From Dehalococcoidia bacterium (GTDB taxonomy: Bacteria > Chloroflexota > Dehalococcoidia > Bin125), in NCBI GenBank assembly GCA_963662615.2, contig CAXXSR010000001.1, positions 896,001 through 960,000 on the forward strand: a stretch of DNA of 64,000 bases. Reading direction: 5' to 3'. A program made the position numbers and the translations under genes. The stretch's first letter is position 1, and each line of letters opens with the position of its first letter. This document shows, piece by piece, positions 1 to 64,000 of the stretch. The notes below the pieces were generated by a model. That model searched no databases. It saw only the letters and a program-made list of their open reading frames with translations, and was not told where the DNA came from.

Positions 1-2
1 CC

Positions 3-203
3 TGTTCCGCAGCGGGCTTCCCGCACGCCGCCCGGAGTACGCTGATGAGCGCCTCCGCTGCCTACCTCAGCGCGGCAGGGTTGCGCGACCACGATGTCGC
101 GTTCGCCCTCGGGATCGCCGACATGCGGACCATCAACCGGCTATTGAAGCCGCATCACAAGTTGGCGGCGCAGCGTCAGGCGCACGCGCCATACTCCGCT
201 TGA
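3..203 (+). CDS. Partial ORF (C-terminus), weakly resembling a tyrosine-recombinase C-terminal region
   Basis: Manual translation ...FPHAARSTLMSASAAYLSAAGLRDHDVAFALGIADMRTINRLLKPH...*. Spacing resembles the box-II H..R...LGH...T..Y region, but the catalytic residues are not conserved. Confidence 0.3.
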   Translation, partial: CSAAGFPHAARSTLMSASAAYLSAAGLRDHDVAFALGIADMRTINRLLKPHHKLAAQRQAHAPYSA

Positions 204-678
204 GTTTGCGTACGTCGCAAGCGACTGGCTGAGCAGACGATTCGACGGATACGTCCGTGATTGTGCACTTGACACAAGGTTAGCTGCCCTACGCGAATGG
301 CGCTTTTCAACCGACTGGCGATGGCTTTAGCCCTTGGATCGACGATCGGATAGTCCGGTTCGAGCCTCGCCCACAAACAAGCCGCTTCGTATACGTGGAA
401 ATCTTGTTGCTCGCCGTAGTCTGCAATGACTGCTGGACGCGGTAGCGGTATTGGAACGGTTGGGTCCGAGTGCGCGACCGGAGAACGAGTCCGCCCTGGT
501 GGGAGAGATCTACCTCGCCACAACGGCGGGCGACTGACCCCCCGGTCGGCATGTGGCCGGTTGCACCAGCCGGGCCACGCCGGCTCCGCCGCCCGCCCTA
601 CCACGCCCGGAAATTGAGGGCTCCTCCTGCGCCGATACGGTTATTGCGTCGAGATAGCAATGGTGATATATCGAGGGT

Positions 679-1980
679 GTGAAGGTATTCTCTCAAGGCG
701 AAGTTAGCGGAGCGCTCAGGTTTCGGCGGCAGAATCTGCGGCAGCTGCGTTGGCTCGCCCCGCTGACAGTGCTCGTGCTGGGGGTCGTCTCCTGTGGAGG
801 ACAGGATTTCGAAGCCGGCCCCCTCGGCGCCGTGGAGGTGGCCCCCGGCGAGGCCATTCAGATACGTTCGATGCAGGTCCTTACAGGACTTGGTGACCTA
901 GGCATCCCAAGCCAGCGCGGCGTGGAACTGGCGTTGGCGGACTATGGCCTTATCAAAGGGCACGCTGTCTCGATGGGCGCCGGCCTCGACTCTCTCTGCA
1001 CCGAGGAAGGTGGCCGAGCCGCCGCCCACACGGTAACCGGCGATCCCCGAATCGTCGGCGTCATTGGCACGAGCTGCTCGGTCGCCGCCGCTGCCGCTTC
1101 ACCGATCCTGAGCGAAGCCGGTCTGGTGATGCTCTCCCCCCTCAACACGGCCCCCTCACTGACCTCCGACCTCCGCGGCAATGCCGGTTCCAACTACTAT
1201 CCTGGCTACTACCGGACGGTCAGCAACGACATCTACGAGGCGCAGGCGGTCGCTCAGTTCGCATACAACGAACTCCGCCTACGTAGGATGGCCGCCATCC
1301 ACGACGGCGACCCGTACACCTCTGGCCTCACCGACGCCTTCACCGCCGCGTTCGAGGGGCTCGGCGGATCGGTCGCCGTCGCCTCTGTCAGCAGGGGTGA
1401 CACGAATATGACCTCCGTCCTCACGCAAATTGCGGCGGACGGTCCGGACGGCCTCTTCTTTCCGCTCTTCCAAAAAGAAGGCGCCCACATCGTCCGGCAG
1501 GTCGGCCAGATCGCTGGACTTGAGGACGTGACGCTGATCGGCGGCGCAGCCATGCTGGTCTCCGAGTTCCTCGCCATTCCCGAGTCGGAAGGCATCTACC
1601 TTCCAGGTCCGGACTCGAACTTCGACGGCAACACCAACGAGGTGACCGGTAAGAGCAGCGAGGCGCTCATCGCCGAATATAAAGAGCGGTATGCCGAGGC
1701 TCCCACATCCGCCTACTTGGCCCACGCCTACGACGCCGCCACGCTGCTCCTCCGGGCCATCGAGGAGGTCGCGGTTGGTAACGGAGATACGCTGTACATC
1801 GATCGGGCCAAGCTCCGGGAAGCGCTGACCGGCGTCACTGGCTTCAGTGGCATCATCGGGGTCATCTCCTGTGACGAGTTCGGCGATTGCGGCGTCGGCA
1901 GCATTCAGATATCGCACCACACCGATTCCAGCGTCACCGACGTCGCGGCACTCCCCGTCGTCTACCGCTTCGCCCCCTGA
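679..1980 (+). CDS. Branched-chain amino acid ABC transporter substrate-binding lipoprotein (LivK/LivJ family)
   Basis: Lipobox-like VVSC; motifs DSLCTEEGG, IGTSCS, IHDGDPY, AHAYDAA. True start may lie downstream. Confidence 0.88.
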   Translation: MKVFSQGEVSGALRFRRQNLRQLRWLAPLTVLVLGVVSCGGQDFEAGPLGAVEVAPGEAIQIRSMQVLTGLGDLGIPSQRGVELALADYGLIKGHAVSMGAGLDSLCTEEGGRAAAHTVTGDPRIVGVIGTSCSVAAAAASPILSEAGLVMLSPLNTAPSLTSDLRGNAGSNYYPGYYRTVSNDIYEAQAVAQFAYNELRLRRMAAIHDGDPYTSGLTDAFTAAFEGLGGSVAVASVSRGDTNMTSVLTQIAADGPDGLFFPLFQKEGAHIVRQVGQIAGLEDVTLIGGAAMLVSEFLAIPESEGIYLPGPDSNFDGNTNEVTGKSSEALIAEYKERYAEAPTSAYLAHAYDAATLLLRAIEEVAVGNGDTLYIDRAKLREALTGVTGFSGIIGVISCDEFGDCGVGSIQISHHTDSSVTDVAALPVVYRFAP

Positions 1981-2028
1981 CCGCCAAACCCGCGCCGACG
2001 CGGCGAGAGCGCGGCAGTCGGTCCAGCG

Positions 2029-2307
2029 GTGCGGTCGTGGCTGCAGCGGGTTGGCGTGACCACACTCTTCATCGAACCGGGCAGCCCCTGGGAGGACGGC
2101 TATGTCGAGTCCTTCAACGGCAAGCTCCGCGACGAGTGCCGCAACCCCGCAATCTTCACCACGCTCACGGAAGCGCAGATCTTGATCCAGCGCTGGCGCC
2201 GGGAGGTACACCCAGGTGCGCCCCCACAGCGCCCTCGGCTACCGTCCACCCGCCCCCGAAGCGCTGGAGATCGAGCCTCCCTACCCCCACCCCCTGGGTC
2301 GACAGGA
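2029..2307 (+). pseudogene. IS3-family transposase OrfB 3' remnant, cut by the IS6 element
   Basis: TLFIEPGSPWEDGYVESFNGKLRDEC, then a frameshift into PHSALGYRPPAP. Confidence 0.85.
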
Positions 2308-3203
2308 GGTTCTGTCAGATCTCAGGGCACGGGGACGAACCGGGTCAGGCGCTCCCCCTCGCCGCTCGCGTTATGCCGCCTGCATCTCCGCCATCAGTGA
2401 CCGCCAGCGTGTGACGAAGAGCCGGCGCTGCTCGGCCAGGGGGACAGAGTGGCCTCGTCGCTGGCGAGCGCGGAAGCCGTGCCGGCGCTCATCGAACGCG
2501 GTACAGAACCGGGCGGCGGACGCGAAACTCCCGAAGCCCAGCATTGGGTAGCTGCATCGGTGCAGCAGCTTTTTCCCCAGGATCCAGCGGATCGCGCTGC
2601 GGTACGGCGGAGGCTGGTCCGTGGTGACGCGCTGCGGCTTGCGCGCGGTCACCTCGACGAGTCGCCGGAGGAAGCGCCGGGCGGCGTGCGTGTCCCGGTG
2701 CTCGCTGCGCCTGGAGTCGAGGAGCACCCCCTCGCGGTCGAGGGCGCGGTCGCGAGAGCACCAGCGCCCGGCGACGTGCACGTCGGTCTCGTCCAGGGAC
2801 CAGGAGCCGCCGGCGGGGCCGCGCCGCTTCGCGCGCCGCCGGTCCGCGAGCAGCGGGGCGAAGCGGACCTCCCAGGCGCGGATCGTCTCGTGGGTGACCG
2901 CGAAGCCGCGCTGGAGGAGCCGCGCAGCGACGTCGCGGAAGCCCAGCTTGGAGCGGAGACGCCAGAGCACGGCGCGCAGCACGATGTCCGTTGGGTCCTG
3001 GAGATCGGTGAGGGGCGTGCCGGTCCGCTCGTGGAAGCGCCGCCGGCAGGCCTGGCAGCGGAACCGCCGGGAGCCGAGCGCGGTGCGCCCCTTCCGCTTC
3101 GTCGTGGCCGTGGATGTACCGTCTGGACACGCCAGCAGCGTCCCCTCACCATTCCGCGGATGCGGCTCGCCGAGGCCAGCGAGCCCTGCGTTCTGACAGA
3201 ACC
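2308..3203 (-). mobile_element. IS6-family element, degenerate transposase
   Basis: Terminal inverted repeats GGTTCTGTCAGA (2308-2319) and TCTGACAGAACC (3192-3203). Transposase carries CQAC, W.LDET.V.V.GRW and VTTD motifs with many substitutions. Confidence 0.88.
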
Positions 3204-3368
3204 GAGTTCGCGGGCGTGGTTCTCGATCGCCCAGGTGGCGAACATGTGGTGGAAACGGCCCGTTCACGTCCGTCACCGCCGTCCTCCACCGTCGCGGGAT
3301 ACTCGCCACTCGTTAGTGATGGCGGCGGTACAGTGGTCGATGTCCTAGCAAACGGAAACCGGGTAAAC

Positions 3369-4115
3369 ATGACCGTGATCAGGCCTGTCCTTGCCATTGC
3401 CACGCTTGCCACCCTCCTCGCCGGTTCCCTGTCGTGCAGCGGGGCGCCCGACGCGGTCCGACTGGCGACCGAGGGGGCCTATCCGCCCTACAACTTCCTG
3501 AACGAGGACGGCGAAATCGACGGGCTGGAACGGGAGTTAGGCGATGAGCTGTGCCGGCGGGCCAGTCTCGAGTGCACGTGGGTGACCAACGAATGGGACA
3601 GCACCATCCCCAACCTGGTGGTCGGCGACTACGACGCCGTCCTGACCGGGATGAGCATCACGGACGAGCGGGACGAGCTGATCGACTTCACGCAGCCATA
3701 CCTCCCGCCCAGCCCGTCGGTCTACGTCGCGCTGACCGGTGCCGGCGATGAGGTGGTCACCGGCACGGTGGCCGCCCAGGTGGCCACCGTCCAGGCCGAC
3801 CACCTCTCGGGATCCGGCGCGACGCTGCGGGAGTACACCACGGCGCCGGAAGTCATCGCGGCCATCCTCAGCGGCGAGGCGGATGCGGCGTTGGTCGACG
3901 GCGCGTTCGCCAGCGACAGCATCGCGGAGAGCGGGGGCAGGCTGGCGCTCGTCGGCCCCGAGGTGCCGCTCGACCGCGGTGTGGGCGTGGGCGTCCGGGA
4001 GGGCGATCGGGGGTTGCGGGACACGCTGGACCGGGCGATCGGCGAAATGAAAGAGGATGGCTCGTTGAACGCCCTCATCGAGAACTGGCTGGGCCCCGAC
4101 GCCGAGACCTTCTGA
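3369..4115 (+). CDS. Polar amino-acid ABC transporter substrate-binding protein (SBP family 3)
   Basis: Signal peptide/lipobox LSC; ATEGAYPPYNF, GMSITDER, DFTQPY. ATG at 3369 is in frame with the tracked ORF. Confidence 0.9.
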   Translation: MTVIRPVLAIATLATLLAGSLSCSGAPDAVRLATEGAYPPYNFLNEDGEIDGLERELGDELCRRASLECTWVTNEWDSTIPNLVVGDYDAVLTGMSITDERDELIDFTQPYLPPSPSVYVALTGAGDEVVTGTVAAQVATVQADHLSGSGATLREYTTAPEVIAAILSGEADAALVDGAFASDSIAESGGRLALVGPEVPLDRGVGVGVREGDRGLRDTLDRAIGEMKEDGSLNALIENWLGPDAETF

Positions 4116-4448
4116 GGGTATGGGGGCAGCCCCAGGTCCCAGGGGAGGTGCGTGGTGTTTGGGTACGGCGACCGTCTGTCGGGGTGGGGTGGCCGCTGTC
4201 CGACGCCGCGGAGGACGACTGGCTCGCCCGTCTGCTCATCGACGTGGATCTGGGCGACGAGTCGTAGACACCGTCGACACAGGTGCCTGGGAGCGCGACG
4301 AGGCCTGGCGGCGGGGGTGGAAGGCGCTCGGCATTAGGTACGCTGTTTCGGCAGGTCGGCACGGAAAGTGGATTGCACCGATGGCTTCGGGTGGGACGTG
4401 GGCCGACCTCCTCGCCACGCGCCAGTGAACGCTGGAGACCTTCTGGGC

Positions 4449-4748
4449 TTACTCGTCACCGCTGAAGGGCGGGTATTCGTCGGTGAGCAGGGAAACGTAC
4501 GCGTTGTCGCGCGTGGACCAGCGGAGGTAGTACACGAGCAACTTGGCCAGCCCCTCCGGTCGCTTGCCCGTGATGATGATCACGATCCAGAGCATGATCA
4601 GCACGATCTGCGCGACCATGCCGAGCAGGCTCAGCACAATCAGGTGTGGAATGGCCAAGAGAAGCCGGAAGAAAGTCGTGAGCCGGTTTCCGCGCTCGCT
4701 GTAGTCAATCTGCAGTCGAACCGGGTACTGTCCTGCAGGTCCATCCAT
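4449..4748 (-). CDS. DUF4389-like small membrane protein
   Basis: YPVRLQIDY..RLTTFFRLLLAIPH...ITGKRP...LLTDEYPPF. Confidence 0.75.
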   Translation of the reverse strand: MDGPAGQYPVRLQIDYSERGNRLTTFFRLLLAIPHLIVLSLLGMVAQIVLIMLWIVIIITGKRPEGLAKLLVYYLRWSTRDNAYVSLLTDEYPPFSGDE

Positions 4749-4849
4749 CCGTCGGCCTTCCCGTGGTGGCGTACTTCGCCCCCATTCGCACGCGGCGCGC
4801 CGGGAACATACCGGACGGCGCATGGATGGGCCGAACTCGGGGGCGAGGC

Positions 4850-5004
4850 CGCGCAGCGCCCAGGGCGTGTCGTCGAAGTCGACGGGAGCGGCGAGGGCAC
4901 GGGCCTCGTCCAGCGAACCGGGAGCGATCTGGCCGGCGCGGGCGAGCAGGCGTCGTGTCTGGTCGCCGAAGAACTCGCGCAGGGCGGAATCCTCCGGCTG
5001 CCCG
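4850..5004 (-). pseudogene. Fragment resembling the NuoF/HoxF-type N-terminal region
   Basis: EFFGDQTRRLLARAGQIAPGSLDE; no start or continuation. Confidence 0.3.
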
Positions 5005-5394
5005 CGCGTCTGGGCCGGCTTCGAGACGCCCGACGCCATCGCGCGCGCGGCGACCGCCAGCTTGCTCGGACCGCCGCGGCTCAGCGCGGCTTGGGGAACG
5101 CTCGCCCGGTGGCCGCGTTGGTCACGCGGGTCCCGCGCGCCAACGCCCGCTGGTGCGTTCCGCAGAGGCTTCGGGACGGCGCCGCCGCTGGGCGGGAGCA
5201 TTGCGTGCCCCGGGCGGTCCGCGCTTTGCACTGGGCCATTACGTTCCCTCCTTCGCTGCCAATCCGCTACGTCGGCGACAATGATGACAGATCGATAAGG
5301 CGCGGGGGAGCTTGGCATCGACCCAGACGGGCCGTGGGGTCGTCGTGCTCTGCCCGTCACGCGATCCGCGCCTGGCGCCAGACCAACGAAGAGA

Positions 5395-5826
5395 CTAGGG
5401 GCGATCGCGATCGCGGCCTCCACGTTGCTGCCCCGCGACGAAGGTGGCGCCGACGGTGGTGCAGGCGTAGACGACCTGGATCGCAATCGTCCCGGCGATG
5501 GCGAGCAGCAGGGTGAGGGTTGCGACATCGCTGCGCTGCCCGCGCAGCGGACGCCGCGTCAGCGCGCGGGAGATGACGAACAGGGTCGTCAGCATGGCGG
5601 TCCAGCGCAGACCGGTCCCGCCGGGATTGCCGGTGACTTCCATCAGCGCTCCGAGCAGGAAGACGAGGGGGGAGGCGATGATGACGGTTCGCCAGCCAGT
5701 GTCGTCCCACGCGCTGCGGAGCGCGCCGACGGAGTATTGGCTGCGCTGCTGATGACGCGAGATGACTGTTTCCTTTTCGCGCGAGCACGGTTGGTTCGAG
5801 AGCGGCGGCGTGCGCTCAGGTGGCAT
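5395..5826 (-). CDS. Hypothetical membrane protein (duplicate of 12844-13275)
   Basis: Hydrophobic segments; the WDDTGWR motif is paralogous to the N-terminus of the 13265-14056 protein. Confidence 0.4.
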   Translation of the reverse strand: MPPERTPPLSNQPCSREKETVISRHQQRSQYSVGALRSAWDDTGWRTVIIASPLVFLLGALMEVTGNPGGTGLRWTAMLTTLFVISRALTRRPLRGQRSDVATLTLLLAIAGTIAIQVVYACTTVGATFVAGQQRGGRDRDRP

Positions 5827-6185
5827 CGTCACGGTTTCGGTTGAGGCACTTGGCGATCGGTGGCGCGACGATGGCACAGCCGGCGGCGATGCCCGTGGTG
5901 AAGACGATCCAGGGCCAGTAGAGCTCCTGTCCACCCCACGAAGCGGCGCCGACGCCGCTGGCTTCTGCGCCGTATTCGAGCCACCACGTCAGGACGATGA
6001 ACAGCGCGAGCGCTACGTTGAGCGGGCTCGCGATGGGCCCGCTGAAACCTCGGCCGACGACCCAGCGGGCGATCAACGCGAGCACCGTCGCGATCACGCC
6101 CCAGGAGAACGACGGGGCGGGCACGGACGCGTTCGCCGCCCAGCCGACCATCTCGGCGGTGAAGAAGAGGATCGCGAAGAGCAAC
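5816..6185 (-). pseudogene. 3' half of the membrane protein gene at 13265-14056 (truncated duplicate)
   Basis: LLFAILFFTAEMVG...NRNRDDAT is identical to the C-terminus of the full copy; the 5' half is absent. Confidence 0.8.
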
Positions 6186-6349
6186 TCCATCGGGTTCGTC
6201 AAGAACGCCGTCTTCGGCGGCGGACCGCGTACCCCGAGCCTGGTTCCCGCCGCGGATTGTCAGGGTTTCGAAAGGATTCGGCGCTACGCTGAAGCTGGCG
6301 GCAGAGGATCTAGATCCGGCCGCGGGGTGTCGAGAGTAGGGGCGTCGGC

Positions 6350-8125
6350 ATGCAGCAACTTCGCGAGTGGTGGCCTGGAGCGGTCGCGGGACTCGTCGCC
6401 GCCGCGGTGGCGCTGGCTGTCGCCGAGTTCGTCGCGCGCCTCGTCGACGGCGAGTCGCTGGTCGTGGCGATCGGAGACGTAATCATCGACAGCTCCCCGC
6501 GTTCCGTCTCCGGCGCGGCGATCGAAACCTTCGGCACGAACGACAAGCCCGCACTGCTCGTTGGCATCGTCGCCACCTCGTTGCTGCTGGGCGCGGCCCT
6601 GGGGCCGCTCGCGATGCGCTACCGCGCGATCGGCGTAGCCGCCTTGGCGGTCTTCGCCCTCGTCGGCGGGCTCGTGGGGGCCCGCGATCCGTTCACCTCG
6701 CCCGCACAGGCCTGGACCACCGCGCTCGCCGCCGGAATCGCGGGGGCCGCGACGCTCCTCTTGCTGCTCAACGCAGCGACCCAGGCCGGCCCGTCGGCCG
6801 CCGCCGCGCCTCCCGATCCGCAGGAGAAGCGCCTCGGGCGAAGGCGCTTCCTGCAGTTCGCCGGCGGCGGGCTGGCGGCGGCAGCGGTCTCGGTGCCCCT
6901 GGGGCGGCGCCTGATCGGCCCGGCGGTCGATGTGGAAGCGCAGCGCGCCGCAATCGTGCTGCCGCCGCCGAGCACCTCGACGCCGGCGTCACGGCCCGCG
7001 GGGGCCGCGACCGCCGCACTGCCCTCGCCAACCCCCAGCGTGAGCGCCCCGCCCAAAGCGACGGCCACAGCCGAGACCGCGCCCGCCCAGGCAACGCCGA
7101 CCGCCACCGCGCCCGCCGAGGCAACGCCGACCGCGACCGTCACGCCCGAACCGACACCCGAGCCGACGCCCGAGCCCGCACCCGTCGTCCGCGCCGGACC
7201 CGCCACGGTGCCGGGCATCTCGCCGCTCGTCACGCCGAATAGCAAGTTCTACCGCATCGATACGGCACTCTCGGTACCACGCATCGACAGTACGCGGTGG
7301 CGGCTCCAGCTCACCGGGATGGTCGACCGCCCAGCGGAGTTCACGTTCGACGAACTCCTCGCAATGAGCCTGCGCGAGGAGTCGGTGACCCTCGCGTGCG
7401 TCTCGAACAGGGTGGGGCAGGGCCTCGTCGGGAACGCCTACTGGCTCGGCGTCCCGCTTCCCACGTTGCTGCGCGAGGCGGGCGTTCAGGCCGGCGCCAC
7501 GCAGGTGATCGGGCGCGCCGTCGATGGTTTCACCGTCGGCTTCCCCACGGACGTCGCGCTCGACGGGCGCGAGTCGATGGTGGTAGTCGGCATGAACGGC
7601 GAGCCGCTGCCAGCCGAGCACGGGTTCCCCGCGCGCCTGATCGTGCCGGGGCTCTACGGCTACGTCTCCGCGACGAAGTGGCTCGGCGAGATCGAGCTGT
7701 CGACGCTCGACTCCTTCGATTCCTACTGGGTGCGGCGAGGCTGGGCCCAGCAGGCGCCGATCAAGCTGCAGTCGCGCATCGACGTCCCGCACGACGGCGC
7801 CACGCTCGCGCCCGGCAACGTGCGTGTCGCCGGCGTCGCCTGGGGCGGGCTGAGCGGCGTCAGCGGCGTTCAGGTTCGGCCAGGCGAGCGATCGCCCGGC
7901 GCGCAGCCTTCGGAAGGCGGATGGATCGACGCCGTTCTGAGCGAGGAGCTGTCCGACAGCAGTTGGCGTCAGTGGGTGGTCGACTGGCCCGCCACCGAGG
8001 GCGCGTTCCGCCTCGAGGTACGCGCGATCGATCGCAGCGGCATGGTGCAGACGGCCGAGCAGATGGAGCCGTTTCCCGATGGCGCCACGGGGCACCACAC
8101 GATTGCCGTGACCGTCGAGGGTTAG
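6350..8125 (+). CDS. Membrane-anchored molybdopterin-dependent oxidoreductase (sulfite oxidase family) with Pro/Thr/Ala linker
   Basis: N-terminal TM helices, internal RRRFL, FYRIDTAL, LACVSN, HGFPARLIVPGLYGYVSATKW, C-terminal PFPDGATG. Confidence 0.92.
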   Translation: MQQLREWWPGAVAGLVAAAVALAVAEFVARLVDGESLVVAIGDVIIDSSPRSVSGAAIETFGTNDKPALLVGIVATSLLLGAALGPLAMRYRAIGVAALAVFALVGGLVGARDPFTSPAQAWTTALAAGIAGAATLLLLLNAATQAGPSAAAAPPDPQEKRLGRRRFLQFAGGGLAAAAVSVPLGRRLIGPAVDVEAQRAAIVLPPPSTSTPASRPAGAATAALPSPTPSVSAPPKATATAETAPAQATPTATAPAEATPTATVTPEPTPEPTPEPAPVVRAGPATVPGISPLVTPNSKFYRIDTALSVPRIDSTRWRLQLTGMVDRPAEFTFDELLAMSLREESVTLACVSNRVGQGLVGNAYWLGVPLPTLLREAGVQAGATQVIGRAVDGFTVGFPTDVALDGRESMVVVGMNGEPLPAEHGFPARLIVPGLYGYVSATKWLGEIELSTLDSFDSYWVRRGWAQQAPIKLQSRIDVPHDGATLAPGNVRVAGVAWGGLSGVSGVQVRPGERSPGAQPSEGGWIDAVLSEELSDSSWRQWVVDWPATEGAFRLEVRAIDRSGMVQTAEQMEPFPDGATGHHTIAVTVEG

Positions 8126-8336
8126 GGCCGGTAGCGCGCCGGCGCCCAGCGGTCGCAAGGGGAAAAACAGGCAGCTATGGGCAACGATTCGCGAGTGCCG
8201 GGGCTCCATCTTCCTGGCCAGCGCGGTGTCGGCTTTAGATCGAGGGCGGATGACCGCTCTGGACGACGCCCCCCCGCAGGGCGACGAGATCGGCGATTTC
8301 AGCCCGGTGGCCCGGTCTCTTCTTCGTGCGGGGTGT

Positions 8337-8383
8337 TGGAGCGGGAGACGGGGTTCGAACCCGCGACCCTCTGCTTGGGAAGC
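8337..8383 (-). other. tRNA-Gly(CCC) 3'-half fragment (att-like scar)
   Basis: Reverse complement GCTTCCCAAGCAGAGGGTCGCGGGTTCGAACCCCGTCTCCCGCTCCA: anticodon loop, T-arm and CCA, but no D-arm or 5' acceptor strand. Confidence 0.85.
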
Positions 8384-8614
8384 ACGATACGAGGGCAGGG
8401 CCAGGGGCTGGAGGGTGAGACCTTAGCAACGGATCATGAAGATGACGCGCTGTTCGGGCAGGGATGCTGCCGTGCGATCCGCATGGTCGCTGTAGCGGAG
8501 AGCGCCCCCCATCGCGACCCGACCAGAGGTGGTGGCGCACCGAGCCCTGGCCGCCCTGCCTGTGGCACGCGTTGCTGCGTAAGCGCTGGGGCACTTGTTC
8601 TATCCCACGATCGC

Positions 8615-8830
8615 AGTTTCACCGTGAGCTGCGAGGGTGACGTGTACTACTGGGAACATCTCGGAATGTTCGCGGTGCCCGAGTACCGCGAACGCTGGGA
8701 GCGCAAGCGCCAGCGGTAAGAAGCCAACGGCCCCCCGCCGCAACTCATCACGTGCGAAGATTCACCTGATGGAGCGATCGACGTGCAGTCGATCGCGGAA
8801 GCTGCTCGTCGACGAATACTTGAGGGTCAG
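8615..8830 (+). pseudogene. C-terminal fragment typical of RecD-like helicase / nuclease-domain proteins
   Basis: FTV...YYWEHLGM...YRERWERK, followed by a stop and frameshift. Confidence 0.5.
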
Positions 8831-8937
8831 CGAGATTGCGGCTTCCTCGGCTACAGCACTGCCCCAGTGCCTACCACACTCGTACGCTGGGCGCGGGGTG
8901 GCTCGTGAATCGCCACCCGGAGGGCGCGCCGGGCCCT

Positions 8938-9531
8938 TCAGGCGCGCTCGGCACCGGGCACGAATCGCTCGAACTGTTCGTAGCCGGCTCTCGCGAGCGT
9001 ATCGGCCACTTTGCGAGCTTGCGCCTTGAGTTCGGGATGCTCGGAGACCTGAGCGAGGATGGTCTCGGCAGAAACAAGGTACGGCTCGTGCCACTCGTGC
9101 TCGTTCTGCCTGACCACGATCTCAAGGACTTCCAACGCCATCTCCGGAAGGTCGCCAGAGGCTTCGGCTACTTGGGCCATCATGTCGTCGAGAGGAACGA
9201 AGAGATCGGAGGACGACTCGGTGGCCGCGCCCAGGGCCTTCGGTACGCGTGGTGCCCACCACTCCACAGGGAACGCGCCGGCGGCCACGAACCATCCGAG
9301 CGCGCGCAACTCGGTCCTGTCCAGCCCGTCGCGCTCCACATGTTGTTCACCCCACTCGAAGAACTCTTGTGCAAGGACAAGTGTGGAGTCCCAGTTAATC
9401 GCGTCACGGTTCCTGACCGCATTCTTCAAGCCGCGCAGGGCCGCGGTAACAACTGTCCGGTTGACATCCGCAAACGATGCGGCGGCCGCTGAGAACTCAG
9501 TTGGGCGTTGATTGTCCAGCAGCCTGTGCAC
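8938..9531 (-). CDS. Hypothetical protein, probably a C-terminal fragment
   Basis: 197-aa ORF with helical, protein-like composition; no recognised motif. Confidence 0.45.
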   Translation of the reverse strand: MHRLLDNQRPTEFSAAAASFADVNRTVVTAALRGLKNAVRNRDAINWDSTLVLAQEFFEWGEQHVERDGLDRTELRALGWFVAAGAFPVEWWAPRVPKALGAATESSSDLFVPLDDMMAQVAEASGDLPEMALEVLEIVVRQNEHEWHEPYLVSAETILAQVSEHPELKAQARKVADTLARAGYEQFERFVPGAERA

Positions 9532-10252
9532 ACGATCCTAGGTTCCTGCCGACTCGTTCTCCAGCGCCTCCTGAAAGCCCTCTTCTATCTCGACCGTGAA
9601 CGGTGGCATCGCTGGATTGATTCTCTGAGAGAGGCGGTCCCACCGCCCGCCGTGATCCGTGCCAACGCCTTGTCAGATTGCGTGCGCATGCCCTGATCGA
9701 GAGCCCTGCTGTGCTGAGAGCCCGGATACTGTCTCGGTCGTAGAGCGCGCGCCACACGCTCCAGCACACTACGCGGTGCTGCTGTCATGCTTGTTCCTGC
9801 TTCCCTTACGCCTTGCTCCTTGTGCCTTGCAGCGCCGACAGGCGCCATCCGATACCATACGGCGAAGCGCCCCCGCTAGTACCGTTTGGGTAAACTGCGA
9901 TATGATCCCCATACCTAAGCCAGGGGCCGGGAGTCTTGGATTGGAACGTCATAGGTGCGTCCTCGCGCGACCCTCCCGGCGTCCTCTCTGTCCGACTCAC
10001 GAGACACGGCGGCGGCCGCGGAGGTCATGAAGTGGGCATAATTTGTTGGCTCCAAATGGGCCATGCACCTGTACTGACTATCGAGGCGGTCGATTTGCAG
10101 GGCCATGCCAGGGTGTGGTAGTCGTCCGCTAGCATTCGCAAGACCAAGCGTGGGGTATTGCTGTCGTTTCATGGTGATGCCCGGAACGAGCCAACGGAGA
10201 CGACAACTCGCCTGGCAAGACGGCCGGCAAGCTGGTTTGCGGAGGATCCCGT

Positions 10253-11428
10253 ATGACGACGTCTCGTAAGGTTGTGTTCGTCCTTCTTGCCTTCTCGCTT
10301 CTGGCGATGGGAATCCTCCTCTCCCCGCTTGGCGACTCCCAGGCGGAGGCGCAGGATTCTGGCGGGACGCCGGAGCCATCCCAGGAGACGACGCCGATAG
10401 ACCCCGAGGTGGTTCGCATCGGGGCGGTGCACCCGCTGACCGGGGACGGGGCCGTGTACGGGCTGCCCGTGCAGCGCGTCATCGAGCGAGCGGTGCGCGA
10501 TCTCAATGAGGAGTGGGCTGAGCAGGACAGGCGGCTGGAGGTGGTCTTCGCGGATGGGCAGTGCACCGCTGCCGACGCCCTAGCCGCGGCACGCCGATTG
10601 GTGGAAGAGGACGGCGTGCGGGTTATCTATGGCGGCACCTGTTCCGGTGAGGTCCTCGGCATGGCCCCGTACGTCGAGACGAATCGCGTGCTGCTGCTCT
10701 CCCCCCTCGCCTCCAGTGACGAGATCACCGGCGCCGGCGACTACATCTTCAGGAACACGCCGACCAATTCCGCTCAGGTCGACGCCATGCTGGCCTTCCT
10801 GGGCTCCGAGGATTACCGGCGCTTCGCGCTGCTGACGGCGGACACGGCCTACGCCCAGGACCTGCGCCGATCGTACGTGGCGGGGATGCCGGGGATTGGC
10901 GGGACCGTCGTGGCCGACGAGGTCGTGGGCGCGGACGAGGTCACGGACCTCGCGGCGGCGGTCGGGAGGATCGCCGCGGCGCAGCCCGATGCCGTGATCG
11001 TCCTGCCGCAGACCATCCCGGGCGCCACCCGCTTCACCGCCGCGCTGCACACAGCCGGCGTCACGGCGCAGGGCATTGGGAGCGACGTCGTCGGTGTCGC
11101 CGACGATGAGTCCACGCGCGGGTACTACGTCCCGGTCGGGACCTTCAAGGGCGAGGGAACGGCCGAGTTCCTGGCCCTGCAGGACGAGACGGACTGCGAC
11201 CTCTCGTACTACTGCGCCACGACCTACGACGGGATCTTCCTGCTGGGCGAGGCGCTTGCGCGTTGTGGGGACGACACGAGCTGTCTGCGGGGCTTCCTGT
11301 ACGGCACGCAGGGGTGGGACGGGAAGTTCTACGGCTCCCTCTCGTTCGATGCCCACGGCGACATCGCCACCGCCGGCGCGTTCCGGATCGATCGCCTCGC
11401 GGACGCGGCGGCGGTACCGGCGAACTGA
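10253..11428 (+). CDS. Branched-chain amino acid-type ABC substrate-binding protein
   Basis: Signal peptide; VRIGAVHPLTGDGAVYG, DGQC, GGTCS, AGDYIFRN. Confidence 0.9.
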   Translation: MTTSRKVVFVLLAFSLLAMGILLSPLGDSQAEAQDSGGTPEPSQETTPIDPEVVRIGAVHPLTGDGAVYGLPVQRVIERAVRDLNEEWAEQDRRLEVVFADGQCTAADALAAARRLVEEDGVRVIYGGTCSGEVLGMAPYVETNRVLLLSPLASSDEITGAGDYIFRNTPTNSAQVDAMLAFLGSEDYRRFALLTADTAYAQDLRRSYVAGMPGIGGTVVADEVVGADEVTDLAAAVGRIAAAQPDAVIVLPQTIPGATRFTAALHTAGVTAQGIGSDVVGVADDESTRGYYVPVGTFKGEGTAEFLALQDETDCDLSYYCATTYDGIFLLGEALARCGDDTSCLRGFLYGTQGWDGKFYGSLSFDAHGDIATAGAFRIDRLADAAAVPAN

Positions 11429-11955
11429 CGGCGCCCGCTGCATCGCCCCGCGGCATCCGGATGGTGCCGACCGGCTTCAGCCCCGACGCGGCACGGTTGC
11501 TTCTGGCATCCGCCGTCGCTACCGACGATCTGCCGTTCATCAAGCGAGTCGCCTATGGAATCGCGGCGAATGCGCGAGTTTAGTATCGCTCTCTCAGAGA
11601 GCGCAGGCACCCTTCAGCGTGTGTGGCTCGCCGTCGATTCGGAAGTCTTGCCTCCTAACTTATCGTTACCTTTCTGATCGCCACGTTGATGGCTGTTGCT
11701 GTTTCCCTGCTCACGCCACGGCCATCTAAAGAGGTCGTGAACCTCTTCGACAGGGTCAACGCTGAGTCTCCCGCGTGATGCGCCCGGCGACGAGGGGTTA
11801 AGGGATCACCCTCCCCTACGGGAAGGCGGGCCTGCGGGGGGCCGTTGTGTCACCCTGTCGGCGCGGCGGTATTTCCCGAGTGAGCATTTACGGAGCCGCG
11901 CGAGAGCTCTCGATCCTCGATGCATCCGGCAGCCCATCAAACCAGAGTCGCACTC

Positions 11956-12426
11956 CTAAGTGAGTTCCGCTACCGCGAAGGTCACGGAGAAGGCACGGCA
12001 GTAAATCACGGCGGCGCGAAACGAGGCCGGATCGACGTCCGCTGGCACTTCGTAGTTCACGAAGCCGCTCGTCGCCCGGATGGCACCGAGGTTGACGGCG
12101 CCGTCCGCGTGCGCGTCGCCCCCGGGATCGGGTGTCAGGTAGACGAACAGGTCCGGCCCGTTTCGCACCGAGTACTCCTGGAAGCGCAGGATCAAGTTGC
12201 CGTTAGGATCGCTCACCAGCAGCACGTCGCCGCTCCCTGTGTGGAACGTATCCGTCCCCATGAGCACGCCGCTCGAGATCAGTCTGCCCATCCCCTCAGC
12301 ATCGGCCGCGGAATCGGCTGCGGAATCGGCTGCGGTTTTGGCCGCGCTGGACGTGTCCATCAGTGTGGCCTCGCCCGTCAGCGCGCCCTCCTCAGCCGCC
12401 GTCATCGCATCAGGCACGATAGGCAT
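11956..12426 (-). CDS. DM13 domain-containing protein (possibly 5'-truncated by the duplicated block)
   Basis: HTGSG.V...LRF..YSVRNGPDLFVYL...VIYCRAFSVTFAVA. Confidence 0.85.
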   Translation of the reverse strand: MPIVPDAMTAAEEGALTGEATLMDTSSAAKTAADSAADSAADAEGMGRLISSGVLMGTDTFHTGSGDVLLVSDPNGNLILRFQEYSVRNGPDLFVYLTPDPGGDAHADGAVNLGAIRATSGFVNYEVPADVDPASFRAAVIYCRAFSVTFAVAELT

Positions 12427-12453
12427 GGCAGTAACAGCGTCGTCTCCTTCCGC

Positions 12454-13634
12454 CGCGTCTGGGCCGGCTTCGAGACGCCCGACGCCATCGCGCGCGCGGC
12501 GACCGCCAGCTTGCTCGGACCGCCGCGGCTCAGCGCGGCTTGGGGAACGCTCGCCCGGTGGCCGCGTTGGTCACGCGGGTCCCGCGCGCCAACGCCCGCT
12601 GGTGCGTTCCGCAGAGGCTTCGGGACGGCGCCGCCGCTGGGCGGGAGCATTGCGTGCCCCGGGCGGTCCGCGCTTTGCACTGGGCCATTGCGTTCCCTCC
12701 TTCGCTGCCAATCCGCTACGTCGGCGACAATGATGACAGATCGATAAGGCGCGGGGGAGCTTGGCATCGACCCAGACGGGCCGTGGGGTCGTCGTGCTCT
12801 GCCCGTCACGCGATCCGCGCCTGGCGCCAGACCAACGAAGAGACTAGGGGCGATCGCGATCGCGGCCTCCACGTTGCTGCCCCGCGACGAAGGTGGCGCC
12901 GACGGTGGTGCAGGCGTAGACGACCTGGATCGCAATCGTCCCGGCGATGGCGAGCAGCAGGGTGAGGGTTGCGACATCGCTGCGCTGCCCGCGCAGCGGA
13001 CGCCGCGTCAGCGCGCGGGAGATGACGAACAGGGTCGTCAGCATGGCGGTCCAGCGCAGACCGGTCCCGCCGGGATTGCCGGTGACTTCCATCAGCGCTC
13101 CGAGCAGGAAGACGAGGGGGGAGGCGATGATGACGGTTCGCCAGCCAGTGTCGTCCCACGCGCTGCGGAGCGCGCCGACGGAGTATTGGCTGCGCTGCTG
13201 ATGACGCGAGATGACTGTTTCCTTTTCGCGCGAGCACGGTTGGTTCGAGAGCGGCGGCGTGCGCTCAGGTGGCATCGTCACGGTTTCGGTTGAGGCACTT
13301 GGCGATCGGTGGCGCGACGATGGCACAGCCGGCGGCGATGCCCGTGGTGAAGACGATCCAGGGCCAGTAGAGCTCCTGTCCACCCCACGAAGCGGCGCCG
13401 ACGCCGCTGGCTTCTGCGCCGTATTCGAGCCACCACGTCAGGACGATGAACAGCGCGAGCGCTACGTTGAGCGGGCTCGCGATGGGCCCGCTGAAACCTC
13501 GGCCGACGACCCAGCGGGCGATCAACGCGAGCACCGTCGCGATCACGCCCCAGGAGAACGACGGGGCGGGCACGGACGCGTTCGCCGCCCAGCCGACCAT
13601 CTCGGCGGTGAAGAAGAGGATCGCGAAGAGCAAC
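12454..13634. repeat. 1181-bp direct repeat, copy 2
   Basis: Matches 5005-6185. Confidence 0.95.
12844..13275 (-). CDS. Hypothetical membrane protein
   Basis: Overlaps the stop of the upstream membrane gene; shares the WDDT.WR..II motif with it. Confidence 0.45.
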   Translation of the reverse strand: MPPERTPPLSNQPCSREKETVISRHQQRSQYSVGALRSAWDDTGWRTVIIASPLVFLLGALMEVTGNPGGTGLRWTAMLTTLFVISRALTRRPLRGQRSDVATLTLLLAIAGTIAIQVVYACTTVGATFVAGQQRGGRDRDRP

Positions 13635-14056
13635 GCCCAGGCGACCAGCGGTCGCCTGGCATAGGGGGCGAGCGCGCGGGCGGCCAGCACGCTGCCCATC
13701 AGCACGAGCGAGAACGGCCAGTAGATGGCGTGTGCGGCGAACGTGTCGCCGATCGAGGTGAACCAGAACAGCGACTCGGCGGACAGGAGGGCGACAAGGC
13801 CGAGTAGCAGGCTGAGGTTTTCGGGATCGTTCAGCTCGCCACGTAAGGGGCGCATGGTCAGGGCTCGCCCGATGGCGAGCAGCGTGACGATCGAGGCGAC
13901 CCAGCCGATGCCAGGCTCGACAGCGACTGCCCAGATCACCAGTTCGAGCAGGAAGATCAGCGCTGCGGTGATGATCGCGGCGCGCCAGGCGGTGTCATCC
14001 CAGACGCGGCGCGCGACACCAAGCGGATCATTGCGCAGTTCCTCATGACGCAGCAC
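13265..14056 (-). CDS. Hypothetical multi-pass membrane protein
   Basis: GTG at 14056 after AAGGGAG; about 8 hydrophobic segments. Confidence 0.75.
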   Translation of the reverse strand: MLRHEELRNDPLGVARRVWDDTAWRAAIITAALIFLLELVIWAVAVEPGIGWVASIVTLLAIGRALTMRPLRGELNDPENLSLLLGLVALLSAESLFWFTSIGDTFAAHAIYWPFSLVLMGSVLAARALAPYARRPLVAWALLFAILFFTAEMVGWAANASVPAPSFSWGVIATVLALIARWVVGRGFSGPIASPLNVALALFIVLTWWLEYGAEASGVGAASWGGQELYWPWIVFTTGIAAGCAIVAPPIAKCLNRNRDDAT

Positions 14057-14550
14057 GGGATCTCCCTTCGCGTGCGCGGTTCTCGGTCGGGCGGATCGTA
14101 GCCCTTTGGAGACGCAGAGCGCGCTTGCCGTCACCGCGACCTCCGATGTGGGCGCAATGTGTGACGCGGCTGCGGATCCGCAGGCAGGCCAGCCTCAGCG
14201 AAGTCTGCATCGCGGTGCTGATGCCGTGGCGCGTCTGGCGGGCGTTCTCACGCCCCAGCGCGAAGCGGCACCCATGCCGAACGGGGTTTGCAATGCTCGA
14301 ACGTGAAGTCATCGACCAGAGCAACGTCGGCGCCGCTGTGGATCTCCAGTCTGCTGCCGGGAGGCGGCTGGTCCATGCCGGTGTGGCTGCGACTCAGCCA
14401 GATCAATCTCCCGGATGGGACGGTCCAGGCGGCGGCGGCGGCTTTGGCGGCGTCGTAAGTGGCTGCGTAGCGGCGCACCGTCACCCTGCTCCGAAAGCAG
14501 AGGCTGTGCTGCCCGTGCGTGTGCCACCGCCCGACGTCGTTTCGCCGGGC

Positions 14551-14830
14551 TCAGAAGTTTCCCGAGGCCACCTCACGCAGGATCGAGTTGTCCAGCGCTT
14601 GCTCCGCGACCAGCTGCTTCAGCCGCGCGTTCTCGCGCTCCAGCTCCTTCAGCCGCTTCGCCTGGTCGACCCGCATCCCGCCGTACTCGAGACGCCAGCA
14701 GTAGTAGGTCTGCTCACTCATCCCGAGCTTGCGCACCGCCTGGCCCACCGTATCGCCCTGGGCGAGGTGGACCTCTGCCTCCCGCAGCTTGGCGATGATC
14801 TCCTCAGCTGCGTACCGCTTCCGCTTGCTC
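14551..14830 (-). pseudogene. IS3-family OrfA remnant
   Basis: KRYAAEEIIAKLREAE...EQTYY.WR.EYGG...LKELERENARLK...GNF. Confidence 0.85.
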
Positions 14831-14835
14831 GCCCA

Positions 14836-14935
14836 GACGAGCTGTGGGGAACCGACGCCACACGCGCGTTCATTCACAAGAGGTATACGAGCTGAGAAAG
14901 CAACTGGTCGAACCTGTCTTCGGAATCATCAAGGT
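14836..14935 (+). pseudogene. Short transposase scraps (ELWGTDAT; YELRKQLVEPVFGIIK, IS1182/IS5-like)
   Basis: Motif recognition only. Confidence 0.5.
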
Positions 14936-15085
14936 ATCGATTGTCGTCCTCCGCCGTCTCGGGCTCGATGGTGGAGGCTCCCTCCTTGACGAAGACGCTC
15001 TCTCCGGGAGAGCTGCCAATCCCAAACAAACCGGCGGGTACGTCGGTTGCCAGGTCTACGGAAACTGTGTACGTCGCGTCCGCCG

Positions 15086-15994
15086 CTACTCATACCAGCC
15101 CGATCCAAATAGCAGCCCGTCATGCCGCACAATCCAAGTGTGTTTCTGACGGTTCTCGCCCGATTCCGGGTTGAGCAACACATAGTCGACCCAATGACCC
15201 GCCTCAGTGGCGCTCAGTAAGTCGTCGCCATAGAAATACCCCGTGGCGTCCACACGGAGGCTGGGATCACGCCCTCGAAACTGCGGGTTATGGTGGGCTA
15301 TCGTGTAGCCGTCTTGGTCGATGATGAAGACATACCACTGGCCGTCAACGATGATGAAGACATACCACTGGCCGTCAACGCTCTCCTGGGCGTTGTAGTA
15401 GGCGACCGTCTCCTCCAGGCCGAGGGCGACGTAGAGGTTCATGGCCTGCCGCACGAAGGTCTTGGTGTAGGCGGGGGCGTCGGACTTGGCGGGGCCGCGT
15501 TCGTACCAGCCGGAGCCGAAGGTAATGCCGTCGTGGATCACCACCCAGGAGTGCTTGGTCTCCACAACGCCAGAGGCGGGATTGGGATAGGTGTAGTCGA
15601 ACCAGGCGCCGTCCTGGTCGGCGGAGGCGGCGACGGCGGACCCTGTGGGGTAGGAGTTGGGTCCGAGAGCCTGGGAGACGTGCTTGCCCACGAGGTCGGG
15701 GTTGGGGGCATGAGCGATGATGGTCTGGTTCTCATCGGTGATGAAGACATACCACTGGCCGTCGACACTGTGGGGGGAGTTGAAAAAGGCGAGGGCGGCC
15801 TGGCGGCCCTGGGCATCGTAGCGCGCGAGGGCCTGCTGCACGAACCAGTGGGTATAGGCGCTGGGCTCGGCCTTGGAGGGGGGCGGTGCAGCGGCGGGAG
15901 CGGGAGCGGGATCATCGATAAGCGCGAGGATGGCGACGATCAACGCCGCCAGGGCGAGGGCCGCCGTGGTACCGATTGTGATTCGTCGCGCCAT
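15086..15994 (-). CDS. Exported tandem Cache-domain protein with no output domain
   Basis: N-terminal TM/signal; two repeats of GQWYVFI.D..G..IAH...W.DY...NP.SG....KH.W...HDG..FGSGWYE. Confidence 0.85.
   Translation of the reverse strand: MARRITIGTTAALALAALIVAILALIDDPAPAPAAAPPPSKAEPSAYTHWFVQQALARYDAQGRQAALAFFNSPHSVDGQWYVFITDENQTIIAHAPNPDLVGKHVSQALGPNSYPTGSAVAASADQDGAWFDYTYPNPASGVVETKHSWVVIHDGITFGSGWYERGPAKSDAPAYTKTFVRQAMNLYVALGLEETVAYYNAQESVDGQWYVFIIVDGQWYVFIIDQDGYTIAHHNPQFRGRDPSLRVDATGYFYGDDLLSATEAGHWVDYVLLNPESGENRQKHTWIVRHDGLLFGSGWYE
15321..15380. repeat. Perfect 30-bp tandem duplication, in frame (VDGQWYVFII x2)
   Basis: ATGATGAAGACATACCACTGGCCGTCAACG twice. Confidence 0.95.
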
Positions 15995-16129
15995 TTCGTG
16001 TAGCTCCGCCCCATCCTCTGCCGGTGAAGCGGGCGGGGTCGCCCGCCGCGCACCGAGTATAGCCAGGCGCTGCCTCCAGATCGCGCACCGCGGGTATGTG
16101 CTCGACCAGGGCCGCGGCGAGCATCTACG

Positions 16130-17061
16130 CCGCGCTCGACACGCCGGCCTTCCACGCCTCCGGCCGCGTGTCCGCGGGGCTCTCGATCACCTGATGCTGT
16201 GCGAGCGCCGCCCGCGCGTGACCGAGGTCGATCGTCTGCGCTGGGCGCCCCTCCGCCGTCGCTGGGCGGGCGGGCGCACGTCCCTGGTGATCCTCCATCC
16301 GGACACGGTCGGGCGTTGGCATCGCACCGGCTGGCGCCGGTTCTGGACCTGGAAGAGTCGCCCGCACCGGCCGGGGCGGCGGCGGATCCCGGTCGAGGCG
16401 CGGGATCTGATTCTCCGCCTTGCGCGGGAGAATCCGCGCTGGGGCGCGGTGCGCATCCGGGCCGAGCTGCGGACGCTCGGTTCCGACGTGAGTGCGAAGG
16501 CGGACCTTCCTCCCCAACCAGCGCGGCGTCATCTGGGCGGCGGACTGCTGCCCCGTCCCGACGCGCACGGTCGGGACGGTGTCCGTCTTCTTCATCATCG
16601 CGCATGCGCGGCGCCGCATCGAGGACGTCACCGTCACGGCCCATCCCACGGCGGCCTGGACCTGGCAGCAGATGATCGAGGCCACGGCCTGTAACCATCG
16701 CCCGCGCTCTCTGATCCGAGACCGCGACCGCGCCTACGGGCGCGACTGCGTGGCCCGGGCGCAGCGGCTTGGGAGTGAGACGATCTGGACACCGGTGCGG
16801 GCTCCGCATGCGAATGCCGTGGCCGAGCGCTGGATCGGGACGCTCCGACGCGCGTGCTCGCATCACATCATTCCGCTCAACGCGCGGCACCTGCAGCGGA
16901 TCATCCCAGAGTGCGTCGCCTCTTCCAACGAGACGCGTCCCCATCGGCCCCTCGACCTCCATCCGCCAGCCGGGCCGCGCGCGCCCCAGCGGCACGGGCG
17001 CGTCGTCGCGCCCCCGATGCTGGGAGGCCTCCATCATCGCGACGAACGGGCTGCTGCCTGA
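16130..17061 (+). pseudogene. Degenerate integrase-core (rve) transposase
   Basis: PDTVGRWHR..., ENPRWGAVRIRAEL, LIRDRDRAYG, ANAVAERWIGTLRR, LGGLHH; frameshifted. Confidence 0.85.
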
Positions 17062-17082
17062 CGATCCGTATTGTGTGGCCCG

Positions 17083-17277
17083 ACAGCCGCTCTGGTGATC
17101 GATCAACTCATCGAAACCGCCGCCGAAGAGAACACGGAATGCATCGTCGTGAATCTCTCCGGTTCCGTCGCCAAGACCCTCCACTCCCTCAATGCTCTCA
17201 AGTGGGTTCCGGAAGAGCATTTCGTGGACACTCTGGACGAGGCGAGGCTGCTCGCCAAGAGCCTGCTCCACGACTGA
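17083..17277 (+). pseudogene. C-terminal STAS-domain fragment (SulP-like)
   Basis: TAALVIDQLIE...V..TLHSLNAL..VP...F.DTLDEA. Confidence 0.45.
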
Positions 17278-17389
17278 GATCACTGCGATCAATGCATGGT
17301 TCGTCGTCCGGCCAACTCGAAATATTCGCACGCGCCTCAGAGACTATTGAGGAAACCCGCCTGCCGGTTCTCAGGATGGGAACGGGGTC

Positions 17390-18283
17390 GTGAGCAGCCA
17401 AACGCAAGCATACCTGTACGCGGGAGGTGCGGTTCTCCTGTGGGCTACCGCCGCGTCGGCGTTCAAGGTGTCGCTGCGCTACGTCGAAGCGCCGCACATG
17501 CTGCTCTACGCGACGATCGTATCGACGCTGGTGCTGCTCGCCGTCGCGGCCTGGCAGCGCAAGCTGGGGCAGGCGCTGATCGGTTCGCCCAAGCAGTATC
17601 TGCGGTCGGCGGCGCTCGGCCTCCTCAACCCGTTCCTCTACTACCTCGTGCTGTTCGAGGCTTACGACCGTCTGCCCGCCCAAGAGGCGCAGTCGCTCAA
17701 CTATGCCTGGCCCATGGTGGTCGTGATCCTCTCGGTGCCGCTGCTCAAGCAGCCCCTGGGCAGGATCTCCCTGGCCGCGATCGCGGTGAGCTTCTGCGGC
17801 GTGCTCGTGATCGCGACGCGCGGCGACCTGCTGGCCTTTCGCGTGAGCGATCCGGTCGGCACGGCCCTGGCGGTCGGCAGCGCCTTCATTTGGGCCACGT
17901 TCTGGCTGACCAATGTCCGGGACGACCGCGATGCCGTCGTCAAGCTGCTGCTGAACTTCGCCTTCGGATTGGTGTTCGTTCTCGCCGCGGCCTACGCCCT
18001 GGCCGGCCCGCCGCCTCTGGACCTGCGCGGCATCGGAGGATCGGCGTACGTCGGCGTCTTCGAGATGGGCCTGACCTTCGTCCTCTGGATGCGCGCCCTC
18101 TCGCTCTCGCGGACGACCGCGCAGGTCAGCAACCTCGTCTACCTATCGCCGTTCCTCTCCCTCGTCTTCATCAGCGTCATCGTCGGAGAGACGATCCGGC
18201 CGTCGTCGGTACTCGGGCTGCTGCTCATTATCGGGGGCATCGTCATCCGCCGCTTCGACCGGACCGCGCCGCGACCGGTCTGA
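17390..18283 (+). CDS. DMT/EamA family transporter
   Basis: 10 TM segments; LLWAT.ASAFK, NPFLYYLVLFEAY.LPAQEAQSLNYAWP. Confidence 0.92.
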   Translation: MSSQTQAYLYAGGAVLLWATAASAFKVSLRYVEAPHMLLYATIVSTLVLLAVAAWQRKLGQALIGSPKQYLRSAALGLLNPFLYYLVLFEAYDRLPAQEAQSLNYAWPMVVVILSVPLLKQPLGRISLAAIAVSFCGVLVIATRGDLLAFRVSDPVGTALAVGSAFIWATFWLTNVRDDRDAVVKLLLNFAFGLVFVLAAAYALAGPPPLDLRGIGGSAYVGVFEMGLTFVLWMRALSLSRTTAQVSNLVYLSPFLSLVFISVIVGETIRPSSVLGLLLIIGGIVIRRFDRTAPRPV

Positions 18284-18357
18284 AGCACCGCTTCTTCCGA
18301 CCCGGCCCAAACCACCTTCATCGGTAGCGCGCCCTCACCAGCGCTCGCCTGGAAGGG

Positions 18358-18442
18358 TGGTTGGGAAGAGGAGACTCGAACTCCTACGCCTTGCGGCACA
18401 CGATCCTGAATCGTGCTCGTCTACCAGTTCCGACACTTCCCC
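18358..18442 (-). tRNA. tRNA-Leu(CAG)
   Basis: GGGGAAG TG TCGGAACTGGTAGACGA G CACGA TTCAGGA TCGTG TGCCGCAAGGCGT AGGAG TTCGAGT CTCCT CTTCCCA A CCA. Long variable arm; G1:A72 mismatch. Confidence 0.9.
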
Positions 18443-18539
18443 ACGGCGCGGGGACCCACCTTCCGCAGCTTCTCGGCCCGGCGGCCTCTGCTCCGCGGCG
18501 CCCCGCCGGCAGCGACTCGCGTCCTCTCCAAGCGTGGTA

Positions 18540-18583
18540 GTGAGCCATGTAGGACTCAAACCTACAACCGGCTGATTAAGAGT
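18540..18583 (-). other. tRNA-Lys(CTT) 3'-half fragment (att-like scar)
   Basis: Reverse complement ACTCTTAATCAGCCGGTTGTAGGTTTGAGTCCTACATGGCTCAC: anticodon loop and T-arm only. Confidence 0.7.
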
Positions 18584-18749
18584 ATTCGCTTAATCGCCTT
18601 GGAAGTCTGATTCGCGTGCCCTCAGCTCGAGCCGGAGCCCCGCGCGCTTGACGACGCTCTAAACTGAGTTTGGTGGCTGGGGGCACGGATCGGGGAAGTC
18701 CTCCCGCGTGCGCGTTGGGTGGCAGCAGATTCCCTAGCAGGAGCGTGCA

Positions 18750-19487
18750 ATGAACCGGTGGTTGGTGGGGGGCGTGCTCGCGATCCTCCTGAGTGGTTTC
18801 GGGGTCCTCTTAGCGATGCCGCAACCCGTACAGGCGTGTTCGTGTGTGGTCTTCACCCCGCCGGAGCAGTTGGAGATGGCATCGACCGTCTTCCACGGCC
18901 GCGTCACGGCGATGGAGCCGTTCACTCCGGCTGCCAACAGCCCTAGGCCGTGGCTTGACACGGCAGTGCAGTTTGAGGTGGACACGGTATGGGAAGGCGC
19001 GGTCGCCGAGAACATCGTGATCGCTGTGGTTGGCGCTAACGAAGCATGCGGGTTTGAGTTTGATGTCGGCGAGGAATATCTCGTGTACGCGGACGGTCCT
19101 CCCTTCTATGGCACCGGCTGGTGTGATGGTACGAAGATCTTCGACGGGGATGTTGCCCACTTGGGCGAAGGCATGGCTCCACTTCCGGGAATCGACGAGC
19201 AAGCACTCGCCTACGATCAAAGACACATTGAAGCGGCCGCTGTTGCCGCTGCCGAGCCGGAGCCACCACCGCTTGCTGAAACACCAACCGACGCTGCCGA
19301 GCCGGGGCCTGCCCCCGCCGGCGAAGCCCCGCGCGAAAGCGTGGAGCCAGATCCGCCGCCGGTCGCATCACAAGACGCTGGAGAGACGGGCTGGATCTGG
19401 ATCGCCGTGGGGATCGGCGTCGCGGCGGTGGCGGGCGTTGCCTTTGCGATCACCTGGGCGCGGTGGCGCGGCAAGTTTTCCGTATAG
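18750..19487 (+). CDS. TIMP/NTR-like domain surface protein with C-terminal TM anchor
   Basis: Signal peptide ending VQA|CSC; VF.GRV, F.V..VW.G, CGF.F..GEEYLVYA, WCDGT; Pro-rich linker and TM-RWRGK tail. Confidence 0.8.
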   Translation: MNRWLVGGVLAILLSGFGVLLAMPQPVQACSCVVFTPPEQLEMASTVFHGRVTAMEPFTPAANSPRPWLDTAVQFEVDTVWEGAVAENIVIAVVGANEACGFEFDVGEEYLVYADGPPFYGTGWCDGTKIFDGDVAHLGEGMAPLPGIDEQALAYDQRHIEAAAVAAAEPEPPPLAETPTDAAEPGPAPAGEAPRESVEPDPPPVASQDAGETGWIWIAVGIGVAAVAGVAFAITWARWRGKFSV

Positions 19488-19499
19488 GTTTCAGCGCGG

Positions 19500-19998
19500 T
19501 GCCATCGCGCACGATCACCACGTCGCGCTCAGGGGCTGCGACTGGTCCGCAGCGAGGAAGGATCGCTTCTCGAGTGATCCCGCGAACCTCAACCCGACGG
19601 CGCAATCGTTCAACGCGAGCAAGGGGAGTCGCACGCCGGATCAGTTGACCGGCATCGCGGCCCGGATTCTCGACACGGCGGTGGAGCAGTGCGCCTATGC
19701 GCGTCAGCACCGCGCCGTGAAGCGGGCGTGGGGCCTCACCCTGACCGCTCCGCAGCAGGCCACCAGCACCGCGTGGCTCGCCGGCTGTGGGACGACCAAC
19801 GGAGAAGCGGCATCCGAGCCTGCGCCAATATCGGAGTCCGGCGTCGGTTGCGATCCGTCGTATCCTGATGTGTGCATCCCGCCCTCCCCGCCAGACCTTG
19901 ACTGTGGGGACATCCCGCATCGACGCTTCCGGGTCGTCGGGAACGACCCGCATCGATTCGATGGCCGGGACCAGGACGGCATTGGATGCGAGAGCTAG
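19500..19998 (+). pseudogene. 5'-truncated DUF1524/HNH-like protein with C-terminal Excalibur-like Cys domain
   Basis: DH.VAL...W...RK.RF.SDP.NL...N.SKG; CDPSYPDVCIP...DLDC.DI...DPH.FDG.D.DGIGCE. Confidence 0.65.
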
Positions 19999-20094
19999 CA
20001 GGGCGCGACCAGTGATTGGGATCGAATCGAGCGTCTGGCTCAACAGCGTCAGCCAATGTCGACCGGGAGATCGCAGGGATCGCCGAACACCGTC

Positions 20095-20475
20095 TCAATA
20101 TGGAGATTCGAGCTCCGGGAACATTGGGAAGTGGCGGACGTTGCGAGTCCAGAGCCGGGCGTCGATGCGTTCGGCCGTCGCGGCAATCACGTAATCGACC
20201 GGATCAACCCCGGGGTGCGACGGCAGATACCGGTTGGCCAGGGCGCCAGCACGTTCGGCGAGCTCGTCATCGACTGCGATCCAGTCGAGGCTGTCCAGCA
20301 GGCGACGCGTGGCGCGCTCCTCCGGGACTCGCATCCCGGCCAGCACCTCGACCTTGGTGAGTACGGAAGCGGCGAGCCGTTCGCCAGCGGCCGTGGCGCC
20401 GCGAAGCGCCTCGCGAGCCGCCTCCTCGCCCCGCAGGTGGTCGATCAGCACCGAGGTGTCGACGATGATCGCCAT
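20095..20475 (-). CDS. vapC: VapC PIN-domain toxin
   Basis: IIVDTSVLID, EVLAG, D.VIAATA, LWTRN..HF. Confidence 0.92.
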   Translation of the reverse strand: MAIIVDTSVLIDHLRGEEAAREALRGATAAGERLAASVLTKVEVLAGMRVPEERATRRLLDSLDWIAVDDELAERAGALANRYLPSHPGVDPVDYVIAATAERIDARLWTRNVRHFPMFPELESPY

Positions 20476-20726
20476 CAGCCTGCCAGTCGGCGAGACATGC
20501 CGCGACGAAGCCCCTCCACGTAGCTCGCGCCAGCGAAGTCGCGGTCCGCCCAGGAGGCGAAACTCGCGTCGAGGGCTCCCAGCACCTCCACGGCGGGAGA
20601 TGTTCCGTAGCGGTGCTCGAGCGCCCGGCGAACGAGTTCCGCGAGGCCGAGGCCGGAGCGCCGGGACTCCTCGCGCAGCCGCGCATACTGCTCATCGGTC
20701 AGCGTGATCTGCGTGCGGTGACTCAT
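20475..20726 (-). CDS. vapB: Ribbon-helix-helix antitoxin (VapB/CopG-like)
   Basis: RTQITLTDEQY..L...S...G..LAELVRRAL; translationally coupled to vapC. Confidence 0.85.
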   Translation of the reverse strand: MSHRTQITLTDEQYARLREESRRSGLGLAELVRRALEHRYGTSPAVEVLGALDASFASWADRDFAGASYVEGLRRGMSRRLAG

Positions 20727-20784
20727 GATGTAAGTCTACATCAATCCACCGGATTGCGGGTGCAGAGCCAGTCTGTCCGCGGGA

Positions 20785-20900
20785 CGGAGCGGACGCGGAT
20801 TCTCTGTGTGGACGACGACCCGCAGACGCTGCGGTACGTCCGCGACGCGCTCTCGAAGGCGGGCTACGCGCCCATCGTGACCGCCGACCCGGCGGAGGTG
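20785..20900 (+). pseudogene. Response-regulator receiver fragment
   Basis: RILCVDDDPQTLRYVRDALSKAGY. Confidence 0.6.
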
Positions 20901-21071
20901 GTTCCGCGGTCTGGCTGGTTACCGCGTGACCGTGAAGAAGGCTGCGTAGTAGGGGCGTCCTTTCACCCTCACGGCGCCTCGATGTATCTGCGCTCGTCGC
21001 GATCGGGGGTCAACGCCGGCGAGCGTCCTCTGCCAGTTCTCCGCTCTTCCCCATCTGGGAGAAAGTTTCCT

Positions 21072-21119
21072 TGGAGCGGGAGACGGGACTCGAACCCGCG
21101 ACTCTCGGCTTGGGAAGCC
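21072..21119 (-). other. tRNA-Gly(CCC) 3'-half fragment (att site next to the integrase)
   Basis: Reverse complement GGCTTCCCAAGCCGAGAGTCGCGGGTTCGAGTCCCGTCTCCCGCTCCA; about 200 bp downstream of the integrase stop. Confidence 0.85.
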
Positions 21120-21321
21120 CGATAATACAGAGCGCTCCGCCTGTGCGCGTGGGTGCGACGATCGGTCATCGGCCCGATTCCCGCGGACGGACCGGTGCGC
21201 GGCGGACCGCCGCAGGCAGGGCCCCCGCGCGTTCGGCCCGTCGCCCCCGGAGAACGCACTGCAGGGCCCGTGCCGGGAAGACCCTGCTCGGGGTGTCGGG
21301 GGTGCAGGCGCAGCGGTCCAC

Positions 21322-22257
21322 TCAGCCCGGACCGACGAGCATCCCGTCGCCCGGCGAGAAGGCGGCGTGGCGCTCAGTGGCCTGGGCGCTGCCGTAGGTG
21401 GCGGAATAGCGGCGCACCATCTCCGGCGAACTGTGGCCGAGCAGATGCTGGACGTCGAGCTCGCGCGCGTCGTGGGCGATGGCCCAGGTGGCGAACGTGT
21501 GCCGGAAGCGATGAGCGTGCACCTTGGGGATGCCGGCGGCCCGGCCGAGCCGGCGCAGCAGTTGCTTCAGCCCGTTCGGCCGGAGACGGACGCCGGCGTT
21601 GAGGCGCCCGTGGCGCGCGGCGACGAAGAGCGGACCCGGCGCCGTCCCCCGGTCCGCGCAATAGGCGGCGAGGGCGTCGGCGCAGCGTCCGGCGAAGGGC
21701 ACGATGCGGTCCTTGCCGCCCTTGCCCTGCCGCACGAGCAGCCGGCGCTCCGGCAGGGCGCAGTCCGCGAGGTCCAGTCCGACCGCTTCGGCGCAGCGGA
21801 CGCCGGTGTCCAGCAGCGTCAGGAGGATCGCGCGATCGCGGCGGCCCATGGGCGTCGCCGCATCGCAGCAGGCGAGCAGGCGGGCGATCTCGGCGGGCGC
21901 CAGCGGCGGCACGATCTTGCGAGGCAGGCGGACGTTGCGGAGGCCGCGGAAGGGGTCGTTGGCGGTATAGCCGGCGGCGCGCAGCCAGGTGCAGAAGCAG
22001 CGCACCTCGCGGAAGTAGCGGTGGCGGGTGTCGGGGCTGCGGGCGGCGAAGCGGGCGAGGTAGGTGACGACGTGGTCGGGGCGGAGGCGGTCCGGATCCA
22101 GAGGCGCCCCATCCTCGACGAGGCAGCGGGAGAAGCGGGTCAGCGTCTCCCGATAGGCCTGGACGGTGCGGGGCGACTTGCCCTCGACCACGCAGCGGGC
22201 GAGGTAGGTGGCGATGAGGGCGGGCAGCAGGGGGTTGGGGGCGGGTGCCGGGTCCAT
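21322..22257 (-). CDS. Tyrosine recombinase/integrase (XerC/D-like)
   Basis: RDRAIL..LLDTGVR, GKGGKDR, HAHRFRHTFA, LLGH, MVRRY. Confidence 0.92.
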   Translation of the reverse strand: MDPAPAPNPLLPALIATYLARCVVEGKSPRTVQAYRETLTRFSRCLVEDGAPLDPDRLRPDHVVTYLARFAARSPDTRHRYFREVRCFCTWLRAAGYTANDPFRGLRNVRLPRKIVPPLAPAEIARLLACCDAATPMGRRDRAILLTLLDTGVRCAEAVGLDLADCALPERRLLVRQGKGGKDRIVPFAGRCADALAAYCADRGTAPGPLFVAARHGRLNAGVRLRPNGLKQLLRRLGRAAGIPKVHAHRFRHTFATWAIAHDARELDVQHLLGHSSPEMVRRYSATYGSAQATERHAAFSPGDGMLVGPG

Positions 22258-22862
22258 GGCCCGTCCATGGACGCTCTGCTTGCCCGGGAAGTCAAGGCAG
22301 CCCCGCCCCGGACGGCGGGGCTGCTGGGAGCCGCAGGCGGATGGCGGCAGCGGCGACCCGGCAGCAAAGCGGCGGTCCGTCGCGCATGCCGTCATGCTGC
22401 CATCTTGGCGCGACAGCGGCGCCGACGAGCGCGCGAGCTCTGGCTGGGCTACCAGTGGGGCGCCAACGAGCTGGCCCTGGTGCTGGATCTGGTAGGGAGA
22501 ACCACGGGTGCGCGGCGACTTTCTCGGACGACTTCGAATCTCACCAGTCGTCGATCCTGCTTCTGGATTACGCTATCCATCGTTGTCGGCGCTTCCCTCC
22601 ATTACCCGTTCACCATGCGGATGTAGTCATCCACGAGTGAGAGAATCCGAGTACTAACCGACGGGACGGGATCGAGCCCCGATTTGAGTGCGCGCCGAGA
22701 CTGGCGCAGGGCTGGCGTCGCCTCTCGCCCCCGGTGCAGATGAGCAAGCAGCACTGAGACCAGAAGCGTCTCTTGCTGTCTGGGAAGCGCCCGTGTTGCC
22801 AGCGCAGCGACCACGCCCGCTACGACCACCACCGCTGAGTCCTCAGAGCACTCTGGCCCCTC

Positions 22863-23815
22863 GGTTCTGTCAGATCGCAGGGCGCCGGCACGAACCGAGC
22901 GAGGCGTTCCCCCCGCGGCGCCCACTCTGCGGCCTGCCTCTCCGCGATCAATGACCGCCAGCGCGCTGCGACGAGCCGTCGCGGCTCGGCCAGCGGGACC
23001 TGCGCACCCCATCGTTGACGGACGCGGCCGTCCGGTCGGCGCTCAGCGAACGCGGAACAGCACCGCACAGCAGACGCGAAGCTCCCGCAGCCGAGCAGCG
23101 GGCGAGAGCGCTGCGTGACGGCCCGCTGGTCCGGCTCGATGCGGGTGGTCACGGAGTGATGGCATCGGTGTCGCCCCTTGCTCCCCAGGATCCAGCGGAT
23201 CGCCCGCCGGTCGGGCGGATGGGCCTCCGTCGTGACGCGTAGCGGCTTACGCTCAGCCACCTCGACGAGTCGTCTCAGGAATCTCCGGGCGGCGTGCCTA
23301 TCGCGGTGCTCGCTGAGCATGGAGTCGAGGAGGTCGCCATCGCGGTCGATGGCGCGGTAGAGAGAGCACCAGCGGCCCGCGACCTTCACGGAGGTCTCAT
23401 CGATGTACCAGGAGACGCCGGCGCAGCCTCGGCGCTTGGTCCGGAGCCGGTCCGCCAAGAGCGGCGCGAGGCGGAACTCCCAAATCCGGATCGTCTCGTC
23501 GGTGACCTCGTAGCCCCGCTCGAGGAGCAGCGCGGCGACGTCGCGGAAGCTGAGCGTGTAACGGAGACGCCAGAGTACGGCGAGCAGGACGATATCCGTC
23601 GGGTACTGGAGATCGTTGAACGGGGTGCCGGTCCGCTCGTTGAAGGTCCTCCGGCAGGCGCGGCACGCGGAGGTGCGGTAGCCGAGTGCGGTGCGCCGCC
23701 GCCGGCGGCTGGTCTCTCCGGAGCCCCAGTGGGGACAGTCCACAAGCCGTCCTCTCCAGGTCGCTGGTGAGCGCGACGCTAACAGAGGACCCGTAGTCTG
23801 AGATCTGACGGAACC
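22863..23815 (-). mobile_element. IS6-family element, degenerate
   Basis: TIRs GGTTCTGTCAGAT (22863) and ATCTGACGGAACC (ends 23815); transposase ORF 22820-23743 with WYIDET, YRAIDRDG. Confidence 0.88.
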
Positions 23816-23818
23816 GCG

Positions 23819-23940
23819 CCGGCGACCTGGTGCGGCGCACGGGGGTGCCGCCGCGGGCGGGGCGCCTCTCCGCCGGCGACGTGGTGGAGATCGAAGCGGA
23901 GGGCATTGGCGTCCTGCGCAACCCGGTCGTGGGGGCCTGA
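23819..23940 (+). pseudogene. Fumarylacetoacetate-hydrolase-family C-terminal fragment
   Basis: GDLV..TG...[18 protein letters not shown]. Confidence 0.65.
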
Positions 23941-24015
23941 TCGCGGGCTGCTCGTCGCCGGGGCGTTCGGTCCCCCTGCGCCGGTTGAGGCGTCCGGCCG
24001 AGGCGCCCCCGACGC

Positions 24016-26217
24016 TCAGGCGCGCGTGCGCCGCACGACGGCCACGCCGGCCAGCGCCACGCTGACCGCGAGGGCCACCGCCAGCGCCAGGAGACCGTGC
24101 CCGCCAGCGAGTCCGCCGCTGCCGGCGCTGCCGCCGCTGCCGGTATTCGGGAGGACTTCGGGGCCGCGGGCGGCAGCATCGCCATCGTCACCGGCGGCAG
24201 CATCGCCATCGCCGCCGCCGGCATCCAGCGCGGCGAGGTCCAGGGCGACTTCGGTGCGGGCGGCGATGACGACGTCGTAGGGCCTGCTGCGGACGGACCC
24301 CGTGATGCTGAAGGTCACGCTGGCGGCGTCCGCCCGGTAGACATAGATGACCCAGTCGCCCGCGGCGACCGCCGTTCTCCCAACCGCTTTCCCATCCTCG
24401 TTCCGGGCGGTGATGACCGTGCCGTCGGGGACGAGCTCGCCGTCGATGGCGGCGCCGGATCCGGCGGCGGCGGACCCGTAGAATTGATGCGGCGGGGCGA
24501 TGGGTACCACGCCGGTGCGCCGCATGATCACGACGCTGCCCGGGGTCAGCGAGGACGCGTCGAGCGTGTTCAGGAACTCCGGCTGGCCGACGCCGTGGCC
24601 GAGGAAGTTCTGCGCGGCGGCATCGAACACCCACACGCTCACGACCGGGAACCGCTGCGCGGCGATCAGCGCCGCCAAGTCGGATGTGCACGCAAGGCCA
24701 TAGGTCCATCCGCCCGGCGGCGGGACCGGCAGCACGGTTGGCGCGTCCCGCTTCGGCTCAACCGCAGCGACCGGCGCCGCCTCGTCCGGCACGCCCCTCG
24801 GCGCGTCGCTCCGCTGCATGATGACGACGCGGCCGGGACTGAGCGAGGAGTCGTCGAGGGTGTTCACGAACTCGGGCGCGCCGACAACGTGGCCTAGGAA
24901 CTCCTGCGTCGGGACGTCGAACACCCACACGCTGGCGACCGGGAACCGCTGCGCGGCGATCAGCGCCGCCAGGTCGGACGTGTCCGAGACGCCGTAGCTC
25001 CATCCGCCCGGCGGGGGAACGGGCAGGACGCTCGACCAGCAGCTGTCGGTGCCTGCCCGCTCGCCTTCGTCCTCCTGGGGAGGGGTCCCGTCGTCGGAGT
25101 CCGGCGGGGGATCGCCGTCGTTGGAGTCCGGCGGCGTGTTTCCCGAGTTGTCCGACTGGGTGTTCCCCGGAGGAGGCGGAGGCGGAGGCGTGTTTCCCGA
25201 GTTGTCCGACTGGGTGTTCCCCGGAGGAGGCGGAGGCGGAGGCGTGTTTCCCGAGTTGTCCGACTGGGTGTTCCCCGGAGGAGGCGGAGGCGGAGGCGTG
25301 TTTCCCGAGTTGTCCGACTGGGTGTTCCCCGGAGGAGGCGGAGGCGGCGGCGTGTTTCCCGAGTTGTCCGACTGGGTGTTCCCCGGAGGAGGCGGAGGCG
25401 GAGGCAGGCTCCCGCCGCAGCTGGCCCGAGTCACGAGCAGGACCGCGTCATTGAAGTCCTCGTCCCCGCCCCCGGAGTAGTCCTCAAAGGAGACGATCGA
25501 GCCCGAGATCCGCGCGTGTATGAGGCCGTCGGGGTTGCGCGATGCGGGCCCCGTCCTGAACACGTCCCCGGTCTCCTGCACGCGGATCCCGAGCACGAGC
25601 TCCCCCGCCGAAAGGCCCCTGAGTACCATCGTCGAGCCGACTTGGCGGTTCGTGATCATGAGATTTATCGCCATGCTCATGTCGCTCATGTCGAAGCGCA
25701 AGAACATGCTCGTGTACGCGGCCTCAAAGGCCAGCACGGTGACGGTGACATCGGTACAGGCGCCCGTCAGCGTGAGGGTGGAACCCGTCGCCGGGTCGCT
25801 GGCGCCCGTCACGATCGGTTCCTGTACGAGCGCGACCTCGCGGGCCCGCCCCGGCCCGCAGCCGGCGTCGTTGCACGCCTGCAGCCGCACCCGCCACAGA
25901 CCATGGTCGGGCACGGCGAGAGTGGCCTCGGTGTCCGTGGCGATCACCGCATCGCCCGGCTGGAAGGCTCCGCCGGGGCGCCGCCAGCTCAGGGAGTAGG
26001 ACGTCGCTCCGGGAACGTCATCCCAGGACACCCCCACCTCCAGCGCGCCGGGCTGGACGCCGATCCCCAATCCGGTGGGCTCGGCCGGGACCCCATCGTC
26101 TGCGCGCCCGTCGCGGCCGGCAGCGGCGGATCCGGGCAGCGCAAGCACGATACTCAGCAGGGCCAGGACACCCACCAGGAACCAGCTGCGAAAAGCTGGT
26201 GTGTCGAAACGAATCAC
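24016..26217 (-). CDS. Large surface protein: signal peptide, Fn3 domain, DUF4114-like segment, Pro-rich repeats, duplicated domain, LPNTG sorting signal
   Basis: VSWDDVPGATSYSLSWR...ACNDAGCG (Fn3); FED..GGGDEDFNDAV; LPNTG + hydrophobic helix + RRTRA. Confidence 0.8.
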   Translation of the reverse strand: MIRFDTPAFRSWFLVGVLALLSIVLALPGSAAAGRDGRADDGVPAEPTGLGIGVQPGALEVGVSWDDVPGATSYSLSWRRPGGAFQPGDAVIATDTEATLAVPDHGLWRVRLQACNDAGCGPGRAREVALVQEPIVTGASDPATGSTLTLTGACTDVTVTVLAFEAAYTSMFLRFDMSDMSMAINLMITNRQVGSTMVLRGLSAGELVLGIRVQETGDVFRTGPASRNPDGLIHARISGSIVSFEDYSGGGDEDFNDAVLLVTRASCGGSLPPPPPPPGNTQSDNSGNTPPPPPPPGNTQSDNSGNTPPPPPPPGNTQSDNSGNTPPPPPPPGNTQSDNSGNTPPPPPPPGNTQSDNSGNTPPDSNDGDPPPDSDDGTPPQEDEGERAGTDSCWSSVLPVPPPGGWSYGVSDTSDLAALIAAQRFPVASVWVFDVPTQEFLGHVVGAPEFVNTLDDSSLSPGRVVIMQRSDAPRGVPDEAAPVAAVEPKRDAPTVLPVPPPGGWTYGLACTSDLAALIAAQRFPVVSVWVFDAAAQNFLGHGVGQPEFLNTLDASSLTPGSVVIMRRTGVVPIAPPHQFYGSAAAGSGAAIDGELVPDGTVITARNEDGKAVGRTAVAAGDWVIYVYRADAASVTFSITGSVRSRPYDVVIAARTEVALDLAALDAGGGDGDAAAGDDGDAAARGPEVLPNTGSGGSAGSGGLAGGHGLLALAVALAVSVALAGVAVVRRTRA
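25133..25402. repeat. 5 x 54-bp coding tandem repeat (PPPPPPPGNTQSDNSGNT)
   Basis: Unit GGCGTGTTTCCCGAGTTGTCCGACTGGGTGTTCCCCGGAGGAGGCGGAGGCGGA, near-perfect. Confidence 0.95.
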
Positions 26218-26371
26218 AAGGGGACTCCCAGTGTGGCGTGGCCACCGACCTGGGCCGCGCCGCGTCCCTCCTTACTCGATAGGGAGGCGAGAGTCGCGTC
26301 ACCGGCGAAACGCGCGGCGCGCCACTCTATGCGGAACGTCCCTCCGGAGTCAACCGAGCCGCTCCCCCGAT

Positions 26372-27621
26372 TGACCTGCCCCCCCAGAACCGGTCCAGAT
26401 CCTGTGCGAGGATTCGGGGCGGTGCGAAGGGAGTCGGCATGGCACGCAAGCGGTACGCGGCCGAGGAGATCATCGGCAAACTGCGGGAGGCGGAGGGGGT
26501 GCTCGCGCAGGGGGAAGCGGTCGCGCAGGTCGCGCGCCGCCTCGGCGTGGCCGAGCCAACGTATTACCGCTGGCGGCGGGAGTACGGGGGGCTGCGGGTC
26601 GACCAGGCCAAGCGGCTGAAAGAACTGGAGCGCGAGAACAGTCGGCTGAAGCGGTTGGTGGCCGATCAGGCGCTGGACAACGCGATGTTGCGGGACGTCG
26701 CAGCGGGAAACTTCTGAGCCCGGCCCAGCGGCGCCGGGCGACATCCTACCGCACGGACCAGGACGCGGTGTCGGAGCGGCGGGCCGGCCAGGTCACCGGC
26801 CAGGCGCGGGCGACACAGCGCTACGTGCCCCGGCCGTCCCCGGATGCGCCGGCGCTGATCGCGCGGATCATCGCCCTTGCCCGCCGCTTCGGGCGCTACG
26901 GCTCCCGGCGCATCACGGCGCTGCTGCGGGCCGAGGGCTGGCGGGTGAACCACAAGCGGGTGGAGCGGCTCTGGCGGCAGGAAGGGCTGCGGGTGCCCCG
27001 GAAAGCCCCGCGCCGGCGGCGGCTTTGGGCGGCCGATGGATCCTGCACGCGGCGCCGGGCGGAGCGCCCGAACCACGTCTGGTCCTACGACTTCGTCAGC
27101 GAGCGGACCCACGACGGCCGGCCCCTGCGCCTGCTGACCATCGTCGACGAGTACACGCGGGAGTGCCTCAGCATTGACGTGGCCCGGCGCCTGCGGTCCG
27201 ACGACGTCCTCGCCCGGCTGACGGCGCTCTTCGTGCAGCGGGGCCCGCCCACCTACGTCCGCTCCGACAACGGCCCCGAGTTCACGGCGACGGCGGTGCG
27301 TTCCTGGCTGCGTCGCCTCGGCGTGACGACACTCTTCATCGAGCCCGGCAGCCCCTGGGAGAACGGCTATGTGGAATCCTTCAACGGCAAGCTGCGCGAC
27401 GAGTGCCTCAACCCCGAGATCTTCACCACGCTCACGGAAGCGCAGATCCTGGTCGATCGCTGGCGCCGGGAGTACAACCAAGTCCGGCCTCACAGCGCCC
27501 TCGGCTACCGCCCCCCCGCCCCAGAGACCCTGGAGGTCGGACCTCCCCACCCCACCCCTTTGGCAGACCGGATGGTTCTGGCACTAACTTAAGCCCTGGT
27601 ACAACAATCGGGGGCAGGTCA
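26372..27621 (+). mobile_element. IS3-family element, full length (orfA 26439-26717; orfB to 27592 via -1 frameshift at GGGAAAC)
   Basis: TIRs TGACCTGCCCCC / GGGGGCAGGTCA; DDE motifs WSYDF, SDNGPEF, ESFNGKLRDEC. Confidence 0.95.
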
Positions 27622-28311
27622 CCCGGATGAGCCGGCGCTGATCGCGCGCATCGTCGCCCTCGCCACGCGCTTCGGCCGCTCCGGCTCCCGCCACATCACG
27701 GCCCTGCTGCGCGCGGAGGGCTGAGGACCGACCGGCTCGCTGGTCCGGCGGCGGGCCGAGCGCCCCCACCACGTCTGGTCCTACGACGTCGTCTTCGACC
27801 GCACCGCCGCTGGGCGCCCGGTGCGGATCCTCGCCCTCGTGGATGAGTACACGCGCGCGTGCCTGAGTCTCGACGTGGCCCGCCGGCTGCGTAGCGACGC
27901 TGTCCTGGCGCGGCTGGCCCAGCTCTTCGTCGAGCGTGGGCCGCCGGCGTACCTGCGGTCCGACAACGGCCCGGAGTTCACGGCCACGGCGGTGCGCGAC
28001 TGGCGGACGCGGGTCGGCGTGACCACCCGCTTCATCGAGCCCGGCAGTCCCTGGGAGAACGGCTCTGTGGAATCTTTCCACGGCACGCTGCGCGACGAGT
28101 GCCGCACCCCCGAGATCTTCACGACCCGCACCGAAGCCCAGGTCCTCATCGCCCGCTGGCGGCGCGAGTACCACCCAATCCGGCCCCACCGTGCGCTCGG
28201 CTCCCGGCCACCCGCCCCGGAAACGCAGGCGATCCGATCTCCCCCCTCCGGGCAGCCTCGGAGCGTCCCAACCCTCACTTAACCACTGGTACAACGATCG
28301 GGGGCAGGTCA
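27622..28311 (+). mobile_element. Degenerate IS3 right half in tandem with the preceding IS
   Basis: OrfB remnant with an internal deletion; right TIR ends 28311. Confidence 0.9.
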
Positions 28312-28400
28312 GTCTGGTAGCCCAGGTTGGAGCCTTCCATCGCCGTGCCGGTCTTGACGAAGAAGTACCGGCGGCAGACGCGGCAGTGTCCGTCCGCTCT
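28312..28400 (-). pseudogene. IS1595-family transposase N-terminal fragment
   Basis: CRVCRRYFFVKTGTAMEGSNLGYQT, cut by the IS3 end. Confidence 0.65.
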
Positions 28401-28725
28401 CGCCCGTCGACCGGGGCGCGCCAGTGTCGCCGCCTGGGCGAACGAAAACGCGCGCAAGATAGCACGGGCGCCCGCCGCGAAGGGCGACCGTGTCCGACCG
28501 CAGTGGCCTGCGGCCGCGCTCCTCACCAGTAAGACGATGCCGGCTTTGGACATGGCGTAGACGGAGTGTTGACAACGCAGAGCCAGAAAGCGACCGGCCG
28601 ATCGAGATCAGTGCTTACCTCAGCATGATCGAGTCGCTACCGGACACGAGCATTCGGATCGGCGCAGTCGGAACCCGCCACGGCAGTCGGAGGGTTCAGG
28701 AGGGCGTCGACGTGGTGCTCGCGGT

Positions 28726-28995
28726 TGATACGACGTGGATGGCGAGTTGGTCCGAGAAGAACTCGGAAAACCCGCCGATCATCGTGAGCATCAGCTTCCC
28801 AGCCGGGGTTGAGAAGTCGCTGTTCTCCGTGAGGCTGACGAAGCCAACACCCTCCCCGCCGAGCCGCTGGAGTGCTTCCGTCTGCACGCGGATGTTCTGC
28901 GCCCAGCGATCGATCGTGTGAACCACGACCGCATCGAACGCCCCTCGGCTTGCGTCGGACAGGAGCGCAGAGAGTTGCGGGCGCCTCTCGATTCG
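28726..28995 (-). pseudogene. Serine recombinase fragment homologous to the gene at 44251
   Basis: VHTIDRWAQNIRVQTEALQRLG...FVSLTENSDFSTPAGKLMLTMIGGFSEFFSDQLA is nearly identical to the full gene. Confidence 0.88.
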
Positions 28996-29423
28996 GTCGG
29001 TGCGGGAGCGGCCAGGGCTGGCTCCCCCCGGCTCTTCTACCTCATCGCAAACAGTGTCTTCTCCAGACTCTCGGACATGGCCGCCGGTCTGCTCCCTACG
29101 AGAAGCAGCTGCTCCGCTCGTCCATGGACTGAGAGCCTGACTCCTCTGGGTTCTCCCAGCGGGAGCCTACCACAGTATCCCAACACAGCAGGGTCCCTCT
29201 ATTGGACCGTTGTGCCTCTCCTCAGTATTCTCTTACTGGGAAGTCTGGCGCTAAGCATTACCAAGTTCCTGAAACGAGCGAGCGAACATTCCGGGCCTCA
29301 ATGGGGCGCGGTTGCTCGGGTTCGAAGCACCTGCGGACAAGCTCTAGCCGAGCGTTGGATTCGACCTCGAATCGAGGGCACTAGGCTGATACAGTTTGAA
29401 GTAGCCGAAGCATCCCGGATAGT

Positions 29424-30566
29424 GTGTTGGTGCGACACGCGCGGGAGGCTAAGGAGGACTCGATGCTTGATCTATCGGAGCGCAGCCGCTGCGTGCTGTT
29501 CGCGCTGGTCGTAGCGCTGGCGACATTCGCCGTCGCGGCCTGCAGCAGCGACGGGGGCGCCGGCGCCGGGGAGCGTGGCGACACCCTAGCGGCGGTGATC
29601 GACCGCGGAGAGCTGAAGTGCGGCGTCAAGCAGACGCAGCCGCTGTTCGGGTTCAGGGAAGCCGACGGCGCCGTCGCCGGCTTCGACGTTGAGTTCTGTA
29701 AAGCCATCGCAGCAGCCGCGCTCGGCGACGCAGACGCCCTGGAGTTGGTCGACGCGTCGGATGCCTCCACCCGCTTTGAGCTGCTCGCGGACGGCGAGAT
29801 CGACGTGCTGATCCGCACGACGACGATTACCGCCTCGCGCGACCGCGAGCTCAACGTGGACTTCGCGCAGACCACCTTCTACACGGGCCAGGGCTTCGCG
29901 GCGCACGCGGGCTCCGGGATCGCCTCGACCGCCGACATGGGCGGCGCGACGATCTGCGTGCAGTCGGGGACCACCACCGAGCAGAACCTGGCGGACCACT
30001 TCACCGATCTCGGCCTGAGCTACACGCCGATCGGCGGGGGCGACCAGGAGACGCAGGACGCCTTCATTGCGGGCCGCTGCGACGTTTGGACAGCGGACCA
30101 GAGCAACCTCGCGTCGCGGCTCGGTGTGCTGTCGAACGCCAGCGACTTCCTCATCCTGGGGGAGCTGATCTCCAAGGAGCCGCTGGCGCCGGGCGTTCGC
30201 GACTACGACAGCGAGTGGAAAGACGTCGTCAATTGGGTCGTGCACGGCCTGATCGCGGCGGAAGAGCTGGGGATCACCCAGGGCAACGTGGCCGGGCTGG
30301 CGGCGGACCCGCCGAACACGACGGTTGCGCGGCTGCTCGGTGTTCCCTTTGGGGGCGGCAGCGTGAGCACGCTGGGCTTCGATGGGGTAGACGCGCAGTT
30401 CATCCAACGCGCGATTGCCGCGGTCGGGAACTACGGTGAGATCTACGCCACCACGGTGGGCGACGCCATCCCGCGGGCTTGTTCGCTCAACGCCCTCGCG
30501 AGCGAGGACAAGCGCAACTGCCCGCCCGGCACCGGTGGTATTCAGTACGCGCTGCCGTATCGCTAG
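29424..30566 (+). CDS. aapJ: General L-amino acid ABC transporter substrate-binding protein
   Basis: GFDVEFCKAIAAA, RTTTIT.SRD, CVQSGTTTEQNL, ISKEPLAP, VGNYGEIY. Start may be ATG 29463. Confidence 0.88.
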   Translation: MLVRHAREAKEDSMLDLSERSRCVLFALVVALATFAVAACSSDGGAGAGERGDTLAAVIDRGELKCGVKQTQPLFGFREADGAVAGFDVEFCKAIAAAALGDADALELVDASDASTRFELLADGEIDVLIRTTTITASRDRELNVDFAQTTFYTGQGFAAHAGSGIASTADMGGATICVQSGTTTEQNLADHFTDLGLSYTPIGGGDQETQDAFIAGRCDVWTADQSNLASRLGVLSNASDFLILGELISKEPLAPGVRDYDSEWKDVVNWVVHGLIAAEELGITQGNVAGLAADPPNTTVARLLGVPFGGGSVSTLGFDGVDAQFIQRAIAAVGNYGEIYATTVGDAIPRACSLNALASEDKRNCPPGTGGIQYALPYR

Positions 30567-30689
30567 GCCCACTGGGGTCTGAAACGCCTGCAGGGGGGGC
30601 TCGTCCACAATGGGGCGGGCCCTTCTCGCGTCTCCACCACTAGTCGCGCCGCGGGTCTAACCCCGCACCCACGCGGTAAGCTGTCAAAC

Positions 30690-31880
30690 ATGTCCGCCGC
30701 CCAACCCACCAATAGCCGTGTGCCGATCGTTTATCGGCGCGGCTTTCGCCGGCTGCTTACGCAGGGCGCCTACGTCGCCGCTACCGCGATCGTGTTCGCG
30801 TATGTGTTCGCCTCGCTCGACCTGCGCGAGTTCAGCTTCAGTTTTCTCAACGACCCGGCTGGCTTCGCGGTCGGCAGCCAATGGCTGACCGACGTCGATG
30901 GCGTCACCAATTCGCGGTTCACGATGTACCTGGTTGGCGTCTGGTCGACGATCCGCGTCGTGCTCGTCGCCATCCTACTGGCCACGGTCCTCGGCGTCGT
31001 CGTTGGCGTGGCACGGCTCTCCTCGAACTGGCTCATCGCCCGCCTGGCGATGATCTTCGTCGAAGCCTTTCGCAACACGCCGCTGCTCATCCAAGTGGTG
31101 CTGTGGTACGCGATCCTCTTGGTCGGCGCACCGAGGATCGAGAACGTCATCAACGTCGGCGACTCCTTCCTCCTTTCAGGGCGGGGGGTCGCCATCCCCT
31201 GGCCGGTCCCCAGCGCGGGGCTGTGGGGCGTACCCGACTGGTTCGTCGGTGTCTGGGTAGCCGTGCTGCTGGTCCTGGGCTACGTCGCGCTGCGGGTGCG
31301 TGCCAGTCGACAGCGTCGGGAACGTGAGATCGGCCAGCCGCTCAACGCCAACCGCTGGGCCGTCGGGCTGTTCGCGGTCGGCGCCGTCATTTCCTTCCTC
31401 GTGCTGGGCGCGCCGGTCAGCGTCGACCGGCCGATCATCGAAGGCACCCATTATATCGAGGGAATGGTGGTCAACCCCGAGTTCGCCGCGCTGGTGCTCG
31501 GCCTCACGATGTATACTGGAGCGTTCATCGCTGAGATCGTCCGCAGCAGCATCCAGGCGCTGCCGCGGGGCCAGACGGAAGCCGCGAAGGCCGTGGGGCT
31601 CGGCGGATATCAGCGCCTCACGCTGATCATCCTGCCGCAGGCCCTGCGCCAGATGATCCCCTCGGTGACCAACCAGTTCCTCAACGTCAACAAGAACTCC
31701 TCCCTGGCTTACGCGGTGCTGTACGACGATCTCTTTCGCGTCGCTACGATCGTTCAGAACAAAGCCGGCCACGCGCTGGAGATGTTCGTCGTCATCATCA
31801 TCACCTACATGCTGATCTCATTTCTGATTTCTGCGGTGATGAACTTCTTCAACGCGCGCATGACCGCGCACCAGGTGTAA
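30690..31880 (+). CDS. aapQ: Amino acid ABC transporter permease
   Basis: RLSSNWL, FRNTPLLIQ, AFIAEIVRS.IQA.PRGQ.EAA. Confidence 0.88.
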   Translation: MSAAQPTNSRVPIVYRRGFRRLLTQGAYVAATAIVFAYVFASLDLREFSFSFLNDPAGFAVGSQWLTDVDGVTNSRFTMYLVGVWSTIRVVLVAILLATVLGVVVGVARLSSNWLIARLAMIFVEAFRNTPLLIQVVLWYAILLVGAPRIENVINVGDSFLLSGRGVAIPWPVPSAGLWGVPDWFVGVWVAVLLVLGYVALRVRASRQRREREIGQPLNANRWAVGLFAVGAVISFLVLGAPVSVDRPIIEGTHYIEGMVVNPEFAALVLGLTMYTGAFIAEIVRSSIQALPRGQTEAAKAVGLGGYQRLTLIILPQALRQMIPSVTNQFLNVNKNSSLAYAVLYDDLFRVATIVQNKAGHALEMFVVIIITYMLISFLISAVMNFFNARMTAHQV

Positions 31881-31894
31881 GGGGGGGGTTGCGC

Positions 31895-33130
31895 ATGGCC
31901 GAGATGCCCTTCCCACAGAAGCGCCGGATCGTGCTGCCCCCATACCGGCAACGGGCGCGCCGGCCGCGGTCGGTCCGAGCGCGCGAATGGGTGCGGCGCA
32001 ATCTGTTCCCGTCGCTCGGCGGCACACTGCTCACGCTGGTCAGCGCCGGCATCGGGGCTCTGCTCCTCTTCGGCATCCTCTGGTTCGTCTTCGTCGATGC
32101 GAACTGGCAGGTGGTCACGGCCAACCGCTGGCTGTTGTTTGCCGGAAGCTTCCCCCACGATCAGGAATGGCGCTTGTGGACTGCGATCGGCGTGGTCTTC
32201 ACACTGATTGGGCTGGCCTACGGCACCTGGTCCGGCCTGGGCCGCAAGGACCATCTGTTCATCGCCCTGGCGGGTGGATTCATCGTCTTCCTCATGGCGC
32301 ACGGCGGGGCGCAGATCTGGTCATCGATCTGGTTCTTGGCCGCGATCCTGCTGCTCTACGTAGGCTACGCCGTCATGGTGCGGATGCCACGCGAACCGGG
32401 ACCGACTCGACGGTGGCAGCTGCGTAGTGTCGGCGCACTGCTGGCGCTCTCCCTGCCGATCGCCCTTGTCATCCTGATGGTGGGCGGCGGCGCCAGCGCA
32501 CGACAGCTGGACGGCTTCATCCTCAACCTCGTGCTGGCCCCCGTGGGCATCGTTGGCGGGCTAGTGGTGGCGATCCCGCTCGCGCTCGGGCGTGCCTCGT
32601 CCATGCGTACCATCTCCTGGACCTGCACGGCCTACATCGAAGTGGTGCGCGGGGCGCCCCTGCTGGGCTGGCTGTTCGTCGCGCTGTTCATCCTGGACGA
32701 CGTGATCGGCGGCGATCTGATCGTACGCACGATGGTCGTGCTCGCCATCTTCACGGGAGCCTACATGGCGGAGTCCATCCGCGGCGGGCTGCAGACCATC
32801 CCCCGCGGCCAGTATGAGGCCGCCCACGCGGTGGGGCTCAACCAATTCCAGGCGATGCAGCTGATCATTCTGCCCCAGGCGCTGCGGATCTCGATCCCCC
32901 CAATGGCGGGGCAGGCGATCTCAATCTGGAAGGATACCACGCTGGTGACCGTCATCCTTACCCTGCGCGAGTTCAAGGGCAACGCAGACTCCGCGATCGC
33001 ACAAGTGGACTTCATCGATGACCGGATCGAAGCCTACGTCTTCGTGGCGCTAGGCTTCTGGATCGTGGCATTCATGATGTCGCGAGTCTCGCAGCGCATG
33101 GAGCGCGCCCAGGGCGTAGGCGAACGCTAG
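31895..33130 (+). CDS. aapM: Amino acid ABC transporter permease
   Basis: WVRRNLF, LALGR.S, YIEVVRGAPL, AYMAE.IRGGLQ.IPRGQYEAA. Confidence 0.88.
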   Translation: MAEMPFPQKRRIVLPPYRQRARRPRSVRAREWVRRNLFPSLGGTLLTLVSAGIGALLLFGILWFVFVDANWQVVTANRWLLFAGSFPHDQEWRLWTAIGVVFTLIGLAYGTWSGLGRKDHLFIALAGGFIVFLMAHGGAQIWSSIWFLAAILLLYVGYAVMVRMPREPGPTRRWQLRSVGALLALSLPIALVILMVGGGASARQLDGFILNLVLAPVGIVGGLVVAIPLALGRASSMRTISWTCTAYIEVVRGAPLLGWLFVALFILDDVIGGDLIVRTMVVLAIFTGAYMAESIRGGLQTIPRGQYEAAHAVGLNQFQAMQLIILPQALRISIPPMAGQAISIWKDTTLVTVILTLREFKGNADSAIAQVDFIDDRIEAYVFVALGFWIVAFMMSRVSQRMERAQGVGER

Positions 33131-33154
33131 GATCGCATTCGAGGGGAGTGCAGC

Positions 33155-33961
<807 letters not shown>

Positions 33962-33979
33962 GACCAGCACTAGCGGACC

Positions 33980-34200
33980 TGTGCAGCGCGCGGGCACTGA
34001 CGTTTGACGTGTTCGGCACCGTCGTCGACTGGCGTTGATTGAAGGCGTTCGGCGCGCGGCGTGACGTCGTGAGCAATGAGGGGGTTCGTGGATCGTTGGC
34101 GGCGCGAGGGCTACGCGGGCAACATTCGTCTCGTGCGCGACGGGCAGCTTCCGTTTCAGACGGCCGATTCGTTGCACCGACCAATGTTGGAACATGCTGC
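33980..34200 (+). pseudogene. Haloacid dehalogenase type II remnant
   Basis: RALTFDVFGTVVDWR then a stop; cut by IS3. Confidence 0.55.
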
Positions 34201-34201
34201 T

Positions 34202-35443
34202 TGACCTGCCCCCCCAGAACCGGTCCAGATCCTGTGCGAGGATTCGGGCCGGTGCGAAGGGAGTCGGCATGGCACGCAAGCGGTACGCGGCCGAGGAGAT
34301 CATCGGCAAACTGCGGGAGGCGGAGGTGGTGCTCGCGCAGGGGGAAGCGGTCGCGCAGGTCGCGCGCCGCCTCGGCGTGGCCGAGCCAACGTATTACCGC
34401 TGGCGGCGGGAGTACGGGGGGCTGCGGGTCGACCAGGCCAAGCGGCTGCAAGAACTGGAGCGCGAGAACAGTCGGCTGAAGCGGTTGGTGGCCGATCAGG
34501 CGCTGGACAACGCGATGTTGCGGGACGTCGCAGCGGGAAACTTCTGAGCCCGGCCAAGCGGCGCCGGGCGACATCCTACCTCACGGACCAGTACGCGGTG
34601 TCGGAGCGGCGGGCCTGCCAGGTCACCGGCCAGGCGCGGGCGACACAGCGCTACGTGCCCCGGCCGTCCCCGGATGCGCCGGCGCTGATCGCGCGCATCG
34701 TCGCGCTGGCCACCCGCTTCGGCCGCTACGGCTCCCGTCGCATCACGGCCCTGCTGCGCCAGGAGGGCTGGCGGGTGAACCACAAGCGGGTCGAGCGGCT
34801 CTGGCGTCAGGAAGGCTTGCGGGTCCCCGGGAAGCACCCCCAACGGGGCCGCCTCTGGCTCGCGGCCGGCTCGCTGGTGCGGCGGCGGGCCGAGCGGCCG
34901 TCCCACGTCTGGTCCTACGACTTCGTCTTCGACCGCACCGCCGCTGGGCGCCCGGTGCGGATCCTCGCCATCGTGGATGAGGACCACCCGCGAGTGCCTG
35001 CGTCTCGACGTCGCCCGCCGACTGCGCAGCGACGACGTCCTGGCGCGGTTGGCCCAGCTGTTCGTCGAGCGCGGGCCGCCGACGTTGCTGCGGTCCGACA
35101 ACGGCCCGGAGTTCACCGCCACCGCGGTGCGGGACTGGCTGCACCGGGTCGGGGTCACGACCCTCTTCATCGCACCGGGCAGTCCTTGGGAGAACGGCTA
35201 TGTGGAATCGTTCCACGGCAAGCTGCGCGACGAGTGCCTCAATCGCGAGCGCTTCGACACCCTGCTGGAAGCCCAGATCCTCATCGAGGGCTGGCGGCGG
35301 GAGTACAACCAGATCCGCCCCCACAGTGCCCTCGGCTACCGCCCCCCCGCCCCGGAAACGCAGCAACCCCGGGAACGTCCCCTGACGCTCGTCCCGGCGA
35401 TCGGACTAACTTAACGACTGGTACAACGATCGGGGTCAGGTCA
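34202..35443 (+). mobile_element. IS3-family element, orfB frameshifted
   Basis: TIRs at both ends; frameshift at GATGAGGACCACCCG (~34980). Confidence 0.95.
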
Positions 35444-35509
35444 ATCCGGCGAGCGCTGATGGTGTCCTACATTAGCCTCGCAGCGGGACGCTGCGGTATC
35501 GTCGGCGTC

Positions 35510-37075
35510 ATGGCCCCCCAACTGCCTCTCGACGACCTGGACGCCGTAATCTTCGATCTCGACGGCGTGATTACCAAGACCGCCTCGGTGCACGCCGCCG
35601 CCTGGGAGCGGCTGTTCAACGAATACCTGGAGGAGCGAGCGGACCGCACGGGGGAGTCGTTCCAACCGTTCGAGCACCGCGACTACCTCGCCTACGTGGA
35701 TGGCAAGCCCCGCTACGACGGCGTCGCCGCCTTCCTGCGATCGCGCAATATCGCGTTGCCGTGGGGTGATCCCTCCGATCCTCCGGAGGCCGGGACGGTG
35801 TGCGGCCTCGGCAACCGTAAAAACGGCTACTTCCTGCACCATCTGCGCACCAACGGCGTCGAGGCCTACCCGACCTCGCTGGCGCTGATCGACTTCCTGC
35901 ACGAGCACGGCATCGAGACCGCCCTCATATCGTCCAGCAAGAACGCAAGACCGGTGCTGGAATCGGCCGGCGCCATCGACCGCTTCGAGGTGATCGTGGA
36001 TGGTCTGGTGGCAGAGGAGATCGGGCTGGCCGGCAAGCCCGATCCGGCGGTCTTCCTAGAGGCGGCCCGCCGGCTGGGGGTGGAGCCGGGAAGGGCGGCA
36101 GTGGTCGAGGACGCCCTCGCCGGCGTGGAAGCGGGCCGGCGCGGCAACTTCCGGCTCGTCTTGGGCGTGGACCGCTCCGATCAGGCCGACGCCCTGCGGT
36201 CCCACGGGGCCGACGTCGTGGTAGCGGACCTGGGCGAGGTTCTGCCCAGCCGGCAGGCGGCCCTCGACGAGCTGCCCTCGGCCCTGGAGGCCTTCGAAGA
36301 GATCGCAAATCGCCTGGAAGGGGTCGAGCCGGCAATCTTCTTCGACTACGACGGCACCCTGTCGCCGATCGTGGAGCACCCCGACCTGGCGGTGCTGGCC
36401 CCGTCGATGCTGGTAGCGCTGGAGCGGTTGATGCAGCACGCAACGGTGGCGATCGTGAGCGGACGGGACGCGGCCGACGTGCGCAGCAAGGTGAAGGTGG
36501 ATGGCATCTACTACGCCGGCAGCCACGGGCTCGACATCCTCGCCCCCTCGGGGGCGCCCGCCCGCGACGACCACCTAGCGGGCTTGGACCAGTTTCTACC
36601 CGTCCTGGACCAAGCGGAACAGTGTCTCGAGGATGCGGTGGCCGGGGTGCCGGGGGCGTGGGTGGAGCGCAAGCGCTTCGCCATAGCGGTGCACTACCGC
36701 CAGACGCCCCCCGACCGGCAAGGCGCGGTGCAGGAGGCGGTGTCCGCCGTCGCCCCCGAATTCCCCCGCTTGCGGGTGTCGAGCGGCAAGATGATCTTCG
36801 AGCTGCGCCCGGACATCGATTGGGACAAGGGCAAGGCGCTGCTCTGGCTCCTGGAGCAGATGGGGCTGGACCGGGCGGGGGTGCTGCCGATGTACCTGGG
36901 CGACGACACCACCGACGAGGACGCGTTCCGCGCCATCAGCGGGCTGGGCATCGGCGTGGTGGTCGGCACCGGCGCCCGCCCCTCGGCAGCCGACTACGCG
37001 GTGCGGGACCTCGGCGCGGTGCAGGAGCTACTGAGCAGGCTTGCCGCAAACCTGGAGCAGCGCGCCGGTGAGTGA
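35510..37075 (+). CDS. otsB: Beta-phosphoglucomutase-like HAD domain fused to trehalose-6-phosphate phosphatase
   Basis: FDLDGVIT...GKPDPAVF...EDALAG; FDYDGTLSPIV, SGR, YAGSHG, DKGKA, GDDTTDEDAF. Confidence 0.9.
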   Translation: MAPQLPLDDLDAVIFDLDGVITKTASVHAAAWERLFNEYLEERADRTGESFQPFEHRDYLAYVDGKPRYDGVAAFLRSRNIALPWGDPSDPPEAGTVCGLGNRKNGYFLHHLRTNGVEAYPTSLALIDFLHEHGIETALISSSKNARPVLESAGAIDRFEVIVDGLVAEEIGLAGKPDPAVFLEAARRLGVEPGRAAVVEDALAGVEAGRRGNFRLVLGVDRSDQADALRSHGADVVVADLGEVLPSRQAALDELPSALEAFEEIANRLEGVEPAIFFDYDGTLSPIVEHPDLAVLAPSMLVALERLMQHATVAIVSGRDAADVRSKVKVDGIYYAGSHGLDILAPSGAPARDDHLAGLDQFLPVLDQAEQCLEDAVAGVPGAWVERKRFAIAVHYRQTPPDRQGAVQEAVSAVAPEFPRLRVSSGKMIFELRPDIDWDKGKALLWLLEQMGLDRAGVLPMYLGDDTTDEDAFRAISGLGIGVVVGTGARPSAADYAVRDLGAVQELLSRLAANLEQRAGE

Positions 37076-39452
37076 GTGGGCGCTGGTCTATCGCGACTTC
37101 GATCCCGGCCAGGAGGGGCTGCGGGAGGCGCTCTGCACCCTGGGCAACGGCTATTTCGCCACCAGGGGGGCCGCGCCCGAGGCTGCCGCCGATGACTACC
37201 ACTACCCCGGGACCTACGTCGCCGGTCTCTTCAATCGGCTCGAGACCGAGATGGCGGGGAGGGTGATCGAGAACGAGGACATGGTCAATGTGCCCAACTG
37301 GCTGCCGCTGCGTTTCCGGATGGACGGAGGCGACTGGGTGGACCTGCGGGCCGTGGAGGTGCTCGACTACGAGCAGCGACTGGAGTTGCGCGCCGGGGTG
37401 CTGGTGCGCAGCTTCGTCTTCGTTGAAGAGGGCAGGCGGACCCGGGTGGCGCAGCGGCGCTTCGTGGGGATGGACGACCCCCACGTGGCGGGCCTGGAGA
37501 CGACCTTCCTCGCGGAGAACTGGTCGGGGGCACTGGAGGTGCGCTCGGAGCTGGACGGTACGGTCACCAACTCCGGTGTGTCCCGCTATCGCCAGCTGGC
37601 CAACCAGCACCTGACGCTGCAGGACGCCGGGGCGATAGACGACGAGTCCGTCTACCTGGTCGTGGAGACCAACCAGTCCCTCGTGCGCGTCGCCGAGGCG
37701 TGCCGTACCCGGGTGTGGGCCGAGGACGGCCCGGGCTCGGTCGAGCGCCGCCTGGTCGAGGAAGGGGCCCGGGTCGGTCACCACCTCGCTTTGGAGATGA
37801 GCGAGGGCGAGGCTGTGACGGTGGAGAAGGTGGTGGCGCTGTACACCTCCAGGGACAAGGCCATCTCCGACGCCGCCCTGGCGGCCCGCAACCGGGTCGT
37901 GGGGCTGGCGGGTTTCGAGGACCTCTTGCAGGGACACGTGTTGGCCTGGGACCAGCTGTGGCGCCGCTTCTGCCTGGAGGTGGAGGCGGCGGAGGAAGAC
38001 GTGATGATCCTCAACCTCCACGTGTTCCACCTGCTGCAGACGGTGTCGAAGCACACGATCGACCTCGACGTGGGCGTGCCGGCGCGGGGCCTGCACGGCG
38101 AGGCCTACCGCGGCCACATCTTCTGGGACGAACTGTTCATCTTCCCGTTCCTCAACCTCCATTTCCCCGACATCACCCGGTCGCTGCTGCAGTACCGCTT
38201 CCGGCGGCTGCCGGCGGCGCGGGAGGCGGCGCGGCGCCAGGGTCTGCCCGGGGCGCTGTATCCGTGGCAGAGTGGCAGCGACGGACGCGAGGAGAGCCAG
38301 ACCGTCCATCTCAATCCTCACTCCGGCAACTGGCCTCCCGACCACAGCTACTTGCAGCACCACATCAACATCGCCGTGGCCTACAACGTGTGGCAGTACT
38401 ACGAGGGCACCGGCGACGTGGAGTTCCTGGCCTGCTGCGGCACCGAGATGCTGGTGGAGATCGCCCGGCTGTGGGCCGGCCTGGCCAGCTACCGCCGCGA
38501 CCTCGACCGCTACGAGATCCGGGGGGTGATGGGCCCCGACGAGTACCACGACGCCTACCCCGACGCCGAGGAACCCGGCCTGAACAACAACGCCTACACC
38601 AACGTCATGGTGGTCTGGGCCCTGCAGCGGGCAGCCGAAGCGCTGGAGCTGACCCCGGAGTTTCGGCGCCAGGAGCTGTGGGAGAAACTGGGGCTGGCCC
38701 ATGAGGAGCTGGAGCACTGGAGCGAGATCAGTACCAAGATGTTGATCCCGTTCCACGACGGGGTCATCAGCCAGTTCGAGGGCTACGCCGACCTGAAGGA
38801 GTTCGACTGGTTGGGTTACACCGAGCGCTACGGGGATATCATGCGGCTGGATCGCATTTTGGAGGCGGAAGGCGACACCCCCAACCGCTACAAGCTGTCC
38901 AAGCAGGCGGACGTCCTCATGCTGTTTTACCTGCTGTCGGCGACCGAGCTGGAGGAGCTGCTCACCCGCCTCGGCTACGAGTGGGACCCCGAGCTCATCC
39001 CTCGCACCATCGACTATTACCGCCGCCGTACATCGCACGGTTCCACCCTCAGCCGTATCGTGCACTCCTGGGTCCTGGCCCGCTCGGATCGCGAGAAATC
39101 CTGGGAGTTCTTCCGTCAGGCGCTCCTCAGCGACGTCACGGACATACAGGGCGGGACGACTCCGGAGGGAATCCACCTCGGGGCGATGGCCGGCACCGTC
39201 GACCTGGTGCAGCGGGGCTACACCGGGCTGGAGACCCGGCGCGACACACTCATCCTCGATCCCGCACTGCCGGACGAGTTCGGGAAACTGCGATTCGACA
39301 TCCACTACCGCAGGCGCTGGGTCACCGTTGAGGTCGGGGACCGGCGCCTGTCAGTCACGAACAGGCCGGGACCCGGAGATCCCATCAAGGTGGGGATCGG
39401 CGACGACGTCATCGAGGTTCCCTCGGGCGTCACGAAGGTCGTGGAGTTGTGA
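37068..39452 (+). CDS. Glycoside hydrolase family 65 protein (trehalose/trehalose-6-P phosphorylase-like)
   Basis: LGNGYFATRG, ARGLHGEAYRGHIFWDE, GPDEYH, NNAYTN, KQAD, HGSTLS. Confidence 0.93.
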   Translation: MSEWALVYRDFDPGQEGLREALCTLGNGYFATRGAAPEAAADDYHYPGTYVAGLFNRLETEMAGRVIENEDMVNVPNWLPLRFRMDGGDWVDLRAVEVLDYEQRLELRAGVLVRSFVFVEEGRRTRVAQRRFVGMDDPHVAGLETTFLAENWSGALEVRSELDGTVTNSGVSRYRQLANQHLTLQDAGAIDDESVYLVVETNQSLVRVAEACRTRVWAEDGPGSVERRLVEEGARVGHHLALEMSEGEAVTVEKVVALYTSRDKAISDAALAARNRVVGLAGFEDLLQGHVLAWDQLWRRFCLEVEAAEEDVMILNLHVFHLLQTVSKHTIDLDVGVPARGLHGEAYRGHIFWDELFIFPFLNLHFPDITRSLLQYRFRRLPAAREAARRQGLPGALYPWQSGSDGREESQTVHLNPHSGNWPPDHSYLQHHINIAVAYNVWQYYEGTGDVEFLACCGTEMLVEIARLWAGLASYRRDLDRYEIRGVMGPDEYHDAYPDAEEPGLNNNAYTNVMVVWALQRAAEALELTPEFRRQELWEKLGLAHEELEHWSEISTKMLIPFHDGVISQFEGYADLKEFDWLGYTERYGDIMRLDRILEAEGDTPNRYKLSKQADVLMLFYLLSATELEELLTRLGYEWDPELIPRTIDYYRRRTSHGSTLSRIVHSWVLARSDREKSWEFFRQALLSDVTDIQGGTTPEGIHLGAMAGTVDLVQRGYTGLETRRDTLILDPALPDEFGKLRFDIHYRRRWVTVEVGDRRLSVTNRPGPGDPIKVGIGDDVIEVPSGVTKVVEL

Positions 39453-39750
39453 GCAGCGGCCGTCACGGCCGGCCGGCCACCCGTTGCTCACGGCTTCCTG
39501 CGCGATGTGCAGGACGGCGGCCGATATCTCAGGCCATTTCGGCGGCGTTGAGGAGCATCGCACTGCTCGGGCGCGAAGGACGGGAACGATCATGGAAGGT
39601 GACGGCCAGCTGGGGCTGATCCGCCACCTATGGGGCGGGAATAATGCATCGTTCTGATCTCGATGCCGTGGGCTGCGCCGATCGAGCGCCACTCAGTGGA
39701 ACGGCCGGTCGCCTTTGATGGTGACGCGGATGCCGCGTCGCGTCTCGGGG

Positions 39751-40992
39751 TGACCTGCCCCCCCAGAACCGGTCCAGATCCTGTGCGAGGATTCGGGGCG
39801 GTGCGAAGGGAGTCGGCATGGCACGCAAGCGGTACGCGGCCGAGGAGATCATCGGCAAACTGCGGGAGGCGGAGGTGGTGCTCGCGCAGGGGGAAGCGGT
39901 CGCGCAGGTCGCGCGCCGCCTCGGCGTGGCCGAGCCAACGTATTACCGCTGGCGGCGGGAGTACGGGGGTCTGCGGGTCGACCAGGCCAAGCGGCTGAAA
40001 GAACTGGAGCGCGAGAACAGTCGGCTGAAGCGGTTGGTGGCCGATCAGGCGCTGGCCAACGCGATGTTGCGGGACGTCGCAGCGGGAAACTTCTGCGCCC
40101 GGCCCAGCGGCGCCGGGCGACATCCTCCCGCACGGACCAGGACGCGGTGTCGGAGCGGCGGGCCGGCCAGGTCACCGGCCAGGCGCGGGCGACACAGCGC
40201 TACGTGCCCCGGCCGTCCCCGGATGCGCCGGCGCTGATCGCGCGCATCGTCGCGCTGGCCACCCGCTTCGGCCGCTACGGCTCCCGTCGCATCACGGCCC
40301 TGCTGCGCCAGGAGGGCTGGCGGGTGAACCACAAGCGGGTCGAGCGGCGCTGGCGTCAGGAAGGCTTGCGGGTCCCCGGGAAGCACCCCCAACGGGGCCG
40401 CCTCTGGCTCGCGGCCGGCTCGCTGGTGCGGCGGCGGGCCGAGCGGCCGTCCCACGTCTGGTCCTACGACTTCGTCTTCGACCGCACCGCCGATGGGCGC
40501 CCGGTGCGGATCCTCGCCATCGTGGATGAGGACCACCCGCGAGTGCCTGCGTCTCGACGTCGCCCGCCGACTGCGCAGCGACGACGTCCTGGCGCGGTTG
40601 GCCCAGCTGTTCGTCGAGCGCGGGCCGCCGACGTTGCTGCGGTCCGACAACGGCCCGGAGTTCACCGCCACCGCGGTGCGGGACTGGCTGCACCGGGTCG
40701 GGGTCACGACCCTCTTCATCGCACCGGGCAGTCCTTGGGAGAACGGCTATGTGGAATCGTTCCACGGCAAGCTGCGCGACGAGTGCCTCAATCGCGAGCG
40801 CTTCGACACCCTGCTGGAAGCCCAGATCCTCATCGAGGGCTGGCGGCGGGAGTACAACCAGATCCGCCCCCACAGTGCCCTCGGCTACCGCCCCCCCGCC
40901 CCGGAAACGCAGCAACCCCGGGAACGTCCCCTGACGCTCGTCCCGGCGATCGGACTAACTTAACGACTGGTACAACGATCGGGGGCAGGTCA
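39751..40992 (+). mobile_element. IS3-family element, same frameshift as the 34202 copy; orfA stop mutated
   Basis: TIRs at both ends; near-identical to 34202-35443 at offset 5549. Confidence 0.95.
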
Positions 40993-41104
40993 GTGCGCGT
41001 CACCGACTCCAACGGGCTCTCGATGCTCGTGCCCGTCAGAGTGGACATCATCAACTGACCTCCAGTCGCTGGCTTTGGTATGCTAGCGCGCAGGAGGGCA
41101 CATA

Positions 41105-41707
41105 ATGCTGCGACTGGCTGCGATCGCTCTGGTGCTACTGCTCGCAGGCTTCCTCGCTCTCGCTCTCGCGCCGACCGCGCAGGCCCAGGACGATCCCTAC
41201 GGTGACGGCCTCACTCGTGGCGAACTTGGCGAGTGGTTCCGCGAGAACTCACCCGGCGAGACTGAGCTTCGGACCGCCATACTGGGCTGGATCGATCCAT
41301 GCAAGGAAGACGGCTGCTGGCTCACCCGGGGCAAGGTGTTTCTGGCGATGAGCCAGGTGGACGACGATGACGCCGGCGCCGAGTCTTCCATCGGCAAGTT
41401 CCACAGCACCGATACTCCTAGCGGTTCGCACGTCACCGGGGAGACGTTGCAGGGCTGGATCAACGAGTGGCGGGCATTCCACAGGGCCGAACATGCAGCG
41501 GCGCCGCCAGCGGCGCCGCCCACGCCTGAGCCGACACCGCCCCCTGTGCCGACGCCGTGGTGGGAGGAGACGACCCCGGCGCCACACTCCGTGGAGACAT
41601 TCGAGGTGCAGCCGTGGTGGTGCGATGGCAACCGCTGCGGTTTCACCCCCGGGCCGCTGGTCACGTGCCACGTTATGAGCGACGGCTTCATCGAGTGCGA
41701 GCAGTGA
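41105..41707 (+). CDS. Hypothetical secreted protein with Pro-rich linker and Cys-rich tail
   Basis: AGGAGG RBS, signal peptide ending AQA, WWCDGNRCG...C...C. Confidence 0.7.
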   Translation: MLRLAAIALVLLLAGFLALALAPTAQAQDDPYGDGLTRGELGEWFRENSPGETELRTAILGWIDPCKEDGCWLTRGKVFLAMSQVDDDDAGAESSIGKFHSTDTPSGSHVTGETLQGWINEWRAFHRAEHAAAPPAAPPTPEPTPPPVPTPWWEETTPAPHSVETFEVQPWWCDGNRCGFTPGPLVTCHVMSDGFIECEQ

Positions 41708-41719
41708 ACCCGGGAGGCT

Positions 41720-42214
41720 CCGATGCCTGAACCGTTCTCCGAACAGAACGTCCTTCACTCCTGGGAGCTTCAGTTCTGCCAGCGCATCGTGCCGCTCCTC
41801 GCAGCGCTCGGGGTCCAGCGACTCCACGCGAACAAGATGGGCCGCATTGATCGCACCGCCGAGCTGCCTCACACGTGGGCGCTCGGCTGGCGTGAAGGCA
41901 AAAACGACCATCGCCCGAGCGTCTCGCCGCGTGACATTCGGGCGGACGACATTTTCTGGTAGCACACCCGTCATCAGCTCTATCCGCTCGGTCAGGGCCG
42001 CCAGATACCCGAAGGTCGGGAACGGCTCCGGCTACTCCTGCTCGTAGGTATACGGGCCTTCCCAGCCGTCGGGCCGATCCGGATCGGCCCCGAGGACGTA
42101 CTCGCCCATGGCCCGGCGTGCGTAGCCGGCCGCCTCAGCCGCTTGCGCGTAATCACGCAGGATGGCGGGGTCGGAGCCCAACTCGCAGGACGGATAGAAG
42201 GCGACCAACTCCAC
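41720..42214 (-). pseudogene. LLM-class F420-dependent oxidoreductase remnant
   Basis: DPAILRDYAQAAEAAGY...VLGADP...GPYT..E*PEPFPTFGYLAALTERIELMTGV; internal stop. Confidence 0.75.
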
Positions 42215-42469
42215 AGCACACCTCGCTTCCTGAATCGGTGAACGGCCCCGACCGACTCCTCAGCTCGGTTCAGATTCCGCCGCCGACACGCTCGGCAGCC
42301 GTTGCCGCAGCTCGGCAAGCGTGGCCCCGCGGTATCGCCAGTCCGCCCACCCATTCCAGCTCCGACGACTCCGGATCGCCGCTGAAGCGGCCGACGGCGT
42401 GCCATGGTTCCCGCTCCGCACTTCGCCCCTTTCCCGTGCTCTGTCTACTCAGGTATGTAATCCCCTCTC

Positions 42470-42605
42470 GCCCTGCGCCAGGCCACCTCCGCCTCCCGCA
42501 GCGTCCCGATGATCTGCTCTGCCGTGGACCGCTTCCGCGCCATGCCGACTCCCCTCTCTCGGCCGCGATCCTCGCACAGGATATGGACCGGTTCTGGGCA
42601 GGTCA
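42470..42605 (-). mobile_element. IS3 left-end remnant
   Basis: TGACCTGCCCAGAACCGG end plus MARKRSTAEQIIGTLREAEV. Confidence 0.8.
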
Positions 42606-42686
42606 GGAGGGGTAAGACAGAGAAACTGCACAAGCGCTTGTTCATTATGGTTTGCTTGACGGATCAATATTTGCCATCATAGCCAC

Positions 42687-43169
42687 ATGAACCGGCAACT
42701 GACATTCGGCGAGACGATGAGGCGGCTCCGCCGCCAGAAGGGGTGGACCCTTGGCACGCTGGCCGCGGAGACCGGGTTGTCCTACTCCCACCTGTCGCGC
42801 GTCGAGAACGACTCGGCGAGCCCGCAGGCAGACGCGGTTGCCCGGCTCGCAGAGGCGCTAGATGGTGACCTCCGCGAGTTGCTGGAGTTGGCGGCCTGCC
42901 TCCCGGCGGTCATCCTCCAGCGGATCGCTCGACGGGAGGAGGGGAACCCTGCCGGGTCGCTTAACCGCTCCGCACGCCGCGACGACGAATCACCACGCGG
43001 CTCGGTCGGCGCGCTGGTGACCGACCTCGCCATCCAGTACGGCCTCCAAGGACCTGAGGTTCAGGAACTCGCCGAGGCCATCGAGCGCCTCGTCGCCCTT
43101 CCCCCTGAGCAGCGTGCGTCGATCACGCGGCTAATCCTGACGCTGGAGTCGAACCGTGACGACCAATAG
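42687..43169 (+). CDS. XRE-family HTH regulator (ImmR-like)
   Basis: FGETMRRLRRQKGWTL..LA..TGLSYSHLSRVEN. Confidence 0.9.
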   Translation: MNRQLTFGETMRRLRRQKGWTLGTLAAETGLSYSHLSRVENDSASPQADAVARLAEALDGDLRELLELAACLPAVILQRIARREEGNPAGSLNRSARRDDESPRGSVGALVTDLAIQYGLQGPEVQELAEAIERLVALPPEQRASITRLILTLESNRDDQ

Positions 43170-43893
43170 GGGCCTCCAAGCTCTCCAGCGGGAGGCGTGG
43201 GCGTTCGGGCGCTCGTTGCGCAACTCCCTGCTCGCCGACTTCGAGGGCGAGTACGGCGAGCCCTCTCCGCCACCAGCGTTAATCGCCGGGGAGTTGCTCA
43301 CCGACTTCCTCGGTGCGCGCCTCTCCTACGACGCGCTGCCGCTCAACGTGTTCGCGGAGACGACCTGGCACGACGGTCAGCCACTCGTAACAGTGAACAG
43401 CCGTACTCGCGAGATCGAGGGCGTGAAGGACCCCGAGGGCGTCTCGAACGTCGGCATCTGGCACGAAGCCGTCCACGTGCAGCGCGACCTCTCGATAGTC
43501 CGCCTCGGCCCACAGATGGCCTTTGAGGGGATGCGTCCGAACCTCACCATCGCGTGCCATCGTGACCGCCAGCGCAGCGCCCGCCGCGGCGAAGAGTTCC
43601 AGCGAGAGTATTTCGCGGAGGAGTCCGGACGCGCTGCCGCCGTCTCCTTTCCACACCTCATCCGCACTGGGGCCTTCCGGCATTTCATCTACCTCGCTGA
43701 ACAGCGCCTCGCGTCCGGCCCGCTCGGCTGGCGTGCCCTCTACGCCGCGGCAGAAGCGATTGGCGTGAACATCTCGGCGCTCGTGAAGCAGTTGGAGGCC
43801 GAGGGCGTCCTGCACGTCGAGCGGTCGCGTGGGCAGAGCATCCTCCACCCGCAGCCAGAACTCGGTGACCTGCTCGTGAGGGCGGGGCAGTAA
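43156..43893 (+). CDS. ImmA/IrrE-like HEXXH metallopeptidase
   Basis: VTVNSR...IWHEAVH...REYFAE; overlaps the XRE gene. Confidence 0.7.
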   Translation: MTTNRGLQALQREAWAFGRSLRNSLLADFEGEYGEPSPPPALIAGELLTDFLGARLSYDALPLNVFAETTWHDGQPLVTVNSRTREIEGVKDPEGVSNVGIWHEAVHVQRDLSIVRLGPQMAFEGMRPNLTIACHRDRQRSARRGEEFQREYFAEESGRAAAVSFPHLIRTGAFRHFIYLAEQRLASGPLGWRALYAAAEAIGVNISALVKQLEAEGVLHVERSRGQSILHPQPELGDLLVRAGQ

Positions 43894-44036
43894 TGACCGC
43901 CTACGCAGCGAAAGCGGACTCGGCGAAGTTGGAGTCGAACAGCGCCATCGTCGAGCAGTCCATCGCGTTTGGGCGGCTCACCTGGCGACGGACGAAAAAC
44001 GAAGAGTTCGAGGTCAAACTCGAACCGTCAATCTAG
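43893..44036 (+). CDS. Small hypothetical protein (47 aa)
   Basis: TAATG coupling to the upstream gene; MTAYAAKADSAKLESNSAIVEQSIAFGRLTWRRTKNEEFEVKLEPSI. Confidence 0.45.
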   Translation: MTAYAAKADSAKLESNSAIVEQSIAFGRLTWRRTKNEEFEVKLEPSI

Positions 44037-44128
44037 GAAGTGATGCACGGTCTGCTTTCATCGCTTGGGGCGGCGCAGAGGCTCCCACCGGGTCTGGGAA
44101 GGACTCGGACAGACCGGGGAGGTCAGCA

Positions 44129-44254
44129 ATGGCCGGACCCGAGGCGAAGCCTCTCGATAGCGATGACCAGGCGGAGCGCGCCGCACTGGAGCACATGATG
44201 CGCGAATGGGCGGACGTGGTCCGCGCGATCATCCTCAGGAGGCGAAAGCGATGA
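44129..44254 (+). CDS. Small protein (41 aa), candidate recombination directionality factor
   Basis: GGGAGG RBS; ATGA overlap with the recombinase; MAGPEAKPLDSDDQAERAALEHMMREWADVVRAIILRRRKR. Confidence 0.5.
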   Translation: MAGPEAKPLDSDDQAERAALEHMMREWADVVRAIILRRRKR

Positions 44255-45825
44255 AGCCAGCAGTTACTCGGATCGTCGGTTACGTCCGCGTCTCGACCGA
44301 TGAGCAGGTGGACGGCCGCTCCCTCGACGCTCAGCAGCGGGAGATCGAGCGATACGCGGATCAGCACGGCCTGGCCCTCGTGGGCATCTACGCCGACGAA
44401 GGGGTGAGCGCACACACCGATCGGCTCGAAAAGCGCCCACAACTCTCCGCGCTCCTGGCTGATGCGAGCCGCGGCGCGTTCGACGCGGTGGTGGTCCACA
44501 CGATCGACCGTTGGGCGCGGAACATCCGTGTGCAGACGGATGCGCTCCAGCGGCTCGGCAAGGCGGGCGTCGGGTTCGTCAGCCTCACAGAGAACATCGA
44601 CTTTTCCACCCCGTCCGGGAAATTGATGCTGACGATGATCGGCGGATTCTCCGAGTTCTTCTCGGACCAACTCGCCGTGCACGTCGTGAAGTCGCAGCGT
44701 CAGCGGGCCGAGTCGGGGCTCCCGGTCGGTCCGATCCCGTTCGGCTACGTGCCGGGCGAAGCCCGCGAGACTCCCATCGTGGACCCGGAGGCGGGCAAGG
44801 CGGTCCGGGAGGCGTTCGCGGCCCGCGCCGCCGGCCAGTCGAACGGTGCGATCGCGGCGATGCTGAACCGCGACGGTTTCCGTACAAAGAAGGGGCACCT
44901 CTTCACGGCGCACGCGATGAAGGACCTGTTCAACTGCCGCTTCTACACAGGCATCGTGACCTTCCGCGGCGAGGAGTTCCCCGGCCAGCATGAGGCCCTC
45001 ATTGCGTCTGAACCCTTCGAGCGCGTGCAGGCACGCCGGGTGCGGCGCGGCCCGCATCGCCGGGTGGCAGGCAAGCCGCGCGGCGTGCTCGCGGGGATCA
45101 TCAAGTGCGCCCGGTGCGGGAACTCGCTGCACGCCGAGCGCGGGCGCGAGAGCCGGGCGATGTACCGGGAGCGCCACGGACGCGAGTGCCCGACGAACCG
45201 TCGCTCGCTGATGGCTCACGCGGTGGACGAGCAGATCAGCGCGATCCTCCGCTCCCTCGAACTCTCAGCCGACTGGCGGGACCAGATCGCGGGGTACACC
45301 GCGGACACGGGAGAGCGGAACATTGACAGCCTCCAGGAGAACCGTCAGAGGCTCGTGCGGGCCTACGCGGACGGTGGATTTTCGCTGGCCGAGTACGAGG
45401 CACGCCTCGCAGCCATCGATGCGGAGATCCGCCACGCTTTGGGCACGACGCCGATCGAGGTGGGCGAGGTCGCGGCCCTTCTGGGTGACCTGCCAGGAAT
45501 ATGGGATGAAGCCACCCCGGATGAGCGGAGGCGGTTGGTCGCGCCGATCGTCGAGCGGGTGTTCGTGGACGTGGAGACGAAGCGGATCAGCGGCCTCGTT
45601 CCGATGCCAGGTTTCAGGACGCTGATCGGGGCGGGGATGCAGGAAACCGCCGACGCCGCGGCGGTCCTGTTCCCGCCGGAGTACTCCCCAGCGGGGCAAG
45701 ATGTTGGAGTTGGTGGAGACGGGGGAGAATTGAACTCCCCGTCCAGTCGGCCTCCAACCGGCCCTTCTACGTGCGTAGCCGGGAGTTTATTTCTCGCCCG
45801 CCGTCCGGCCTCCCAGCGGCCCTGA
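44251..45825 (+). CDS. Large serine recombinase (resolvase + recombinase + Zn-ribbon + coiled coil)
   Basis: YVRVSTDEQ, DRWAR, PFGY, GQHEALI, CARCG; AGGAGG RBS; 3' end overlaps tmRNA antisense. Confidence 0.93.
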   Translation: MKPAVTRIVGYVRVSTDEQVDGRSLDAQQREIERYADQHGLALVGIYADEGVSAHTDRLEKRPQLSALLADASRGAFDAVVVHTIDRWARNIRVQTDALQRLGKAGVGFVSLTENIDFSTPSGKLMLTMIGGFSEFFSDQLAVHVVKSQRQRAESGLPVGPIPFGYVPGEARETPIVDPEAGKAVREAFAARAAGQSNGAIAAMLNRDGFRTKKGHLFTAHAMKDLFNCRFYTGIVTFRGEEFPGQHEALIASEPFERVQARRVRRGPHRRVAGKPRGVLAGIIKCARCGNSLHAERGRESRAMYRERHGRECPTNRRSLMAHAVDEQISAILRSLELSADWRDQIAGYTADTGERNIDSLQENRQRLVRAYADGGFSLAEYEARLAAIDAEIRHALGTTPIEVGEVAALLGDLPGIWDEATPDERRRLVAPIVERVFVDVETKRISGLVPMPGFRTLIGAGMQETADAAAVLFPPEYSPAGQDVGVGGDGGELNSPSSRPPTGPSTCVAGSLFLARRPASQRP

Positions 45826-46066
45826 CGGCGGACCAGTCAGAATTGTCTTGGCAGTCCGGTCCCGACACCCCGGACCGAGCAGTCAGGCTAAGTGGCGCCT
45901 CATCCTCACCCGCCCGACGGAGGTGAGAGGAGACGTCGTCGCCTTAGTTAGGCGGCGAGGGCGAACTCTTTTTCGCCAGTTACAATGTTGCCGCTGATTT
46001 ACGAGGGTGCGGCGCCTCGGCACGCAAGACCGGGTGATCAGACCGCTGTCGAGCCCTTTCGTCCCC
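45711..46066 (-). ncRNA. ssrA: tmRNA; tag (A)GEKEFALAA at 45977-45948
   Basis: Acceptor GGGGACG/CGTCTCC-ACCA with G3:U70; T-arm; tag ending ALAA-stop; adjacent to smpB. Confidence 0.95.
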
Positions 46067-46074
46067 GTCTTCCT

Positions 46075-46080
46075 ATTGTA
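46075..46080 (-). promoter_or_regulatory. Putative -10 element (TACAAT) for ssrA
   Basis: 8 nt upstream of the mature 5' end. Confidence 0.5.
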
Positions 46081-46142
46081 GCGCGAGATGGCACCCTGGC
46101 GCCGCAGGGGTCGGGGCGGGCACGATTCCGCGCGGGCAGGGC

Positions 46143-46640
46143 TCAGCGCCGGACGGCCGCGCGCATCTGTCGCTCCGCGTCGCGCTGGGAGATCTGGGCG
46201 CGTTTGTCATAGTGCTTGCGGCCGCGCCCGACGGCGATCTGGACCTTGGCGAGGCCGCGGCTGAGGTAGAGGTGCGTGGGCACGATGGTGAGCGAGCGCT
46301 GCTCGAACGCCTCGGTCAGCTCGCGGATCTCGCGCCGGTGCAGCAGCAGCTTGCGGTCGCGGGTCGGTTCGTGGTTGAAGCGGTTGCCCGCCTCGTAGAG
46401 GGCGATGTTGGCGCCCACCAGCCAGAGTTCGCCCTGGAGGGGCCGCACGTAGGCCTCGGCGATGCTGCCCTTGCCTTGTCGCAGCGATTTGATCTCCGTG
46501 CCGGTGAGGACCAGACCGGCGTCGTAACGCTCCAAGATTTCGTAGTCGTAGGAGGCGCGGCGGTTGCGCGCGATGGTGCGGAAGTTGCCGTTGGCGGGCG
46601 CGTCGCTGGGGCGGCGCTTCTTGGCTGATCGCTTCGCCAC
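46143..46640 (-). CDS. smpB: SsrA-binding protein
   Basis: IARNRRA.YDY, GLVLTGTEIKSLR, RKLLLH, GRK.YDKR. Confidence 0.97.
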   Translation of the reverse strand: MAKRSAKKRRPSDAPANGNFRTIARNRRASYDYEILERYDAGLVLTGTEIKSLRQGKGSIAEAYVRPLQGELWLVGANIALYEAGNRFNHEPTRDRKLLLHRREIRELTEAFEQRSLTIVPTHLYLSRGLAKVQIAVGRGRKHYDKRAQISQRDAERQMRAAVRR

Positions 46641-46744
46641 GGCGCGAGTCTATCCCAGGAGACTACGAGACATAACATTCAAGCGGGCGTTGCGGCCGGC
46701 GGGCCCGCGCCGGTCGGGCAGGGGAGGGGGCCGCGGAGCGCGCC

Positions 46745-48046
46745 TTAGTCGGGCAGGGCGCTGGTGGCGTTCTGGCGGTCGCGCAGATACTCCACGGCGG
46801 CGAAGAGCTGGACGTCGCGGCGCTCGGCGAAGTCCTCGTCGCTGGGCTCAACGATGATGTCGGGAATGACGCCAATGCCCTCAATGATGTTGCCGTCGGG
46901 TCCCAGCCAGCGGGCGATGCTGACATAGAGGACGCTGCCATCGGAGAGGCGGCGGGGCAGGTTGACCGTGCCCTTGCCGATGGTCTGCTCGCCGATGACC
47001 ACGCCGCGGCCGTGAGCGCGTAGCGCCTCCGCCATGACCTCGGCGCCGGAGGCGGAGCCGCCATCAACCAAGATCACGATTTCGAGGTCGATAGCGGCGC
47101 CGCCGCTGTCGGCGGTGAAGTCCTGGGTGCTGCCGTCACGCGCCACCTCGATGAGGACGAGGCCGCCGTCCAGGAACTCGGCGGTGGTCTCCACCGTTGT
47201 CGTGAGGAGGCCGCCCGGGTTGCCGCGCAGATCGACGATGAGCTGCGACAGCCCCGCCTCCCGAACAGAGTCCAGGAAGGGCAGCAGCTCGGTGCGGGTG
47301 CGCTCGGTGTACTGCGTGATGATCAGGTAGCCAATGTCCTCCACGGGCTGCCCCTCGCGGTCTTCAATCTCCACGGAGAGGACGCTGGGCACCACGATGC
47401 GCTCGCGGACGATGGTGATCGTCTCCTCGACATCGTTGCGGTGGCGAACGGTGACCTCCACGGAGGTGCCGCGCTCGCCGCGAATGCGGGCCACGGTGAG
47501 CTGGAGGCTCCAGCCCTCGGTGGATTCGCCGTTGACCGCCAGGATCACGTCGCCGGATCGGATGCCGGCCGCCTCTGCAGGCGAGTCACGAAAGGTGCCG
47601 CTGATCAAGATCTCGTCGCCCTGCTGGTTTACGGTCGCGCCGATGCCCTCGAACTGCCCGCTGATCGACTCACTGGAGAGACGGAAGGTCTCCTCGTCGA
47701 TGTAGACGGAGTGGGGGTCGTTCAGGGAGGCGATGGCGCCGTTGATGGCGGCGGTGCGGATGTCGACGAGATCGACCCGTTCGGGCTCGACGAACTCCTG
47801 ATCAAGGATCGTGTAGACCTCGTCCAAGAGGGTGAAGCGGGAGTCCCGGCCGCTCTCTTCCACCGCCACGACGGGCGCGGGGGCTTCGACGGCAAGTCCG
47901 TCATCCGTGACGCGGACGGCGCGGATGGTGCGCGGCTCGTCGTCGTCCAGCAGGCCCATCACGCCGATGCCCAGCGCGAAGGCCGACCCGGCCATCACCA
48001 AGACGAGGAGCAAAAGTATGCCGCGAGAAGAACGCGTCTGGGTCAT
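46745..48046 (-). CDS. ctpA: S41 C-terminal processing peptidase (PDZ)
   Basis: LNDPHS, FEGIG, DLRGNPGG, SASGAE, GEQT.GKG. Confidence 0.9.
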   Translation of the reverse strand: MTQTRSSRGILLLLVLVMAGSAFALGIGVMGLLDDDEPRTIRAVRVTDDGLAVEAPAPVVAVEESGRDSRFTLLDEVYTILDQEFVEPERVDLVDIRTAAINGAIASLNDPHSVYIDEETFRLSSESISGQFEGIGATVNQQGDEILISGTFRDSPAEAAGIRSGDVILAVNGESTEGWSLQLTVARIRGERGTSVEVTVRHRNDVEETITIVRERIVVPSVLSVEIEDREGQPVEDIGYLIITQYTERTRTELLPFLDSVREAGLSQLIVDLRGNPGGLLTTTVETTAEFLDGGLVLIEVARDGSTQDFTADSGGAAIDLEIVILVDGGSASGAEVMAEALRAHGRGVVIGEQTIGKGTVNLPRRLSDGSVLYVSIARWLGPDGNIIEGIGVIPDIIVEPSDEDFAERRDVQLFAAVEYLRDRQNATSALPD

Positions 48047-48156
48047 GGGCTCCTCATCTCCCGGCCGGGGCGCCGGAACGGCGCCTCCGTGCAGCAGTCA
48101 CCGAGCGGTACGTTCAGTGTATGGCTCTGGATGGGGCGGGTGAACTGGGGCGAGGC

Positions 48157-48618
48157 CTAGCGGACGGTCCAGCGCACCGTGACCCGCGCCGACGCGTCCC
48201 GGCTGCCGTTGCTGAGCGCAAGCTGATAGCGAGAGCGGGTGAAACCCGCCTTGAACTGAAAGCTGCCCTGCTGCTCTTGGGATTGGCGAGGGAGTTCGTT
48301 GGACGGCCCTTGCAGGCGCACGCGCAGGGGGATGGGACTGTCGGGGAAGGGGGGATCGAGCTGCCAGCGGACGGCGACGAGGCGGCCGGGGTCGATCTGG
48401 ATGGGGGTCACGACGGTCTCCCCTGGGGGGATCTCCACGGTGGCGACCTCGCGTTGGATCGCGGAGCCGAAGATCAGGTTGCTGAAGATCACCGCCAGCA
48501 GGACGAGCGTGACCGTCGTCAGCGGCCAGCGGATGATCCGCCGCAGACGGAGGTATCGGCGCCAGAGGCGCCACAGAGGCGCGCGCCCGCGGCGAGGGAC
48601 ATCGCGTATCACGCCGGG
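48157..48618 (-). CDS. Hypothetical membrane-anchored protein
   Basis: Basic N-region, TM (WPLTTVTLVLLAVIFSNLIF), beta-rich C-terminus; start uncertain. Confidence 0.55.
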   Translation of the reverse strand, partial: PGVIRDVPRRGRAPLWRLWRRYLRLRRIIRWPLTTVTLVLLAVIFSNLIFGSAIQREVATVEIPPGETVVTPIQIDPGRLVAVRWQLDPPFPDSPIPLRVRLQGPSNELPRQSQEQQGSFQFKAGFTRSRYQLALSNGSRDASARVTVRWTVR

Positions 48619-48646
48619 AGCGTAGGCGCGCCCGTCGGCGCCGGCG

Positions 48647-48967
48647 CTAGGCGCCCGGCGCGCGGTAGTCGGGCAGGCGCGCGACGCCGGCGTCCATCTC
48701 CGCCGCCGTGAGCAGCGGCGTCGTGGTCGCCTGGACCATGCCGCTGCGGTTGATCGCGAGGGATACCGCAATCACCGCTGCGGCATCCGGCGCGTCAACG
48801 ATCGTGAAGACGTCATCGGCGCCGAAGGCGAAGTAGAACGCCTCAACCGACCCGCCCATGCTCTCGATGAGCGAGGTCACATGTTGCTGGCGACTGGCGA
48901 ACCCCTCTTTCACCGCACCGTCCAGACCGGCGGCCGTGTAGGAGGCGCGGACTAGGAACTTGGGCAT
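48647..48967 (-). CDS. GYD domain-containing protein
   Basis: MPKFLVRASYT..G..G..KEG..R...IESMGG.VEAFYFAFG.DD. Confidence 0.85.
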   Translation of the reverse strand: MPKFLVRASYTAAGLDGAVKEGFASRQQHVTSLIESMGGSVEAFYFAFGADDVFTIVDAPDAAAVIAVSLAINRSGMVQATTTPLLTAAEMDAGVARLPDYRAPGA

Positions 48968-49128
48968 GTCATTCTCCACTTCACTGTTGGGACAGAAAAG
49001 GCTGCTGGAACAGGAAGGATAGCCGGATCGTCGGTGGCGGGCCAACGGCAAGAGGGCGGTGGCTGCGGAGCGTCGATATGATGCGGGCAGCCGCGGTCCC
49101 GCCGTGTGCGGGCGGAGAGAGAGTGCGG

Positions 49129-50046
49129 ATGGCAGAGAGCCGGGTCGCTCTCGTTTGCCCGGGTCAGGGCGCCCAGAAGCCGGGCGGCGTCGCCTCGCTC
49201 CCCGCGCGCGCGCGCGCCGTTTTCGATCGCGCCTCAGCGCTGATCGGCCTGGACCTGTGGGAGGCGGGGCTGCGGGGAACGCCGGAGCGGCTGGCCCTCC
49301 CCTCGATCCTGCAGCCGTTCCTCGTCGCCTGGGCGGTGGCTGAGGAGGAGCAGGCCCGCGCGCACCGCGCCGATCTCCCCACAGTCGATTACGTGATGGG
49401 CCACTCGTCCGGGCAGAATTCGGCCATGGTGCTGGGCGGCGCCGTTGGCTTTGCCGACGGTGTTCGCTTCGCACACGAGCGCGGTCAGCGGTTGGACGAG
49501 GGCTGTCGCGCCGAAGCGACGGGGCTGGTGGCGGTGGCCGGGCTGGAGCGAAGCGAGATCGATGCCATCGCCGCGGAGTCGGAGGTGGCGCAGGCCAATC
49601 ACAACGCTCAGGACCAGTTCGTGTTGGGGGGGCGCCTCGCCAACGTTGAACGGGCCCGCGCCCTGGCGATCGCTCGCGGCGCGGAGGCGACGCTGCTGCG
49701 GGTGGCGGGGGCGTTTCACAGCGAGCACTTTCGCGCCGCCGACGCCGCCACCGAGCCGCTCATTGCGGCTCTGCCCATCGCCGACCGCTTCACGCCGATC
49801 ATCGCCAACGCCGACGGCCGGATCCTGACCGACGCCGCCGCTCTTCGCAGTGAACTGTCCTGGCAGTACACGCGGCCCGTGGCCTGGGTCGCCGCCCTGG
49901 AGAGCGCCTTCGCGCAGGGCGTGCGCACGTTCGTGCTGGCGGGCCCCGGCAACGCCATGAACGGCCTGGTGCGACGCTTCGGGCGCACGGCGCCGGCGCC
50001 GCTGACGACGATCCGGCTCAACCAGCCCGTGGGCTCGAGGCCTTAA
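49129..50046 (+). CDS. FabD-like ACP S-acyltransferase
   Basis: CPGQGAQ, LQP, GHSSG, ANHNA..Q.V.GG, VAGAFHS. Confidence 0.88.
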   Translation: MAESRVALVCPGQGAQKPGGVASLPARARAVFDRASALIGLDLWEAGLRGTPERLALPSILQPFLVAWAVAEEEQARAHRADLPTVDYVMGHSSGQNSAMVLGGAVGFADGVRFAHERGQRLDEGCRAEATGLVAVAGLERSEIDAIAAESEVAQANHNAQDQFVLGGRLANVERARALAIARGAEATLLRVAGAFHSEHFRAADAATEPLIAALPIADRFTPIIANADGRILTDAAALRSELSWQYTRPVAWVAALESAFAQGVRTFVLAGPGNAMNGLVRRFGRTAPAPLTTIRLNQPVGSRP

Positions 50047-50387
50047 CCTCCGACGAAAACGGCGACGAACGGTCTCTCCCTGTATCGCGACATAAGGATG
50101 AGTGGGCCGTTTCGGGCTTCGCGTTGGCCGACGCGTTTGCGGGAAGGGGTGGCCGGGGTGGGGCGGGCTCCCCGAAGCGATCGATTGGCAGCTGGGGATC
50201 CGTGCGTGCATCGCGTCGATCCCGATCGGCGGTTGGGGCAGCGGAAGCGGGCGGGTTGGCGGGTTCGGTTTGCGCCCTGCTGCGACTCCCATCTGGTGAA
50301 CCTCGAGGCTGAGCGAACATAAGGGACATAGGGCGATCATGCGGATCGAAGCGAGGTGCGCCGGGCGGGTCGCTCCCCGACCGCGTT

Positions 50388-51296
50388 GTGGCTGCTGACG
50401 GCCGCCGCTACGCTCCCGCCGTGCAGCCGTCCTTCGGCGACGTCGAGGTCAATGGCATCGCGATCCGCTACGCCCGCTGGGGCGACGACGGCGCGGGCAA
50501 GCCGCCGCTGCTGTTGTCGCACGCGACGGGCTTCTGCGCCATGGTGTGGCGCCTGGTGGCCGAGGGGCTGAGCGGCCGCTACGACGTGTACGCGCTGGAC
50601 CGGCGCGGCCATGGCGCTTCGCCATCGCCGCGGGGCGGCCAGGCGGGCGTTGAGCGCTACGACTTCGCCACCTTCGCGGCCGACCTGACCGCGTTCGTGG
50701 AGGCACTGGGACTCAAGGATGTGTACGGGGTGGGTCACAGCAGCGGCGCCACTGACACCCTCCTGGCCGCCGCCGACCGGCCCAACTCGATGAGCCGCGT
50801 TCTCGCCCTGGAGCCGATCATTCCCCTGCCGGAGTGGCGCGGGAGCGGCCCCTCGCCGCCTCAGCTCCTGGCCGAGCGGGCGCGCCGCCGCCGCTCGAAT
50901 TTCGAGAGCCGCGCCGCCGCCCGTGCGCGGTGGGCGTCGCGCGAGCCGTTCGAGCGATGGGACTCTCGCGTGTTAGATGATTATGTCGAGTACGGCCTGG
51001 AGGAGCGATCGCCGGGCGCCGGCGTCGGCCTGCGCTGCCCGCCAGAAGTCGAAGCGGCGATGTTTGCCGCCTCCGCCGCCTTCGATCCGCTGCCCGACCT
51101 GGCGCGGGTCCGTTGCCCGGTGCTGGTCGCCGACGGTGAGCGCTCGGGCGGCGACTTCGCGCGGATGGCGGACGCGGCCGCGGGCGCGATCCCGGGGGCG
51201 GGGCGCTACACGTTCCCGGACGCGACCCATTTCCTGCCCATGGAGCGTCCTGAGGCGGTCGTGGGGAAGGTCTTGGAGTTCGGGGAGCCGGGCTAG
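50388..51296 (+). CDS. Alpha/beta hydrolase
   Basis: HATGF, DRRGHG, GHSSG, HFLPMERP; start may be GTG 50421. Confidence 0.9.
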   Translation: MAADGRRYAPAVQPSFGDVEVNGIAIRYARWGDDGAGKPPLLLSHATGFCAMVWRLVAEGLSGRYDVYALDRRGHGASPSPRGGQAGVERYDFATFAADLTAFVEALGLKDVYGVGHSSGATDTLLAAADRPNSMSRVLALEPIIPLPEWRGSGPSPPQLLAERARRRRSNFESRAAARARWASREPFERWDSRVLDDYVEYGLEERSPGAGVGLRCPPEVEAAMFAASAAFDPLPDLARVRCPVLVADGERSGGDFARMADAAAGAIPGAGRYTFPDATHFLPMERPEAVVGKVLEFGEPG

Positions 51297-51329
51297 CACG
51301 CGCCCCGCTCGTACGATCGTGCGGCGTCC

Positions 51330-51641
51330 TCAGTCGCCCGTCTCATTCAGCCGTGAAGTGAGGTCGAACTTGACGTTGCCGATGGAGTCCCGCACGACGT
51401 TGCTGATCTCCCCGCCCGTCTGCAGGTAGTGCAGCAGCCGGTAGATATCTAGACGGGCGAAGTCCAGATCGGCGTGCTCCATCAGCAGCGTCAGGCTGAG
51501 CCCGCTACGGCGCTGCAGCCGCTCGGCCTCATGCAGCAGGGCCCGCCGGACGGCGCGCACGTCCGCCTCCGTGGGGCCCAGCGGCAGCGAGGCCGTCGTG
51601 GGCCGCCGGAAGCGCTGCCGGAACCGATCGATCAAGCCCAT
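51330..51641 (-). CDS. Small hypothetical protein
   Basis: MGLIDRFR...; protein-like composition. Confidence 0.6.
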   Translation of the reverse strand: MGLIDRFRQRFRRPTTASLPLGPTEADVRAVRRALLHEAERLQRRSGLSLTLLMEHADLDFARLDIYRLLHYLQTGGEISNVVRDSIGNVKFDLTSRLNETGD

Positions 51642-51675
51642 CGCCGCTGCCACCACCTATCACCGCACCTTTACG

Positions 51676-52296
51676 TTAGCGGCCGGCCCGTCGCCGTGCG
51701 ATAGCGCCCTGCAACAGCGCTATCACCTCCGCGTCCGCGCCCGCCTCGCGCAGGGCCCGCAAGCGCGGATCGACGGCGCCGGCGGTGCGCCAGGCGGCGA
51801 TGAGAAGGTCCGCCGCGGCGGCACGGTCTTCGGCCCGGTCATCCTCCTCCAGCGGCAAGGAGCCGCGCGCCAACATGACAGCGCGCCGCCCGCGCGTGGC
51901 GTCGGGGTCGCCGGCGAACTCCTCCAGCACGGCCGCGTACTCGTGCTCGGCCTCGCGCAGCTGTCCCAAGGCCAGGCGGACGCGGGCATGCACCAAGCGG
52001 CTATCGACGTCGTAGGGGCGCGCCCGGGCGGCGCGGTGGGCGGGCGCCAGCGCCTCATCCGGCCGGCGGAGGGAGAGGAGCGCCTGGGCCCGTCGCAGGC
52101 AGAGGTGATCGTGGTCGCGGAGGCCGGCGGCCTCCGCCTCCTCCAAGGTCCTCAGGGCCGCGCCCGCGCGCGCGGCCACGTCGTCATGGGGCGCGCCGGC
52201 GTCCTCCAGCGCTTCGGCTTGCTCCAAGAGCGCCTCAGCCTCACGCAGGAGGCGGGCGGCTCGCCGCGAACGTCTCAGGCGGTCGAGCAGGCCCAC
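51676..52296 (-). CDS. TPR-repeat protein
   Basis: RAQALL.L.R..EAL..A..A...P.D...RL.HA...LALG...EA...Y..VL. Confidence 0.75.
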   Translation of the reverse strand: MGLLDRLRRSRRAARLLREAEALLEQAEALEDAGAPHDDVAARAGAALRTLEEAEAAGLRDHDHLCLRRAQALLSLRRPDEALAPAHRAARARPYDVDSRLVHARVRLALGQLREAEHEYAAVLEEFAGDPDATRGRRAVMLARGSLPLEEDDRAEDRAAAADLLIAAWRTAGAVDPRLRALREAGADAEVIALLQGAIARRRAGR

Positions 52297-52421
52297 GGCC
52301 GTCCCCCTGCCTTACAAGTTATGTCACGATTGTTCGGCCCCGCTGCGCGGCCCGGTTATGCGGCCAGGTTATGCGGCCCGGCCGGCGTCGCGCAGCGGCT
52401 GGCGGCGAAGGGGACAGGGCC

Positions 52422-52435
52422 GGAACGCATGTTCC
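52422..52435. promoter_or_regulatory. LexA box upstream of dinB
   Basis: GGAAC-GCAT-GTTCC, 19 nt before the ATG; GAAC-N4-GTTC is the Gram-positive/Chloroflexi LexA motif. Confidence 0.8.
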
Positions 52436-52454
52436 ATTCTGCTACGGTTGCGCC

Positions 52455-53648
52455 ATGGCCGCCAGTGCGTCCACCAGACCCCTGCGGCAGATCATCCATG
52501 CGGATATGGACGCCTTCTTCGCCTCCATTGAGCAGCGCGACAACCCCAAGCTGCGGGGCAAGCCGGTGCTGGTGGGCGGATCGCCCAAGGCGCGCGGCGT
52601 GGTCGCCGCCGCTTCCTACGAAGCGCGGAGGTTCGGCTGTCGCTCCGCCATGCCCATGAAGAGCGCCGTTCGCCTCTGCCCGGCAGCGGCGATCGTCCCG
52701 CCGCGCCCCCCGCGCTACCGCGAGGTGAGCGGGCAGGTGATGGAGATCTTCCGCGCCGTGACGCCGCTCGTGGAAGCGCTCTCGCTGGACGAGGCGTTCC
52801 TCGACGTCAGCCACCTGGTCGAGGCCGGCGGCGCCGCGGACGCCATCGCCCGCCGCCTCAAGACGACCGTGCGCGAGGAGACGGAGTTGACCGTGTCGTG
52901 CGGAGTGGCCACGTCAAAGTCGGTGGCGAAGATCGCGTCGGAGATGCACAAGCCCGACGGGCTCACGGTGGCGCCGCCGGGAGGCGAGCGCGAATTCCTG
53001 GCCCCGCTGCCCATCGGCGACCTCTGGGGGGTGGGGCCGCGCACCGCCGAGCGGTTGCGCAAGGCCGGAGTGCACACGATCGGCGAGCTGAGTGAGCGGC
53101 CCCTGCCTTGGCTGATTGGGCGCTTCGGCGTGCGTGGCGAATGGTTCCACCGGCTCGCCCTGGGGCAGGACGACCGCCCCGTGGAGGTCGCGCGCGAAAC
53201 GAAATCGATCTCCGCAGAGGTGACCTACCCGGAGGACGTCAGCGATCACGACGTCTTAGCGGGCACGGTGCGGGAGCAGGCGCGGCGGGTCGCGACGCGG
53301 TTGCGCAAGGGGTCGCTGCGGGCGCGCACGGTGCAGATCAAGCTGCGCCTGGCCGACTTCACCACCTTCACACGCCGTCGCACGCTGCCCGCCGCCACCG
53401 ATACGGCCGCTTTGATTGAGGCGGCGGCGTTGGAGCTGCTGGAGCCCGAGGTGAGCCGGGGCCGCCGCTTCCGCCTGGTGGGCACGGGCGTCTCCAACTT
53501 GATTCCGTTGGAGACGGCCGCACAGCTCCCTCTCTTGGAGCGGCCACGCTCGTCGCCGCAGCTGGAGGACGCCGTCGTGCGCTTGCGCGAGCGTTACGGT
53601 GAGGCCGTGATCGGGCGCGGCGAGGCCGTCGCTGGGCGCGACGAATGA
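52455..53648 (+). CDS. dinB: DNA polymerase IV
   Basis: HADMDAFFAS, AASYEAR, SLDEAFLD, KIAS..KPDG. Confidence 0.96.
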   Translation: MAASASTRPLRQIIHADMDAFFASIEQRDNPKLRGKPVLVGGSPKARGVVAAASYEARRFGCRSAMPMKSAVRLCPAAAIVPPRPPRYREVSGQVMEIFRAVTPLVEALSLDEAFLDVSHLVEAGGAADAIARRLKTTVREETELTVSCGVATSKSVAKIASEMHKPDGLTVAPPGGEREFLAPLPIGDLWGVGPRTAERLRKAGVHTIGELSERPLPWLIGRFGVRGEWFHRLALGQDDRPVEVARETKSISAEVTYPEDVSDHDVLAGTVREQARRVATRLRKGSLRARTVQIKLRLADFTTFTRRRTLPAATDTAALIEAAALELLEPEVSRGRRFRLVGTGVSNLIPLETAAQLPLLERPRSSPQLEDAVVRLRERYGEAVIGRGEAVAGRDE

Positions 53649-54352
53649 GCCTGGCGGACAGGGCCCGCGCCTTCACGTTCGACTGCTACGGCACGTTAAT
53701 CGACTGGGAGCGCGGCATCGGCACGGCGCTGGACGAGATCCCGGCGCTGGCGGGCGTCGACCGCGACGCGTTCTTGCGCCGTCGGGAGGCCGAGGAGATG
53801 GCGGTGGAGGCGGAGGCGTACCGCCCCTACGACGCCGTCCTGGCGCTCAGCCTGGTGCGCGCGGCGGAGTCGTTCAACGTTGGCGTCACTGAGCGCGAGG
53901 CGCGCCGCTTCGGCGCGAGCGTGCCGGAGTGGCCGCCTCTCCCCGACGCGGCCCCGTTCCTGCGCCGCCTGCGCCGGTTGAACAAGCCGCTGGCGATCCT
54001 CTCCAACGTGACCAAGTCGGCGCTACGCGCGAGCGTGCGGGGGCTGGGCGTCCCCTTCGATCTGCTCGTCAGCGCGGAGGACGTGCGCGCCTACAAGCCG
54101 GCGCCGCAGCACTGGCTTCACGCCCAGGCGGCGCTGGGTGTGGGGCCGGGCGAGACGTTGCACATCGCGGCGTCCATGGTCCATGACATCCACCCCGCCG
54201 GCCTGCTGGGCATGCCGGCCGTCTGGGTGAACCGGCGCGGCGAATCTCTCCCCCATGGCTCTCTCGCCCAGGGCGTAGAGCCGGCGCTGGTGGTGAACGA
54301 TCTGGCAGAGCTGGCGGAGGCCTTGGGACTCCCGCAGGCCCCTTCCCGCTGA
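53645..54352 (+). CDS. HAD hydrolase (haloacid dehalogenase type II-like)
   Basis: FDCYGTLIDWE, LSN, YKP, HDI.PA. Confidence 0.9.
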   Translation: MSLADRARAFTFDCYGTLIDWERGIGTALDEIPALAGVDRDAFLRRREAEEMAVEAEAYRPYDAVLALSLVRAAESFNVGVTEREARRFGASVPEWPPLPDAAPFLRRLRRLNKPLAILSNVTKSALRASVRGLGVPFDLLVSAEDVRAYKPAPQHWLHAQAALGVGPGETLHIAASMVHDIHPAGLLGMPAVWVNRRGESLPHGSLAQGVEPALVVNDLAELAEALGLPQAPSR

Positions 54353-54400
54353 CGGCGCAGGCGCTGCACGAGACGGCCGTCGCAGCGCGTGAGCGCCGCC

Positions 54401-54655
54401 TCACTCATCCAGCTTGGCGTAGACCAGCTCCTTGAGCTCCTTCAGCTCGGGGAAGCGACCGCTGGCGGCCTTGCTGTAGACCAGGGCGCCGTTCACGGTC
54501 CACTCAAAGAGGCCGGAATCGCCGGGGATCAAGGTCAGGCGCTGCACCTGCCCCTGAATCTCCGAGAGGATCTCGCCCACCATCCAGGTGGTGCGGGGGA
54601 GATAGTTTCAAGAGACGCAGTAGACAACGCTGATCTCGACGCCTTGGTCTGCCAT
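54401..54655 (-). CDS. SelT/SelW/SelH (Rdx) family selenoprotein, CxxU motif
   Basis: AGGAG RBS; MADQGVEISVVYCVS-UGA-NYLPRTTW...LIPGDSGLFE.TVNG.LVYSK...RFPE; in-frame TGA at 54610-54608. Confidence 0.85.
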
Positions 54656-54797
54656 GGCTCTCCTCCTCACGCCGGTTCGCGCCAGTCTAGCTTAGCGACA
54701 CCGCCTGGCAACGGTCGCCGGCCGGCTTTCATGTTGGCACTGCCTTGATACGCTAGGGCCTTGCTACGCTAGGCCGCCGGGGAGGGAGCAGGATCGC

Positions 54798-55172
54798 ATG
54801 CGAATCATTCGCGTCTACACCGGCGACGACGAGCGCTCGCACTTTGAGGAGATCGACATCCCGCTGAGCGACCAGCGACTGGGCCGTGTCTCCGAGATGT
54901 TCGGGGCGACCGGAATTGCCTTTCGCGAGACGCCCGCGGACATGGAGATGGACTTCCACAACGCCCCCCGACGCCAGTTCGTGATCACGCTGTCCGGCGG
55001 CGCCGAGATCGAATGCGGCGACGGCAGCCGGCGGCAACTCGGCGCCGGCGACATTCTCCTGGCCGACGACACCACGGGGCAGGGCCATATCACCCGCGAG
55101 ATCGCGGGGCCGCGGCGCAGCATCTTCGTGGCGCTGCCCGACGACTTCGACGTCGATGCGCTGCGGAGCTAG
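54798..55172 (+). CDS. Cupin-like protein
   Basis: YTGDD..SHFE, FHNAPRRQFVI.LSG..E, D.TGQGH. Confidence 0.85.
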   Translation: MRIIRVYTGDDERSHFEEIDIPLSDQRLGRVSEMFGATGIAFRETPADMEMDFHNAPRRQFVITLSGGAEIECGDGSRRQLGAGDILLADDTTGQGHITREIAGPRRSIFVALPDDFDVDALRS

Positions 55173-55222
55173 GAGCGCGCCGGCGCAACCGTGCCGGCAT
55201 CGCTGGGCGGGAGGCGGGTGAG

Positions 55223-56011
55223 ATGGAGCTAGGGATTCGCGGGCGGCGGGCCCTGGTCACCGGCGCCAGTCGCGGCATCGGCCTGGCCGTGGCGGAAGGG
55301 CTGGCGGCCGAGGGCGTCGACGTTGCCTTGGTGGCGCGCAGTCGCGACCTGTTGGAGCGCGCGGCGGGCGCGATTGAGGACGGCCAGGGCGTGCGCGCCG
55401 TCGCCGTCGTCGCCGACCTGAGCGGCCTGGACGGGGTGCGGGCCGCCGCCCGTGAGGCGGTGGCGGCGCTAGGCGGCGTCGACATCCTGATCAACAACGC
55501 CGGCGCCATCCCGGTCGGATCACTGAGCGCGCTGGAGGACAGCGAGGTGCTGGCGGCCTGGGACCTGAAGTTGCACGGGTACGTGCGCATGGCCCGCGAG
55601 CTGCTCCCGGCGATGCAGGAGCAGGGCTGGGGGCGGGTCGTCAACATCATCGGCCTGGCGGGGAAGCAGCCCAGCGCGGGCTACATCTACGGCGGGACCG
55701 CCAACGCGGCGCTGATGAACTTCACCAAGGGGCTGGCGCTGGCGGTGGCGAAGGACGGCGTTCTGGTCAACGCGATCAACCCGGGCCCCATCGCCACGGA
55801 TCGCCACAGGGAGATGAATCAGGCGCGGGCACGGGAGGCGGGGCTGTCGCTGGAGGAGATCGAGGCGCGCCAGAGCCGGGCGGTGCCGATGGGCCGGGTG
55901 GGGCGGCCGGAAGAGGTCGCCGACCTGGCGGTCTACCTCAGCTCGGAGCGCTGCGGCTTTGTCCACGCCGCTGTCGTGCCGGTGGGCGGGGGGCTGGGGG
56001 CGTCGTTGTAG
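55223..56011 (+). CDS. SDR family oxidoreductase
   Basis: TGASRGIG, DILINNAG, VNAINPG. Confidence 0.92.
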   Translation: MELGIRGRRALVTGASRGIGLAVAEGLAAEGVDVALVARSRDLLERAAGAIEDGQGVRAVAVVADLSGLDGVRAAAREAVAALGGVDILINNAGAIPVGSLSALEDSEVLAAWDLKLHGYVRMARELLPAMQEQGWGRVVNIIGLAGKQPSAGYIYGGTANAALMNFTKGLALAVAKDGVLVNAINPGPIATDRHREMNQARAREAGLSLEEIEARQSRAVPMGRVGRPEEVADLAVYLSSERCGFVHAAVVPVGGGLGASL

Positions 56012-56033
56012 GGATGTCGTAGTGCCCGGGGAG

Positions 56034-56621
56034 CTAACTTGCTCGGGCGGTCCGTCTCGGACTCCGGCGCGCCGGGCCGGTTTTGCTGGTCGGTCCGCGG
56101 CTCCTCACCTTCCAGCCCTTGGCGCTGTTGAGGCTGACCATGAGCCCCGCCTTCGGGCCGGCGCGACCGTCCTCGAAATGGCCGTGATGGGCGATCAGGT
56201 CGCCTCGGTCGATCGCCTTGTGGACGGATTTCACCTGGACGTCCTTCTGCGTGGCGATGGTCGAGACGGGGACGAAGGTGTCTTGGCGCGGGTCCTGGAG
56301 CCAACGCTTGTGGCGCGGCGCCCGCATCTTGCCCTGCTGGATGCCCAAGCGGACGTCGAGATCGTAGAGCGCTTGATAGAGCGGGTGCGACCAGCTCTCG
56401 CGTGTGACGAAGCCGTCCGTCTTCCGCAGGACGGGGTTCTTGGTCGTGTGAACAAAGCGGGCGTTGAAGTCCCGCCAAGTGACCACGCTTTCGCTGTCTT
56501 CAGCTTCCAGTGCCGCCATGACGAGCGCGGTCGCCTTTCGCAGGTGGGCGGCCTCCTCCGCCGTCAGGTCCGACAGATCCAGAACGTCGCCGTCGATGGT
56601 GGTGTGCGTTGCTAGCGGCAT
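56034..56621 (-). CDS. Hypothetical protein with possible excisionase-like HTH
   Basis: VPVSTIATQKDVQVKSVHKAIDRGDLIA; GGAGG RBS. Confidence 0.6.
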   Translation of the reverse strand: MPLATHTTIDGDVLDLSDLTAEEAAHLRKATALVMAALEAEDSESVVTWRDFNARFVHTTKNPVLRKTDGFVTRESWSHPLYQALYDLDVRLGIQQGKMRAPRHKRWLQDPRQDTFVPVSTIATQKDVQVKSVHKAIDRGDLIAHHGHFEDGRAGPKAGLMVSLNSAKGWKVRSRGPTSKTGPARRSPRRTARAS

Positions 56622-56795
56622 GGGGCACCTCCCCGGACTCCGTACTTCATAGTACAGAGTATAATATAATGCGGCGTTGAGTCACCCCATCAGGGCGGCA
56701 CTGCGACGGGCCAAGGAGGCCCTAGTGATTCGAGCCGACATGCTCTACCTTGCGGCGACGGCAACACCTTCGCTGAAGATAGGAGCCGACCAGTC

Positions 56796-57107
56796 GTGGC
56801 AAAGTACATCATTCGATTCAAGGTAAATCCCGAAGCATGGCCCACCGACCAAGCGGGGGTGCTGAAAGCCTGGGAGGGAGTCGTCGGCGGCGGCACCGCG
56901 CTCCTTGAAAGCGGCACCCTCGCGGAGATCAACTGGACGAGTAACCTCGCGGGGTACGCGATCATGGAGACCACGTCGAAGAGCGCGGCACTCGGAGTCG
57001 CGACGCCCTTCTTCCCGTTGTTCAACCAGGAGATCGACGAGGTTTTGCCCTGGGCGGAGGCGACAGCGGCCATCCTGGGCGCCGCGAAGGCGGCCGCCGG
57101 GCAGTAA
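56796..57107 (+). CDS. Small hypothetical protein (DUF3303/GYD-like fold suspected)
   Basis: AGGAG RBS; KYII.F...WPTD...GYAI.E...PF. Confidence 0.6.
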   Translation: MAKYIIRFKVNPEAWPTDQAGVLKAWEGVVGGGTALLESGTLAEINWTSNLAGYAIMETTSKSAALGVATPFFPLFNQEIDEVLPWAEATAAILGAAKAAAGQ

Positions 57108-57200
57108 GCGGGGCCTGAAGCATCGGTGTCAGGCTGGTCGTCTAGTCGGTCACTCTTCGACTGGCTCGCACCCGATCACCTGTTTTGCACTTCCCTCGTC

Positions 57201-57229
57201 TTGACAACGAGAACGCTTGTTCTTATCCT
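57201..57229 (+). promoter_or_regulatory. Sigma70 promoter with a LexA box between -35 and -10
   Basis: TTGACA-17 nt-TATCCT; AGAAC-GCTT-GTTCT at 57210-57223. Confidence 0.85.
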
Positions 57230-57252
57230 CAGCGATCCGTGGAGGTGCGACG

Positions 57253-57498
57253 ATGGCGAGCGGAGTTGAGGTGCATTGCCCAGCCTGCGGGCTGCCCGTG
57301 GAAGAAGGCGTGGCGGCGCCGGGGCTGGGACCGCAGGTGCGGCCGGGCAGCTTCCCCATTCGCGACCTCACGTTTCACCCCGCCTGCGCCTTCGGCCACG
57401 CCATCCACCTGCTCACGGCCGTCAAGCAGAAGGCGTGGCGGCCCAACTCGCCGATGCGAGAGCTGGCGGGGCCGCCGCCGCCCCCGCCGCCCGGCTGA
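57253..57498 (+). CDS. Small Cys/His protein (CPAC...HPAC)
   Basis: GGAGG RBS; first gene after the LexA promoter. Confidence 0.7.
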   Translation: MASGVEVHCPACGLPVEEGVAAPGLGPQVRPGSFPIRDLTFHPACAFGHAIHLLTAVKQKAWRPNSPMRELAGPPPPPPPG

Positions 57499-57501
57499 CG
57501 G

Positions 57502-57717
57502 ATGTGGCGCTGCACGTTCTGCCGGCGACCCGCGACGGGCTGGATCTGGCTCATCCGTTGGCGGGTTGCCAACGCCAAGCGGGAGGCGACGTCGGAGCGG
57601 GACGTCCGGGTCTTTAGCTGCTCGCTCTGCCGTACTCGCTTGGTGGGCGGACGGCTCTTCCTCAGGGACGGCTCGGCCTACGGCGCGGATGCGGCGCAGG
57701 GAAGCGCGCCGGCCTGA
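57502..57717 (+). CDS. Small Cys-rich protein (CTFC...CSLC)
   Basis: Starts 3 nt after the previous stop; two CxxC motifs. Confidence 0.6.
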   Translation: MWRCTFCRRPATGWIWLIRWRVANAKREATSERDVRVFSCSLCRTRLVGGRLFLRDGSAYGADAAQGSAPA

Positions 57718-57762
57718 AGTGCGCTGGCCTGAAATGCGACGGCCTGAGGCTATGCTGGTCGC

Positions 57763-58449
57763 ATGTGCGGCCGCTTCACCCTCTCGCTCGCGGCGGACCG
57801 AGCGGCGCGGGAGTTGGGCATTCCCGTGGAGACGTGGCTGGAGATGGTCACCCGGCCGCGGTTCAACATCGCGCCCATGCAGACGCATCCCGTCGTAGTG
57901 ATGCCGCGTGAGGATCGCGAGTTGGCGCCGGCGCGCTGGGGCCTGGTCAACTTTTGGGCCAAGGACAACAAACGGGCCGCCCGGCAGATCAACGCCCGCG
58001 CCGAGACCCTGGACACGCGGCCGGCGTACCGGGCGGCGTTCAAGAGCCGGCGCTGCGTCGTGCCGGCCGACGGCTTCTACGAGTGGACCGGTCCCAAAGC
58101 GAAGCGGCAGCCGCTGTGGTACCACCGGCCCGACGGCGGGCTCCTCCTCTTCGCCGGGCTGTACGAGTCGTGGCGCCCCGAGCCGGAGCGGGAGGAGACC
58201 ACCTTCACCATCGTCACGACGCGCGCCAACGAACTGATGGCGCCGGTGCACGATCGCATGCCGGTGGTCCTCGCCGATTGCGCCGTGGACGAGTGGCTCT
58301 TCGCGGAGGCGACCGACGTGACGGCGCTGAAGGATCTGCTGGCGCCGCCGCCCGACGATCTACTCACCGTCACGCCCGCGTCGATGCGGGTGAACGCGGT
58401 CAAGAACGACGACGCCGCTTTGCTCGTCGCGGAGGAGGCGACGCTCTAG
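57763..58449 (+). CDS. SOS response-associated peptidase (SRAP/YedK/HMCES family)
   Basis: MCGRF N-terminus, RFNIAP, INARAET, DGFYEW, HDRMPV. Confidence 0.95.
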   Translation: MCGRFTLSLAADRAARELGIPVETWLEMVTRPRFNIAPMQTHPVVVMPREDRELAPARWGLVNFWAKDNKRAARQINARAETLDTRPAYRAAFKSRRCVVPADGFYEWTGPKAKRQPLWYHRPDGGLLLFAGLYESWRPEPEREETTFTIVTTRANELMAPVHDRMPVVLADCAVDEWLFAEATDVTALKDLLAPPPDDLLTVTPASMRVNAVKNDDAALLVAEEATL

Positions 58450-58468
58450 CGCGGTCCTCCTCGGTTCC

Positions 58469-59275
58469 TCATGGCGTCGCCGTTCCCGTGATCATGCTGC
58501 CGGCGTCCAGCCCCGGCGCCAGTTCGGGCACCCAAACGACCGCGACCGCCAGTCCCAAAGCGACCATCGCAATCACTTTGCCGAACGCTTCTCCGCGCGA
58601 CCAGAGCTTCTCGATCGCGACGACCGCGGCCAGCCCGACCATGGCCCACAGGTTCATGAACCCGAAGGCGGCCATCAAGACCATCAGCGACCAGCAGCAA
58701 CTCAGGCAGACGAGGCCGTTGTGCGCGCCCGCGCGGAGATCGCGCAGCGCCCCTTGAAACGAGGCGGCCTGATAGATCTGGGCGATGGGCGAGCGACAGT
58801 GCGCCAGGCAGCGATACTTGAATGGCGTCAGTTGATAGACGCCACAGGCGGCGAAGATCGTCACGGCGGCGACCGTCCCAACGATGGGCGCCGCGCGCAC
58901 GATTTCGTCCACGCCCCGCGCCAGCGCGAACGCCGGCAGGCCCGCCGCTCCCCACACCAGCAAGTAGCCGCCGGCGAAGAGCAGCAGTCGTGGCAGCCGG
59001 TTCGAGACGATGGTGCGGGAATACATGGAGGCGAACGGCGCCGCCGAGGGCAGCATCATCGCCGTCATCATCAGCGTCCACATGACGATGAAGGCGGCGG
59101 CGTCCCTGCCCATCGTGCCGGGCATGGCGCCGATGCCGCCGGCCTGATCCACGGTCCAGGCCCAGGCGGCGCCCGCCAGCAGCAACAAGAGCAGCAGCTG
59201 CCGCCAGGACCAACGCAGGCCGGGGGCGGATGCCGTAGCGACACGGTCCATGGCGACACGGTCCATGGCGCTCAC
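58469..59275 (-). CDS. DUF2182 putative metal-binding membrane protein
   Basis: MWTLMMTAMMLPS, YQLTP.K..CL.HCRSP, CLSCCW.LM, EKL. Confidence 0.9.
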   Translation of the reverse strand: MSAMDRVAMDRVATASAPGLRWSWRQLLLLLLLAGAAWAWTVDQAGGIGAMPGTMGRDAAAFIVMWTLMMTAMMLPSAAPFASMYSRTIVSNRLPRLLLFAGGYLLVWGAAGLPAFALARGVDEIVRAAPIVGTVAAVTIFAACGVYQLTPFKYRCLAHCRSPIAQIYQAASFQGALRDLRAGAHNGLVCLSCCWSLMVLMAAFGFMNLWAMVGLAAVVAIEKLWSRGEAFGKVIAMVALGLAVAVVWVPELAPGLDAGSMITGTATP

Positions 59276-59889
59276 GCGCTCCAGTTAAAGGGCGCCGAGT
59301 GCCCGTTCTTGCCGGAACTGTCCCACTCCATCCCGAACGCCTTCACGCGGGCCTGTTGGGCGCGGGCGATCGTCAGCGTGGAGTTGACCCGATGCAACAG
59401 GCCGGTCAACTTCGATACCTCGCGGGTTTCGGGCTGCCCTCGGCGGCGCGGCACGAAGTCCTCGATCTCGACATCGATGTCGTCGCCCACGCTGACGCGG
59501 TGCCGGCGCCCGTCATCGGCGTAGGCGATCGGCGCGCGCTCCACTCCCAGATCCTCGCCCACCAGTGGTAGCACAGCTGCGAAGGGCCCGCCGGCCTGCC
59601 CGCTGAACACGCGCTGCAAGGCGTCGGCCTGCTCCTGGGAAGCGTCGGCATCGATGATCAGTCCGCTCCGCCAGTTCCCCTCCGACATGAGCGGCGGCGT
59701 ATCACGAAGGATCACGACCGAGGTGCCGCTCACGTCCACACCTTCGATCTCCCCATTGGTGACGTGAAACGCCTGCAACACAAGGCAGCGGTCGTAGTCC
59801 GCCAGGACGGTCCCCGCCGATGTCGTGCAGGGACAGACCATGTCGCAGTTGCAGTTCTCGAGGAAGGTTCCTTCTAATCGCCAGGCCAT
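59272..59889 (-). CDS. DUF1326 domain protein
   Basis: W.L.G..LENCNCDMVCPC, IDADA...Q..AL..VFSG..GG. Confidence 0.9.
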   Translation of the reverse strand: MAWRLEGTFLENCNCDMVCPCTTSAGTVLADYDRCLVLQAFHVTNGEIEGVDVSGTSVVILRDTPPLMSEGNWRSGLIIDADASQEQADALQRVFSGQAGGPFAAVLPLVGEDLGVERAPIAYADDGRRHRVSVGDDIDVEIEDFVPRRRGQPETREVSKLTGLLHRVNSTLTIARAQQARVKAFGMEWDSSGKNGHSAPFNWSA

Positions 59890-59970
59890 CTCGTCCCTCC
59901 TATTCGTCTGCGGGATGCTAGGCGCGCTCGAACGCCCCGTCAAAGTGAGCGGGCACGGTGCAGGCGCGAC

Positions 59971-61137
59971 TCAGAACTGCCGCTCGGCGATGTTGCGGCC
60001 GATGACGAGGCGCTGGATCTGGTTGGTGCCTTCGAAGATCTGGAAGATCTTGGCGTCGCGCATCCACTTCTCCACGGGCGCTTCGCGCATGAAGCCGAGG
60101 CCGCCGCAGACCTGAACGGCGTCGGTGGTGACCTTCATGGCGGTGTCGGCGGCGAAGCACTTGGCCTTACTGGCTTCCTCGAACGTGCAGGGCTGCTGCC
60201 GGGCGATGAGCCAGCCGGCCTTCCAACTGAGCAGCCGCGCCGCCTCGATGGCGATGTCCATGTCGGCCAGCATGAACGAGACCCCCTGGTTCTCGCCAAC
60301 GGGAGCGCCGAACTGCCGCCGCTCACGGGCGTAGGTGGCCGCGTATTCGAAGGCGGCCCGGGCCAGGCCGATGGCCAACGCCGCGATCCAGGGCCGGGTG
60401 GCCATGAGGCTGCCCAGGACCCCAGCGCCACCACTGCGGAAGTCCGGGTCGGCAGGCCCTAGGCGATGATCGGCGGGGACCCGCACGTCCTCCAGCAGCA
60501 GGTCGGCGGTGTGGCTGGCGCGGATGCCCATCTTCTTCCAGACCGTCCCCTGTGAGAGGCCGGGGCTGTCCTTGGGAACGGCGAACGCGGACACACCGTG
60601 GAAGGTTGAGCCGGCATCCTCCCGCGCGAAGATCACCGTCAGGTCGGCGATGCCGCCGCAGGTGATGAAGCGCTTGGCGCCGTTGAGCACGTAGTCGTCG
60701 CCGTCGCGGACGGCGCGCGTGCGCATGGCGCCGGCGTCGGAGCCGGACTCGGCCTCGGTGATCCCCAGGGCGCCCACGTGCGCCTCCCCGTCCAGGGCGG
60801 TGCACATGGGCAGGAAACGCTGGCGCTGCTGGTCGGTGCCAATGACGTTGATGGCGGTGGCGGCGAGGCCGTTGGCGAGCATGGCGATGGCGATGCCGGC
60901 GCAGCCCCAGGCCAGCTCCTCCGCGATCACCAGCGACGTGAAGGCGCTCGTCTCCACGTTGGGGCCGCCCCAGGCCTGACCGGCCAGCCCGAGCCGGGCC
61001 CCCGCACGGACGATCTCCCAGGGGAACTCTTCGCGGTCGTCGAACGCCGCGGCGGCGGGACGGATCTCCTTCGTGGCGAAGTCGTGCGCCAACTGCTTGG
61101 CCATGCGGTCCGCTTCCGTGAGCTGGAAGCCGATCAT
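59971..61137 (-). CDS. Acyl-CoA dehydrogenase
   Basis: ITEAESGSD, LNGAKRFIT, KMGIRAS.T, RRQFG, IFEGTNQIQR. Confidence 0.95.
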   Translation of the reverse strand: MIGFQLTEADRMAKQLAHDFATKEIRPAAAAFDDREEFPWEIVRAGARLGLAGQAWGGPNVETSAFTSLVIAEELAWGCAGIAIAMLANGLAATAINVIGTDQQRQRFLPMCTALDGEAHVGALGITEAESGSDAGAMRTRAVRDGDDYVLNGAKRFITCGGIADLTVIFAREDAGSTFHGVSAFAVPKDSPGLSQGTVWKKMGIRASHTADLLLEDVRVPADHRLGPADPDFRSGGAGVLGSLMATRPWIAALAIGLARAAFEYAATYARERRQFGAPVGENQGVSFMLADMDIAIEAARLLSWKAGWLIARQQPCTFEEASKAKCFAADTAMKVTTDAVQVCGGLGFMREAPVEKWMRDAKIFQIFEGTNQIQRLVIGRNIAERQF

Positions 61138-61203
61138 GGCGCTCTCCTCTCGCGCGGCGAGGGCGGTCTCGTGGTGCGCGCTGCGATCGCGTGTCGCAGG
61201 CCT

Positions 61204-61998
61204 CTAAACGAAGAGGTCCATGACACGGCGGTAGCTGCGGGCTTGCAGGAAGCCGTCAATCTTGGCGTCGTGGAACTGCGCGTCCAGGTTTTCGATCAGC
61301 GTGTCCTTGAAGTCCTCAATGTCCAGGCCGAGCGCGTTGGCGTCGTCACGGAGGCGCCGCAGCCCCAGGCTCACGACCGAGATCAGGAGCAGTTGGCTCT
61401 GCCAGATATAGGCCCGGCCCAGGGGGGAGAGCCGCCCGATCAGGCCGGGCAGGACCGTGTGAAGAAAGTTCACGTGGCGGACCTCGTCGCGCAGAATGAG
61501 GCGAAAGATGTCCTTGGCCAGCGGGTCCGTGTCGGGCAGCTCCAGCGATTTCTGCAAGAACAGGGCGGCAAAGTTCTCGCTGAAGAGCGTGGACGTGAGC
61601 CAGTTCTCCACTCGGTACAGCCCCCACGAGGCCATGGTGCCGAAACGGCTGATCATCTCGCGTTCCAGACGGCTCAGGCGGCCGCGACCGTTGCTGAGTC
61701 CCAGGTAGCGATCCAGCGCGTAGGTATGCCGGGCCTCGTCTTGACACTGCGCGGCCAGATAGAGGTTCAGGTTAGGGTCGCGCAGTTGGTGCGTCGCCTT
61801 GCTCATCATGATCTGGATCGTGTCCAGGCCCATCAGCTCCAGGTTGTAGAAGACGTTGAGCATCCGCAGCCAGGCCTCCCGCTTCGACGCGGGGATGGCC
61901 GGCTCCCGGCTCCAGTCAATGTCCTGGTCGGCGTTCCAGAGGCGGTCGCTCTGCTGGCGGAAGAGGTCGCGGTAGACGTTCCGCTGCTCCTCCGACAT
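61204..61998 (-). CDS. Ferritin-like diiron protein
   Basis: W..D.DIDW; E...DEARH...E...DEVRH. Confidence 0.8.
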   Translation of the reverse strand: MSEEQRNVYRDLFRQQSDRLWNADQDIDWSREPAIPASKREAWLRMLNVFYNLELMGLDTIQIMMSKATHQLRDPNLNLYLAAQCQDEARHTYALDRYLGLSNGRGRLSRLEREMISRFGTMASWGLYRVENWLTSTLFSENFAALFLQKSLELPDTDPLAKDIFRLILRDEVRHVNFLHTVLPGLIGRLSPLGRAYIWQSQLLLISVVSLGLRRLRDDANALGLDIEDFKDTLIENLDAQFHDAKIDGFLQARSYRRVMDLFV

Positions 61999-62103
61999 CC
62001 CCTGCGACACCGCTGCCGGCGATCGGCGCATCCGTCCCTCCAGGCCCGCGGGCGAACCGCTGCGCCGATTATCCCGGCGGCTCGGAGCCGGGCGGCGCCG
62101 CGA

Positions 62104-63699
62104 TCAAAAGCCCGCGACGGCGTTCTCCCTTCGCTGGTCCGCGACCACCTGCCAGGAACCGGCGTCGCGGCTGAGCAACATGGCGCAGCCAAGTTCGCGC
62201 GCCCACGGCCCCGGGACCACCAGCTCGTGGCCGCGACGCTCCAGCTCCGCCCGCGTGTCGCCGGGCAGCCGATCCTCCACGACGACGCGTCGGCCCTGGG
62301 TGTGCCCCCAGCGCGGCGCGTCCACGGCCGCGCAGACGTCAAGCCCGGAGTCCACCATGGCCGTGACGATCTGCAGGTTCGTCTGGACTTGGAAATCCGC
62401 CCCCGGGGTGCCGCCCGCGAGAAGGAGTTCGCCGTCGCGGAGCACCGTGTATGTGTTGAGCGTATGCACGGTCCGCTTCCCCGGCGCCACCACGTTGGGC
62501 AGGCTGGGGTCCGTGCTGAAGCAGCCCATGCGGTTGTTCAGGAGGACGCCGGTGCCGCCGACGACAACGCCGGATCCGAAGGAGCGGAAGACGCTCTGGA
62601 TGAACGTGACCGCCCGCCCGTCCCTATCCCCGACGACGAATTGGGTGGTGTTGATCGTTCGACTGTCGGCGCCGACGCGGTCCTGCGCCCTCTGCGGGTC
62701 CACCTCCCCGACCCGCCGGGCTGCGCGCTCAGGAGACAGCAGATGATCCCAATCGACCGTGACGACGCGCGGGTCGCCCGCCATTGCGGTGCGGTCGGCA
62801 AAGGCCAGCTTCTTGACCTCGATCATCGTGTGAATGGAATCGGCGCTGAGGTGACCCCAAGAGCACAAGTCGAGGGGATCGAGCATGAGCAGCATCTGCA
62901 GCAGGATGTGGCCCTGCGAGGCCGGCGGCTGCTCCGTGACGACATGGCCGCGGTATTGCGCTCGCAGCGGCTCCCCTTCTTCGGCGCGGTGCGCACGCAG
63001 GTCGTCGGCAGTGATCAGCCCGCCGGCCTGTTGCGCGAACGCCTGCGCGATCCGCTCCCCGGTCGGGCCCTGGTAGAAGGCCGCGCGCCCGTCCTCCGCG
63101 ATCGCCTCCAGGGTCCGCGCCAGGTCGAGTTGCACGAGCGGCTGCCCGGCCCGCGGCGGCTCACCGGAGGGCAGGAAGACGCAGGCCGACTCCGGGACCG
63201 AGGCCAGCCGGTCGCGATACTCGGCGAAGGCGGAGGCGAGGTCGGCGGAGACGGGAAAGCCGTCACGAGCCAGCTCCAGGGCGCGGCCGAAGAGCCGGCG
63301 CAGCGGCAACGTGGCCCCACGCTCGTGAAGGAGCGCCCAGCAGTCGGGCAGACCGGGGATGCAGGCGGCGCGGAGCCCGTCGTTGGGGATGCCGTCGGCA
63401 TAGCCGTCCAGATGGGCGCCGGAGCCCGCCGTGCCGCCCGCGTTATAGGCGACGACGGATCCATCCGGCTCCACGACCTGGAGGAAGCCGTCGCCGCCGA
63501 CCCCGTTCATGTCGGGCCGCACGACGCACAACACCGCCGACGCCGCCAGCGCCGCGTCGATGGCGTTGCCCCCGGCTTGCAGGATCTCCAGGGCGGCGCT
63601 CGTGGCGAGCGGATGGGCCGTGGCGGCGACGCCGTTGGCCGCCCGCAGGGCGGCGCGGCCCGGCGGCTGGACATCCCACGAACTGGTCATCGCTCGCAT
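62104..63699 (-). CDS. ggt: Gamma-glutamyltransferase family protein
   Basis: GGNAIDAA, GVGGDGF, NTTQF, FGSG, LNNRM, PGKR..HTL, GTPGAD.Q.Q. Confidence 0.92.
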   Translation of the reverse strand: MRAMTSSWDVQPPGRAALRAANGVAATAHPLATSAALEILQAGGNAIDAALAASAVLCVVRPDMNGVGGDGFLQVVEPDGSVVAYNAGGTAGSGAHLDGYADGIPNDGLRAACIPGLPDCWALLHERGATLPLRRLFGRALELARDGFPVSADLASAFAEYRDRLASVPESACVFLPSGEPPRAGQPLVQLDLARTLEAIAEDGRAAFYQGPTGERIAQAFAQQAGGLITADDLRAHRAEEGEPLRAQYRGHVVTEQPPASQGHILLQMLLMLDPLDLCSWGHLSADSIHTMIEVKKLAFADRTAMAGDPRVVTVDWDHLLSPERAARRVGEVDPQRAQDRVGADSRTINTTQFVVGDRDGRAVTFIQSVFRSFGSGVVVGGTGVLLNNRMGCFSTDPSLPNVVAPGKRTVHTLNTYTVLRDGELLLAGGTPGADFQVQTNLQIVTAMVDSGLDVCAAVDAPRWGHTQGRRVVVEDRLPGDTRAELERRGHELVVPGPWARELGCAMLLSRDAGSWQVVADQRRENAVAGF

Positions 63700-63811
63700 G
63701 CTGTCAGGGTGTGGCCGTCCGCGTCAAAGGAGGATGGGGGCCAGCCGGCAGGGGGAGAACGGCCGCCTGCCCCCGGCGCTCGTGAGGAGGAGGGGTATAC
63801 TTAATATTGAG

Positions 63812-64000
63812 ATGGCGGACGAAAACTTTACCCCCGACGGCTTCGATTTAGAGGAGACGCTGCGCGCGATCGATGAAGCGGAGGTGTTGGTGGTGGGCTT
63901 CGGCTGGCTTGCCGAGCGCCTGCTGGTTGACGCCCGTCGCGCCGGCTCGGCCGGTCCCTACGTGCGCGTCGTGGAGCCCGTGCGCACGCCCCAGGAGCGC
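63812..64000 (+). CDS. Hypothetical protein, partial (runs off the window)
   Basis: MADENFTPDGFDLEETLRAIDEAEVLVVGF...ERLLVDAR; TATACT just upstream. Confidence 0.65.
   Translation, partial: MADENFTPDGFDLEETLRAIDEAEVLVVGFGWLAERLLVDARRAGSAGPYVRVVEPVRTPQER

Follow-up and report, generated by a model that had tools for sequence, protein, structure and literature searches.

An excess of A:T→C:G transversions that seems confined to mobile DNA in a Dehalococcoidia genome

Results

Copies of an IS3-family element in a 64,000-nt stretch of a Dehalococcoidia genome (the window) and in a distant relative have diverged almost exclusively by A:T→C:G transversions, and the underlying mutation process, as far as sequence comparison can tell, seems confined to mobile DNA. 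Judging by the agreement between independent copies, the substitutions are real; the bias noticed in the original prediction is thus confirmed and is much stronger than first described. We denote the genome of the window (class Dehalococcoidia) as G000, and the distant relative with the same IS elements, a MAG, as G009; both are assemblies without isolate confirmation. GC3 is 84.6%. IS-X is the IS3 element of the window (copies B and C and the 5' part of copy A), IS-Y is a second IS3 family, and IS-W is a close relative of IS-X in the same genome, with the same extra base (see below). Unpolarised A/C or G/T differences are referred to as AC/GT.

IS-X copies in the window

Copy B (34202–35443, forward strand) is an IS3-family element of 1242 bp with the ends TGACCTG...CAGGTCA. 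Its orfA encodes an HTH_Tnp_1 domain, while orfB (HTH_21, rve, rve_3) is interrupted by a single additional base around element position 783. Copy C (39751–40992, forward strand) differs from B at 13 of 1242 aligned bases, with no gaps; 12 mismatches are AC/GT, one is G/C, and there are no transitions. All 14 differences originally listed, that is, the A/C and G/T ones and the single G/C, were recovered in a three-way alignment, among them A26717/C40096, which changes the orfA stop TGA of copy A to TGC in copy C. Copy A (26372–27622, forward strand) had been aligned as a third sibling. B and C are indeed full-length kin, but A is a chimera of a 5' IS-X part and a 3' part that is nearly IS-Y: only its first ∼500 nt are IS-X (98–100% identity to B and C), and the remainder is 64–92% identical to B/C per 50-nt block, has an ordinary spectrum and is near-identical to IS-Y. 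Copy A has only two private changes, both T→G. About 10 of the 13 window differences polarise as A→C or T→G; 39970 (copy C) and 35436 (copy B) polarise as G→T, and 26717/40096 is ambiguous. An inverted fragment of 131 nt (42468–42598, reverse strand), which closes the range of the original prediction, is 84–85% identical to the left end of IS-X.

Spectrum and direction in G009

In G009, we found at least 12 full IS-X copies, 94–96% identical to B. Ten of these have 51–62 mismatches to B each, 50–62 of them AC/GT (62 of 62 in one copy), and 0–4 transitions per 1242 nt. With core genes of G000 and G009 at only 67–78% DNA identity, and so few transitions between the IS copies, the AC/GT divergence of IS-X is too fast for the host. 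Among thirteen G009 copies, AC/GT differences account for 49 of 61 variable sites. Outgroup polarisation of 105 events yielded 39 A→C and 37 T→G changes, that is, 76 A:T→C:G versus 5 A:T→G:C, which bears out the predicted direction. The process is strand-symmetric, as changes of the A→C and T→G types form 37 runs (34.5 expected).

Every pair of the ten aligned G009 copies is at least 6 changes apart. Changes private to a single copy comprise 5 A:T→C:G and 4 others, and 33 sites are common to 2–9 copies. By the four-gamete test, 157 of 496 site pairs are incompatible, indicating reticulate variant sharing. This reticulation, together with the mutY-like gene present in the relatives searched, would fit MutY-type biased gene conversion among copies, favouring C:G over A:T at an unchanged mutation rate. 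We consider it the least plausible of the explanations weighed here: by our own estimate, such a bias raises fixation at most about as many times as there are copies, while the excess is 76 to 5 with ordinary changes nearly absent; single-copy remnants are out of its reach; and the mutY-like gene of G000 is split by a frameshift. The same sites have changed in G000 and G009 more often than expected by chance (18 overlaps versus 6.0 among 304 sites, P = 2.6e-7), and common descent probably accounts for seven of these overlaps.

Decayed elements in the window

The same fingerprint had been proposed for the more decayed elements. It was evident in remnant R (27618–28330, forward strand), which covers the 3' two-thirds of a related IS3 element, the G004 copy being its closest match, and where A→C or T→G make up 17 of 26 private changes, and in a decayed rve-type (integrase-core) IS remnant (15870–17100, forward strand; 17 of 31), which is common to G009 (C11:31106-31981, 89–96% identity). 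In the two IS6-like remnants, both on the forward strand, the signal is present though weaker, and the alignment of this pair is partly poor: 13 of 34 private changes in IS6a (2300–3150; ends GGTTCTGTCAGATCT), with two transitions from A/T, and 16 of 65 in IS6b (22850–23830). Compared to G009, AC/GT differences make up 23 of the 38 mismatches in IS6a (C11:33364-33875) and 6 of the 11 in the 3' end of IS6b (23519–23820; C11:29047-29347). A short IS3-type remnant (2026–2314, forward strand) falls outside this group and lacks the bias (7 of 42 private changes).

Element ends and selection

The ends of IS-X (positions 1–106 and 1208–1242) are spared: none of their 50 A/T sites has changed, although 11.9 would be expected after adjusting for context; in the interior, 81 of 312 have changed (p = 1.7e-6). 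Of 298 sites at which such a change alters the protein, 73 have been hit. To judge from these counts, the IS-X protein is under no purifying selection, and the transposase genes are destroyed.

Controls outside the affected elements

In 11 other repeat pairs of G000 (hand-picked from 70 rows at identity of at least 96%, excluding IS-X, tandem arrays and contig overlap), 31 of 149 differences were AC/GT, and in IS3 relatives from other MAGs the 53 variable sites included 36 transitions and 7 AC/GT. The 12 of 13 AC/GT differences between B and C lie far outside both control sets. The five IS-Y copies in G000 are 0–1 substitution apart, with no A:T→C:G changes; a 956-bp family of G009 shows 0–4 differences among its six copies, and no bias; two composite copies, E and F, are distinguished by nothing but a three-site cluster resembling a conversion tract; and only 3 of 80 private changes in IS-W are A:T→C:G.

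Both genomes being assemblies, and A/C and G/T confusions being an error class of some short-read chemistries, we considered whether the pattern might be an artefact of sequencing or of assembling repeats from long-read metagenomes, an alternative already raised in the original prediction. This is very unlikely, as derived states are common to copies at different loci and to two separate assemblies, the bias extends to single-copy remnants, other repeats of both assemblies are ordinary, and, in other MAGs with similarly titled records, multi-copy relatives of IS3 type are rich in transitions. Moreover, contigs from four public runs of three studies span the unique flanks, with 0–21 other letters per piece among the matches listed, and at least one IS-X variant site (35382) is at high depth in contigs of public runs.

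Confinement to mobile DNA

A 9.3-kb duplication in G009, which begins where an IS-X copy ends, has accumulated 26 substitutions (16 transitions, 5 AC/GT, 4 A/T and 1 G/C). It has no AC/GT changes at its 177 A/T 4-fold sites; of the 15 changes that fall in ORFs, 13 are nonsynonymous. The two adjoining IS-X copies are 35 substitutions apart, 30 of them AC/GT, although the ordinary divergence of the duplication equals that of these copies. The excess thus stops at the element boundary, where the original prediction had proposed to look for a drop in density.

In segments shared by G000 and G009, four dead IS elements carry 126 AC/GT changes versus 717 unchanged A/T sites, while 4-fold sites of the ORFs between them have 3 versus 97 (Fisher p = 3e-4). 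This cargo set included one IS3-type orfA, and without it the latter counts are 3 versus 78 (binomial P ∼0.001, hand calculation). Ordinary divergence is 8/779 at cargo 4-fold sites versus 1/1242 in IS-X. Two cargo genes on the forward strand served as controls. The gene with an Oxidored_molyb domain (6350–8125), common to G009 C4 at 97%, has 26 mismatches (14 transitions, 7 AC/GT), with 2 AC/GT differences versus 43 unchanged A/T at 4-fold sites. The EamA transporter gene (17390–18283), common to G009 C11:29334-30336 at 97.6%, has 24 mismatches (14 transitions, 5 AC/GT), its last ∼150 nt being mosaic. The orfA (HTH_Tnp_1; 14554–14925, reverse strand) lies in a segment common to G009 at 98.7% that shows no hypermutation (11 mismatches per 854 nt, 3 AC/GT).

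Lineage-private changes in the third codon positions of core genes comprise 0–1 AT→CG versus 6–12 AT→GC, and there is no AT→CG excess in any of three lineages. Strain differences listed in unique DNA (at least 39) include 31 transitions and 4 AC/GT among those listed. A genome-wide mutT-type bias, one of the two readings originally offered, is therefore not supported: the spectrum of the dead IS elements is not that of the neutral sites beside them, and recent duplications are ordinary. The other reading, preferential mutagenesis of mobile DNA, is supported, as the bias is far stronger there than in neighbouring or core DNA.

Discussion

Loss of MutT, the 8-oxo-dGTPase, in E. coli mutT strains leads to near-exclusive unidirectional A:T→C:G changes. 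The elements resemble this mutator in a nearly exclusive, unidirectional spectrum on both strands, but mutT acts genome-wide, whereas in the present case the spectrum is ordinary at nearby neutral sites, in core genes and in recent duplications. A mutator background could still have operated in the past, if the elements once resided in a genome without effective 8-oxo-dGTP sanitation, be it an earlier donor or, for some period in the past, G000 and G009 themselves. Neutral DNA would then have drifted A:T→C:G throughout, dead IS would be the main surviving neutral A/T-bearing record, and later arrivals and duplications would be clean. Such a history would account for the direction and strand symmetry and for the AC/GT load between G000 and G009, 15–17% of A/T-bearing sites in three unrelated IS families alike; functional genes would hide the signal because their A/T sites are almost without exception nonsynonymous (298 of 310 for IS-X), and a modest episode is compatible with the listed strain differences. 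No MutT-equivalog reached the cut-off in the five genomes searched, which carries little weight since just 3 of 14 control genomes have a match above it. Nevertheless, we view this history as rather unlikely. The 4-fold sites between dead IS are older by ordinary divergence, yet 3/100 of them have changed compared to 126/843; the 9.3-kb duplication has 0 of 177 such sites changed, at an ordinary divergence equal to that of the adjoining copies; core genes lack an excess in three lineages; and IS-W is ordinary in the same genome. Furthermore, as the ten G009 copies are all several changes apart, a donor would require many separate arrivals.

Fungal RIP responds to duplication and introduces C:G→T:A transitions. 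As in RIP, mobile copies here are riddled with a single substitution class and genes are destroyed; unlike RIP, the class is a transversion, single-copy remnants are affected and several multi-copy families are not. The repeat-directed, RIP-like trigger of the original prediction is therefore not supported, and no bacterial counterpart of RIP was among the literature listed. More generally, a host defence might recognise mobile or repeated DNA and mutate it in place by other chemistry. The restriction of the bias to IS DNA, the overlap of changed sites between genomes and the destruction of transposase genes would fit, but multi-copy IS-Y and the 956-bp family are untouched, IS-W and the orfA fragment are unaffected, an in-place process should not spare the element ends, and we found no candidate machinery. 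We thus regard a directed defence as improbable. Diversity-generating retroelements also make localised changes at adenines; however, they replace A by any base, act on a single strand and depend on a reverse transcriptase, while here A→C and T→G are about equal, and neither G000 nor G009 gave a reverse transcriptase (PF00078) match. Known mutagenesis at DNA breaks extends over kilobases to either side, in contrast to an excess that ends at the element boundary.

Our preferred reading, which we hold only tentatively, is that G was misincorporated opposite A during DNA synthesis confined to non-autonomous elements. Placing G opposite template A, the chemistry familiar from 8-oxo-dGTP misincorporation, would appear as A→C or as T→G, depending on the strand. 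The source of the errors, as we infer, may be a polymerase of low fidelity or oxidation of the dGTP pool. DinB has been described as inserting oxidised dGTP opposite template A (PMC9927291), which would yield A:T→C:G; a Y-family (DinB-like, PF00817) polymerase gene (52503–52943, forward strand) is a syntenic core gene in 5/5 genomes searched, and ImuB/DnaE2-like genes are present as well. A precedent for a low-fidelity polymerase at such elements is IEE, a PrimPol-type IS-excision enhancer that acts on copy-out-paste-in IS elements and on IS3-type transposition intermediates; in the parts of these sources available, it promotes excision, and hypermutation is not reported (10.1101/2023.06.07.543989, PMC9943667). 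The lack of a Prim-Pol (PF09250) match in G000 and G009 counts against this reading. So does the finding that recent transposition is not itself mutagenic, as seen from the near-identical IS-Y and 956-bp copies and from the composite copies E and F. A per-event model also predicts more private changes than the 5 + 4 seen, unless gene conversion is frequent, in favour of which the four-gamete test speaks, and the similar load in three families looks like common exposure rather than family-specific events.

The affected elements are non-autonomous or dead IS lineages whose transposase is unselected and whose ends alone are kept. On the misincorporation reading, the errors would arise in element-limited synthesis, such as the copying that replicative or copy-out transposition entails, or alternatively in repair or gene-conversion synthesis between copies or during an extrachromosomal stay, so that the target would be the mobile elements themselves, not the whole chromosome.

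Biased Substitutions in IS-X

The genome under study, G000 (2.66 Mb in two contigs, 68% G+C), carries numerous IS elements and remnants across the first 43 kb of the window (C1:896001-960000). One of these, IS-X, is a 1242-bp element whose orfA contains HTH_Tnp_1 (63.7 bits) and whose orfB contains HTH_21 (60.3 bits) and the DDE core (rve_3, 99.5 bits; rve, 42.3 bits), which places it in the IS3 family. The window contains both full copies of this genome, B (34202-35443) and C (39751-40992), and the chimeric copy A (26372-27622), where IS-X is limited to the first ~500 nt; outside the window we found a truncated copy, D, and two 3' fragments, E and F, each 820 nt long.

The original prediction held that IS copies here have diverged almost only by A:T→C:G transversions. 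Every difference listed in its support is present in our alignment, and the biased substitution pattern extends to a second genome and to further elements. The alignment of copies B and C has 13 mismatches over 1242 positions, twelve of these being A/C or G/T differences (AC/GT) and one G/C, with no transitions. For the remaining pairs of IS-X copies in this genome, the share of AC/GT is 4/4, 7/7, 1/1, 4/4, 3/3, 18/26, 23/32, and 12/17. Eleven other repeat pairs, hand-picked from 70 (identity of at least 96%, excluding IS-X, tandem arrays, and the contig overlap), sum to 69 transitions, 43 G/C, 31 AC/GT, and 6 A/T differences. The overlap itself is identical over 6678 bp (C1:2001306-2007983 and C2:1-6678), and contigs 1 and 2 probably join there.

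We polarised the substitutions site by site using a more distant copy from the genome G004 as the outgroup; nine sites were ambiguous. The 105 polarised events comprise 39 A→C, 37 T→G, 6 C→A, 5 G→T, and 18 of other kinds, so that A:T→C:G accounts for 76 and the reverse direction for 11, while A→G and A→T are rare. The mutations belong to the class of G-opposite-A misincorporation, and its near-exclusive, unidirectional occurrence in IS-X is as in a mutT-type footprint. By contrast, RIP-like mutation consists of C:G→T:A transitions, and here G→A and C→T contribute five and two of the 105 events.

The two strand forms alternate at random along IS-X (37 runs vs 34.5 expected), the runs test yielding no strand-coordinated clusters. 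The context effect is weak and defines no motif, A after A or A before T being changed less often. The G+C content of the copies is 71% in G000 and 74-75% in the second genome. Changes have occurred at 73 of 298 potential nonsynonymous sites, compared to one of 12 synonymous sites, hence the transposase gene is decaying freely. The ends of the element (positions 1-106 and 1208-1242) are spared: none of their 50 A/T sites has changed, compared to 81 of the 312 in the interior (Fisher p = 1.7e-6), while context-specific rates predict 11.9 changes in the ends.

IS-X in a Second Genome

We compared 65 genomes of the same order, of which only G000 and one other Dehalococcoidia genome, G009, have IS-X at an identity of at least 94%; G009 has 12 full-length and five partial matches. 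Identity in core genes reaches only 67-78% for DNA and 47-71% for protein, and therefore IS-X must have moved between the lineages recently. Ten G009 copies each have 51-62 substitutions relative to copy B, including 50-62 AC/GT and 0-4 transitions; for one copy, all 62 of 62 are AC/GT. At an overall identity of 95%, the identity over all other substitution classes is ~99.8%. The divergence of B from the G004 copy (87% identity) is ordinary, with 54 transitions, 49 G/C, 30 AC/GT, and 2 A/T.

Within G009, 13 copies have 61 variable sites (49 AC/GT, nine transitions, one G/C, one A/T, and one with three states). The A:T→C:G states in G009 copies are fixed at 28 sites, at intermediate frequency at 33, and private at five. 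The pattern is reticulate, as 157 of 496 informative site pairs fail the four-gamete test. Of 304 sites, 18 have changed in both genomes vs 6.0 expected, seven of the 18 probably being shared by descent; the excess is compatible with gene conversion, with hot spots, or with the two combined.

Beside the truncated copy D, 821 nt (C1:1680007-1680827) match G009 C14:7940-8760 at 99.9%, with a single difference, and a complete rve ORF (403 aa) lies near this stretch in G009. Such near-identity suggests that an active IS has very recently passed from one genome to another at a core identity of only ~72%. Nothing in the small G009 contigs C10, C13, and C14 pointed to a plasmid vehicle. Metagenome contigs contained no match to the exact 47-nt pattern of the IS-X left end, and a protein-guided scan of them revealed no close IS-X, the relatives having at most 76% amino-acid identity. 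A scan of genome contigs returned the copies of G009 itself and otherwise relatives at up to 77%.

Assembly or Sequencing Artefacts

An artefact of assembly or sequencing is an unlikely cause, and we consider it very improbable that it explains the A/C and G/T variants. The derived states are common to copies at different loci and to two genomes, and the bias is also seen in single-copy remnants. Moreover, multi-copy IS3 relatives in other MAGs, with record titles of like style, are transition-rich: a ten-copy family with 38 variable sites has 29 transitions, four AC/GT, three G/C, and two A/T, and three smaller sets with 15 variable sites together have seven transitions and three AC/GT.

In assembled contigs from four public runs of three studies, pieces of unique flanks have 0-21 other letters each. 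The 39 strain differences in unique DNA among those listed (31 transitions, four AC/GT, two A/T, and two G/C) do not discriminate for or against a genome-wide process, since functional genes have few neutral A/T sites. The summed contig depth of the four runs at 33301-35562, spanning the IS and ~900 nt upstream of it, is 500-2700, compared to roughly 2-300 in most remaining bins; IS-X-like sequence together with the conserved upstream gene is far commoner in these samples than the unique DNA of G000. Runs labelled as sponge or sediment metagenomes had small shares only, and we draw no habitat from them.

Bias Confined to Mobile DNA

A lineage-wide mutT-type spectrum had been proposed as one of two options, the other being preferential mutagenesis of mobile DNA. 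Three tests speak against a genome-wide bias, at least for the time during which IS-X diverged, and the second option is supported. In 1460 well-aligned core codons, private AT→CG changes number 15 in G000, 33 in G009, and 28 in G004, and AT→GC changes 23, 36, and 35, respectively. At core third positions, 0-1 AT→CG changes compare to 6-12 AT→GC changes; GC3 of G000 is 84.6%.

G009 contains a 9.3-kb duplication (L229:9294-18580 and L230:6197-15478, 99.6% identity), one copy of which begins exactly where an IS-X copy ends. The 26 substitutions between its copies are ordinary (16 transitions, five AC/GT, four A/T, and one G/C); 13 of the 15 changes in ORFs are nonsynonymous, and none of the 177 A/T-bearing 4-fold sites has an AC/GT change. 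Between the adjoining IS-X copies, 30 of 35 substitutions are AC/GT. The segment encodes a tyrosine recombinase, an ImuB-like Y-family protein (448 aa), a DnaE2-like polymerase (1106 aa), and dienelactone hydrolase; it is a mobile cassette of error-prone polymerases.

The two genomes have further common segments at 94-98% identity. Four dead IS in these segments have 126 AC/GT changes vs 717 unchanged A/T sites (IS-X, 60:306; a remnant of rve type, 37:209; the IS6-like element IS6a, 23:115; an IS6b-like piece, 6:87), whereas 4-fold sites of the ORFs between them have three vs 97 (Fisher p = 3e-4). As one of these ORFs is an IS3-type orfA, we repeated the comparison without it, obtaining three vs 78 (binomial P ~0.001, calculated by hand). 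Ordinary divergence is higher at the ORF 4-fold sites (8/779) than in IS-X (1/1242). Action on all replicating DNA, another mark of a mutT footprint, is thus absent here, and in comparison with neutral sites nearby, the bias is restricted to IS DNA that is decayed and mostly non-autonomous.

If the elements had instead passed through a mutator host, the ordinary spectra of the neighbouring duplication, the co-transferred ORFs, and the core genes would be hard to accommodate. The best argument for such a common exposure, in an earlier host, is that three IS families bear near-equal loads of 15-17% between the two genomes; on balance, we regard this explanation as unlikely.

At the 3' end of an EamA gene of the window (18160-18309), 17 of the 21 differences from the G009 copy fall within ~100 nt, suggesting a mosaic or recombination breakpoint within a recently shared gene. 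A secreted-looking protein of 733 aa (24016-26217, minus strand) with a weak DUF4114 match contains five 54-nt tandem units (PPPPPPPGNTQSDNSGNT) at 25129-25405; their sole variable position is A/C and synonymous in the frame of the gene.

Affected and Unaffected Elements

The original prediction extended the bias to the more decayed elements of the window. This is borne out by remnant R (27618-28330), where 17 of 26 private changes are A→C or T→G, and by the rve-type remnant (15870-17100), with 17 of 31 (13 of 23 in its G009 counterpart); it is less clear in the two IS6-like remnants, with 13 of 34 and 16 of 65 in alignments that are partly poor. The part of copy A that resembles IS-Y, another IS3 family, has two private changes, both T→G.

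Other elements lack the bias. The five copies of IS-Y are 0-1 substitution apart, and six G009 copies of a 956-bp family have 0-4 differences. In IS-W, a relative of IS-X in G009 (86% identity), three of 80 private changes are A→C or T→G; in a remnant at 2026-2314, seven of 42; and an IS3-type orfA fragment at 14554-14925 is likewise unbiased. In IS-Y and the 956-bp family, recent transposition of intact elements has left no A:T→C:G changes, so that copying cannot always be error-prone. The suggested repeat-directed, RIP-like trigger is not supported: RIP-like mutation is triggered by duplication and affects all sizeable repeats, whereas here IS-Y and the 956-bp family are untouched and single-copy remnants are affected. 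A 1185-bp repeat (5002-6185 and 12450-13634; 99.8% identity, one transition and one indel) has ORFs resembling membrane proteins; we found no recognisable transposase ORF in it and no close relative in 64 related genomes.

In IS-X, the N-terminal part of orfB is in the -1 frame relative to orfA, and an extra base near element position 783 puts the catalytic part into a different frame. This base (window position 34984; GAGGACCAC vs GAGTA-CAC) breaks orfB in copies B, C, E, and F and is missing from copy D. It is present in all G009 copies of IS-X and also in IS-W (L112 and L118), both halves of which look conserved as protein despite it. The extra base may have been propagated by conversion or else be tolerated, e.g., by recoding. 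Part of the contigs of one public run have a one-base deletion at 34984, and hence an IS-X version without the extra base exists.

The ends of IS-X read TGACCTG...CAGGTCA. Its terminal repeats are almost identical to those of IS-Y, so that trans mobilisation of IS-X by IS-Y would be plausible. Hybrids of the two were also observed: copy A is an IS-X 5' part joined to an IS-Y 3' part, and in E and F a full IS-Y abuts the last 820 nt of IS-X, yielding the same composite twice (C1:1191572-1193632 and 1649964-1652024). No target duplications were found at ten G009 copies and three full G000 copies of IS-X or at five IS-Y copies, and these therefore provide no handle on the origin of the copies.

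Candidate Machinery

Diversity-generating retroelements combine a reverse transcriptase with a pair of template and variable repeats and change A to any base on one strand. We rejected this candidate, as A→C equals T→G in IS-X, A→G and A→T are rare, and neither G000 nor G009 has a match to the reverse transcriptase domain (PF00078), the absence of which also excludes a retron route. IEE/PrimPol-assisted copy-out differs in requiring an AEP (Prim-Pol) protein; PF09250 had no match at E ≤0.01 in either genome.

DinB-like and ImuB/DnaE2-like polymerases are present, and Fpg is found in five of five genomes. The MutT model (TIGR00586) retrieved generic Nudix proteins of at most 35 bits in five genomes (cut-off 97.9), a cut-off that just three of 14 controls reach. 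The mutY-like gene of G000 (C1:1561626-1562239) is split by one frameshift into two frames and is otherwise well conserved, which makes it uninformative as a pseudogene control; in the relatives it is intact and scores ~200 bits, below the equivalog cut-off. Reasoning alone led us to reject conversion biased by MutY as the only cause, and we find biased conversion alone extremely improbable.

The action of a low-fidelity polymerase on copy-out IS intermediates has a precedent in two sources (10.1101/2023.06.07.543989; PMC9943667), and DinB is described as using oxidised dGTP opposite A in a third (PMC9927291). Our literature searches listed nothing on A:T→C:G hypermutation restricted to IS elements.

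Possible Causes and Implications

As a cause, we tentatively favour error-prone synthesis limited to the IS element, which would yield A:T→C:G changes. A directed, defence-like process seems improbable. The remaining probability lies with causes that we have not thought of.

A broader proposition, which we hold to be possible but somewhat doubtful, is that mobile DNA is specifically hypermutated by a mechanism of these bacteria or of the elements themselves, in which misincorporation of G opposite A is forced. It might be a defence that kills transposase genes, and thereby a bacterial counterpart of RIP; alternatively, it might be intrinsic to the intermediate of replicative transposition and depend on conditions. 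If this is true, non-autonomous IS lineages would outpace the host chromosome in evolution by a factor of tens to hundreds. To our knowledge, localised hypermutation in bacteria is limited to a few special systems, and mutation directed at mobile elements is known in fungi, as RIP, but not in bacteria.

Should the process act on the elements alone, it would be a new route by which IS lineages die or diversify, and a natural footprint of 8-oxo-dGTP-type misincorporation. Overall identity would then be unsafe for dating IS copies or horizontal transfers. If the changes instead reflect a mutator phase of a host, they would provide direct natural evidence for a GC-raising mutation pressure, which bears on the long debate over GC-rich bacterial genomes.
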